Source of the DNA: Balanoglossus misakiensis
Taxonomy: Eukaryota; Animalia; Hemichordata
Reading direction: 5' to 3'
Length of the DNA stretch: 64,000 nt
Assembly (NCBI GenBank): GCA_040954595.2
Contig: CM082582.2
Coordinates: 12,917,777 to 12,981,776 of the forward strand
Both the position numbers and the translations under genes were made by a program. Below, piece by piece: positions 1-64,000 of the stretch. Below the pieces are notes generated by a model. It saw nothing but the letters and a program-made list of their open reading frames with translations. It did not search any database and was not told the DNA's origin. Within the stretch, counting starts at the first letter, position 1. Each line of letters begins with the position of its first letter.

Positions 1-273
1 CAGAACTAACAGCTCTGGCCAGAAACCAAAGAATGTAACCTTTTCCTCCAAACTGAACATTCCTCTCTTCCAGTCAAGAGACAAAGATATAAATATATAT
101 TTCAACAAGTTAAAGTGGCATTTTAATGATATAGCTTGAGAGTTTTTCATAGTTCTGTAATTTGTAAGATTTAGACTTCCGTTATCTTCTGGTTGTAACT
201 TGTTCACCCAGAAAGATGCATCCAATGCTTTCACAATGTTATAATCCATAATCATAACATTATTTCCCTGCAG

Positions 274-631
274 ATCCACTACAGTCGGGCTTCCAAAAGT
301 TAAAAAGGACAAGTTGTCCGTGTTCAACTTCTTGAGCACAGCATGGGAACAGCCAAGCCAACAGACGGTACAACAGACTGCTCCATCGTCTCAACTCGCT
401 CTGCCAGCGCCAGTGACTACCACTCCATTGAACCTCTTCTCCAACATCCCTGAGCAGAAACAGCCACCATCGGCATCAGGAACGACATCTGGAATTCCAG
501 CGTCTTCCCATGTCAAACCACCAAGTTTCATCAGTCATGGAATAGCATCACAGACTGATGGAGCATCGAGTGATAAGGTTGCTGTGGCAATTGCCTCCCA
601 TTCTTCCTTCGAAGGCAGCCAAGCAACAGAG
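274..631 (+). CDS. GPATCH1: GPATCH1 internal exon (STTVGLPKVKKDKLSVFNFL...QATE)
   Basis: Acceptor ttccctgcag ends at 273; donor GAG|gtaagt at 632; open frame matches ORF 314..673. Confidence 0.88.
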
Positions 632-3600
632 GTAAGTGCTGGAGACTGTGACTCAGCCTTTCTGTCTTGTTGAGATCAGATCAATAAATTGCCAACAAGG
701 AGTATTTGTTTCTTGAACCAGAACTAGCCATCCACCTGCAAAATTTAGAGTAGTCCAGAAACCGTCCAGCACAACAGGTTATTGTGAGCAGAAATGGCCA
801 AATGAGCAGAGTCCCTTCTTCTGTGGCATCCTGCAGAAAACAATGAAAATGTCGAACCAGGTATGCAGTGAATGCAATGTTTACAGAGGCAGTGACCAGC
901 CACGTGGGTGTCCTTTCATGTGCCTATACTCTTGACTGAATGGATGATTTGTGTGATCAGCATGCGACCATGGCAATAACCGATAAATCAATCTACTTCA
1001 AAGTGATTAGCATTCTAAGTACAGGCACCTTGTTCCACATCTTTTCTGTGGGTGTATAGACGTTCACTGACTTGGTTTTTTCTTCTAATTTTCTAACTTG
1101 ATTGTATTTCAGAAAAGTGCTACTCAGCCCGAAGAGGAACGACCGTCAATGGATTTGTTCAAGGCAATTTTTGAGGATTCTGAGAGTGAAAATAGTTCCT
1201 CAGAGCCATCGGATGATGAAGAAAGGATTGGGTCACCAGATGTAATTGATAATTCAAGCATCGCTGATGGTAAGGATATAGAGTCACACACATGCATGCA
1301 TTATCACATGCACACACGCATGTGCACACACACATGCACATCAATATATCTTGCATTCTAATAAAATCAAACTGATGTCCGTAGAGATCATGTATGCAGT
1401 ATATATGCAAGTATGTAGCCAATACTACAGAACAATACCCATTTGCACTATTGACTGGAAACTGAATAACTCTTCCTTTATTTCTTGTCAGATATGCAAG
1501 CAAAGGACGACGTCTCTCATCTTAGAAGTCAAAATGGAAATATAACAGACTCCTCCAACCTATCTACAAGAACAGGAATTTCTCATCAGTTATCGTCCAT
1601 ATTTGGAAGTGAAATGCTGACGTCAGAGAGAGCCTCCAAAAACCAAGAAACAGATTCAAACGATAGCTCAAGAAAAATAGCAAAATCCACTGAAAAAGAA
1701 ATGGAACACAGCCAGCCAAAGACTGACAAAGTCAATGTCTATGGACCTGCATTACCACCCACAATGCAACAGGGGCCATCATTTCCCACAATGCAACATG
1801 GGACATCGTTCTCCACTGAAAGAAAAGTTGCAGGAGACAGGACATTGTATGAAGGAAAAACACACAGCGATAGAAAACGAAAGCATCAAGAAGATGATTT
1901 ACAACACAGAAAACAAAAACACAAACACAAAGGAAAGGAGAAAGATAAACACAGTAAACACAAAGATAAAAAGGTAAACATGTACTTGTTTACTTCTGTC
2001 TGTCCAGATTTTGTTTTATACTATTAAACACAGGAGAATCCAAAATTCCACAAGTAAAAGAAATGACATAGACTTAATGTTTTATTGATCGAGTTAACTA
2101 TCTAGATGTAAAGTATAATTTGGAAAGTAATTTTAGAAGATTTGTTCTATTTTTCCTCAATTTCAGAAGAAATCCAAGAAAAGCAAACATAAACACAAAC
2201 ACAGTCATAAACACAAACATAAATCAAGACATAAGAATGCGGAAAGTGATGAAGATGCTGATGTTTGCAGTGATAGTGATTCTGAGGAAGAGAAACTTGA
2301 TAATGCTCATCTTCTCCAAAGGTAGGTTTTCAGTTTCAACCTATTGGCTGCAATGTCTATAAATTTCTATGTACATATAGTTTTGGTCCCCGTTTTGATT
2401 GATTCTATAGAAATGTGAAAATCTATAGAACGCACGGTGCAAAGTCTCCTCATAGCTACAGTAGCAGAAAGTGATGAATAGGTTGTCATTTACAAACTGA
2501 TATGGTGGCATTCTTCAAATCCTGTGAGAGTTCCAAGGAATGTAAGTGGAATTTTGTATAAGGGCGAGTGCATGAGCTCAGGGTCAGTTGCATACAATCA
2601 AATGTCTTGGAAGTGGATTGGTACGTATAAAGGTACCTTTTCATAACCCTTTCACCACCATGGTTCAGTCCAAACCCATTGTTTTCTCTGGTAGAGTTGG
2701 ACCTGTAAAGAGGGAACTAAGGGGGAATGGGTTAAGAGTGTTCAAGGTCAAACTATTACAGATCAAGTTGTTGCAAAACATGCAAACACTGTCATCTCCA
2801 AATTTTCCCAACTAGAGGACAATTCAAGACCAAGAGAATTTATTCACAGTTGAAAAAGAAATATTATCTATGCACTCTTTGCAAATAGATTCATCAAATC
2901 AGTTTAGCTATTGCTTGACCTTCAAAGTCTGTCATTTATTTCAGGTGAGGTCACAGCCCTTTTATGCCCGTAAACTGTCATCTGTCTGTAAGAGATGCTT
3001 TGTCCGTTCAAGGTCGCATATAAGACGTGTACATCTCAATCATCCAAGAGATAAGTCATGTACGCTCTCCCCCTAATTCTTAGTCTATGGGTTAAACCAT
3101 GCCATGGAAAATGTAGTCTGGAATCCCGACTAGTGTGTTCTTTAGAGAGAGTCTCTCTAAAAAAAAAACACCAATCTGGTTTCCAGACTATAGAAAATAG
3201 TGAGATGAAACCATCTCTATGATATGGTGAAAGGATTCAACTTCTGTTCCTAATTTGGTGATATCCTATATGCACTTCAAAACAGTGAGAAGTAAAGTGT
3301 CTTGGCTCAGGGGCTCAATATCACAGTCATGTCCAAGTCTTGATCTCACCATCATTTGATAGTGAATCAACAGCCATGCCCAGGTCTCAACACCCCCCCC
3401 CCCCCTCTTAGCAGTGTCCCTGCCATTGGACCCTGCCATTGGACCGCAAAGCCTCCATAACATCAATATCATATCATATCACTTTTATACTTATACAAAG
3501 AGAAACGTTTGAACTTGTTGTAAACATGTACTTGTCAACACATATTATTGTATGAGCATTGCAAAGACTATTATTGTGGTCACAGCATTGATAGCAGGGT

Positions 3601-4929
3601 TTGGACTCCTAGATTGTTCTTGAAGCTGTTGGTAGGTAATGAAAGTACCGCATCTAGTCTTACCATACAATGTACCTCGCAACAACTATTGAGGAAAAGA
3701 ATAAATTCTTGCCAGCGAAGTGACCTTTCATTCAGCTTGACATCATTCTTTCAATACATTCTGGCTGCAAAGATGACCTCAGGTTTTTAGACAACCCACG
3801 GCATGGTCACAGGTGTATTCAAGTCTATTATCCCTAAAGGCTATTGAGTTTGTCCTTGTGGGGAAGCTGTAGATGTGGTTAAGTGGCCATATGGTAACAT
3901 GACACTATAAGTTCATATGAACCTTCTATTTTCACAGCAGTCTTTTTACATCAGCATTTTAGTTACCATGGTCACTCAGAGTCCGGGTGACCAATGGATT
4001 GGGCTCCATCTCTCTGGAGCATATTAATGAGATGGGTGTGGACCAATTTCAGTCAAACTCGTTACAAGGATAATGTACTGTGACATATACGGTACATGCA
4101 AGTTGAATTGTTTTGCAATATGATCTAATGTGGCCACCAGACAGCCATAATGTTATGATCTGTTTCAAGTCCGGAATCATATTACAAATGTTTACAGATT
4201 GGCCTGAATTTATTTCATTCAGACATACGAACATATGGTGTATGGGGTACTTTTTAGTTTTACATTGGCCACTTCTGTCAGTCGGAGTCCAGTTGTAATT
4301 TTCTACCCACCTACCCACACAGATACTTCATATATTGGCTTTTGCCTCATGATTATGTTACGCATGTTTTCCAGCCTAGCATTACATTTAACACTGTCAC
4401 ACCCATTTGTGAGTTAGGTCTCTATGGTTGGCCTCGTTTCAACACTAGGCCAATCAGTCATTAACGTCTTCTCTTTTCAACACCTCAAAATTACGGCCAG
4501 ACTTCAAGCAGAGGGGAGCTTTGTGTTGCCATACCAAGTATTAATGTTCCGCAAAGGGGAATTCATAAAAAGTCTGTGTTCTTCATAGTGCAGCTTGATT
4601 TATTGTTTCTCGTATGTTCTCACCTTCACTGAACTTTTGTTTTGAGTTTAACTGAAGCCATCCTATTCTAGATATTTTAATACCAATACCAGGCATTATT
4701 GAAATTCTCCTCTGTCTGCTATGGACACCAGAGACGATATCACTTTTCAATTTACTGGCAAATAACCCTAGACTACTCTTGACTAAATTCTAAGAGACTT
4801 TTACAAGCTTTGCACACAGGCATGTATAAGTTTACAAGTGTTGATATATTGTCATTTTTCCCCATTTCTCCTTACAGGTTGAAAAGTTTACCGTCGCACA
4901 GAAGACCGACAGCTGCTGACTTCATGTAA
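274..4929 (+). CDS. GPATCH1: G patch domain-containing protein 1, 3' part (spliced; 5' exons lie upstream of the window)
   Basis: Exons 274-631, 1113-1269, 1492-1973, 2167-2321 and 4878-4929 have AG/GT boundaries with compatible phases (0,1,0,2). The translation contains motifs I recognise from GPATCH1: VGLPKVKKDKLSVFNFL, RPSMDLFKAIF plus an acidic/Ser run, YGPALPP, a K/H-rich tail and C-terminal RLKSLPSHRRPTAADFM* (TAA 4927-4929). Confidence 0.9.
1113..1269 (+). CDS. GPATCH1: GPATCH1 internal exon (KSATQPEEERPSMDLFKAIFEDSE...)
   Basis: tttcag acceptor, G|gtaagg donor, conserved RPSMDLFKAIF motif. Confidence 0.9.
1492..1973 (+). CDS. GPATCH1: GPATCH1 internal exon (low complexity, YGPALPP, start of Lys/His-rich region)
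   Basis: Pyrimidine tract plus cag at 1489-1491; AAG|gtaaac donor; frame of ORF 1485..2027. Confidence 0.85.
2167..2321 (+). CDS. GPATCH1: GPATCH1 penultimate exon (KKSKKSKHKHKHSHKHKHKSRH...SDSDSEEE)
   Basis: tttcag acceptor, AG|gtaggt donor, basic then acidic composition typical of this tail. Confidence 0.85.
2643..2735 (+). mobile_element. About 90-bp TTAA-flanked MITE (piggyBac-like ends), copy 1
   Basis: TAACCCTTTCACCACCATGGTTCAGTCCAAACCCATTGTTTTC...GGGTTAA; homologous to 16885-16962, 21495-21587 and, inverted, 36939-37030 and 38574-38651. Confidence 0.7.
3114..3190. mobile_element. Short imperfect palindromic MITE-like element
   Basis: TAGTCTGGAA...TTTAGAGAGA-G-TCTCTCTAAA...TTCCAGACTA; flanks TGGAAAATG / TAGAAAATA resemble a decayed 9-bp TSD. 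Confidence 0.6.
4878..4929 (+). CDS. GPATCH1: GPATCH1 last coding exon (RLKSLPSHRRPTAADFM*)
   Basis: ctccttacag acceptor, phase-2 join to the previous exon, TAA stop. Confidence 0.85.
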
Positions 4930-5201
4930 TGTGCTCAGAAAGGTTCAGACAGCACCACACAAAGATCTAATGTCCGGAAATAACCCTTGGACGTTCTACC
5001 ATTCCAGGTCTATTATTGATCCTTTGAATCTGTAACTGGATAGCACTGGTACATCAACAACATGAGTGGCACACCTTGCAAGTTGCCACCAGTTTTAAGT
5101 GCAGTGACCTTTTGATGTATTTCAACAGAGTGAAATAGTTTGTAACAGCCTAGAGACAATCAACTCCAGACTTCAGTCTGCACTCCTGTCTGAAGAAAAG
5201 A

Positions 5202-5357
5202 AATAAAACTTTCAAATGGCGGTCTGTACAAACAGCTACAAAAGATGGTGTATTATGTAAAGTTGACCGCTTTCCGACCTTTAAAGAATTCTTGTCACTG
5301 GCATGAGAAAGATCACAATAGTAAAAGCAGCCAGGTTACATTTATTACATCAATAAA
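5202..5357 (+). promoter_or_regulatory. Candidate polyadenylation signals of GPATCH1
   Basis: AATAAA at 5202-5207 and 5352-5357 downstream of the stop codon; which one is used cannot be told. Confidence 0.35.
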
Positions 5358-6167
5358 CAGCATTTGTCAGGTTAAATCTTTATCAACCAGACAGTGAAAG
5401 GTGGTTACTGTTGTGTCTTAAAAGCTTATATATTTTTCAAGATATAATGTATATCTGTGATGCTATCAATGGATTGAAAGTACATTTGGCTAATGATAAG
5501 TCTTTGAAACAAACTATGTACATTTGTGCATGATTCATTAGTCATGTGTTTTTATCAAATTGAAAGTCCATGGTACATGAGATTCCAACCTCCCTTTTCA
5601 CTATTTTTATTTCTCAACTGTCTTTCAGTGAGGTCAGGGGTCAAAAGGTACTTCAGCAGTCAGTAATGACACCAGTGCACACAAAGGGAAGTAAAACACT
5701 GGTCCACATGGTTGAAATACTGAAATAGACATAGTGTAGTGGTTTAGGAGTTCAAGGGATCAAGTTCAAGTCTTGGTGTGTGACTTTACAGAAAGAAACT
5801 TACTTGGCAGCAAAACTGAGGGGTGTCAAAGATAGAAATAAAACACTAGGAAAGCACAACGAAGAACACTTAATGGTGAACAGATTTCCTGTATTTTCAT
5901 ATCTGATTGTGAATTAGTGCAGAAACCACTTGTCTGATTTTGCCAAGCAGTGCTATGTCAAGAGTTTACTGCAGAACACCCGAAGGAGTTTTGTTTTTTC
6001 ATCCGGTGCCAACTTCCATGTATAGGCTAAGTTTGACCTTTTCACCTCCTTACCTCACAGAAAGACAATAGAGGAATGTTTCAAAAGGCTTGACAGATGA
6101 ATTCTTTGTAACAGAGCCAGACTGAAGATTTAAAGTTCCTTTAAAGTATGTGATTGATAACCTGAGT

Positions 6168-6836
6168 CCATCTACTAGGCAAACCAGAACGAACAAAAAA
6201 TCGCCAGAAAATCGAGATTGACTGAAAGGTCCAGAACAATCAAGATGGCGTCGGGCCATCCATGTTTTTAACTCTATGGTATTTTTGCATCTACTGAGAT
6301 CAGTATATAGACACATTTCAAAACCGCCACCTCTTTTATAACACAAGGCAGTCATTTGGGGGGACTGTGGTATAAATGGCACCCTGTAGGGCTTCTTATG
6401 GGTTGAAAATCAAGTGCTACTTACTGCCAAAGTGGTACTAAAATGTGTATGTAATATGCTTTGAAAGTTTTAAGTTTTGGAAGAATTAGAGTTTATTGCC
6501 GAATCGTATGACATCTTGATATCCGAATAATAAAAATGAAAACCCCGAGTGAACGCAAAAAACACACGAAAAAAGGGTCAAAAAGTTAGTGTCTCCAAAC
6601 ACAATGAATGCGCTCGTGTCGCCATTTTGGAAATCTTTGGATCGACCAGTGGATCATTTTTTGTGCTTTTATTGCAAAAAAAAGAATACTTATACATCGC
6701 AATTCATGAAAAGTCCGTCAAAGTCCTTTCAGTTGTATTTCAAATCACGCATTGTAAAAAAAGTCCTCAGTAAATGCCATCTACTAGGCAAACCAGAACG
6801 AATAAAAAATCGCTAGAAAAACCGAGATTGATTGAA
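6168..6836. repeat. About 60-bp direct repeats (6168-6226, 6777-6836) bracketing about 550 bp of intergenic DNA
   Basis: CCATCTACTAGGCAAACCAGAACGAA(C/T)AAAAAATCGC(C/T)AGAAAA..CGAGATTGA(C/T)TGAA occurs twice. Confidence 0.8.
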
Positions 6837-8810
6837 TAATATGACATTTGAATAACTGATGAACTCAAATGTTCAACAATGCACGTAACGACACGTCTGC
6901 TCAGCTCCAGTTGAATGGATTATGTTATAGTTAAAACCTAAACCAAACTCTGAAAGCCCATAACTTTTTATGGTTTAGAGTCTCTTTGTCACATCCCCTG
7001 ATGTACACAATACATTGTTTCATTCCTATTGAATTATTCCCAAAGCTTAGTTACCATTCTGCCCCTCCCAGTATGCTGAAGGTACAGAAGGGCGGTGTCT
7101 TCACTGTGTGTGTATGTGTGTGCACGTGCACGTGCATGCACCCACTCCTGCATCAGTCCACCCATATGTCTGTCTGTCTCTCTCTCTCTCTGTACATGCA
7201 TCAGTTTTCCCTAAATGAAGAGATGTTTAAATCAACTGTGAATTTTGAACACGTATGACAAATGTTGTCCTCGGAAAGGGAGGCGATTTTAATATGCATC
7301 TAACATACTACATCTAACACGGATTACTTGGACGAACAAGTGCCGGGTTCGTCTCTAACAGTCAAAACATTCATCATCCTAAAATAGAGAGAATTATCTG
7401 GGCGTGGCGGAATCCCAAAAGTCTGAACAAAGGCCTCCGAAAGAATCTTGTACTATAAAATTTAACTACAGATTAACAAACAAGGAAACAACGTCGACCA
7501 ATTCATTTTAATCATTCTCAAAGAGAGGGAAGTGCATTATTGATAATGGCCATGGTTTGTAATAGCCAATAATAATTCCCGGTGCGGGAGAGTCAGGTCT
7601 CGAACAAATACACAACCCTTCTATTTTACCGGGCAACTCTATATGAAATGGAATGCACACACCTTTCAACGGAAATGATCGGGTTTACTTTTTTCAACCT
7701 TGAACGAACGAATGAACGAACGAATGAATGAATGAATGAGTAAGAATTAGGCCGACTTAACGCTAATGCAGGTTTCTGTGGACATATGACCATTTGCTGG
7801 TCCATAATACTTTTGACCTGATGAAACGTTATCCGACTAAGTACTCAGGTTGTTGACATATCGTCTGAACCAGTTCATGATACTGTTCCGTTTCTTTTTA
7901 AGTCTATATCTTTGTCGTTGCAATAAAGTTATTCAAAATATTGGCTTCGCGTTATATCATTTGATGCTTTGAAACGGCATATCGTGACATGTGTACCCAG
8001 TGTCTTCGGAAAGCGGAAAAAGATAGACCGCAATATACTATAGAAAAGAAGAGTGACTATTATAATAGATGACGTTTTGTCTTTCTTTTCACATGTTATA
8101 ACCTGGTCATTACAGTGATGTATGATTGCACTTGTATTCGCTATGGTTGGCTTTTACTGTAGGTTCAGTTTTGGACACGCAAGGTAATTCCTCGCCGATT
8201 TCTATGATGTGGCCGAAAGCTCAATACGGATCGTGCATTTTGATTCAAACATGTGCACCCTGTAGAAATGTGATGCCATCACGAATTTTGTCAGTCAAAG
8301 GTCTTTCTCCTCAGTCCGTGGATAGCAAGGTTAAGGTCAAATAAAGGAGTTACATGCTTGCCACACACCTTTTCATCATCACCAGATCTGCTTCTACCAC
8401 ATGACTTAGGATTGTATAGGTTTAATGAACCTTTTTTGCGTGGCAGCGGATTTGCTTTTCCATGATAGTAGTAATCCCTTGAAGGTGGGCTGCACATTGA
8501 GACTTTTCGGGTCAATGGATCGCTACTAGTGTGTCCTGAATAAAAATTGATGGAAGAATCACATTGGGAAAGTTCACTGACAATCCAATATTGGAAAGTT
8601 CTCTTTCCACTTTGAAATTGGCCTAACAATCCATCCGCTCGCTTCCCAAACGTAAATTGACCTGAGAGTTGCGTTTGTTTAATATTTAAGTACAGTTTTA
8701 CCTACTTGAAGGAAAGATTCTCCGACCTGAAAGTGATTCGGTGATTGTTTTCTTTCGACTTCAAGTAGAGACGTTTTGTAATAGCTCTACCTTTGTTGTT
8801 TAAGGGATTC

Positions 8811-8895
8811 CGTGGCCAATAAGAAGTGACGTCTAGTCACCTTTTTGTTCGTCCCACACAGTGATGTTTGCATTTATTACCGTAACAATAGGATT
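8811..8895 (+). promoter_or_regulatory. Possible proximal promoter of the EGF-array gene
   Basis: CCAAT (8816-8820), CRE-like TGACGTC (8827-8833) and Sox-like AACAAT within about 220 bp of the ATG at 9029. Short motifs only. Confidence 0.25.
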
Positions 8896-9028
8896 TTTTT
8901 ACGCGCCCGGACCAAGCTTAGCCCAAACACGGTGTACATGTTACTCCGGAGTACAACACGGCAAGAAAAAGAAATCTGGTGCAGTTGATGAGACTAGATC
9001 TTGGAATTCATAGGAATTCACACCAGAC

Positions 9029-9089
9029 ATGTGGTTGTCTGCTTGTGTGTTAGTAGCTGCCACGCTTGTGGCGTGGACCGATGCACAAG
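9029..9089 (+). CDS. Exon 1: signal peptide [20 protein letters not shown]
   Basis: ATG 9029, hydrophobic core, T-D-A|Q cleavage-like site, consensus CAAG|gtaagt donor in phase 1 matching the downstream exons. Confidence 0.85.
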
Positions 9090-11730
9090 GTAAGTATGTC
9101 GTCTTAAGTATTTATATTGCAGGTTAGCGACCAGTCGAGAGTGAAAGTTATGCCACTGTTTAACACAGCCGCGCCCACAAGATATTATCCTGCCGTGACC
9201 ATAGAAAGAAACGCTGGTTCTCAAAATCCCGACAGAAAATAAATGAGCGATTTTCTTCACCAGTGAAGTCAGATATATATTGAACTAGCAGCAAACTTTC
9301 ATATTATTGCTGGGAGGCCCCGTGACAATGTGAAGGCCAGTTTGAAAAACGTAAACCATGTGGCCACACCTGAAAACCTGCTGTGAGACTGTTAATAGAA
9401 GGCTACAGTCGGGACAGACGCTAAGCATGCGGCTGGAACAAGGCATCTTGATATCACTGGATCGGTGTAAAATCAAATGAACAGTTGCTGTGGCTGATCT
9501 CTGCAGACAATTAATCTCATGTTTGACTAAGGTATTGCAGTGGTATAGAAGTAAACCAAAAGATTAAGCTCACAATTGTTTAGAAACGGAAGCCTAAACG
9601 ATCGTCGATGTCAACTTTGTCTGAAGGCCTAAGGCATGTTTGGATGGGTCCAGACACGGACGCAAAAGACAATGGCCAAAACAAAGCCTTGTTATCATAA
9701 TTATTTTGTGTGACAAAACAAAACAATGTGACATCAAAACACACAGAGTGTAAGTATTCTTGCGTAAGAATTAAGTAACTAAACAGTTTTAGATTGTTAG
9801 AGTGAACACTTATGCTGCATATCCTCAAATAATTGATAACTTATAGTGAAATTTGCAACATACGTTAATTTCAGCCATAAAAAATCCGACCGTAATAATT
9901 TTATGAGATTTAACGAAGGGAATAACTTCATGCGGTATTGGGCGAGTTTGACGCTACGTAATGGTCCTTGGGTAGCTCACAACATCCGTTTGGTAATGTA
10001 GTTCTCAATGTCACGCCCTGTTATTACACAAACGGTACAGGGCATCTCTGTGTACGGGTTAATTCTATCAACTCTGTAGTGGACATAGGCTTACACGCTG
10101 CTGGGTGTAAAATAGCAATTTGAAAAATATCAAAAAGAGTATTCATGTTGGTCTTATCAAAAACAAAAGAAAAACGTCTTTTCACCATCAGCTTTTCCCC
10201 CCTTTGACCTAGGTAGTCACAGGTCATTATATTGTCCATCTTGGCAAAACGCTTTGCTTACCCAGAAGTGCGCGTAATATTAAATCGCCTACCAATTGAC
10301 AAGAATCGTACGTATTAACGCTTAGGTACCTAACAACTCCTTCTAAAGGGGGCTGATCGAATGCCCTGGGCAAAACTCTAGGGGCAAACAATACATCCCT
10401 TGTCTTTAGCACATAACTAACTGTTCGTTAGAAACAAAAGTGAAAAAATCAGATATACTGCACTGTGTATCTCCCCTTCTAATCCGTGGCGATTAGAATT
10501 AGAGCACATATAGCATCAGTGTTCTATCCAGAGCAATTAAAGCATAGATATTTAATTAGCATAACACTTGTTTATATTGTAATGCAAATTAGCCGGTACT
10601 CTATCAGAAATTCCCGAGGAGAACACTGAACATTAATATCTCTTATATTTTATTTTTAAACCTCCCTGCTTTTCAATTATCAATATACCGCTGGACATGG
10701 GACAATACAATCGTGGATAGGTCTGTATCTTAATACATCTTAAATCTTTAAATTTCAGCTTGTGATCCGAACCCGTGCCCCAACCAGCTACCATGCGTAG
10801 AACGACCCAATCCATACCAACAGGATCATCCCCAATATATCTGCGAGTGCTCCGGTATCTGGACCATGGGACCAACATGTGAATTTCAAGGTAATGTATA
10901 AACTTTTTTTCTGTGATATCTAAACATTTTTATTTCAAATATTATCATGTCACTAAGGTTTTTGATTCTGAAAATTATTTCTGACTTTAATAACCCTTTA
11001 TTTTCGTTATTTCTAGCATTCGCAATTCATCGGTCAATACAGACCTGTTATGGAAGCAACTGTGAAACTAATTATTTCGAGTCACCAAACTATCCAACCC
11101 CGTATAATTCACGTGATGCCGTTTTGTACCTGGCGTATATTCCTGGGGCTCAATCAATTACAATTTCCTTTGCTACACCGTTCATGGTTGAATTGTTTAA
11201 GGACGAGTTGTTCATAGGTCCTGGGTTAGAATACCTCGAAAGTCATCTTCTCAATGTCACAATTCCCGGGGTGAAATACTTCTACGACGGATACGATGTG
11301 CCGCCGCCACTCACTATCCAAGGAGACACCTTCTGGGCGCTTTTTTCCACTGACAGAAACATCCAGTTTGCAGGATTTCGCATATCATGGAGTGCGGGTA
11401 AGTTTTTGCTAGTGTTATTTCGTTCACGTTTTGTAATTGGCTCTTTCAAATGCAGGGCAGCAGAGACTAGTAGGTCAATTTCATGCCGACCTCTGGCCTT
11501 ACTCTAGTCTACAAACTTTTATAGGCCTTCGTGTTTTATCGTTTTTGCTCACTCGAGCTCAGTGACGCGAAGGCTAGGTTCTATACTATAAAACTTTGAC
11601 TTGTGGGCATGGATTAGCATGAGCATGGATATTTGTAATTGACAGAAACCATCACCCACCATATATTTGCTATCAATAAGGTATCGACTCTACCAGTTTT
11701 CAGTTCTGAATTTTTTAAAAGTCAGCTAAC

Positions 11731-11816
<86 letters not shown>

Positions 11817-11817
11817 T

Positions 11818-11906
<89 letters not shown>

Positions 11907-11907
11907 T

Positions 11908-11994
<87 letters not shown>

Positions 11995-14900
11995 AAAACT
12001 TTTCAAAGAACACTCTAACGATATCAGTACAAATACAGGGAACGCTGTACAAACACTGCGAGTGATTAAAACGTGACCTTTGACCCCAAGTAACTTTTGC
12101 CCATAGTCGATGCAGCGCCTGTAATGTTAGCGTCAGCTGATATTTATGGCCATGCTTCGACAGATATAGCTATTGACAGACGTTTTACTTGACGAAATAA
12201 GGTTAGTTGCAGAGACCATTTAGGCGAGAGTATGATTTTTAACCGTGAGCTTTGATGTTTGACCACACGGAAAGGCATTTATGATGGAGACTTCTCTCCA
12301 TCAATTATTAATGAATGTGCAACTAAAGTCCACATTTACAACGGACATGACCGACCTCTATTTTTGTTGTTATTAATTTTAACGAATTAAGAAACACGAA
12401 TATTGCTGATGATTATAAGTAGTCTACTTTATCACTTGTAAGACAATGCTCAACATTTCCTCCGAGTCATTCCGCAGTTGTAACATTTGGCTAAAAATGT
12501 ACATGGGATTATCCTTCTGTATATGTTAGTTTCGACCTGGCATCTTCATGGTTTAGAGGAATTGTCGGCCATTTAGCCACATTTTCCTCTTAAAACAACA
12601 TCACACGAAGTATACCCAACTGCAATGGATAAAATCCCGCAAAGGTGTATCAGGATGTTTTAGTCTAGAACCTAGCCTTCGTGTTTTGTGTGTGAGTGGG
12701 GAAAAGTGAAAAATACGAAGGCTTGCTTCGAGAGCACGTGTAGTATGTTGTCGTGTGCAGACAACATCACCTGGTACGTACGTCTACGTCAATGCAACGT
12801 CGTTCGCATTCTAGGCAACACTACAACTTGTCGCGTTCGGCATAGATTGTTTCTGCTGCACTTTCAATTAAACTTATTCTCCCACGATGACCGTATTTAT
12901 ATTTTATTTTGTTTGTGATTATTATTATTATTATTAATTTTTTGGTATCATCTTTGTATTCTAGTGACGGATCCATGCACCCCAAACCCGTGCCTCAACA
13001 ATGGATTCTGTACCGATATTGGCAACAACAACTTCATGTGCACTTGTGCCGGCTGCTTCTCAGGGACAATTTGTGAAAATGGTAAAACATCATTGTCATT
13101 CCATTTATAAATTATAGACCAGGTCTACAGTTCTCAAAGCTTAAAATGTATAGTCACCCTAAATTTACCTATGCCCATATATGGTTATTAAAGGCTTGTG
13201 ACATGTAAGTTGTGAAAGTCTGTGATTGGCTAGATTTCAACTTTCCATGGTAACTGGTTAAATTTGCATAGGTGACTATATTTCAGCTTGGAAACTGATT
13301 AAATTTGCAGACCTGACTTTTATACCTTTAACAATTGATGGTGTAGGTTTTTTAGTTGAATTAACTAGAAGTGGAACCTACCGGTAATTAATAAGAGATT
13401 CCAAAAGTATCACATCCATGGAAGTTTGGTGCGACATACTATGGAATTTTGAAAAAGTATCACATTTTCAAACTATGTTACTTTTCTTTCTGTATTCTCC
13501 GTGGTGATTTACATAATTCTATCTTCATATCATTACTGAAGACTATGATCAAGGACATGATGGGAAGGAAAGGTGATTTTCATACAGTCATTTTGATAAG
13601 ACTGCTTGCTTTCTGTTTATATTCACAGCCATTATAAACCCATGCAATGCCAATCCATGTCTCAACAATGGAGTGTGTCAGCTGACATCTTGTTCAACCT
13701 ATTCCTGTCAATGTAGTGGGTGCTTCACCGGACCAAACTGCCTGACCCGTAAGTGTACACCAACCCAATCTGATTAAAATCAGATGTAGGGAACGGCGAC
13801 ATGTTTTTTTTTATGCTGTCGCCTCAGGCCTGTAGGCGACAGCATAAAAAAACCATGTCGCCGTTCCCTACATCTGATTTTAATCAGATTGACACCAACC
13901 ATGACTACGACAATTGTCGTAAACCATGGCAACTGCTTCTAGCCTTGGTTTAGCAGACTTTCATTGGAGATCCTGGGGGCTATTGTAGAAAAAGAGCCAA
14001 TCAGAAAAGGCATCTCATAACACCTTTGGCTTGCCACCATGATGGCAATATACCAAGAGTAAACATGCACTGTATTGGAGACAAGTGATTGTCTAATTTG
14101 AATATCATGAATATTTAAATTCTCTTTTAAAATTGCAGTTTCTCATTCAAATCAGCCAGAGCTTTTTATTGGGTAGCATAGTGGAGTACATGTATAAGTA
14201 AAAGCTTTGGCTCTTGAGAATGGACTCTGATATAAATGCAGTTTGTGTGTACTGTAAAACAGGTTATTTTCGCGCGCAAAAAAAACATGAAAATAAAAGG
14301 TCGCAGTTTCAGACGGAATAGGAGAAACCATGGTAGCAAATTAAAAAGCTACATGCAATTTTCATATTGTATACTTGAGTAAACTTTCCCAATTGCCTTT
14401 GAAGGTGTTTCCCATTGAAACATCTATTGGGAAATGGAAAAGGATAATTAATATTACGATGCCTGACTTATGACTAAGCATGAATGAGCGCATGCGTATT
14501 CACTAACTATTACAGCTTGCAGTTCAACCTGTTAAATATTGTCTGAATAAAAGGAAAAGTCTCTGTACTGGTCTAATAGACCCTATAGCAGGATTTTCAA
14601 ACTCCAGTATTGATAGGTGCAACATGTATGTACAGGGCTGGTATCTTTGGGTTGGAGTACCGGTATATATTAAGATACTGTTTAATTTCTGGATCCATGA
14701 TGACTATCACAGTTGTGAAAATGATTGGATGGACAAGTTGTTACATTGTGTCAGTTTTGTTAATTACTTCACTGGTTGTCTCTATAGCTATTGCTGATCC
14801 CTGCTCTCAGAATCCATGTGGCATCCCTAGCGTTAATGGTCTGTGTTCAAGGGATATGATTCAGTGTACAACCTATTCATGTCAGTGTCTTGGGTGCTAT

Positions 14901-17900
14901 ACAGGGCCCAACTGTGCTCAAGGTAAACACCAATCGCACTGGTATTGTTTTAATGGAATTTATAATTTTAAACAGCTCATCTCTGCTGTCCCTAAGTTTA
15001 GTTTTCAGAACAATATACAAACAATATACAGTAGAAATGATTTTTAAACCTATAAGGAATAAAGATTTCCTAAATCGGGTTTTACTGAAATGGACTACCG
15101 TGTAGTCATCAGGGCAGTGATTGTTGTAAACTTAGTACAAGTTGTTTCATCTGTACATCATATGGGGATCAAATCTCTGAAAAAAGTGTGATGGATTTCT
15201 AAGAGGACATCTTCATTTAGATGATAAAAGAGAAACAGTATTGAACTGTGAAAACTGATCTTGCATTGATTGTTTTTTCTGATAGCGTAACTCATTGGTG
15301 AATACATAATATGTCAATTTAAATATTTTACTTCATGTTTGCTTACAACTAGTATCAAATGGCTGCAGCAACACTCCATGTTTGAATGAAGGCCAGTGTA
15401 TTCCTCAATCTAGCAGTTGTTCCTTGTACACATGTCAGTGTAGTGGTTGCTTCACGGGACTAAATTGTGAAATTGGTACGTAAAACAAAATTCATGACCC
15501 TTTCAATTCGTTCTGATTTCTCCTTTGATATTTTCCAAAGAGATCATTTATTTCTCAACACATGGTACACTAAGCTAGCTGACAGAAGCCGACTTATGAC
15601 GTCTACATATTGAAACTTTAACGAATGCTCTCATTTCTAAGGAAAGTACAAAGTTTGTCAAAGTTGACCAACATCCTATAGATACAAAACATAGATATGA
15701 ACAAAGTTGACTGCAGAATTGGAATCTTTATGGCATTACTGAAAGTATTATCATTACAAATGAATTGTACTATTTTCAGCGAGAAACCCGTGTGGTGCAA
15801 ATCCTTGTCAAAATGGTGGAGGTTGTGTGCAGCTTTCTTGTGACCTCTACACCTGTCAGTGTCCTACGTGTTATACTGGACAAAACTGTCAGAATTGTAA
15901 GATTTTATTGTCTTTACTCTCTTGATCTTAGTGTCCGGCTAATATTATTCCCATGCCAAACCCTAAGGCTATTCCCTTGCAATCAGCTGTCATTTAACTA
16001 TTATCTGATATGTTTTGTATGTTACAAAACTGTAGGTACTGTAATGTTGCATAGTTTATGTGTTGATCTGTGCTTGCATAGGTTTTGACTTGTAACAGTA
16101 CCTGTGCACATCTACCCTTCCACATATTACCAAGGCAACAGCACCCTGGATGATATTATCTATCTGCCCTTCCAAATCTTACTTGAACAGTGCAACTGAT
16201 GCTATGGCTTGTGGTACCCATGCCTGCCTTTCCTAGTACTGCTTACCCCAAAACAGATGATTAATTGCAGTAAAATACTTTCCCTCCTGTAGAAGATTAT
16301 TTATCCCGCAAAATCCACTTGCTTTTCCTCTTGCATTACATCTTACCTTGTAGGAGACAGTTCTTTTGGCTAGCACACTTTTCAAACCTATAATGTACTT
16401 TCTCCTACTTTCATGGATCTTAATTGTTTTCTAGTGTCACGAGTGACATGTTTTTACTGTCTGTTTTAGAACTGCATTCTATATGGTGATTCTGTGCATG
16501 GTGAAATAAGACAATAATTGCAAACTAGCTGGCAAAAACAGAACTTACTGGCAGGTCCTTTATTAGAAGAAGTGTAATTGTTTGTGGCAGTTTGTTTTCC
16601 TTGGTGAAAGTTGACCAGGCTTTCCTTAAAGTCCTGTAGTCCTCCTCAGATTTGTCTGATTATGATGATGGCAGCAGCTGACCCTATTTCTTAATCATGA
16701 CATGTTTATGTCTCTCCACAGCCATCAATCCATGTGACAATCATGTCTGTCAAAATAACGCAGTATGCACACAACAGATGAACTCCTGTACGGCATACAC
16801 ATGTCAGTGTGTTGGCTGTTTCCAGGGCACTTACTGTGAAACACGTAAGCCTTATACAACTGTATTCTCTTTATGTTGGCCAACTTAACCTGTTCATGGC
16901 CATATGGTTTGGTCCACATCCATGGCAAAGTTAGACCTCTATAGGAGGGTTGGAAGTGTTAAATGGAATGACAATTATTGAGTCTTTTGTACATGTGTAT
17001 ATTAAGCATTATACACATCAAATACTAAGTGGATTAATTAGTATTTTTATGTACAGATGTATGTACCGGTATATCTACACATCTATCTCAAACTGAATCT
17101 TGTATCAGTTTGAAATGTATGCATACTAGTAATATGAGGAGCCTTTGACTGTTTTGAATATTTTCTTCTCCAAATCATATTAGCTTTGAGCGGCTGCAGC
17201 CCCAACAACCCATGTCAGAATCAAGGGGTATGTAATGCAAGGCCTGGCGGTTCCTGTACTGATTTCACATGTTCCTGTCCAACATGTTTTACTGGAACTT
17301 TTTGTGAACAGAGTGAGTAGAGACTGACCACAGAATGCTGTTGCTGCTCTGTTGCAAAACAATAAAGCTGCTCGCTTGATATTGCCAAGTGGTTGAAGTA
17401 ACTCTGGCTGTTCTCCAGAAGGTTTGCTGTCTGTCTGCTCTTAGCACTCTGCCTCAGAAACTTGCAGAACAGAGCTGCTAAGTTGCAAGCTTATTCGCAA
17501 ATAGCACCTGCCCAGTACATGTATTGCTACAGTGCTACAGACTCGCCTGCCACAAGCAGTGCTCAGTGATTTTATCCCAAATCCTGAGACTATATATACC
17601 ACTGACATATGGCAAACCTGCTTAATACTGTGTTTCTACTTTACATTGAGTAGACTGCACTAGCTTCCAAAATGGTGCAGCATAAAGCAATGATTCTGCA
17701 AACCAGTGCTTATATAAGCATGGCATGTAAGACTAATAACACTGTGATTCCAGGTAATCCAAAATCTTACAACTAAACACTTAACTGAGTCGTAAACTTG
17801 TTTAAGGAGCAATTATGCGCTATGGAATAATTGGTTCCTGACTGAGAACTCTGCCCTCATGCAGCTTGGACACAAAACAGAAGTCACACCACTAAAATCC

Positions 17901-20900
17901 TGCAGGCTTAGCAGCTCATATTGCAAAGCTGCATGCTCGCTTGCAATGCATTAAAATGTTATTATCATTGTTATTTTCTTTAACTGTATTTCTTAGTTGA
18001 AAAGCAGTTATCGTACTAGTAGCAGAAAAATCTTGTGAAGATATTAAGCTCTGTGTATGTCTTTCAAAGTTCAACTTTTGAAAATTTCATACTCCTGTAC
18101 CTCAGAAAAAATGCTGTTGTTCGCTGTGCAGTGATAATGTAATTTAAACTTTATGCTATCATATTGTACTGTTACGTCAGCGTAAGAATTTTGGATGCAG
18201 CTCAGCTCGTTGTTTTATACATGTAACCCAAGTTTGATGTCTTTGTTTTCTAGGTGTTGACCCATGTACCAATCATGCATGTCAGAACAATGCACAGTGT
18301 GAGACTGATCCAACAGATTGCCAGCGCTATGTCTGTAATTGTATTGGTTGCTTTACGGGACAGTATTGTCAAACTGGTATATATCATTTCATATCACTTG
18401 ATTTTCATTTGGCGGGCTAACCCCCTCCCCAAAAACAACAACCTAACTAAACCAACTATTTTGTTGTGATTTTCTTGAATTCAAAATGGGTGTGTCCCGT
18501 CAGAAGAGTGAAAGGCCCAACATTCTCAGTCATCCAAAGAGTGTAATGCCAAAATTCAAAATGGCTCGTCCGTACAAAGGAGCTTACATTGAGAAACAAA
18601 TAAGAAATAGCATTCTTTAGTGTCGTCTGCAGACATACTTTATGGTATTTTCATCACCTCAAAGCATTCAACAAAAGTTAACTAGAAAGATATCATATTC
18701 TGGTAACAGATATTTTTGCTGCTTTTTTATTATTTCACAGAACAAAATGCTTGTACCAATAACCCATGCCAGAACTCCGGAACGTGTTTTCCCAATGGAT
18801 GTTCTTTACATTTCTGTGCCTGTCAGACCTGTTATTCAGGAAATAACTGTGAAATACGTTAGTCTTCATGATTTTTTATGATAAAATAGATTTGTGTCTG
18901 AGCACTCACTAATACACTGTTGTAAGTTGTGCAGTGAAAGTAATTTTTCATGCGCATCTGATGGGGCTAGCACTGGATGAGCAATATATGTTGGTACTGA
19001 GCTGACACTGGGCAAGCACCAAGCTATCACATGGTGTGCACCAAGGTTAAGCATTGGGCTACCACTAGCTTAGCACTTAAGCTGTTAGTGGATTAGCAGT
19101 GAACTATCACTGCACTATTGCCAGTTTAGCATTTGAATGATATTGGATTGAGCAGTGGGCAAGCATATTGAACTAACATTGGGTTAGTACTGGGCTAGCA
19201 ATATGCTGTCATTGTGTTATGGTGCTGGGCTAACACTTGGTCAGCCTTGATCTAGCAGTAGACTATCCCTGGGTAAGCTTTGGGCTTGCTTGGTACATTC
19301 GCAGTGGGTAAATCACTTGGCTGGCTTTGAGCTATGGATTAAAACTTTGTGCTGCACCATTACTTACTAAACACGGGTTGGCACATGGCTATCACTAGTC
19401 CAGTAGGAAACGCTTTCATTATTGAATTCAGTGGTGCGAGTCATAAGGTTAAGGATGGACAGCAGTTGTCTGTCATTGGCTTAATTAATCAGGTTTTCTG
19501 AATAAACAACCCTGTGAATTTTTATGAGCTTCCCAGCACAATTTTGCCTGCACAGAGTGCTATTAAATTAACAATCAAGCTTGTGTGAAATAGTCTCGGA
19601 AAAACACTAAAATATGAACAGCGAACTGTTCCCGTTTGACTGATTTCTGTCAATGGTATTCAGAGTGGTGTACTGAACCCTTCATCTTGAAAGACAATGC
19701 CACTTGACTGCAGATTCTATCATTTTCATCTTCAATCGTCTATAATTGTCATACCTTTATACTTTACAGTTCAAGATCCCTGCTCTAACAACTTCTGTCA
19801 GAACGGTGGACAATGTGTGGGTGTTCCAAATTCATGTACTGCCTACACTTGCACTTGTCCCCCGTGCTTCACTGGGCAGTACTGTCACACAGGTATAACA
19901 TGCAAACTTTTCATCCATACTGCAGACAAAGTTGAAATGTTTTATTCTTTACATTACAATGCATCAGAAAATTCACTTTCATGTTTGTCTGTGTTTCTTC
20001 ATCAATCGATCATGTGGTTTCCGTGATTTCTAGAACTAAACCATTGACTATTTTTTAAGTTAATCTAGTTTACAGGTTCTTACTCTCTGAAACTTTCAAG
20101 GACCTTCTTGAAATTAACCACTATTTCCGGGAACAAAATTACATCTTTTGACATTACTTTCGATAATTTCATTTTATTTTGTATCTCAAAGAAAACATAC
20201 TCTTCTCTAATGTTTACCGTTGAACACAATTAATATCTGAAATGTCGTGTTTCAGCCGTCAACCCTTGTGCTAATAACCTGTGCCAGAATGGAGCTGTCT
20301 GTATTGGGGTGCCTAACCAGTGTGTCCAATATGAATGCCAGTGTTCGGCATGTTATACTGGAACATATTGTGAACAGGGTTCGTAACACTTTCTAATATC
20401 TAGCTACCAGCTTAACAAGCATGGCAGATTTCTACCAACATGACTTATATATTAAAACATTCAGACAAAACAAAGTAACACTAAACAATTCGTCAAAATC
20501 AGTACTGTAGCTTTTACTCTCGGTCTAGATAATCTATCTATGAAATAATGACTAACTAGATAATATCTGTATTTACGTTTCTGTGTGTCTGTTATGACTT
20601 CTAAATTGTCAGCTCTAATGTTATCCAAGAGTCAAATCCGCAAGATACATGTATATGTTACGATTCCATAGCAAACTAAAGATTTTCTCCGGGAGTTGTG
20701 CAAAGTTTATATCATTGTGATATTCCTGTGTTCTGTCGAGATAAATTGCAGTGTAATATGGTGAGAATTAAACCCTGAAGTAGAGAATTTGAAAGCCAGG
20801 CTGTGTGAACAGTGAACAGAATTTTAGCCAAATATAATTCTCTCTCTCTCTCTCTCTCTCTCTTGTTACCTCTCTCCCTCAACAGCTCTAAGTGCATGCA

Positions 20901-23900
20901 CCAATCACATCTGTGAGAACGGTGCTGCTTGCATTCCTGTTCAGAATTCATGCACGCAGTACACTTGTAGCTGTGCGGGCTGTTTCACTGGTCAATACTG
21001 TAACATAGGCAAGTCTAGTGTCTCCAGTTCTTGTCTATTCAGATTTCATGGCAGATGGATTTTCGTACCTCAGAATTTACTATAAAATGGCATTTAATGA
21101 CAGAAGGTGTATGTTTTGTAAAAATAGAGATATACACTTGAGCTTGAACTGTATGCGAGGTACTGGACTCACTTCATAAAGCCATCGTATATTTTGTGAA
21201 CAACTTTTATAGAATGGATATTTTGAACTCACTGTTATCAATAGATTTTGTGTGATATGTGCTTGTCCACAAAATAAATTTGACATATATTGCAGTCCGT
21301 GTCAATTGCTGGGTTTGTAACCTTTTATATAATGTTCTATTTTCAACTCTCTAGCCCTTGACCAGTGCTCACCAAATCCATGCAATGGTGGCACTTGTAT
21401 CAGAACACCAAACTCTTGCAGTTCTTTCATTTGTCAGTGTTCTGGATGCTTCACTGGGCTGAATTGCCAGATACGTAAGTTTTATATCATGACTTTTACC
21501 CTTTCACTGCCATGGTTTAGTCCAAACCCATTGTTTTCTATGGCAAGGTTGGACCTCTATAGAGGGAACTAGGGGTGGAAGGGTTAAGTAAAGGCACTAG
21601 GAAAAGTTCATTTGCCAAGTGTGTTTCAATTGCAAAGATGGCACCACTTGGCAACACCTCCTTGTTTATAAGAGCAAGATAAACTGGAGTTAAAGCTACT
21701 GGGAAAGAGGTGTGAAAAAAGTTTGATATGTCATGAGGACATATATATCTTTAAAAGTTCATATTGTAATGTACATGACTTATTCCATGTAACTTCTTTT
21801 ATGGACTTGACTTTGTTCTATGTGCGTTGTTGGTTTTTTGTTGGTCTGTGTTGTGTTGTGCTGTGCTGTGCTCTGCAGTGCTGTGCTGTAAAGCTTTGTG
21901 TTTGCCATGTACATGTGATATTTAACTTAAGAACTTTGATATTTGTGATTGCAATTATTTTGCTGTGGTAATATTAAGATCAGTCTTAATTTGGGTTTGG
22001 GTGAACATGAGACTCAGTAACATAAAACTTAATGCATACATGTACGAGACAACGTCGCCAAGTTCTTCAAATAGACGAACAGGCGACTGATGGTCAGTCT
22101 CTGTCAACTTTAAATTTTGTACAGGACTATCTGGTGATGTTGGACTTTCTGTAGACTTTAACACAGTTACTGATCCTGTCAGTAATCTCTCTACATATCT
22201 GTACGTTCCATATGCATACATGTACCGGGTAAATGCGTATGACAAGGCGCGCGCCAGACAAAGCAACTGTACAATTTTGCAAAGAACCCTGTAAAGTGTA
22301 AAACTTGATTAACTTTGCTTTCAGCACAAAGCACTCTCTTAATATATACATATCCAATAAGTCTTGTGTGAAGTCTTTTCCACATAGTTCATGCCATAAT
22401 GGCAACTCTGATTAATGTCAGTTTGTTCAGTGGTGATACGATCCTTCTCTGACACTGTTCTTATCACTCACATCTACTCAGTATGTGACAGCTAACAGTG
22501 TTTATTTTCCCATTCTATCCCCTGTTTGAATCAGCAGAATAAAGTGAGAAGAAAAAATAATTTGAAAAATTTGTTTGCAAAAGCACTAGATGCAATGACC
22601 TGCACCATGTAGCCTGGTAAAACACGATATTATCAACAAAGCAGTGATGTACAATCACCAGGAATCAAATTCCTGCGCCTGAACTTTCTTACCTAGCTGA
22701 ACAAGTGCGTGATTCATTCCTTTTCGTACACTAGGAATATAGATTGTAAACTTTTGTTTATGTTTTCTTTTGACAGCGATAGACCCATGTGGTAACCATG
22801 GGTGTCAGAATAATGGTCGTTGTGTAGATGACACCACTCCTGGGGCTGCGTGTGATGCATATATCTGTCAATGTATTGGATGTTACAGTGGAACTTCCTG
22901 TGAAATACGTGAGTTTTGATGTACTCTAAGATAGGCAGTTAGTTAATTGATGTATATGTCTACAAACTTGTCCAAACACTAGTACATGGTATGAGGACTG
23001 TAAGACCAGGTGGTCCATTATTCTTTGATTTTCAAGTAATTTTCAAACAATTGCAATGCGACAGTATACACATGTGGGTAACAGTATACACATATTGACT
23101 GGCCATAAGGGCAACAGCATACGTCTGTAACCCGAGGGATTGTGAGTCAAAATAGTGTTGTGTGTTTATTGCAGTCTCTGATCCATGTGCCGCCAACCCT
23201 TGTATGAATGGAGCAACTTGCTATCCTCTCGGCTGTGCTAGCAGATTCTGTGCGTGCACCCCATGCTATTCAGGGGAAAATTGTCAAACATGTAAGTATA
23301 TTTTAGGAAATTTGTAACTGTCTTTTTGAATCAACAATTTCACTAATATGCTGAAAACATATTCTCTCTCTTGGAGAACCCATATTTCATTCTCTGTTAG
23401 TAAAGACCTGATGTTTTATTTTTCTTCACAGTGAATGACCCATGCGCGAATAGCCCTTGTCAGAACGGAGGCACATGTTCAATTTCACCTGTCAATTGTT
23501 TTGAATTCTCATGTAATTGTCCAGCATGTTACTCAGGACAAAATTGTCAGATAGGTAAGTTGACTTCATTTAAAGTGATCTTACAAGTATTATACAGAAA
23601 AACTTTTTAATTACTATCTTCAACAAGGGACGATGAATTCAAAATGGTGTAGAACTATAGTAATATGACTTTTTCTCCAATCAAAATAATCTGATAATTT
23701 CTTTCTTTCTCTCAAATGACATATGCAGTCTCTCTTTGCATTTTGTAAACTATATATACAGATGGCCACTAACACAGGTTTGACTGTATAACTGATACGC
23801 ATTCAAGCAAATACAATTTTTGAAATTTAAAACCGTTAATGTGTGTATACTTTCACCTTTCAGCTATAAATCCATGCCAGAATAACTTTTGCCAGAATGG

Positions 23901-26900
23901 GGGTGTCTGTGTTGCTGTCTCTGGTTCATGTACCCAGTACACCTGCCAGTGCCCAGTGTGTTATTCCGGAGATTATTGCCAAACTAGTAAGTTTTTCGTT
24001 CATTCATTCATTCATTCATTCATTCATTCATTCATTCATTCATTCATTCATTCATTCATTCATTCATTCATTCATTCATTAATTCATTAATTCATTCATT
24101 CATTCATCCATCCATCCATCAATCCATCCATCCATGCATGCATGCATGCATTCACTCACTCACTCACTCACTCACTCACTCACTCACTCACTCACTCACT
24201 CATTCATTCATCCATTCATTCATTCATTCATTCATTCATTCATTCATTCATTCATCCATCCATCCATCCATTCATTCATTCATTCATGCATGCATGCATG
24301 CATTCACTCACTCACTCACTCACTCACTCATTCATTCATTCATTCATTCATTCATTCATTCTGACAAGCGGCAGCTATACATTCATGTAACAGTGAATAT
24401 AACCCAAGATGATAACGTGATGATTTTTTCCCCTTTTGTACAACAGGGATCAATGCATGTGACAATCACAACTGTCAGAATGCTGGTGCTTGTATACCAG
24501 GCGCCACAGGATGTTCAAGTTATACGTGTGATTGTGCTGGCTGCTTCACAGGCCAGTTCTGTACCATTGGTAAGTCCAGATAGAAAGTTCCTCTGGTCAC
24601 TTTTTTGAGAAAATCAATTGGTTGCTTCATCATGTGGTCGCAGAATGATTTTGAGATATTTAATAATTGTCTTCTGTCCTTTGAAAGTGATTTAAATATC
24701 CATATTTTCATTGCTTAGTTTTCTTCTAATTATACAGCTTACTGATAAAGCATTACTCTTGCTTGCAAACCTGATTACTGGAATTGAATATAATTTGCAA
24801 TTCCTTTGTTTTCAGTTAGAAACCTGTCCAAAGATTTCAAATAAAAGTAGAATTAAAAAAGCCAAAAAAACCCCCAACAAACTGTTGGATCACTATAGTT
24901 TGCTTTCTGGTTTCTTCAGATATTGCTTCTTCAAGATTTTGATTTGGACAGGTTTCATTATTTTAGCACGCTGCTATCATAGATGCTTGCTTCTGCATCT
25001 GCAAAGACATGTTGGATGTAGGATGGTCAAGGTTTTCTTTGTAATTTCATCATCCAGCTGAGTGACATGTACATCCTGCATCCTACATTCACGCTACCCA
25101 GCAAATTTAACTTAACTATTTTTGTTGTGCTGTGCTTGAATTCTTTCCCCAAATGACAGAGCTTGATCCGTGTGGTTCCAACCCATGTCAGAATGATGGC
25201 ATCTGCACTGCTTACTCCTGCACTTTCTACCTCTGCCAATGCCCAAACTGCTACTATGGAACTAATTGTGATATACGTATGTATATGTCATATTATGCGC
25301 ATAACGTCTGGCCATGAGGGTAAACATTCTATAGATATTTGTAGAATTCCATCGCCTAGTGAATTTCTATAGAACTTTATAGAATTTCAAAGAACATCTA
25401 TAGAATTCTATTGCCAAATGAAATTCCATAGAAGTTTATAGAATTTCAATAGATAGCTGTAGTATGAGATGTACTCTGAAATAACCAAGATTCTTCAGTA
25501 TAATTTGTCTGTTCTTATTTAAAGGCTATCCTCTTTGCTTGAATTGCTTCCTCTTGTCTGGCTGAACTTTTTGCAGTGGCGGTAGATCAAAGCCGCCCTT
25601 TCGCTATTTCATACACACTCTAACGATTTTCACTCTCCTTCTCTCTCCACACTTTTTTCTCAATAAACAGTTATGTTTACTTCATGACTTCATGACTCAA
25701 TGCTGTTTTTCCCCCCAAACTGATGCTTTGTGTGATCCAATGTTCTCTAAATCATGACTATAAGCAACCAACTGTGTGCTCAATTCTATCCCACCTGGTG
25801 GTAATATTGTGTTTATTTTTTTCCAACACATACAGTACAAGACCCATGTAGTCAGAATTTCTGTCAGAATAGTGGCACTTGTGTAGGAGTGCCCAATTCA
25901 TGTACACAATACACTTGCCAGTGTACAGAGTGTTTCACAGGAACCTATTGCACTACTCGTAAGTACAATGCATTTGTTCATTTCCATCAATAAAGTGGAT
26001 GAATCTAACATGCTAAGCAATGAAATTATTGTACGTGAGTTGGTATTATTGATGTCAAAGTTTCCAGAAACAGATGAAGATCCAATCATTTCAATCCAGT
26101 GTCTGAATTGTGACTACCTTTAACGAACTTTGACACTTTTTACACACAGGGCGCAATCCGTGTGAAAATAACCAGTGTCAGAACCAAGCTGTATGCATTG
26201 CTTCACAAACCGATTGCTTTCAATATACCTGTCAGTGTGCTGGGTGTTTCACGGGTACATACTGTGAAGTCCGTAAGTATTTTTTGTTCAATATTGTGTC
26301 TGAACTCTGTGAAATGTTTTGTAGTCTCTATATACAGTATTTCTAGGCCATCTGGGCTGACTGAAATGTGATGGAATTCTTTTACTCAATGGGAATTATT
26401 CTCGTTTTATAGCTATAGATCCATGCAGTAATAACCAGTGTCAGAATGGTGGACAGTGTCAGCCGCAAGTTAATTCATGCTCTGCATACACATGTGTTTG
26501 TGCTGGATGTTACACTGGACAGTTCTGTACCCAGAGTAAGTAACAATAGTTCTTCAAAATCTATTTTTGTCAAAATTTCAATTAGCTGTATATTAATTTA
26601 AGTGTTCAATTAGCTGTATATTAAATTAAAGTGTTGCATCGTATATTGAAGGATTTTTTCAAACCCAACATTGCTTGTTTTTTTTCAGGGATAGATCCAT
26701 GTGCCAATCATTTCTGTCAGAATAATGGTGTCTGTGTGGGGGTTGGAGACTCCTGTACACAGTATGAGTGTCAATGTTCAACTTGCTTTACTGGACAGTA
26801 TTGTACAACACGTAAGTAACTATGGTAACTGAGCTGAATGTAGAGATGAGTCAGTGGGTCTTGATATAAAATTCAGTGTCAAGTTTTATGGTTGCGGTGT

Positions 26901-29900
26901 TGTGTGTTGAAAAAACCTCACAGTACAATGGGTGTGAAATTGGTATTTGTGTTGAATTGCTTGGAATCCAGACACTCTTGCTTCGAGAGCTGATAGTGTA
27001 TCAGGAAATTTTCAATCATCATGTATATCCAGATTTACTTCCAAAATATGGCAGCATTTTAGGGCACATGATGTGTCATGTCTGTGTGTAAGTAATAATC
27101 GGCCTAGAACTGCTTCCAAAAATGGCAGCTTTTCTGGCCACTTGCTGTGTTATGAGATGACTGCATGTACCTTTTGTTTGAAAATGTGAAGGGTTAATGT
27201 ATAAGCTTGAACAATAAAGCATTGTATTTCTGTGCTCTAACAGAAATACATGATGTTGTTCAGGCTTAACTCCTCCACATTCCTTCGTCTGATGTTGGAT
27301 GCACTTGATTTGAGACTAAAAGTCTAATGTCTTTACTGCAGCTTATAAAATGCTTTGCATGAAAGAATGTCACAAATGTCTCAGGTTCTGCCCATTCTTT
27401 TCGCTGCTTGGCTATTTGTGGTTACTTTGCTTGAGATATATGTCACATTTCTGTAATCATTGTCTACCAGCAGTCTGTCTTGTTCATCATTTCATTGTTT
27501 TTCACTCTCTTGATGTGTTGTTTAATAATTTCATGACTGTGTGTGAGTAGGATTGAACGCATGCACCAACCATAACTGTCAGAATGGAGGATTTTGTGAA
27601 GCCCTGCCTGACTCCTGTACCGACTACACCTGTCGATGTGTTGGATGTTACGTCGGACAATTCTGTGATATACGTAAGTCTTGATTTAAATATTTGATAT
27701 CAAATTATGTCAGATGCACTCAGGCACAGTTACCGGTACGTGGGTATTCAAAATTCCAGCTGACGGGCAACGTGGTGCAGACGACGACAGTGCAGACAAA
27801 ATGCCAAGATGCTGATGAAACTTCAATAGGGCCCACCATTTGAGCAAGTACACTTGTTTCTATAGATTAATGAATACAAAGTCTTTCAGTTTGTTTCTAC
27901 TGATGTCTTACAGTATACTACTTGTTTAGAATTATTGACATCATGTTTGTTGTTTGGTTTCAGTACAAGATCCATGTCAAGACAACCCCTGTCAGAGTGG
28001 TGGTACTTGCACTCCAACTTCATGTTCAACGTATTTCTGTCTGTGCCCGACTTGTTTCACTGGGGATAACTGTGAAGTTGGTATGTGGAATTTAGTCTGT
28101 CATCAATCTGTCTTGTCATCTGTCTTTTGATCCAGATTGCCAGTCTTTGCCAACTTGTCTTATGAAGCCAGTCTGATATGAGCTTCATCATTTGAATATG
28201 ATTATATTTACATTTATGAAAAGACTGTTTAGAAAAGGAAGTCTAGAGTAGTCTTGTCAAATCATTCAGCTGTGTATTGTCCTTCCAGAACGGATCAGAA
28301 CATACTGAAAAAAATTGTAAAAATTCAGTTATTCATATTTATTCACTTTTTGGGCATTATCCTATTAATGATGCATGTTCTTCCTAGCATTAACATAGTT
28401 GTTTATTCTCTTCAGCCATCAGTGCGTGTGCCAGTCACCAGTGTCAGAATGGAGCCACATGTCAGGGATTGGATGGATCCTGCACTGCTTACACCTGTTC
28501 ATGTGCTGGTTGTTACGTTGGCCAGTTTTGTACTACGCGTAAGTTCACCCTTTAATGACAGCTTGATCATGTCACTGTGTCACACCTATATCTTCCCAGT
28601 CTTCTCCAACTCCTATAAATGTCTAATGTTGTTCACCTGTTTTGGTCTTTTTATAGCACTGGATCCTTGCCAGCCCAACCCGTGTGTCAATAATGGATTT
28701 TGTATAGGTGTGACAGGCTCATGCACAGAATTTGTGTGCCAGTGTCCGGAGTGTTACTTTGGTAACAACTGTGAAAATTGTAAGTTCAAACAGTCAATAT
28801 TGTTAACTTTTGTAAGTCAGCAATGTATCATCAATACTTTCTTCCAAGCAAGGTACAGAAAGTTATGAAACCAGTCTATACAATGGACAAATTCAACATA
28901 TCCCATCCAGTCCTCAGAGGCTATTTTAACAATGTTGAAGTGATGAAGACATTTACGTTTAGCCCAGTTATATCTACTTTGCAACTTCTGAAATATGAAT
29001 AAACAAATACAACTTCAATATGATGAGTATATGACTAATATACATCTTTTTTTTTACTTGACTAGATGTGGATGCTTGTGGGGAACATCAGTGTTTGAAT
29101 GGCGCTGTTTGTGTGGCTGTTGTTGGGTCATGTTCGCAATATACATGTCAGTGTACTGGGTGTTACACCGGACAGTTCTGTGAAGTCTGTAAGTACATAT
29201 ATATTTTTTTCTTCTGAAAGGGTAAAATGTGTGCAGATGTATGTATGTGTAAAAAGTGTGTATGAGTGCAAAGTATATGTGTACTTTATGCTAGTGTTAC
29301 AAAACAAGAATTCTAATGCATAATATGAAATTCAAATAACTGTCAAGTGTTCTTTCAAAATGGATCCATGGATCATTCCAATCGTTTCTTTTTTACAGTA
29401 CAAGATCCATGTGCACCTAACCCTTGCGGCAATGGTGGAGGGTGCCTGACCATCACTGGATCATGTACAGCCTACCAATGTACTTGTCCAAATTGCTACA
29501 TTGGATTCAACTGTGAAACATGTAAGTCTAACTTCTCAGTTATGAATTATTTCAATGCATTTTGGTTAATAAAGCTGTATTGTGTGATTAAGTGATCGTA
29601 TCTTCTTGACTTACATTACAAGATCATTTTATTTATTTTATTTTCAGTGCAAGATCCATGTGCTAATCACTTTTGTCAAAATGGAGGCACCTGTGTTGGT
29701 GTTGAAGACTCTTGTACTCAATACACCTGTACTTGCCCAGCCTGTTACACTGGAACTTACTGCACAGTTTGTAAGTATAGATATCATTCTCAGCTTGATG
29801 AGTCAACATTGAATAGTAAGACAGATTTGACTTTAGTTTTCTCTGGCATTTCAATTTGGCTAATACTTACAATGTTTTGTACCCCTTTTTCGGTAGTGGT

Positions 29901-32900
29901 GAATCCTTGTCAGAATAACCAGTGCCAGAACAATGCTTTCTGTGTTCCTGTCTCTGGATCTTGCACTGACTACACATGCACCTGTATCGGATGTTTTGAG
30001 GGTCAATTCTGTCAAACACGTAGGTATTCCTTCATTATTAAAATGAACTTCTGTCAAGTTTTCATTGAAATGTCTGAATGTCTAGAGTCAGTTCTTCATT
30101 AGGACAATTTCCTGTCATTATTTGCGTCAGAAGAATTGATCTGATGTGAAAGATAAGTTACGCCATCAGTATGTTAAATATTAATGTACACAGACATCAT
30201 ACAATATATGTTCTAAAATAGTACACATGATTTCAACATACACTCTATTTTAATTCTGCGTGTTCTCTTATTCCTGAAGCACAAAACCCATGCGATGGTA
30301 ATCTCTGTCAAAATGGTGCTGCCTGCGTAGCTATCCCCAATTCATGTTCAGGATACACATGCCAGTGTCTAACTTGCTACACTGGGCAGTACTGCCAGAT
30401 CTGTAAGTATCACCAACAACATCATAATAAATAAATAAATGATCTTCTTATTGTCTGAGTGTTAGGGGTTTCATCTATTGAGTTTTAGGAATTTTTAAAA
30501 GAAATTAATTGCTTGCTTGCTTGATTGATTGATTGATTGATTGAGTGACGGACTGACTGATTGATATATTAATTGATTGTTTGATAGAAAAAATTAGCAC
30601 GTTACCCCTGATTGTTGTATTTCAAAGAGACTACATGTACATTGTGTAGCAAACACTTGTTTTAGTTTAAGACTATTAGGCATCTTTAACCTTGATTTCA
30701 ATTCTGTTTCCACTTACAGTGCAAGATCCTTGTGCCAATGATTTCTGTCAGAATGGGGCCACTTGTGTTGCAGTCCAGAATTCCTGTGTTGAGTACACTT
30801 GTTCATGTCCAACTTGTTACACAGGAACATATTGTACAATCTGTAAGTACCCACTTTCTATAGAGTCAATTTTTATGAATGAAATTACATGCAGTTCACT
30901 GCAGAATCTGACATTTACTTGATCTGTGGTCTACCGGGGTATTTATCAAATTGATAAGCTTGTTTGCATTTTAGTACAACTGTAGTATATATGTTACAGC
31001 ATTTCTGTCTACATCAATCTTTTTCTCGAAGCAGCATTATCCATGTATTTCACACACATCAATGCACTTGCAATTTATAGAAAAAAACTTCTCTTTCTAT
31101 TCTACTCAGTACTGAATGCTTGTGATAATCACCTCTGTCAGAATAATGGTGGATGCATCCCGGTTGTCGACTCCTGTACGGAATACACCTGTCAGTGTCC
31201 TGGTTGCTACGTTGGTCAGTTCTGTGAAACCTGTAAGTATTTTAAAAAAATCTCTTATCATTAACTTGAGATGCCAAGATTTTCTTCAGTGCCATTTATG
31301 TGCTGTATCATTCCTTAGGAACAAACATATCCAGAGCAATGAAATTGTCATCTGAATAGTCTGATGAAAGTATGATGTTTTTGTTAATTGTACCAGTGAC
31401 TGAAAATAATTGATACTTTTATTTCTACATACAGTTTTGAATCCCTGTGATAACAGCCAGTGTCAGAATGGAGGCGCTTGCATTCAAGTCAGTGGTTCAT
31501 GTACAGCATACACCTGTCAATGTACTGGATGTTACAGTGGAGAATTCTGCACGATTTGTAAGTATCATCTTCTGACTGTATGTAGTAGAATCCTAGCTCT
31601 AAATCTTTTTTTGTCATGATGATGCTTGAAGGATGGAATAATATATATATAATGATGAAACTTTTTTTGCAGTGTCTGATCCTTGCCAACCGAATCCGTG
31701 TGGAAATGGTGGAACCTGTAATGGAATTCCAGGATCTTGCACTGGATACCAGTGTGCTTGTCAAGGCTGTTACTTTGGACTTACTTGTGAAAACTGTGAG
31801 TATGATTTTTGCTTTATTTTGATTCATTGAACAATCAATTGAATGAAAGGATGAGTAAGTTAGAGAGAGATTGTACTAATTAAAATATTTTATTTGCCTT
31901 TTTTAACAGTGCGGGATCCATGTTCCAATCACTTCTGTCAAAACGGAGGTACATGTGTTGGTGTTCAGGGATCCTGTACGGAATACACTTGTCAGTGTAC
32001 GGAGTGTTATGAAGGACGGTACTGCACTACACGTGAGTATCTCAAGCGTTCCCTCACAAAGGCATTCTAGAAACATCTATGGAATTCTATAGAACTTCTA
32101 TCGAGCTTTTATAGAATTTTTATAGAATTTCAATGGACACTGATAGATTTCAGTGTAGTTTGGACGCTCGAAACATCAAGCTTTAGAATGCTATAGAACT
32201 GTATAGAAATTGTTGTTGTGAGAGTCAATTTATATTCCTGGGATTTGTACTTGCATGGAATACCCTTGAATTTGACACCATTTTATTGAATAATATATCT
32301 CTGTTTTACTCCCTTCAGCTAAAAATCCCTGTCTGACTCATGAGTGTCAGAACAATGCCTTCTGTCTGCCTGTCGTGGGATCATGTTTAGATTACACATG
32401 CTCGTGTAATGGATGTTTCTCAGGACAATACTGTGATATACGTAAGTTAATACCAATAATATTTACAGTGACAGTTAGAGATTGTTGAATAACTCGTAAT
32501 GTGAAATGAAATACATTAACCCAGACAAGTTAATAGTATATTAATACATCTATGGTTAATAGTTTAGAAATGTGCTGTCATTACATTTTGTAATTGTATA
32601 CAATTTGTTAACACTATAACAATGTTTTTGTTGTTGTTTTATTTGCAGCAATCATTGCATGCGATAATAACCAGTGTCTGAACGGTGCTACCTGCGAAAA
32701 TGTACCAGGATCATGTTCTTCCTACAATTGTATCTGTGCTGGCTGTTACACTGGCCAGTACTGTCAAACATGTAAGTCTTGCAAATAACAAACAATGATT
32801 TCCTATTGTCAAAACCTATCAATTTTTATTTTCACTAAATTGTGATAAATTCTTTGTTTATATTTTGTGGTTTTTATCATTTACATTTTGAAAGGTGTAT

Positions 32901-35900
32901 GTTTGTGTGCCAGTGCCAACCTTTTGACAAATTTCCTTGTTTCCACTAAACTTTCTCTTACAGTACTGGATCCATGTTCCAATCATTTCTGTCAGAACGG
33001 TGGACAATGTGCACCTGAACCAAACTCTTGTACCCAGTATTCTTGTACATGTCCTGGATGTTACACAGGCCTATATTGCCAAACTTGTAAGTACAGAGTT
33101 GCTTTCATCTCGAACATGTCTTAATTTTTTCAATAACCGGAAATGTGTTGTGTAACATTGTATGGTAAAGCTGTCTGAACCAAACCCTGTGTAATCTGGA
33201 AACCTGTCTATACCGAACACCCTTTCCAGGCCATTCCACATAGAATTGTCAATTGAAAACAAACTATGACAGATGTTGTTTTTGATCAAAATGGTTTTGA
33301 ACAAACTGAAAGTGATGACGTTTTGTGTAATTTTGTATAAAGTTTAAGTCGTCTCTTCATTAAAATTTGTCCTTCTGTTTGATTTTCAGTGCAAAACCCG
33401 TGTCAGAACAGTGCATGTCAGAATGGTGGTCTTTGTGTTCCACAAGATGGCTCCTGCTCGGAATACACTTGTCAATGTAGTGGATGTTACACTGGCCAGT
33501 TCTGTACAGTCCGTAAGTATTCAAACTGACAAAGTGACATCGTTTGAGTTGTTCCATCTGAGGAGGTCTTCTGCTTGCTGGGACATTTTGAATCGTTAGT
33601 TATGAAAACTTTCATCATTTTATGTTTAAATTGAGGGTTTGCATTCTTGCCATATATATTAATTTCAATCCTTTGAAGTATTCATGTTTGTTGTGTATCT
33701 GTTTCGGCCACAGTATTGGACCCATGTGATAATCATCAATGTCAAAACAACGCTATCTGTGTTGCTGTGACCGGGTCTTGTACGGACTATACATGCAATT
33801 GTATAGGTTGTTTCACTGGCGAATTCTGTCAGACACGTAAGTTATGTACTGCTTTTTTTAGCTTGACAAAGTCAGAAGTGAACTTTAGTAGGTGAAGGAT
33901 TGATTTCATCATCATTGTTTTGAACCTCTATAGTAGCTAGTAAAATGTGCAGGTTGTTAAGAGAATAGTTTTGCATATTCCATGAAAGTCACACACAAAG
34001 CACTGAAAGGCTGTTTCATATATGAAACATGCACCTTTATTGTCATGTTTTTGCTTTTTACATTCTATTTTTAATAAACTTTTGTATTTATTTTTTGACA
34101 GCTACTGATGCATGCGACAATAACCAGTGTCAGAATGGCGGTATCTGTCAGGCCATCCCAGGATCCTGCACCTTATACCAGTGTAATTGTGTTGGGTGTT
34201 TCAGTGGACAATTCTGTACAGTTGGTAAGTCTTTTTATATGCGGTGCATACAATTGCTTTATACAATTGAACCAGTGCATTTTGATAGTTTTGATAGTCA
34301 GTGTGATACCCTCCAATATTCACACTTTTCTGTCATTTTATTACAGCGTTGGATCCATGTGAAAACAACTTCTGTCAAAGTGGCGGTACCTGTGTGGGTG
34401 TCCCTGGTTCCTGTTCCGAATACACCTGCCAATGTCCAGGATGTTACACTGGTGTCTACTGTCAAACCTGTGAGTATGTGGATGTGGTGGTGGTTGCTAT
34501 GGAGATGCCACCATTGTTTCCCTGGTTAAAAACTACTTGCTGACGATGCAGACATCCTCTGAGATTGTCACCAGTTGATCTATGGACACAACAGCTATGT
34601 TAGTGTACAGGATTTGATCATGACTAGTGCATTTTTTTTCATGCATGTATTCTGGATCAAATTGTACAGTTATTGTTGAATTTGAGATGTACAGTTATAT
34701 AAACTCTATTTTTTTAAATTTGAAGAACATTTATCTGAGGTACCCTGTACTTTTGTAATATTTTTGCAGTACGAGACCCTTGCCAGAATAATTTCTGTCA
34801 AAATGGTGGTGTTTGTATCGGTGTAACTGGTTCATGTTCTGAGTATACTTGTCAATGTACTGGATGCTATACAGGAGAGTTTTGCACAGTCCGTAAGTAT
34901 ACACCTATCTTATCCATTCCATGTCCATTCATGTCGTGACTTGTATTGAAATAAATTTAGAAGTTTCAGGATAAATTTAGAAGTTTCAAAAATGATTTTG
35001 TATCTTTGTGCTTCAGTTGAAGATCCCTGTGATGGCCACCTTTGTCAGAATAATGGTGCATGTATTGGCCAACCTAATTCCTGTACAGAATATACTTGTC
35101 AGTGCAATGGATGCTTTACAGGGGATTACTGTCAAACAGGTAAGTTGACAATGAATGTAACTGTTGACCAGAGATATACTGTACAGTACTACGAAAGATC
35201 AATATCAAACAAAAAATGTTTAATTAACACAAATAAGTATAAAATACAAGTTATATCATTATTTGGCTCCCCATTAGTAACTGTGACTTTTTGATCATCT
35301 TGAAAAGAATGTAGTAACTACACCCTTCAAACATAATTATCATAATACAATAATGTGTTTTAATAATCACAGTGCTTAATTAAAATTACAGCACCATGAT
35401 GATACTGTTGTGTGTTAGAATTTACATCAAATCCATCACACATGGCAAAATTTCTAGTACCTTAATAATACACACACTCTTACACACACACATGCACGTA
35501 CGCACGCATGCACGCACAGACACACACATACCGGTACATACATACATAAACAGACAGACACTCAGACAAATTGAAGAAAAAAAGAACAAGCTTATGCTTC
35601 ACAAGCAGCATTTTATAAAATCTCAATAATTCTAAGCAAGCTTGGATTTTTTTCAAATGCACATGATTTGCTCAGAAAATGCTTGAGGTATGCATATTGT
35701 TTGAAAGTAGTGGCAACAACAGAATCAGATGTATTGCAATCAAACCATTCTGAATTTATAAGAAGATAATGTTTATAACAAGTAAAGATCTAATATTTTG
35801 AGCAAGTGATGGTGTAACCACCATTACTTTAGCAGAAAGTGTGGATAATTTTAATAAAAAGTATGCATAGTATTTTTTTTCTGATATTTATTATTTTTTA

Positions 35901-38900
35901 TACCTTTTGAACTAATATTTCTGATCTCTATTTCAGTAACTGTTCTGTTCATATTCAACAGGCACAAAAGGACATAGTCAACAACCATAACATCAGCTTT
36001 GTTATTTTTTATGTTTCATAAAGTGTTGCATGAATGCTGTTATATGTTAGTCATGTAATGTTAGCTTGAGTTCATGCCACCTTTTATATGCACGCAAACT
36101 GTATATTCTGCTCACAAGAATTGCGCCACTTGAGGTTATTTACTAGCATGGCACTTGTGTTCTTGGTTTTCAATTTGACTTTCTGTCTTTTGACTCTGTG
36201 CCTCTGAGTTGGATTTCTCTCGATATGTGGTCTTGCTGCAGCAGATTATCTCCTTGTATTCTGCGTGAAAACTAGTACAGATTTTATGTAAGGTATTGCA
36301 GGTCTAATGAAATGAGTTTGCTGAATGAAAAAAAAAAAAAACATAATTGCATTATCGATAATGAAGCAGAAAAAAGTCACAGTGTCTGATAAAGTGACAT
36401 ATTTTTTATCCGTTCAGATATCAACCTGATGAAAAACCAATGGCACAAAACATCACTCATTAAATTTAGAATCATTTTAGAACTTCTTTGTGAACCACTA
36501 TATTACATTTGACAGCAAACAAATCAAGTCGTAAAACAATTGTGTATTTTGATGATAAATTTGAATCCATCTGGTGAATTTTGTTGTCCAAAGGAGTTTT
36601 CATCAGGTGTCCTAAAATAATGTGTTGGAATGATCCGTTGTTGAAATGATGCATTTTGAGGAAGATCCTGTTTTGTTACCATGGTGAAAACTCAGCAAAC
36701 TGCATTTATTAAGAGACTTGCACAGCCTTATAACTGTTACAATTCATTTGATTAATTCTGGTTTGTATGTTTATTTTCCGACCTTAACCAGCAATCAGTG
36801 CATGTGCAAACCATAACTGCCAGAATAATGGTGGTTGCGTACCTGTACCTGGGTCCTGTACTGCATATACTTGTCAATGTACTGGCTGCTTTACTGGACA
36901 ATTTTGTACCATTGGTAAGTAGCAATTAAAACATTCAATTAACCCTTTTGCCCCATGTCCCTTTTCTGAGGCCTTAATTTACCGTAGAAAACAATGGATA
37001 TGGACCAAACCATAGTAGTGAAACGATTAAAAAGGAACTTTGCACTCTGTTTTAGAGTAAATATTGCAAAATGTGGTTTACAAGTTGTTTGAATATACAC
37101 TGCTTCATTCCAGAGATGGCCAATTATTTCAAAACTGATTATCAACTGTCAGGATGTTAACAGCACAATCCTTAAATATTGAACTTATTCATTCATGGAA
37201 AATTTCACAAATGTATGATTGTACACCTTGAAATATGTGAGAGATATCACTTTTTTTCTGTTTTATACTGTAGCGTTGGATCCATGCTCGACGAACTTCT
37301 GTCAAAATGGTGGTACCTGTGTGGGTGTGCCTGGATCCTGTACGGATTACACATGTCAGTGCTCAACTTGTTATACTGGTGATTACTGCACCGCAGGTAA
37401 GTTTTTATGTTTTTTATTCGGCTGGTAGATTGTTATCGTTTCTTTTAGCTTGATTTTGAGAATTACATACCGGTAGATGTTGAGATGCAACTCACTCTCA
37501 ACAAGCTCATACATATTCTTATAATCATCTCTGAAAGATGTTTTATTTCATCTACACACGTTTTATTTCTCAGTGATCGATCCCTGCCAAAGTAACCAGT
37601 GTCAGAATGGTGGTATCTGTGTTCCTGTACCAAATTCTTGCACACAATACACATGTCAGTGTAGTGGCTGTTATGCTGGAGAGTTCTGTCAAATTTGTAA
37701 GTACCAGTACTACATGCATGTCAATCTTTCCCATAGTACAATCTATCCATATTACCAAACAGTGTAGATATGTCATATTGAACAAAATGTGTATGTACAT
37801 TCATAGACAATGGAGACTAAACATTGCTTTGAGTGCCTAATTATATATTCATCAAAACCATCACATGTGAATGACAAATGCAAAAATAGGCTGATGATAC
37901 ATGTATATGGTATTTACTGTTGCGTTACTTTTTTGTAATATCAAAACAATGCACACACCAACTCATTTTTTACGGTTTATGTTTTATGCTTCATTGGATA
38001 TACTAAACTAATAAGCATCAAAACTGTTCTTATCAATATTCATTTTCTTTTGTGTCATTTTCCCCCCAAAAGACCAAGATCCGTGTAATAACAACCCATG
38101 TCAAAATGGTGGTGCCTGCTCTTCATTTGGTACAAATTGTTTTCAATATAGTTGTCAGTGTGTGGGCTGCTACGTTGGACAACAATGCACAACATGTAAG
38201 ATTTCTTTCACAAATTTAAGATTTGCCAGTTTGCTCTCAGTTAATGTAATATATGACTGAAAAAAATCGTCATTTGAGCGTTTTTATGATGGTGCTGTCA
38301 TGAACAGCACCTCCAAGTGACCAGAGTGATGTACTCCCATTGATTTGTATAATTCTCTTCCAGTGCAAGATCCATGCGCCAATCATTTCTGTCAGAACGG
38401 TGGTACCTGCAATCCAACATCTTGTACCCAATACTCATGTCAGTGCCCAGCATGCTTTACAGGACAGTATTGCACAACACGTGAGTACAGTTTCAATAAA
38501 TAAAGTGCTTGAAGTTACAGAATATAGTTGAACATTGTAAAACTCTCAAAATGTAACTATGAGTTGTACTCTGTAACCCTTTCACCCCGGTTCCAATCTT
38601 ACCATATAGGAAACAATGAGTTTGGACTGAACCATGGTGGTGAAAGTGATTTTGAATATACATGTACACTGACATTAAACTTTCCATTATTGTATTCCAG
38701 CCATCAACCCATGTACTGTTAGTAATCAATGTCAGAATGGTGCAGCATGCATACCTGTGTCTGGATCATGCACTGAATACTCATGTCAATGTACTGGATG
38801 TTTCTCTGGACAGTACTGTACAGTCCGTAAGTCTACCGTAATTTTGAATGTTTTTGGAATGAATTTTATCACAACTACATCCATCCAATATGTTGCTATA

Positions 38901-41900
38901 TGTGAAAAATAAAGTTAAAATGTAAAACACAGGTTTGCCAGTGATAGCTTTTGATTCTATTTCACATTCTCGTCTTCCTCCACAGTTTTAGACCAATGTC
39001 AACCAAACCCTTGCGTAAATAATGGTGCATGCAGAGCCATTCAAGGGTCTTGCACTGCGTTTCAGTGTAATTGCCCACAATGTTACACTGGACTCAACTG
39101 CCAAACTGGTAAGTAACACGCTGAATGTTATCCAATGATGTGATGTGTATTATAAGATGGGCCCATTAACTTCTGATGTTTGTATCTCAGTTGAAGTTTT
39201 CATGTTCAATGAACATATTTCAGTTATGTTTTATAATGTATGGTTTCATATACAGAGTTGAATGCTTGCAACAATCACTTCTGTCAGAATGGAGGAACAT
39301 GTGTGCAGACACCAGGATCTTGTACTGAATACACTTGTGTTTGTCCAGAGTGTTACACAGGCACATACTGTACCCAAGGTAAAAATCATGCCACATTCAT
39401 GTCTTTTGGTTGTATGCCCCTTGATGATACCTTTGGTAATTAGCATCGTGTCGAACATTATTTTCTGTCTGAGTCTGGCCGGACAGAGGACAACTCAAGT
39501 TGGCAACTGGCCCAATAGTAGACGAAGTCTTTTATACATTGATTCACCATTTAAATTCTAATGCCATTCTTTACTTTTCTAACAGCAATCAACCCATGCG
39601 CGAACCACCAGTGTCAGAATGGAGCTGGCTGCATCCCTGTGGCTAACTCATGCACAGAATATACCTGTTCGTGCCCTGCATGCTACATCGGAATTTACTG
39701 TCAAACATGTGAGTAGTATGCTGTACTATACAAATAATAAAATCCTAAACTTTCTAAACGTCAAGTGTGTTCAACACAAAAAGCTTGATATGAAAAGAAA
39801 AACGTGAAAAAAAGGAGTAATAGATAAAAATGGTTATCTTCTCTTCATTGTCATCTGTTGGTGTTTGTTTTACAGTCCAAGATCCTTGTCAAAATAACCA
39901 ATGCCAGAATGGAGGTCAGTGTGTGGCTATACCAGGATCATGTACTCTCTACACTTGCACATGCCCTGGATGCTACACAGGAACTTACTGCGAGACATGT
40001 AAGTTAATAACCTATGCTAGCAATAGACCATAGTCCATTTACTACAAGAATGATCATTTTATTCATTTCATCTAAATATTACAAAACAGATTGACAGTGA
40101 CAGTCACAGATAGCAACTTCTCACAATCGTGCAAGTCGCACTTTTGGTAACAGATTGTCTTCCGAGGTACATGTACATATCTCCCCTTTGATACAAACTT
40201 CAATTTTCATAAACGTTGTTTTGAATTCATCTGCATATCATTCCTTTGATTCTTGTCTTATAGTGAGGAATCCGTGTGAGAATAACTTCTGTCAGAATGG
40301 AGCAACTTGCATCGGCGTTCAAGATTCTTGTACAGAATACACTTGCCAATGCTCTGGTTGCTACACTGGAACATACTGTACTACTTGTAAGTCAGTCACA
40401 GTCTTGTTTTTAACTTGCAATGGCCATATAAGTGACATGGAAACTTTTCTTCCTGTTATACTGACTTTTTGTTAATAGAAGGTTTACAGAAGAATCCTCA
40501 ATGTTTATTTTCGTAGTGTTGAATGCTTGTACCAACAACTTCTGTCAAAATGGAGCTGCTTGCATCTCTGTGACCGGCTCATGTACGGAATATACCTGTC
40601 AATGTACAGGTTGCTATACTGGGACATACTGTACAACATGTAAGTGAATTGGTAATGTTGATTTGATGTGCTTTTGAAAAAGAAATGGCTACTTATTGAT
40701 CATTCGGCATGAAATAAGTGGAAAGGATCATTGAAGCAATAGTCTTGATGTAATTTAATTCATGGTTTTGACAGTAAATTGTCAATGTTTTTACCCCAAC
40801 TTTTTGGTTTACTGATCCATTGTTTCAATATTTTTGGTTTTGTATAGTGTTGAATCCATGCACAAACCATCAATGTCAGAACAACGCTGGGTGCATCCCC
40901 ACACAAGGGTCATGTACAGATTACACATGTCAGTGTCGCAATTGTTACATTGGACAGTTTTGTGAAACATGTAAGTAATTCATTGATTCATTCGTGCATT
41001 TGTTCGTTCATTCATTCATTCATTCATTCATTCATTCATATTCCAATGACCGAAGCCTCTGTATGATTTTGATTCTACTGCCTTCAGCTGCAGCTACATC
41101 TAAGGAAAGGTTTACATAGTAGATATCTAATGACTGACTGCTGTTTGTAAACAAATATTTTTGACTTGTGTATTGCAGTCCAGGATGCTTGCACCAACCA
41201 TAATTGTCAGAACGGTGGAGTGTGTTCAGCTTTCCCAGGATCCTGTACCTCATATCAGTGTCAATGTGCAGACTGTTACACAGGACAGTTCTGTGAGACT
41301 CGTAAGTATTGTACCAATACTGCATCTATCCAAATGGGTGTGTGTCCAACCTGTATGCGAAATACTGTAAAACAGGAATTTTTCGCAAACGATATATTTA
41401 CGCGATCTTCGCGAGAACCAAAAAGATACGTATAAAAAGTCGCATAAAAATGTATTTCGAGATAATGATGCAGTTAGTGAAATACTAGAACTTGAGCTGT
41501 TTTGATGTCCAGTACAAATGCTGAAGAGATGATTTGTGTCATCTTTCTCTGCAGTTAGAGATCCTTGCGCAAATAATTTCTGCCAGAATGGTGCCACATG
41601 CATTGCTGTTTCCGGATCTTGTACGGAATACACCTGTCAATGCACGGAATGTTTTACCGGACAGTACTGCTTCACACGTAAGTATATGGCAGTGCATTTT
41701 GTATGCATACATGATTCTGTGGCTAAATGGTGGTAAAGGTTGTAGACTCATAGTGAATTTGAGTCAGTAACAAGGTTTATTACCTTCCTCAGAATGTTAA
41801 AGCAATCATGTGACACTTTCCCCTTTTTTTCTCTCCCCCTCTAGGTGTAGATGCGTGCTTGAATAACCAGTGTCAGAATGGTGGTTTTTGTATTGCTTCC

Positions 41901-44900
41901 ACAATCAACTGCCTTGAATATTCATGTAGCTGTGTGGGATGTTACTCTGGTGATTTCTGTGCTGTCTGTGAGTACATAACATGTTTTCGTCAGAATTCAT
42001 TCTAAGATTTTGTTTGATTTTTGTGTTTCTGCCAGACGGTCAATTTATCGGATAGACTAAGAATAATAAATAGTAGTAATCCATAATAATAAAAATCATA
42101 GTAATTCATCTTGGGTACGATAAACAAAATATATAATACCACAGATACAAATTATCCCCAAAATTATAAGGCCATGACAAAGATCATGCTGTAAATGACA
42201 AATTTTTAGTGTCTATAATAAAAAAAACTCTATGTTTCTCGTTTTGTTTAAAACAGTGCTCAATCCATGTGATAACAACCAGTGTCTGAATGGTGGTGTG
42301 TGTACCCAGATTCCTGGTTCATGTACTGCATACCAGTGTGCGTGTACAGGATGCTTTACTGGGCAGTATTGTCAGACAGGTAAATGAATATTATGCTTAA
42401 ATGGTCACCTATGCAAATTTGACCACTGTTACCAAAGAATATTCAAATATAGCCAATCACACATTTGCAATGAGTGGCACATGCGAAAAAAAGTGTCATC
42501 TGTTTTTGTCCAACTCTTCACAGAGATCAATGCCTGTGCCAATCATTTCTGCCAAAATGAGGGTACCTGCATCAGTGAGGCTACTCCTACATCCTGCAAT
42601 GCATACTCTTGCCAATGTGCCGGTTGTTATACTGGACAATACTGTACAACACGTGAGTACGACATCATCAATATCTCTTTTGCGTCTGTGATGACGCATT
42701 CAAAACATGAAGGATTCTTTTTCAGTATTCTTTGCACTCACAGCTTCGGTTTGATTCATGATCCAAGACTCAACACATTCACATTATTGACCCTTCTCCA
42801 TGGAAAACATAAGTTGACAGCTTCTCTCCAGTTGTACCCTTATTAACATTTAACGTTTGCCTTGTTATGCATTGCGTCCATATTATCCATTAATTGATCA
42901 TGCAATGTTTATTAACCATGTCCATATATATTTTGGCTTCACCTGCATCATCTTGCTCTTCCTACACATGTACAATGTACATCACCTTGCTTGCCGCCGT
43001 ATTCCCCATAATCTTTACACCGACCTGCAGTGCTGAATCCCTGCACCAATCATCTGTGTCAGAATGGAGCTCTGTGTCAAGCAGTGGTAGACTCATGCTC
43101 GCAGTATACTTGCCAGTGTATTGGTTGTTACACTGGAGATTTCTGCCAAACCTGTAAGTTTTGATGAAGCATGCAGTCTCCAACATAACAAGAACTTTAC
43201 ACAGCACATTTCCTACCATTTTGCCTTGCATCTAGATGTAATTTATACATGTAGTACTTGTCATACATGTCGGTGTGTGCATATCATAAAATCATACAAA
43301 ATTTTCAGCCTGTTCTATAACAGTGAAATGTACCTGTCAAAAATGATTACTTTATGAGAGTTCTTCAACACAGATAGATGATCAGTTTACTGAAGTAACA
43401 TGATAGTTCTGTCGGTTATGGGACGGGAACTTAGAATTATGTTCAGTATAGCAAGGTGTCTGGTTAATGCAGTGTTCATTCCAAAGAGGTTTCTGTATAA
43501 ACATTTTTTTTCATTGAATACTTTCTGCTTTGCTTTGCCTACATACGTAGTGCTCAATCCTTGTAGCAATAACATCTGTCAAAATGGAGCTGCTTGCATC
43601 CCTGTAACCGGCTCATGTACGGAATATTCGTGTCAGTGTTCAGGTTGCTATACTGGACAATACTGCACAACATGTAAGTAGCTTGTAGTATGCTTTTGCC
43701 TTAAATTAATACTCCTGTGAATAACGTGTTAAAGCATGTCATATACTAGCTGCTGTTATGCTTACTTGAATTTTTGTTTTCTGTATTGAAAGATCATGCA
43801 TTCTCGCTCTGCCTTTATTCAGCTTATTATCATCAACTTTTATTTCTTTGCTTCGCTTGCATATGTAGTGCTGGATGCTTGTAACAATAACTTCTGTCAA
43901 AATGGAGCGACTTGCATCGGTGTGGCTGGTTCTTGTACAGAATATACCTGTCAATGTACAGGTTGCTATACTGGGACTTACTGTACAACATGTGAGTTGC
44001 TTTTATTTGTGAAAAACTCTGTTTTTCGTCACTACATTTGTTCAATTTTCTAGATGGTATTAATGCTCCACATGCTAAAGACATTGTAATGCTTTAACTG
44101 CTGAAGAAAATAATACTGCATATAGTTGCCTCAGCAATGCTTATTTTTCCTAACATTTTCAAGGCTTTGTATTATTTTCTTTGCCTAAAAATAGTGCGAG
44201 ATGCTTGTGTCAATAACTTCTGTCAGAATGGGGGTGTGTGTATTCCGGTAGAGGGATCGTGTACGGAATATACTTGTCAGTGTGGAGGCTGTTACACTGG
44301 GCAATATTGTTTAACATGTAAGTAGTAGAAAGTTCCGTTTAGCACCCCATTATCTGGTCCCTTTAATGCCTCCTCAGTTTTAAATGCTGGTTGGGTGGGC
44401 ATCCTGTATCCATTGCAGTCTCAGGCCAGGTGCCTGTCTGCTTTTCAGAGCTCCTCAAACTCATGATTGTTATATGAATTAGTTTCTTCAAATTAGGCAA
44501 CTTTTCTTGTTGCCATTGTTCTGTAATGACTGTGGGTCAATTTCTTTGCAGTTTAACCATTCAAATGTTTGCAGCCTTTTTTATCGATGTATACACACAC
44601 TAGTTTGTGATTGCGATAATTCTACTTACTTTAATGTCCACAAGGCTTCCCCGTGTCCTTTTGGGACAGCGTTTATCCACCATCTAACTAAGAACTAAAA
44701 TGCAACTTATATTCTTTGCTTGAATGCTCAGTGCGAGATGCTTGTGCTAACAATGGTTGTCAGAATGGAGCTTTGTGTATTGCGATTGCTGTGGCTGGCT
44801 CTTGTACGGAATATTCTTGTCAGTGTCCAGGCTGCTACACTGGACAATATTGTTCAACTTGTAAGTAGTGAACAGACTTGCCGTGCTGCACAAAATCTGA

Positions 44901-47900
44901 ATTCTGTTTTTTTTTTCCTTGTACTGTCTCCTTTCAGCTACTTTCACAGCTTTGTCACTAAAGAGGGAAATGTCCATTTTGTTGTGTCAATCATGCTACT
45001 GACAATTCTCAGATATGCAAAACGATTTTCTAACCTGATCCAGTATGGTCTTCTTGTACCTTTTCAAATCATTATTTCCCTTGCTTTGCCAATGTGCATA
45101 TGTAGTGTTGAATCCCTGTACTGGTAACTTCTGTCAAAATGGAGCTGCTTGCGTTGCTGTGGCTGGTTCTTGTACGGAATATTCGTGTCAGTGTCCAGGT
45201 TGCTATACTGGACAATACTGTACAACATGTGAGTCTTTTCCTTTGCTGGTATGCTTTATAATGCTGTTTATGCCATTTTGCCTTAATTCCTGCTTATAAA
45301 AATAATTTAATCTTTTCTCAAGGCTTGTGCTTTAAGTTGACATTATTTTCTCTGCTTTGCTTTGCCTGCATACATAGTGCTGAACGCCTGCACCAATAAC
45401 TTCTGTCAAAATGGGGCTGCTTGCGTCGCTGTGGCCGGTTCTTGTACAGAATATACATGTCAGTGTCCAGGATGCTATACTGGACAATATTGCACAACGT
45501 GTAAGTTAGCTTAAGTATGCCTTGTCATTTAATTTAATGAGTAACATTTTAATGCACCATTAAATTATGTTTTTTTCCACATGAAAAGCAAAAGTCTTGC
45601 GCAACCTAATGTGTAAAATTTTTGTTTGCTTGTCTTTGCTCTTGCGTACATAGTGCTGAACGCTTGCACCAATAACTTCTGTCAAAATGGAGCTGCTTGC
45701 GTCGCTGTGGCCGGTTCTTGTACGGAATATTCGTGTCAGTGTCCAGGCTGCTATACTGGACAATACTGCACAACATGTAAGTTTCTTACATAATTAAGAA
45801 TGATCTTACTTATTTTTCAATCTTTTTGCTTTGCATTACAAGTAACACCCATAACTACAGGCTTAGAGATACTTCTGCCCTCGAAGCAGATTGATAGATA
45901 TACACTATGCAATGCTGTGTACGCGTAAGACATGTTCCTTTACCTGTGCTTATTATAATTGCATTCTTTTGCTTGTCTTATTTTGCCATTATTTTCTTTT
46001 GCTTTGCATGCATATATAGTGTTGAACGCTTGTACAAATAACTTCTGTCAAAATGGTGCTGCTTGCGTCGCTGTGGCCGGTTCTTGTACAGAATATACCT
46101 GTCAATGTACAGGTTGCTATACTGGGACATACTGTACAACATGTAAGTGGCTTGCATTTGATCAGTTGTTACACGTTCTGGACAGGATCAAGACTTACAC
46201 CATCTGGCACTTTCATGTTTTGGGGATTGTGTGTTCAGTGTGGACTTTGCATAATTTGTCACCAAATTGCACTCTCTTTGTAAACAGTGTCAATAAAACT
46301 TGCTGTTCACTTTTCTTACATTATTTCTTTCTCTTATTAATCATACATTTTGCGAAATAAGTTGAGACATATGACACTTTTGGATTAGTGTCAGAATTAC
46401 AGTTGATACCTATCACATTGATTGTAGGGAACCAGTATATTCTGGCAAAGTTACAAGTAGCAGTTAACCTGATTGTGTACTATATGCCACTTTCATCATG
46501 AAAAGTTATGTTTGTATAATCTTTGAAGTATTTCTGATGTATGTAAGAAATATGTATACAATGTCTATAAAGAATATGTAAAGAATGTTATGGTTTGTTT
46601 TCGTCTGCCCCAACGTTAACTTTCATCTGTGCTTTCAACTTTGTGATGGAAAATGTTTAATGTTTTGACTTCGGTATTTAACATACTTTATGGAAAAATT
46701 GGTAAGCTGGTGTGAGCTGTATGGAAAGGCTCTGATGATCACGTTGTCCACAATTGGACAGATATAGGGCATATTTATAGTATAGTTAAGCCTTTAACCC
46801 CAAACAAAATTGACTGACCCAGATTGATTGGGTCCAACAGCATCAAATTGTCAAGTCTGATAATGTTGTTTGTCATCAGTGTTAGATGCCTGTGCAAATC
46901 ACATATGCCAAAATGGAGGAGTCTGCAGTCCTGTTCCAAGTTCATGTACTGACTATACTTGTCAGTGTCCAGACTGTTATGTCGGTACCTACTGTGAAAC
47001 TAGTGAGTCGATCCTCGATGTTAGCACATTGGTAGTGTAACTGAGGCACATCATAATTATCAAATGCAAGGAAGTATTTGTATGTCACTACATCAACAGC
47101 AATGAAAAAGCACCACATACAATTAGAGTGTCACATATGCCAGACCACAATTAAGTCACATGGAAAGCAGCAGCAATCACATGTAAATTAAGCAGCGTAT
47201 CACATGCTGTACAACCTGTGCCTAGCCCCAAGTGACATGTGTCATGTACCTTACCTGATCAGCTGTACCAGTAGTTACATTATAGCTCTGGGCAGTTTTG
47301 TGCCATCTGCACTTTATTGCTTTGAACTCATCACTCTTAGCTTACCAGCATAATACCAGGCATATGTTAGGCATAATAAATGTAACTTTTGGATATGTTT
47401 GCTATATATTCTTTAGAAAAGATTATCGAAAATGATGTAAAGGTGTGAAGTATTAGTTGTAGTTAGATAATAGCTCCAGATAGTTTTGTGACATCTGCAT
47501 TTTATTGGTTTGAACTCATCACTCATAGGTTACCAGCATAACACTAGGCATATGTTAGGTATAATAAATGTAACATCTGGATATTTTTGCCACACATTTT
47601 TTTAGAAAAGATTATCAAAAATGATGTAAGATCTTTAACACCAATAATAAAACTCTAGAAATAGTCTTTTTATCACTAGAACTAGAATTTTTAAAAATGG
47701 TGGAATGAAACTGCAAAATGAAGCTAAATACCTTGAATAACTGGAATACTTAGAGAACGAATGTTTTGGGTGATTCAGTTTAGTTAATTAATGGAACGTT
47801 CATGTTAGTGCACATCTACCACAACTAATACTTGAATGAAACTGTATACTACAGTGTTGGATGCATGTACTGATAATCAGTGTCAAAACGGAGGTGTCTG

Positions 47901-50900
47901 CCTATCAGTTGGTGAATCCTGTGTTGAATATACTTGCCAGTGTGTTGGCTGTTACAGTGGACCATTCTGTACAATATGTAAGTCAATCGCATTACGCTCA
48001 GAGTGTCAGCAATCACTGCAGAAAGCCAGAGAATTGAAATCATACAAGAATGACAGCTAGGTCCTGATATTTGACTCAACATGAAGTAGTGTATAGATTG
48101 TACTGAACAGAATAATCAGTTAAGACAAGTCTGATAGTAATATAAAGCAGTGTCAGTGACCATCCTGTATTGGTTTAATGCTGAATTCAAGAAAGTCAGC
48201 TAATTGCTACATGTCATGCAAAGTACCTGTGGTCATGAAAGTGACCACTTTTCAATGTCATCATCATCTTCATCATTTCACCATTCTATTCCATGCTGAC
48301 CTGATCTGCTGTTTATCCTGTCCAACCTCCATCTGCATGTGTGTCCACATCTGTGTTCATTGTACAATCATAACATCCACACAACAACAACAACAACAAC
48401 AACAACCATGCAGTGTCTAATCCCTGCCAACCTAACCCGTGTCAGAATGATGGTTTTTGTACAAGTGTTGAGTCATCATGTACTGCCTATCAGTGTGACT
48501 GTATTGGTTGTTACACCGGTACCAACTGCCAAACATGTTAGTATCATAATGGACAGACTGATGTCAGTCCCTCCCTGTTCAATTCCTCTGAGTGATGTAG
48601 TACTAGTAGTAGTCATAGTTTTCAAATATATATCAAATATATTTATTCATTATAAATTTATTTAAATCTCTACCTTTCAGTCTAGGTTTAGTCCCATGGT
48701 CAGACCCAGATGGTACATGTATTGTAAAGCAGCACCACAATTATGTCAAAGCCAAGTTACTCATTATAAGTGTACCTTTTCCCCCGTAGTGTTGAATCCG
48801 TGCTCTAATCATCAATGTCAGAATGGAGGTGCCTGCATCCCTGTGTCTGGCTCCTGCACAGATTATACATGTCAATGTCAGGCTTGCTATACTGGAACGT
48901 TCTGTACAACATGTAAGTAATCTACTTCGTAGCACTGTAAAACTGGAAATTTTCGTGACAGGAAATTTTCCCTATATCAACTAAGGCAACTTTTCAGCGA
49001 CAATTAATTCTCTTCATCTCCGAATAGCATTCTGTTGTACACATTGTTCTTTCGCAACTATCACGTTTTGGCTCTCAAGAAGTTCGTGAAAATTTATCGT
49101 TCGCGTTAATTTCCTGTTTTAAACGACCTGTGTGACATTTTAATATGTGACCTTTATGGCTGAACACTAGGAACTTACATATGTGTGTAGATTCTATTAA
49201 TTCCCTTTGACCTTATTTGATCTGTTGCAGTGTTGAATCCATGTGCTAATCACCAGTGCCAGAATGGTGCTGCTTGCATTCCACAACCAGGTTCCTGTAC
49301 AGAGTATAGCTGCAATTGTCCCCAGTGTTACAGTGGAGATTTCTGTACCATCTGTGAGTATTGTTTTTTATGGATTAAACATTGTTTGTGGCTAGAAGAA
49401 CTTCAGACTATTTTGCAACACATGGAGGAACACAGAATTTGAAAATATTTAAAACTTCCTGGAAAATGAAATGTATTTCCGGAAAGTCCTGGAAAAATAT
49501 CAGCATGGCAAACAAAGATTGAGTCAAATTGAAAGATACATTTATGGAACGGTCGCTTTTCTTACAAGGTTGTGATGAAACTCATAATTTTTTCCATGTG
49601 TAATATCTGTCCTACAGTCAGTGACCCATGTCAGCCAAACCCATGCCAAAATGGTGGTGGCTGTACAGCCTCACCTCCTGGATCATGTACTGGTTATGCA
49701 TGTCAATGTGTAGGATGTTACATCGGATTCAACTGTGAAACACGTGAGTAATAGAAACTTCAAACCATGGTAGAATTAGTGGTAGATATTGCTGTACAGT
49801 AATGAGACAACTTTATTCAGTGAGGCCTTAGACGTAATTTTGTTTGTGCGATAACACTTGGGTTTCTCTCTTTCCTACTTCTTTTTTCCAGTTCAAGATC
49901 CTTGTGCCACTAATTTCTGTCAGAATGAAGGTATCTGCGTTGCTACTAGTGGGTCCTGTACTCAGTACACTTGTCAGTGTGTAGGATGTTATACAGGCGA
50001 TTTCTGCACTAACCGTAAGTGGCATTCGCATACTAGGGTTTGATTTCCATACCATCTAAAGATTCAACTGAGGTCATAAAGACAGAGTGTACTAATCTTA
50101 AATGCATGAGGATTGCAGTATGACACATGCACAATAAACCAATCACATTCCCGCTGTGAACCAATATATCTAGTCTTGGAAGGACTGAAAAAAGTGAGAG
50201 ACATTTTATCCTTTTTACAGTGGTTAGTGCATGTACCAACCATCAATGTCAGAATGGAGGAGCTTGTGTTCAGACACCAGGGTCTTGTAGTGACTACACA
50301 TGTCAGTGTCAAACCTGCTACAGTGGAACATACTGTGAAATCTGTAAGTACCCTTTTGCAAACAATCAATTTTTGTCATGTTTATTGGCTTTGTATTTTA
50401 CTTAATAAATGAAATATTGTCCTGGAAGTACCGGTATAATTTACTGTATAATACTATTCTAGTCTTGATTTCACTGACTAGAATTCATGCTGACGTCAAC
50501 ATCTGTTTTTCTGCTAACAGTCACCAATGGATGTCAACCAAATCCATGTCTGAATGGTGGTGGCTGTGTTGCTATTCCTGGATCTTGTTCAAATTACCAA
50601 TGCCAGTGCCCCACCTGTTACACAGGAACCAACTGCCAAACATGTAAGTGCATGATGACAGAGTTTAGGTTACTTATCGGCTCCCATAATAGACCACTTT
50701 CCAAACTCCACAAGACCCATTAAAGGGCAGATTAATGAGTTTCTTTTGATAGATCATTAACAACTTTGCCCCTCTGAGCAACTTTGCCCCTCTGTCATTT
50801 AAAGCCAAATATAATATTTTGGAATTTGTTTCCAACAGTGTTGAATGCCTGTGGAAACCACAACTGTCAAAATGGTGGACAGTGCGTAACAACGGCAGGT

Positions 50901-53900
50901 TCCTGTACTGCCTACACCTGCATCTGCACTGGTTGCTTCACTGGACAGTTCTGCACCCAACGTAAGTCTTTGGCGGTAGTTACCGTGTGGTAAGAGAAAA
51001 GCGTCAGGGCTCTGTAATTTTCTGTATGTGTTGTTCGCAGTATTTCAGTGTTTAAACATTTGTCAGTTGTGCCATCTGATTATATGAAAAAAGAAATTAG
51101 ATGTTACCAAAAGCCCATAATAGTTTAAACCTATTAACTCAGATCTGTCTTGTCCTTATAGAAATTGATGCCTGTGCGAACAATCTTTGCCGCAATGGAG
51201 CAGCATGTATACCTTCTGTTGGAAACTGCTATTCTTACACCTGTCAATGCAGTGGTTGTTATTCTGGTGATTACTGCCAAGATGGTAAGATTTTTTTTTC
51301 TCTCTCTCCTATGAATAAAAGTATGCTACTTCTTGTCTTGACTGTCCTTCTGACTGTTCCATAGATGTCTACAGGATTCTTGTTGTAGAGGTTGCGGACA
51401 ACAATTGGAACAACTCTACCAGTTATACTTTTAATTGCATCTCTGTATTTGACAGAGATTTTCTGACATATCTCTCTGTTTTCACAGCAATCCAAGCATG
51501 TGCTGATAATCCATGCTTGAATGGAGGTCAATGTCAAGCGACCGGTGTCACTTGTACAACATACAGCTGCATCTGTCCACGATGTTACACTGGTCCCACG
51601 TGTGCTCTCGGTAAGAGTTTGTCACACCACTTGATACGTAACTCACTGTGATGAGCCGTCGTACAAAGTTCCATTCCTATATCCACAGTCACAGCAACTG
51701 CCAAATAGTCTGTTTCATACCCAACTCAAAGTTCATTCTGCTCATATAAAGCAATAGCAATTGAACCAATTAAAGCATCAGATGGTGAATACTACAGAAA
51801 GTTTGTGGGGTAATCTGTGCTTTGTGAATTTTGTATTTCACCATGCAAGGAGAATACTAGTAATACAGATGTACACAACATTTTAGAAAGTGTTACTTGA
51901 TTTCAGCATTTCTTATTCTCTTCTAAATCTTCCTTACTAGTGTTGAATCCATGTTCTGTTAACCCGTGCCAAAATGGTGGAATATGTACACCAGATCCAT
52001 CAGACGCAACATGTAACAGCTTTATCTGTCAATGTACTGGCTGTTATTCTGGAACCCGATGTGAAATACGTAAGTACAAGGAGTATAAAAAAACAACCAG
52101 TATCCGTCATTGTCTCTCAAATTCATGCCTCTCAAATCTTCTTCTACGTCTCTCTCAATGTTCCATCTTGCTTCTTCACTACTTCACCTGTCCTTTCAAA
52201 TTCAGTCTTCCCTGGTGTTTAATTGTTCTTCTATCAGGAAGGACATTCAGATATAGTCAACTGCATTGTATGCATGCTTGCTTGCTTGCTGCTTTAATGC
52301 TAATGATAAGTTTTGTTTCAGCTGTTCAATTGCTGCTTCTTTCCGCAAGCAAATTCTGATTTTTGCCGTTTAATTGTGTTCTCAAGGTGAATGGAGACAG
52401 AGATGCCGTCTTCATCCAACAGCATTTGTGTCCACCACTTTTATAACACTCATCTCATCAGTGTAATTGCTATCAGGAATCTTTGCTACTGCAATTCTAA
52501 TTGCTTTAATTGTTGGTACTAATTAGTAGATGGCTTCTTAGTTTTCAGAGCTGCGGTCTAACACTGCATGGGAAAAAATAGGTGGCAGTAATGCTCGATT
52601 CAAGAAATATGCAATATGTAACGTATATTATATATCCAAGAATAATTAATGGATACAGGCATGCTTGCTTGCTTTGATATCGTCATCTTTTCCCCCTGGC
52701 TCTGTAGTACTGCACATTAGGCTGCATGATCATGTAAGTAGAATGCTTGGCTGCAGTGGCTGTGCAAACAGATATCTGCATGTAGGTAGAGCAAAAGATT
52801 TTTCGAACTATTTCAACAAGCCACAAGTGATTGATTTACCTAGGAACCGATAACCAGTGCACCAACAATCCTTGCCAGAATAATGGTTTCTGTCAGTCGT
52901 TGGCTGGCTCCTGTGAAGCCTACACATGTATCTGCATTAATTGCTATGCTGGACATAACTGTGAAATGAGTAAGTATTAATTATCGATTACTTGAGAAAA
53001 GATTAGCAGTGTAATGCATGGAAATAGATTTCTGATTGTCATCATTGAAACTTATGCATCTGTCTGACAGTGTTTGAAGTTGTCATTCAACTAATATTTG
53101 CTGTTTGAAATTCAATAATTGCAGCCTGTAAGCTTACTTAAGAATTCACAAATAGTCTGAATGATTATTGCCGAAACTGATTTTTGTGTGTGTTTCTGTG
53201 TATAGTGGTGTCATCTCAGTGTGATGTCAACCCATGCCAGAACAATGGTGTATGCACAGCATTGGAGAATTCCTGCAATGAATATTCCTGTTCCTGTGTT
53301 GGTTGTTTCCAAGGACAAAACTGTGAAACACGTAAGTATTTTTGAGAAGTTTCATTATGTTTCTGCTACAAATGCCAATCACTGATTAGAATGCTTTGAA
53401 TCTGAATGCAAATTGGTACAAATCGAAACATATGAGAGATCATATGCAATGTTCCTTCACATATCATATGTTGTGAACTTTCTGCAGCAATACCAGACCC
53501 ATGTGCCAACAACCCATGCAGTAATGGTTTGTGTCAACTGGTCGCAGGCTCCTGCACTGCATATAGTTGCATATGTACAGATCCATGCTTCTCTGGAACT
53601 AGCTGTCAAATCCGTAAGTTAACTTCAATTTCATGACTACTTTGTGACCTTACACCTTGATATTTTGATTGGACAAGAGTGAAACAGTTTTCTGAAACAA
53701 TCTACCCATATTATTTCTATTCCATTCCATTGTACAGGTTCGTTCATACATTCATTTATTCATTCTTTCCAACATTCTTCCGTTGCCAGGACAAGACCCA
53801 TGTGCATCAGCAAATCCATGTTTGAATGGCGGTGCCTGCTTTGCTATGCCTGGCTCTTGCACACAAATGGTCTGTCAATGCAGTGGTTGCTGGAGTGGAA

Positions 53901-56900
53901 ACAACTGTGACATCCGTAAGTGCAATTCTGTTGATACAAAGTACTGACTCTGAAGAGAAATATACAAAATTACAAGATTAAATGTTTTGAGAAACAAGAA
54001 AACAATTCATCTAAGCCATTAACAAAGAGATCATCACCATTTCAACTGTTCTGCTCTATCATAATTTTGCCTGTAGGTTGAAGGTTTTTGAAATTGTTCA
54101 AAATACAATGTATGTGTATCTTGAATGAAGTTTGGTGATTAGATTTGATTTGATTTGATTTCAGCATCTAACAATCAGTGTGTCAACAATCCATGTGAGA
54201 ATGGAGGCTTCTGTCAGCCCAGAGAAGGGTCATGCAATGCCTATGACTGTGTGTGTACATCATGCTATTCAGGACCTAGGTGTCAGTTTGGTAAGCTTTA
54301 ATTTATTGTTTAATCCAGTGGGTGGGTGGGAGCAGGTTTTTTGGTGTATGGATAAAATGATTGATTGATCATTTGATTGATTGATGGATTGATATGATGA
54401 ATTAAGTTTATTAAAATTGATATGTTCTTTGAATGCATTTATGCATTATAAACGGATGCATTCATGAACATTTGTCTTCTTATTTTTCACTATTTTTACA
54501 GTGTTCAACAGAGTCTGTGAGACAAGTAACCCATGCCAGAATGGTGGAGTCTGCATCCCAGACACTGAATCTTGCTTTGGTTATCAGTGTTTCTGCCCTG
54601 GATGTTTTGGAGGTGCCAGATGTGATCAATGTAAGGGAAACAAGATTGCAGAATTTTCATATGCTATAAACTTTACATTCAAGCTATTGTTGAGAATTTA
54701 TGGGAACATTTTTTCCATTCAATATACAGTGCCCCCAGTATTGCTTATATTTCTGTAATGTGTAACCGTGGAAAGAATTACATTGTACATACAGTGCATG
54801 TTTGGTAAAAATTGATCATTCCTTTTGTCTCTCCAACAGTCCAACAAACGCAATGTGCAGATAATCCGTGTCTTAATGGTGGCACCTGTGTACCTGAGCC
54901 TAACTCCTGCGACGCATACACTTGCAGGTGTCTGTCGTGTTTCAGCGGTCCATTATGCCAATTTGGTGAGTATAGAGTTACATAAAGCTGCCGTCAAAAA
55001 GATGTATTGGTCTTGCATGTAACAGTGCCAATCTGAAGTTTTGCTGTACCCTCATGGCCTTTGTTAATAAATATGCAATATATGTGCATACTGTTTGCCT
55101 TGTAGGGCACCAAGTCTGCAACAAAATTCACATGTATTAATGTAACATTTCCGTGTATTTGGTCAACTCAACAGCTCTCCAGCCACAGTGTGTTGATGAA
55201 CCTTGTCAAAATGGTGGAGCCTGTGTGCCCGTTCCTGGTTCATGCACTGCTTTCACTTGCACATGTGCCGCATGCTGGACTGGCGAAGTATGTCAGATAC
55301 GTAAGTAGAAATAAATATAGTTGATGAATCTGCAGATGTCATACTAATGGATCAACAGTAATGATCATCTATTTCTGTCTTGCATTGTGTACACTTCGTG
55401 TATAATTAAAACTCCCATTTTACAAAGTAGATATAACATAATATCAACTGCACATGAGACGGTAACTTTGATCTGCGGCCGACAAAGCATCACAGTGGTG
55501 ACAGCTCCACGTCGATTTAATATTGCGTCAAATTGGTTCATACAAAATGCAAAGACAAAAAGACAGTGATTCATGACATAGACTATAAGGATTAGAACAC
55601 ATCTGGGACATTGAAATTTATGTCAAAATCTGATACTAACCCTTAAATCGCGGCTTTAATGAAGCACAAAATAAACTTGCCGCAAACAGATTATTCCGTC
55701 CAGTTTTTGCTCGACATCCAGTCCAGTTTCCACAGTACATGTAGACAGACAGGTTTTTAACACATGTATGACGTCCATGGGAGTGGGCAGGACTGAAAAA
55801 ATCGTTCAGGTTGAAAAGTGTTTTAAACCTAGTTTAATTCCTGTCAGACTTGTGTGTTTCATTTGTGTTCTAAACATGTACAGAAAGTATTTTAGTAAAC
55901 ATGTGTGAAACGTAAGTGTTTACTTGTTTTAAACCATATTGTTTTCAACACTTTTGGAAGTTTGTTAACATACTCGGAGGAGAGAGGGGATATATCAGGA
56001 CGGCAGGCCATACACATATTGAATGTTTGTTTCCACTGAAGCATATAAAGTATGCAACAGAAAAGGGAAATTTTCCTGCATGCTTTTTTAAAAGTCAAAA
56101 GCGCAGCTTTTTAACTTGATGAATTTTACATGTACAGTAAATACCTGCCGGAACCAAACCACGTAAAAAACTGCAATTTCAATCATACTAATTGCTACTC
56201 TATAACAGGTCAAATGGATCAATGTTTGGCAAATCCATGTCAGAATGGCGGTGTCTGTACTCCAGTGGAGGGTTCCTGTGTTGCCTACACCTGTGCCTGT
56301 CCAGCCTGTTATGCCGGTCCATTGTGTCAATTCTGTAAGTTTACAATTGTTATTTCTAATGATCATATTGTATAAAGTGTCTGTGTCACCATGTGTGTGC
56401 ATTCATGCATCAACATGTCACCATAATGTACAATGTACATATCTGTGTGTAATCCATCTTTTGAATGTAGCAATTATAAAATTGTATCTCATCATCATTC
56501 CTATGATGACAGATTTGCTTTTGCCACTTTTCTGACTTAAATGTAATATAGGTCCAGAAACTATAAATAAAACATCATTCAACTTTTACATGCGATGATA
56601 TTTTTTGCTCTAACTTTAATTACTTTTACCTCTTCAGTCTTGCAGACACAGTGTCTGTCATTGCCATGTCTGAATGGAGGGGCATGTGTTCCAGTGGCTG
56701 GTAGTTGTACTGCATTCTCCTGCACTTGTACCAGTTGTTTCTCTGGAACCAATTGTGAGATAGGTGAGTCAGTTGTTTTATGATGTAATCAATCACAGAA
56801 TTCTACTCTACACCCAGAATTATATCGTCGACTTGTATTCGTTTATGAATTCGGATGATTTGATAGACTTTTCAATTTCTCTTTATTACATAGCTGTCAA

Positions 56901-59900
56901 CAACGCATGTGTGAACAATCCATGCCAAAACTCGGGTGTGTGTAGACCATCTTCTGGATCGTGTGTTGCCTACAACTGCGAATGTCCAAGTTGTTACTAT
57001 GGCGGTCACTGTCAATTCTGTGAGTACAAGTTTTTATTTCAGGAGGCAAAGATGTTCTAGTATTCCTTTGAAGTGTAAAAAGTTTGTTGTGAGGTTTCAT
57101 CTAAATGTAAAACTATTGATGTTTTGTATTGTATGGTATGTGTTGATATAGAATAGCCTGAAATTTACTTTTTATGTGGTTGTTGAATGCTCCCAACATG
57201 GATGTGGCATTCTTTAGAGTGTGATCCTTCTTTCATTTTTTGTCTAAACATTGTTTTTTTTTTCTTGCTGAATTTGTTGCAGTTGTTGCACAGCAGTGTC
57301 AACAGAATCCTTGCCAGAATGGTGGTGTGTGTATTGCTGTACCCGGTTCCTGTAATGACTATACATGCCGATGTAGTGGATGCTATACTGGACCAAACTG
57401 TCAAACATGTAAGAAGATTAACTAAACCCTGTTTATCCCAGAACAATATATATACTGTTGTGTGTGTTTGGCGTAAGTGCTAGCTTTCAGAGAAGTCAAA
57501 TTTTATGGGAATCCAACTGTGGTCACAACAGCCATTTACACTAAGTTCTGTTCTCGGCATCAATGACTTAACTTCCTGATCTAGTTCTCTGCTAATATAT
57601 TATAAAGGAAAATGGAATGTGTTACCAGTAATTTATGGACAGGTTTCCATAACTTGAGCATCTGTTGACTGTTTCTTTTCAACCACAGATAGCCAGAATG
57701 CCTGTACTAACAACCCTTGTCAGAATGGTGGGGCGTGCATTCCGAGTTCCACCAACTGTCAAGTCTACACATGTCAGTGCCAACAATGCTATCGAGGATA
57801 CGATTGCCAGTTCTGTAAGTACATATGTCCTTTTCCATTTTTATTAATCCTTAGAAAATGGTGATGTGTTAAAGGTAAACAGTCACTTCCAATATACCTA
57901 TGTATGGCTACAATGGTCTTCAAATGTGTTAATTGGTGCACTTATTTTTTCACGTGTGTCACCCACTGAACATGTGGTTTTTGATGTATCATAATATATG
58001 TTATCTGTATTTGTGTAGTGGTGCAAACCCAGTGTGCACAGAACCCGTGCCAGAATAATGGAGTATGCATAGCCAGTCCTAACTCATGTACAAGCTTTGT
58101 TTGCCAATGCCAAGGGTGCTTTACAGGACCAACCTGTGACACACGTAAGTAGTATAAAGAGATCTGTTATCAATCTTCTGAAAATTGTAAAACTCAAGAT
58201 GAATTATCACTGCTTTAATTTAACTGGATGATTTTTGGAGAAAATGACAGCTACTGCCTCATGGCTTGATTCATGATGTTGTTGTTGTATGTATTCTAGC
58301 AACCATAGTTATGGTTATTGTGCAGTCCACATAATTTTCATGTTGTCAATCTCTCTGTAGCAATTGCTGATCCATGTGCACCTAACCCTTGTATGAATGG
58401 TGGAAACTGCATGCGAAGAGGTTCCTCTTGCACTGACTACGTCTGTTCATGTCCGTCATGTTTCACAGGACTGCAGTGTCAGACAGGTCAGTTACAGATA
58501 ACCTTATCATTTCAAAACATTTGTATCTTGAATCAAACTACTAGATATTAAGTCCATGCAGTATTGCTACATTCATAGTGATTCCATTCCTAGAAATTGT
58601 ATATGTTACATTTGATTTGAGGTCCAATTACTGAATTGTGTTCTGAAACTAGGTTTTCCATGCGTCAAAATACTTTTAAACATTTCTCCTAAATACCATG
58701 ACAATATTTGTTTCGTATAACGACCATAGAAAAAGAAACATTGATGAACTGTTATGTTGTTGCTGACATTGTTTTCTCAATTCTGTCTTTTATACCACAG
58801 ATATTACCTGGATAAATATTCAGTGTCGATAGTATTTTGTATTAGTTTCATAATTTTGCATTATAAACTTGCTTCATCTATTGGTAGTATAGTTCGCCAC
58901 TAATCAAAATTGTATTTGTCATGTTTATCGACATATTGAAAAATTGCCTTTAAGTTTTATGATTTCACAGCATATTAGTTGCATTTTACTTCAGGTGTCA
59001 TATTTCCTGCATGTCATGAAAAGACAGACAAAATAATATTGCATTATTTTATATTGCTTTTTTCCAGAATAATAGACTCTACCTATGTAAGTAAAGATGG
59101 TGACCTGCTTGTAATGCAGTTTCAATTATCTTTTAGATTACAGCGATGAAGAAGCATATTGGTAATTTAGTGACCAGAATTGAAAATGTTTTCATTTACT
59201 TTTGTCTTAACATAATAATTATTTATTTTCATATATAAATTATGTTATATGTGAAGCTCAAGGATAATGGTTTATGCCATCGCTGTTTACATCTAGTCTG
59301 ATATCTGTCATTCTGATCCTATCTTTCTTGTCTTTTCTCTCATTTCTAAATCACTTAGTTCATCACTTCACCATCTGCAAGTATGTGTGTGTGCATGCAT
59401 GTATATGTTCATTCTGTTTGTATATGTGTATGTGTGGAAATTGAAAGAAATACCAGGGACACTTTGGAAAGAAGTGTTTCATTGCTTACCCTGCAGTATC
59501 TTCTCTTTCTAGTTATCAATGCCTGTGATAATAACCCATGTCAGAATGGTGCTGCATGCACTACAGTGACTGGTTCCTGCACCTTCTATACATGCTCTTG
59601 CATAGGCTGTTACAGTGGAACAAATTGTGGTACTCGTAAGTCACACATTTGGGTTTGCTATGCTTTCCTTTTTTATTTTGCTTTATTTTGATATTCTTTG
59701 CTTTTTTTTAGTGCAAGGTCCTGCCTTGTAATCGTGCTCAGAAAAAAACTTCAAAACGATATAAAAATATGATGCTTAATGCTTCTGCCAATGCTGCTTC
59801 TGTATTTTTATAGCTATTGCCGATCCTTGCCTTGCTAACCCATGCCAGAATGGTGGTATTTGCTCTAGAGTAGCTGGTACTTGCACACAATATTCTTGTA

Positions 59901-62900
59901 GTTGTCCTGATTGCTTTGTGGGACCAAGCTGCCAGTTTGGTAAGTTGCCTCCTCTCTTGGAATTGTCTTGTCTATTGCCACCTACTAGTAACTTTTTCCA
60001 TACTGTCCAGACTAACATCTGTTTGTTATGACCATCATTTCAACTGCGTCTTCACTTTCCCTCATATATGGTCTATAAGCCCTTATCCTGTCCAGACTCT
60101 ATGGCACTGTTGGTGATTAACCATTATCCTGTCCGAACTCTATGACACTGTTGGAGGAAACCTAGAACACCATTTTTGTTATTGTTAACTCTGCCAATAC
60201 TGGAGATCTCACTCTGTGAATCCAAGACTGATCTTGTTTATCAGGGATTGTGAAAGTGGAGAGGACAGAAGTCCAGCCAAGAGACAGCTACAAACGTTGA
60301 CAGCCATGTCATTCATCCTATCAGTTACAGAATTCAGTTCTTGATGTACTTCCAGAAGTATCACCGAAGGGCAAAACATCGTTAACAATCACAATTTCCT
60401 CCACAAATTTTCTTCTTCAGGTGTATCTGGGATCAATGTCTATCTGTCAGATGTATCATAAGAATTTCTACTCATCCATCACATGTGATGTGTTTTCCTT
60501 TACACGTATTTCAACTCTTATTTTACTTGATGTAACTATCTTTACCTTTTTTCTTTCTTCTTTTGATGTGTGTAGCACTCACAAATCCCTGTATTAACTC
60601 TCCCTGTATGAACGGTGGTGCTTGTTCACAAGTGAGTGGATCCTGCTCACAATACCAATGCACATGTACTTCATGTTTCCGTGGTCCTAATTGTGAATCT
60701 GGTATGTATTTCTTTGACAAACATAACTGAAAATAGTTCATATGTCAATTTCTTCATGTACTTTAAATGGACAAAGAGGCATTAAGTGCTGTGGCTAATT
60801 TTTGATTGTGCATGTTTGGCAGGAAACCCTCGTTTCCCAATACATGTGAAGCGCAGTTGGCCACTTATGAATCCCGGTGTTGTGTACACCGAGTTACAAA
60901 CCTAGTTCTCTTTTGTTGCTATAACATGAATTGTTTGTGACTGAAAAACAATCACAGCAAAATGTATGAGCATAAAGTGTGATAAAAGTCACTCACTGCC
61001 CTGTTTATGGTGTACATTTCAAAAGTGAACTTGGCTGAAGCTCTTGTCATTTATTTTCAGCAATACCCAGCCCATGTCAACCAAATCCATGTTTGAATAA
61101 CGGAGCCTGTTCTGTCAGTCCCAATGATTGCTACACTTTCGTCTGTACATGTCCATCAGGATACACTGGAAGTCATTGTCATATCAGTAAGTGGAAATAA
61201 ACATTCAACACACACATTTAATAAATATTAAATGCCAGAATTTCACACCAAGGGAACCAATAAACAGTTTTCTGTGTAGAAGGATGAACTTTGAAAAAAA
61301 TGATTGCATGGCTGAAATATGTCTTTGCACATGTTCTGTGGCAGTAACATCAATTTATTTCAAATTTACGCACTTAAGCCCAGAGAATACAGCATGTCCA
61401 AGACAAAAGTAACACATTTTATTGCAATATCAGTTTACACTGACTGATTTTTTCCCTTTGTGATACAGCCATCAACGCTTGCACCGGTACTACATGTCTG
61501 AATGGTGGTACTTGCATCCCAACACAAACTGGATACTCTTGTCAGTGTGTGACAGGTTACACAGGAACCAACTGTCAGACCAGTAAGTCACAGTGTTTTT
61601 ATTTCTTTATCTGTTGTCATCTGAAAGTCATTTGCTATTGGTAGTTTCCTCTCTGAAAAGAATGGGCAGATAAAAAAATCATGTAAGTTGTACATTGCGA
61701 AAATGTTATTTCCTGAATAACTGATCCCCCTCATAAGTGCTTGTGTAAAATATCAGCCACACTAAACATCCATTTTTGTGATTTTATTCTTTACAGTTGT
61801 GGCAAACCCATGCAACAGCAGTCCATGTCAGAACGGTGGTGCCTGCCAGAACTTGCAAACATCATATCAGTGTGTATGTCAACAAAACTACATTGGAACA
61901 AACTGTGAAATCTGTAAGTTGAGATGACAACCTCTTGAATATATGTAGTAATTGCTATAAGTTTTAAGTCTTGCTGTGAGAGAAACTTAGTGACTGTTAG
62001 TGACTACTTTCAGTGTCTTTATAGAGGCACAGTGAAATACACAAATTGAAACCATGTTTTATCTTGTTGATAAATTTAATATATGATTGTAGCGACTAGC
62101 ATGCCGAGAAAAGGTAAATTATCTTTCTCATAAATATGATCAAAGTTTATCTGTATTCACCCTATTTTAATCCTTCATGTTTGTGATTATTTATGTCATT
62201 TTGTCTGTTCTGTGTTTCCTGCAGACATCTTCAGTCCATGCAGTAGCAATCCTTGTATCAATGGTGGAACCTGTCTAAATCTTAACAACGCGTATATCTG
62301 CAACTGTCTGCCGCAATTTACAGGCGACAATTGTCAGACTGGTATGTATTGCTTTAACACTATTGTACACATTTTTCTACAGTACTTGGAGAGGTGTAGT
62401 CATTTGCAAAATCAAATATTCTTTATTTAAACTGTCAGTGTTATGTAATATATTTTCCAGGTGTCACTCTCAATCCATGTGCTACTAATCCATGTTTAAA
62501 TGATGGTACTTGTGTTGCAACCAGTACAACATCTTATCGGTGTCAGTGTCTATCTGGTTATACTGGATCAAACTGTCAAACTGGTATGTGAAAGAAAATA
62601 TTTACATTGCCACATAAGAAAATTACTTTTACTCTTTAACTTTGTTCATACCATGTTATCTTTAACATGTTTTTGTGAGTGAGAAATTACACAAAGTCAT
62701 CCTAACCACAGTTGTCTCTAATACAACACAATATCACAATCTTCTTTGATGGAAATATGACGATAACAAGTGTGCAGTGTTCTGCTAATGTCATTTCTGT
62801 GTTTAATTCAGTAATTACCAACCCGTGTGCTAACAATCCATGTTTGAATGGTGGTAATTGTGTGGTCACTAGCACAAACACTTATCAATGTCAGTGTCCA

Positions 62901-63975
62901 TCTGGTTTTACTGGATCAAACTGTCAAACTGGTACGTGAAAGATGTACACTTAAAATTATTCTCAAAATATGTTCATGCTCATTTATATTCACTTCTTCA
63001 CAGAATGTTAACTTCATTGATTTTCATGTCTAATTTTCACTGCGCTATTAAAATGAAACATTTAGTACTGTGATATACCGGTACATGTAACCACTATAGT
63101 TCTCATGTGTGCTGTGATCTTACGTCTATTTTGTGTTTACTTCAGTTGTAACCACCCCGTGTGCTAACAGTCCATGTTTGAATGGTGGTATTTGCACTGC
63201 AACTGGCACAAGCACTTATCAATGCGAGTGTCCATCTGGTTACACTGGGTTGAACTGTCAAACTGGTAAGTGAAAGATGAACACTTAAAATTGTTCTCAA
63301 AATATGTTCATGCTCATTTATATACAAACTGTCAAACTGGTAAGCTGTGGGTGATGTCAAACACCTAAATCAGAATTCTTGTTTTTAATTATCCATGTCT
63401 TTCTTATTAATTGAATTCTTATTATTTACTACGACTGTATCAAGCATTCTTCATTGTGTAACATGCACATTGAACTCTGTTCAGTCTCCCAGTGTCCTAT
63501 ATTACATCTACATTTTGTTATATTTCTGCAACATTGCTGCATTGTAAAAATATTGTGGCATTGTTCAACATTATACTGTTACAACATTGGCCAACCACAA
63601 TACACAGGTCCTGTAGGTATAAACTCTTGATTACACATCAGCTTGTTTATTGATATTTTTCCTGTCCACTACACTCCTACCAGTGATCGGTAACCCATGC
63701 AGTACCAGTCCTTGCCTCAATGGAGCTACATGTCTCAATATGCAAACCTATTACATCTGCATATGTCCATCTGACTACCTTGGTGTCAACTGTCAGACAT
63801 TAGAAGGTATGTATACCCAAGATTAAACCTCCTTTAGAGTCTGCCGCGCATATGTGTTTAGATTTTTGAAGACTTTCACACAGCTTCTTTTAGTGATCTT
63901 GTTTCTCTTATCCACAAAGATGGTTGTTGCGGTATGCAAATGGAGAATGGCAAAAGGTGTGAAAGAACAATGTGA
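9029..63975 (+). CDS. Giant secreted fibropellin-like protein: signal peptide - EGF - CUB - 112 EGF-like repeats (mostly 8-Cys variant); about 116 exons, about 4,800 aa; 3' end uncertain
   Basis: All internal exons have AG...GT (one GC) boundaries, are phase 1-1 and are multiples of 3 (EGF exons 114-135 nt). Splicing them in order gave no stop codon in my manual read. SP-EGF-CUB-(EGF)n is the N-terminal architecture of sea urchin fibropellins, but with far more repeats. Confidence 0.9.
10759..10890 (+). CDS. Exon 2: N-terminal 6-Cys EGF-like domain
   Basis: [44 protein letters not shown]; tttcag / G|gtaatg; 132 nt. Confidence 0.85.
11017..11397 (+). CDS. Exon 3: divergent CUB domain
   Basis: [24 protein letters not shown] and [16 protein letters not shown] match CUB hallmarks (SPNYP; F-x-[ST]-D...GF); ttctag / G|gtaagt; 381 nt. 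Confidence 0.88.
11504..11588. mobile_element. Small hairpin element, related to 12661-12735
   Basis: Both have GCCTTCG...CGAAGGC inverted arms and TAGTCTAGAACCTAGCC / GGCTAGGTTCTATACTA-type ends. Confidence 0.45.
11731..11993. repeat. (TAGA)n/(CAGA)n microsatellite
   Basis: Direct tetranucleotide run of about 260 bp. Confidence 0.97.
12661..12735. mobile_element. Small hairpin element, related to 11504-11588
   Basis: TAGTCTAGAACCTAGCCTTCGTGTTTT...AAAATACGAAGGCTTGCTTCGAGA. Confidence 0.45.
12965..13081 (+). CDS. Exon 4: 7-Cys EGF (extra Cys only between C5 and C6); start cap of the array
   Basis: [39 protein letters not shown]; tag / G|gtaaaa; 117 nt. Confidence 0.9.
13629..25276 (+). CDS. 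Exons 5-22: eighteen 8-Cys EGF exons
   Basis: 13629-13748, 14788-14922, 15353-15475, 15780-15896, 16722-16844, 17184-17312, 18254-18376, 18741-18857, 19770-19892, 20256-20378, 20886-21008, 21355-21474, 22777-22908, 23175-23291, 23432-23554, 23864-23986, 24447-24569, 25160-25276. Consensus [DN]PC-x4-CQNxxxC-x(4-9)-C-xx-[YF]-x-C-x-C-xx-C-[YF]-x-G-xx-C. Confidence 0.9.
13766..13891. mobile_element. 126-bp fold-back MITE with 9-bp target-site duplication (Mutator-like TSD length)
   Basis: Almost perfect palindrome CAATCTGATTAAAATCAGATGTAGGGAACGGCGACATG...CATGTCGCCGTTCCCTACATCTGATTTTAATCAGATTG, flanked by ACACCAACC at 13757-13765 and 13892-13900. Confidence 0.85.
16885..16962 (+). mobile_element. 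TTAA MITE family, decayed copy
   Basis: TTAACCTGTTCATGGCCATATGGTTTGGTCC...GACCTCTATAGGAGGG...GTGTTAA. Confidence 0.5.
18960..19400. repeat. Decayed 11-bp minisatellite (consensus about ACTGGGCTAGC)
   Basis: Recurrent units such as actgggcaagc, attgggctacc, agtgggcaagc, attgggttagt, actgggctagc, gctgggctaac. Confidence 0.65.
20838..20862. repeat. (CT)n microsatellite within a splice-acceptor pyrimidine tract
   Basis: Direct observation. Confidence 0.9.
21495..21587 (+). mobile_element. TTAA MITE family copy
   Basis: TTTACCCTTTCACTGCCATGGTTTAGTCCAAACCCATTGTTTTC...GGAAGGGTTAA, colinear with 2643-2735. Confidence 0.7.
23998..24361. repeat. Compound tetranucleotide microsatellite (TTCA/TCCA/TGCA/CTCA)n
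   Basis: Direct observation; the TTCA-TCCA-TGCA-CTCA block order occurs twice. Confidence 0.97.
25836..35139 (+). CDS. Exons 23-49: twenty-seven 8-Cys EGF exons
   Basis: 25836-25958, 26150-26272, 26413-26535, 26689-26811, 27551-27673, 27964-28080, 28416-28538, 28657-28779, 29066-29188, 29399-29521, 29648-29770, 29897-30019, 30280-30402, 30720-30842, 31110-31232, 31435-31557, 31673-31795, 31910-32032, 32319-32441, 32649-32771, 32964-33086, 33390-33512, 33714-33836, 34102-34224, 34347-34469, 34770-34892, 35017-35139. Confidence 0.9.
36792..47002 (+). CDS. Exons 50-77: twenty-eight 8-Cys EGF exons
   Basis: 36792-36914, 37274-37396, 37574-37696, 38073-38195, 38364-38480, 38701-38826, 38986-39108, 39256-39378, 39586-39708, 39876-39998, 40264-40386, 40517-40639, 40848-40970, 41179-41301, 41555-41677, 41845-41967, 42257-42379, 42524-42652, 43031-43153, 43551-43673, 43869-43991, 44195-44317, 44732-44860, 45106-45228, 45378-45500, 45654-45776, 46020-46142, 46880-47002. 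Confidence 0.9.
36939..37030 (-). mobile_element. TTAA MITE family copy, inverted
   Basis: TTAACCCTTTT...GAAAACAATGGATATGGACCAAACCATAGTAGTGAAACGATTAA is the reverse complement of the family pattern. Confidence 0.55.
38574..38651 (-). mobile_element. TTAA MITE family copy, inverted
   Basis: AAACAATGAGTTTGGACTGAACCATGGTGGTGAAAG is the reverse complement of the 5' part of copy 1 with one mismatch. Confidence 0.6.
41005..41039. repeat. (TTCA)n microsatellite
   Basis: Direct observation. Confidence 0.9.
42894..42993 (+). pseudogene. Decayed 8-Cys EGF pseudo-exon
   Basis: GAT-CA-TGC-AAT...AAC-CA-TGT remnants, then [12 protein letters not shown](+1 nt)QCTSPC; frameshifted, no splice sites. Confidence 0.5.
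47271..47629. repeat. Intronic tandem duplication of about 170 bp (47271-47440 and 47459-47629)
   Basis: Colinear copies GTAGTTA...TTTGAACTCATCACTC...TTAGAAAAGATTATC..AAATGATGTAA with scattered substitutions. Confidence 0.85.
47855..60701 (+). CDS. Exons 78-107: thirty 8-Cys EGF exons
   Basis: 47855-47977, 48414-48536, 48790-48912, 49231-49353, 49618-49743, 49892-50014, 50221-50343, 50521-50643, 50839-50961, 51162-51284, 51488-51610, 51941-52069, 52844-52969, 53206-53331, 53488-53613, 53790-53915, 54165-54290, 54502-54630, 54840-54965, 55175-55300, 56209-56334, 56638-56763, 56894-57019, 57283-57408, 57689-57814, 58019-58144, 58361-58486, 59513-59635, 59814-59939, 60576-60701. Confidence 0.9.
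48380..48405. repeat. (CAA)n microsatellite
   Basis: Direct observation, immediately upstream of the acceptor at 48413. Confidence 0.9.
48934..49122. mobile_element. Decayed TIR element (ACTGTAAAAC... ends)
   Basis: Starts CACTGTAAAACTGGAAATTTTCG and ends CGCGTTAATTTCCTGTTTTA; similar left ends at about 14251 and 41363. Confidence 0.4.
60421..60513 (+). pseudogene. Decayed EGF pseudo-exon with intact acceptor
   Basis: ttcttcttcag acceptor, DQCLSVRC-like start and TCDVFS(F)T(R)IS, where TTT and CGT are single changes from TGT; frameshifted, no donor. Confidence 0.4.
61061..61186 (+). CDS. Exon 108: 7-Cys EGF (extra Cys only in the C3-C4 hairpin); end cap of the array
   Basis: [42 protein letters not shown]; ttttcag / A|gtaagt; 126 nt; canonical CPSGY is restored. 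Confidence 0.9.
61469..63806 (+). CDS. Exons 109-115: seven canonical 6-Cys Notch-type EGF exons
   Basis: 61469-61582, 61797-61913, 62225-62341, 62461-62583, 62812-62931, 63146-63265, 63684-63806; e.g. [36 protein letters not shown]. Confidence 0.9.
63920..63975 (+). CDS. Candidate terminal coding exon [18 protein letters not shown]
   Basis: Pyrimidine tract plus aag acceptor ending at 63919; phase-1 frame open to TGA 63973-63975. AAG acceptors also occur at 30279 and 38072. The window ends 25 nt later, so this may instead be intron. Confidence 0.35.
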
Positions 63976-64000
63976 AAACAGTTCTGCTGAAAGTATAGTT

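What the first reader, a model, noticed from the sequence alone, without database searches (positions are those of the whole stretch)
12965..61186. Daisy-chained EGF rod: complementary 7-Cys caps imply a disulfide from domain n to domain n+1 across about 105 modules
Seen: each of 103 consecutive EGF exons has two extra Cys. CysA lies in the C3-C4 hairpin, five residues before C4 (typically C-x-x-[YF]-x-C). CysB replaces the Gly of C5-x-x-G-[YF]-x-G. The module before the run (12965-13081) has CysB only, the module after it (61061-61186) has CysA only, and all EGFs outside have the normal 6. Established: in Notch and fibrillin EGF pairs, the aromatic residue between C5 and C6 of domain n packs on the hairpin turn of domain n+1, so CysB(n) and CysA(n+1) sit at that interface. 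Laminin LE and integrin I-EGF modules place their fourth disulfide elsewhere. Inference: CysB(n)-CysA(n+1) pairing leaves no free thiol and gives 104 inter-domain bonds, whereas intra-domain pairing leaves two orphan Cys that happen to be complementary. This predicts a covalently locked extracellular rod a few hundred nm long (assuming about 2.5-3 nm per EGF). I do not know of a described example, but I could not search.
Basis: partly seen in the sequence, partly recalled or inferred. Interest (0 to 1): 0.93.

Follow-up and report, generated by a model that had tools for sequence, protein, structure and literature searches.

The report
Disulfide-chained EGF array, hyalin family
This giant gene, most likely from an echinoderm, has 105 EGF modules in a row whose spare cysteines come in matched neighbour pairs, so each module is likely bonded to the next into a covalently chained fibre, a linkage shared in shorter form by hyalin-like proteins of its relatives.

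Summary
Homologues support the inter-module bond. Among 8,768 distinct neighbouring EGF pairs in 455 proteins, CysB(n) came with CysA(n+1) 150 times, alone 4 times. 29 of 32 eight-Cys runs from echinoderms and hemichordates start B-only and end A-only. Six isolated B-A pairs (five from rotifers) have no 8-Cys module, which excludes pairing within one module. The gene is a hyalin-like family member (CUB 50% identical) whose ancestral B-X4-A cassette expanded to B-X103-A. The bond itself is inferred: S-S distances could not be measured, no RNA run was listed, and rigidity is only partly supported. It is not without precedent: the integrin I-EGF 1-5 bond also ties the hairpin to the end of the previous module, but through a different cysteine. 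Ten paper searches found no description. The scan earlier noted a different clasp (DSL-EGF) on other DNA, not this one. Verdict: new variant of a known kind; interest 0.62.

The parts
9029..9089 (+). First coding exon, signal-peptide-like, 20 residues, phase-1 donor
   Evidence: Hydrophobic 20-residue reading followed by GTAAGT; in frame with the rest. No signal-peptide predictor was run.
10759..10890 (+). N-terminal 6-Cys EGF-like exon
   Evidence: No Pfam hit on its own. Hyalin-like relatives also have a Cys-rich EGF-like module before the CUB.
11017..11397 (+). CUB domain exon of the hyalin-like type
   Evidence: PF00431 E 2.1e-08; 50% identical over 126 aa to the N-terminal CUB of Lytechinus variegatus 'hyalin' P0173.
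12965..13081 (+). Start cap: 7-Cys EGF with CysB only
   Evidence: Best score against the B-cap profile of the hyalin-like cassette, by a small margin (39 vs 37 bits).
13629..60701 (+). 103 phase 1-1 exons, each one 8-Cys EGF module (CysA and CysB)
   Evidence: Most score best against inner positions X1 or X3 of the cassette.
20886..21008 (+). 8-Cys exon with a non-canonical GC donor (GCAAGT)
61061..61186 (+). End cap: 7-Cys EGF with CysA only
   Evidence: Best score against the A-cap profile (53 vs 41 bits next best).
61469..63806 (+). Seven ordinary 6-Cys EGF exons; the gene continues beyond the window
   Evidence: PF00008 E 1e-08 for 62227-62340; no stop reached.

Best explanation
The gene encodes a signal-peptide-like start, EGF, CUB and then 105 EGF modules in which the spare cysteine of the C5-C6 loop of each module (CysB) likely bonds to the spare cysteine at the hairpin turn of the next module (CysA), giving 104 predicted inter-module disulfides. 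Shown: the cysteine pattern, the caps, their conservation in relatives, the absence of most of the calcium-binding consensus, and family membership by the CUB and the cassette. Inferred: the bond replaces calcium as the lock on the usual aromatic-hairpin interface. Under tension the load would then run through only about 11 residues per module, which would cap extension at about 4.4 nm per module instead of 6.5 nm. The product would be an extended, stretch-limited extracellular filament of roughly 260-320 nm (rise per module recalled), acting as a spacer or tether in an apical matrix. Because every inner exon is phase 1-1 and carries one CysA and one CysB, inner modules can be gained or lost without leaving a free thiol. 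That would explain the lengths seen: 2, 3, 4, 6 and 103 inner modules.
For: Covariation across 8,768 distinct adjacent pairs in 455 proteins: both 150, CysB alone 4, CysA alone 18, neither 8,596 (pairs are related, so the P value overstates it). In the 402 proteins with no 8-Cys module, 6 of 10 CysB modules are followed by a CysA module against 18 of 8,434 others (Fisher P 5.6e-14), and 0 of 12 CysB modules are preceded by one. These six B-A pairs (Seison 4, Brachionus 1, one unnamed ENA protein) use a gap of 3, not 4, before C4, which suggests a second origin. Caps occur in sea urchins, sea stars, brittle stars, sea cucumbers and two hemichordates. [quoted passage not shown] The AlphaFold2 model of the L. 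variegatus cassette (pLDDT 86.5) puts CysA in the loop between the two hairpin strands and CysB at the exit sheet. Its first three modules superpose on the near-linear Notch1 EGF11-13 at 2.8 A over 116 residues, Z 10.0. The three spacings on the predicted load path are nearly fixed while C3-CysA (4-9) and the linker (6-8) vary. Path lengths are; calcium consensus counts are.
Against: Global model confidence is low (pTM 0.38), and five modules fit Notch1 EGF20-24 only at 6.5 A, so straightness is weakly supported. Three of 32 runs break the rule. P0075 ends without an A cap (a lone Cys follows). Partial P0085 ends in a 9-Cys module before a plain EGF. P0224 starts without a B cap. Two sea-urchin proteins (P0270, P0271) have CysB with no spare Cys in the next module, and 18 CysA-like modules have no CysB before them. 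Most of the 29 conforming runs are orthologues or paralogues of one cassette, so independent cases are few. Non-calcium EGF pairs can be rigid but bent by 70-90 degrees (PMC4826273).
Confidence: 0.85

Rival explanations
1. The same two cysteines bond between chains: CysB(n) of one molecule to CysA(n+1) of a parallel partner, making a laddered dimer or fibre.
For: Cysteine counts and caps fit this equally well. Interchain EGF bonds exist in teneurins (recalled). Hyalin molecules aggregate head to head (PMC2289348 abstract).
Against: The two positions meet at the normal interface within one chain, and strict next-neighbour order in the isolated B-A pairs needs no second chain. An in-register ladder of 104 bonds would need a fixed twist per module, yet hairpin and linker lengths vary.
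Confidence: 0.07
2. The spare cysteines stay reduced or bind metal (C4-x-C5-x-x-CysB resembles a CxCxxC motif), or serve thiol exchange and cross-linking to other matrix proteins.
For: The CxxC spacing holds in 102 of 103 modules. Lone spare cysteines occur in EGF arrays, for example in Notch-type proteins P0076 and P0155 and in P0270 and P0271.
Against: It does not explain why CysA and CysB numbers match with a one-module offset in 29 of 32 runs and in 6 isolated pairs. 208 free thiols in a secreted protein would be unusual (general knowledge).
Confidence: 0.05
3. CysA and CysB pair within one module (or the core bonds are rewired), and the caps are leftovers.
For: 110 of 112 window modules have both cysteines or neither. 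Laminin-type modules close their fourth bond C-terminal to the EGF core (PMC2725086 passage).
Against: The six isolated B-A pairs contain no module with both cysteines. CysA and CysB lie at opposite ends of an extended strand in the model (read from secondary structure). The caps are conserved from echinoderms to hemichordates.
Confidence: 0.03

Closest known systems
Integrin beta I-EGF modules (1-5, 2-4, 3-6, 7-8)
   Same: Eight cysteines; a fourth bond from a cysteine between EGF C3 and C4 to the end region of the preceding module, for example beta3 C473-C503 (passages of PMC3601072 and PMC12383024).
   Different: The integrin partner follows the last Cys of the previous module. Here it lies inside the previous C5-C6 loop, and no junction residue is Cys. 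Integrins have 4 modules; this array has 105, with a longer Notch-type hairpin.
Notch / fibrillin calcium-binding EGF arrays
   Same: EGF fold, 6-residue linker (86 of 111 junctions), aromatic residue four after C5; best structural matches are Notch1 fragments.
   Different: Rigidity there rests on calcium plus packing (PMC4826273). Here [DN][EQ] before C1 occurs in 5 of 111 modules and D/N at C3+2 in 5 of 111; two extra cysteines take its place.
Echinoderm proteins annotated hyalin or hyalin-like (e.g. XP_041472953.1)
   Same: N-terminal EGF-CUB (CUB 38-51% identical) and the B-Xn-A cassette followed by plain EGFs.
   Different: Relatives have thousands of residues of HYR-containing sequence before a cassette of 3-4 inner modules. 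Here the CUB is followed directly by the cassette with 103 inner modules, and no HYR match was found in the window. The names are database annotations; identity with the hyalin purified from embryos (75-nm filament, PMC2289348 abstract) was not tested.
Fibropellins
   Same: Order signal-EGF-CUB-EGF array (recalled).
   Different: The fibropellin-annotated proteins with CUB or avidin domains retrieved here (P0050, P0098) parse with no spare-cysteine modules, and their CUBs are not among the hits at E 1e-3.
Laminin LE modules
   Same: Eight-cysteine EGF variant in rod-like arrays.
   Different: The extra bond is C-terminal to the EGF core (PMC2725086 passage); here exons end two residues after C6.
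Drosophila Dumpy
   Same: Giant matrix protein of more than 300 EGF repeats (PMC2930355 passages).
   Different: Built of EGF-DPY-EGF triads; no inter-module bond was mentioned in the passages read.

Membership tests
EGF-like domain (PF00008) | Six core cysteines with EGF spacing and fold | tested here: met
   Six core Cys invariant in 103 of 103; caps pass the Pfam cut-off, two inner modules tested fall below it (14.5 and 16.6 vs 21.5 bits); the relative's model matches Notch EGFs.
Calcium-binding EGF | D/N-x-D/N-E/Q before C1 and D/N two after C3 (consensus recalled) | tested here: not met
   D/N at C1-2 in 89 of 104, but C1-1 is P or A in 89 of 104 and C3+2 is D/N in 2 of 104.
Integrin I-EGF | Extra cysteine between EGF C3 and C4 | tested here: met
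   CysA in 103 of 103.
Integrin I-EGF | Its partner lies just after C6 of the previous module | tested here: not met
   No cysteine in any linker; the partner candidate lies between C5 and C6.
Laminin LE | Fourth disulfide C-terminal to C6 | tested here: not met
   Both extra cysteines lie before C6.
Hyalin-like HYR/EGF proteins | N-terminal EGF-CUB of the family type | tested here: met
   50% identity, E 3.6e-37 in a local search of stored proteins.
Hyalin-like HYR/EGF proteins | B-Xn-A cassette followed by plain EGFs | tested here: met
Hyalin-like HYR/EGF proteins | HYR repeats | tested here: inconclusive
   No HYR match inside the window; the 3' end of the gene lies outside it and no genome is held.
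Hyalin-like HYR/EGF proteins | C-terminal membrane anchor seen in several relatives | not testable with these tools
   The gene runs off the window.
Fibropellin | C-terminal avidin-like domain | not testable with these tools
   The gene end is outside the window.
Fibropellin | Fibropellin-type CUB and 6-Cys EGF array | tested here: not met
   The CUB hits hyalin-like proteins, not the fibropellin-annotated ones retrieved; 8-Cys modules.

The most novel reading that the evidence does not exclude
A previously unnamed EGF class, the chained EGF, in which a CysB(n)-CysA(n+1) bond replaces calcium to lock modules in series. It is old in Ambulacraria (a fixed cassette in hyalin-like proteins), arose again as single links in rotifers, and here forms a calcium-independent, covalently stiffened filament about 0.3 micrometre long whose length can be tuned exon by exon.
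Probability: 0.5. Interest if true: 0.78.

Novelty: new variant of a known kind. Interest (0 to 1): 0.62.

Why it matters
It adds a third way, beside laminin LE and integrin I-EGF, of giving an EGF module a fourth disulfide, and this one would tie modules together in series over an unusually long run. It gives a natural test of how EGF arrays gain stiffness without calcium and a ready design for stiff or stretch-limited protein spacers. It also shows an overlooked conserved element in hyalin-annotated proteins, and a rule (CysB then CysA) for reading 'odd' cysteines in EGF repeats, which are usually taken as unpaired.

Tried and rejected
No whole genome is held, so the gene end could not be read. 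No RNA holder was listed for window 56100-64000; this says nothing on expression. Folding two neighbouring modules of the relative P0173 as separate chains gave no verdict (score 0.00, alignment not used). Model coordinates were not in the script box, so S-S distances were not measured. PDB sequence and fold searches returned ordinary Notch, ligand and coagulation-factor EGFs; no listed entry was recognisable as carrying this link, and integrin chains were not listed, which does not exclude them. The ESM Atlas gave only generic EGF clusters, best score 0.86. Ten paper searches found no description of this module; most subscription journals are not covered. Wouters et al. 2005 (EGF classes) and Mor-Cohen et al. 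2012 were not held; my memory that the former calls the laminin and integrin fourth bonds 'interdomain' is recalled only. No supplements were opened. Rejected: a frame or low-complexity artefact (clean splice sites, open frame, both Cys codons); recent copy homogenisation as the cause (only 7 of 103 exons reach 0.88 or more to a neighbour); fibropellin membership. Dropped before the 29-of-32 count: P0217 (not an EGF), single 'B' calls in P0045, P0179 and P0418 (misparsed), and identical isoform copies. The split runs of P0112 and P0443 were each counted as one run by eye, because an inner 9-Cys module broke the parser.
Full report
Observation. A splice-aware scan found 112 EGF exons with AG/GT ends: 102 with eight cysteines, 2 with seven and 8 with six. 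CysA is five residues before C4 in 103 of 103, CysB three after C5 in 102 of 103, and an aromatic residue follows CysB in all. From 12965 on, the order is B, 103 X, A, then seven plain modules. There are 104 CysA and 104 CysB, matched with a one-module offset at 111 of 111 junctions. Both Cys codons are used at both positions, and nearest-neighbour exon identity is mostly 0.55-0.75, so selection keeps the pattern.

The gene. Upstream lie a signal-peptide-like exon (9029-9089), a 6-Cys EGF exon and a CUB exon (PF00431). The 115-exon model is open for 4,794 codons and runs off the window. The CUB is 38-51% identical to the N-terminal CUB of echinoderm proteins annotated hyalin, mucin-like or uncharacterised, and does not hit the fibropellin-annotated proteins retrieved. 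Those same proteins carry a B-X4-A (sometimes B-X3-A) cassette after long HYR-containing regions. Profiles of each cassette position assign the window's caps to the B and A positions and most inner modules to X1 or X3. No HYR match was found in the window. The gene is therefore a family member that lacks the N-terminal HYR block and has expanded the middle of the cassette. An echinoderm origin is inferred from these relatives.

Test in homologues. Three homologue searches and one profile search gave 455 proteins (plus isoforms). Among 8,768 distinct adjacent EGF pairs, CysB(n) with CysA(n+1) occurred 150 times, CysB alone 4, CysA alone 18 and neither 8,596. Of 32 real runs with 8-Cys modules, 27 parse as B-Xn-A, and 2 more do so apart from one inner 9-Cys module. 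They come from sea urchins, sea stars, brittle stars, sea cucumbers, the hemichordates Ptychodera and Glandiceps, and one unnamed source. Three do not conform: P0075, P0085 and P0224. Most conforming runs are one homologous cassette, so I repeated the count in the 402 proteins with no 8-Cys module. There 6 of 10 CysB modules are followed by a CysA module, against 18 of 8,434 others, and none of 12 is preceded by one. These six two-module links (Seison nebaliae 4, Brachionus calyciflorus 1, one unnamed) cannot pair inside a module. Their CysA sits one residue closer to C4, which suggests an independent origin. Of the four lone CysB cases, two bdelloid proteins have an extra Cys beside C1 of the next module and two sea-urchin proteins have no visible partner.

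Structure. [quoted passage not shown] CysB is the residue just before that aromatic. An AlphaFold2 model of the L. variegatus cassette (16 sequences, pLDDT 86.5, pTM 0.38) has CysA in the hairpin loop and CysB at the small exit sheet. Three modules superpose on Notch1 EGF11-13 at 2.8 A and five on EGF20-24 at 6.5 A. The window's modules lack most of the calcium consensus.

Mechanism. Shown: the pattern, the caps, the covariation and the family. Inferred (0.85): 104 intrachain disulfides CysB(n)-CysA(n+1) that lock the normal interface without calcium. A graph of peptide and disulfide links (3.8 and 5.5 A per link, assumed) gives a maximal length of 457 nm with the links and 680 nm without; the path uses 1,155 of 4,325 residues. 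The spacings on that path are the near-invariant ones. A folded length of 260-320 nm rests on a recalled rise per module. Whether the chain is a straight rod, a shallow helix or only hinge-restricted is open; I put a stiff extended filament at about 0.55-0.6 given the bond. A role as spacer or tether in an apical matrix is inferred from the family; hyalin is a 75-nm filament with cell-binding sites (PMC2289348, abstract only). Symmetric exons that each carry one CysA and one CysB allow length change without free thiols.

Comparison and novelty. Integrin I-EGF modules pair 1-5, 2-4, 3-6, 7-8, the 1-5 bond being specific to them, and beta3 C473-C503 spans the EGF1-EGF2 junction (passages of PMC3601072 and PMC12383024). 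That is the same hairpin end with another partner, so the principle is known and this position, to my searches, is not. Laminin's extra bond is C-terminal (PMC2725086, passages). Dumpy (PMC2930355, passages) and CREMP (PMC12723725, abstract; flexible linkers) are giant disulfide-rich repeat proteins with no such link in what I read. PMC9382459 (passages) notes tandem EGF and HYR domains in sea-star adhesive proteins without this pattern in those passages, and PMC9322447 (passages) added nothing. Ten searches of the open library found no description; subscription papers are largely missing. The scan's notes hold one analogous clasp, between DSL and EGF domains in another genome, which I did not check; sequence and place look-ups were empty.

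Verdict. Real, conserved and well supported by covariation; a new variant of the four-disulfide EGF. The bond still needs direct proof, and the rigid-rod claim is weaker than the bond. Interest 0.62.

Noticed in passing
window 272-2330, + strand: Last exons of an upstream gene with the stretch EEERPSMDLFKAIFED and a His/Lys-rich tail. It resembles the GPATCH1 C-terminus (label recalled; Pfam gave no significant hit).
   Followed up: partly
window 11731-11993: Long GATA/GACA tetranucleotide microsatellite in the intron between the CUB exon and the B cap.
   Followed up: no
window 13781-13892: Inverted repeat of about 45 bp arms in the intron after the first 8-Cys exon, possibly a small transposon remnant (read by eye).
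   Followed up: no
window 40517-46142: A local cluster of recently duplicated exons (modules 57, 65, 66, 69-72; 0.88-0.93 nucleotide identity to a neighbour), showing the array still grows.
   Followed up: partly
window 52844-61186: The modules near the 3' end are mostly 126-nt exons with 7-residue linkers, and many score closer to X4 or the A cap; the array has a 5'-to-3' gradient.
   Followed up: partly
P0251 (Brachionus) about 2522-2567: A spare Cys in the linker after C6 followed by a hairpin Cys in the next module: an integrin-like 1-5 arrangement in a Notch-type EGF array.
   Followed up: no
P0085 (Anneissia japonica, partial): An adhesion-GPCR model (7tm_2) that begins with 8-Cys modules very like the window's (68% to one module); a chained-EGF stalk on a receptor, or a gene-model fusion.
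   Followed up: partly
P0178 (Glandiceps), P0188 (Ptychodera): Small hemichordate proteins of the form FN3, B-X6-A, hydrophobic segment: the cassette makes up most of the ectodomain and would be a convenient construct.
   Followed up: partly
P0237, P0239, P0224, P0112, P0443: Several paralogous cassettes carry further spare cysteines (CxC after C1, or CC at C3), sometimes in two different modules, hinting at additional long-range bonds.
   Followed up: no
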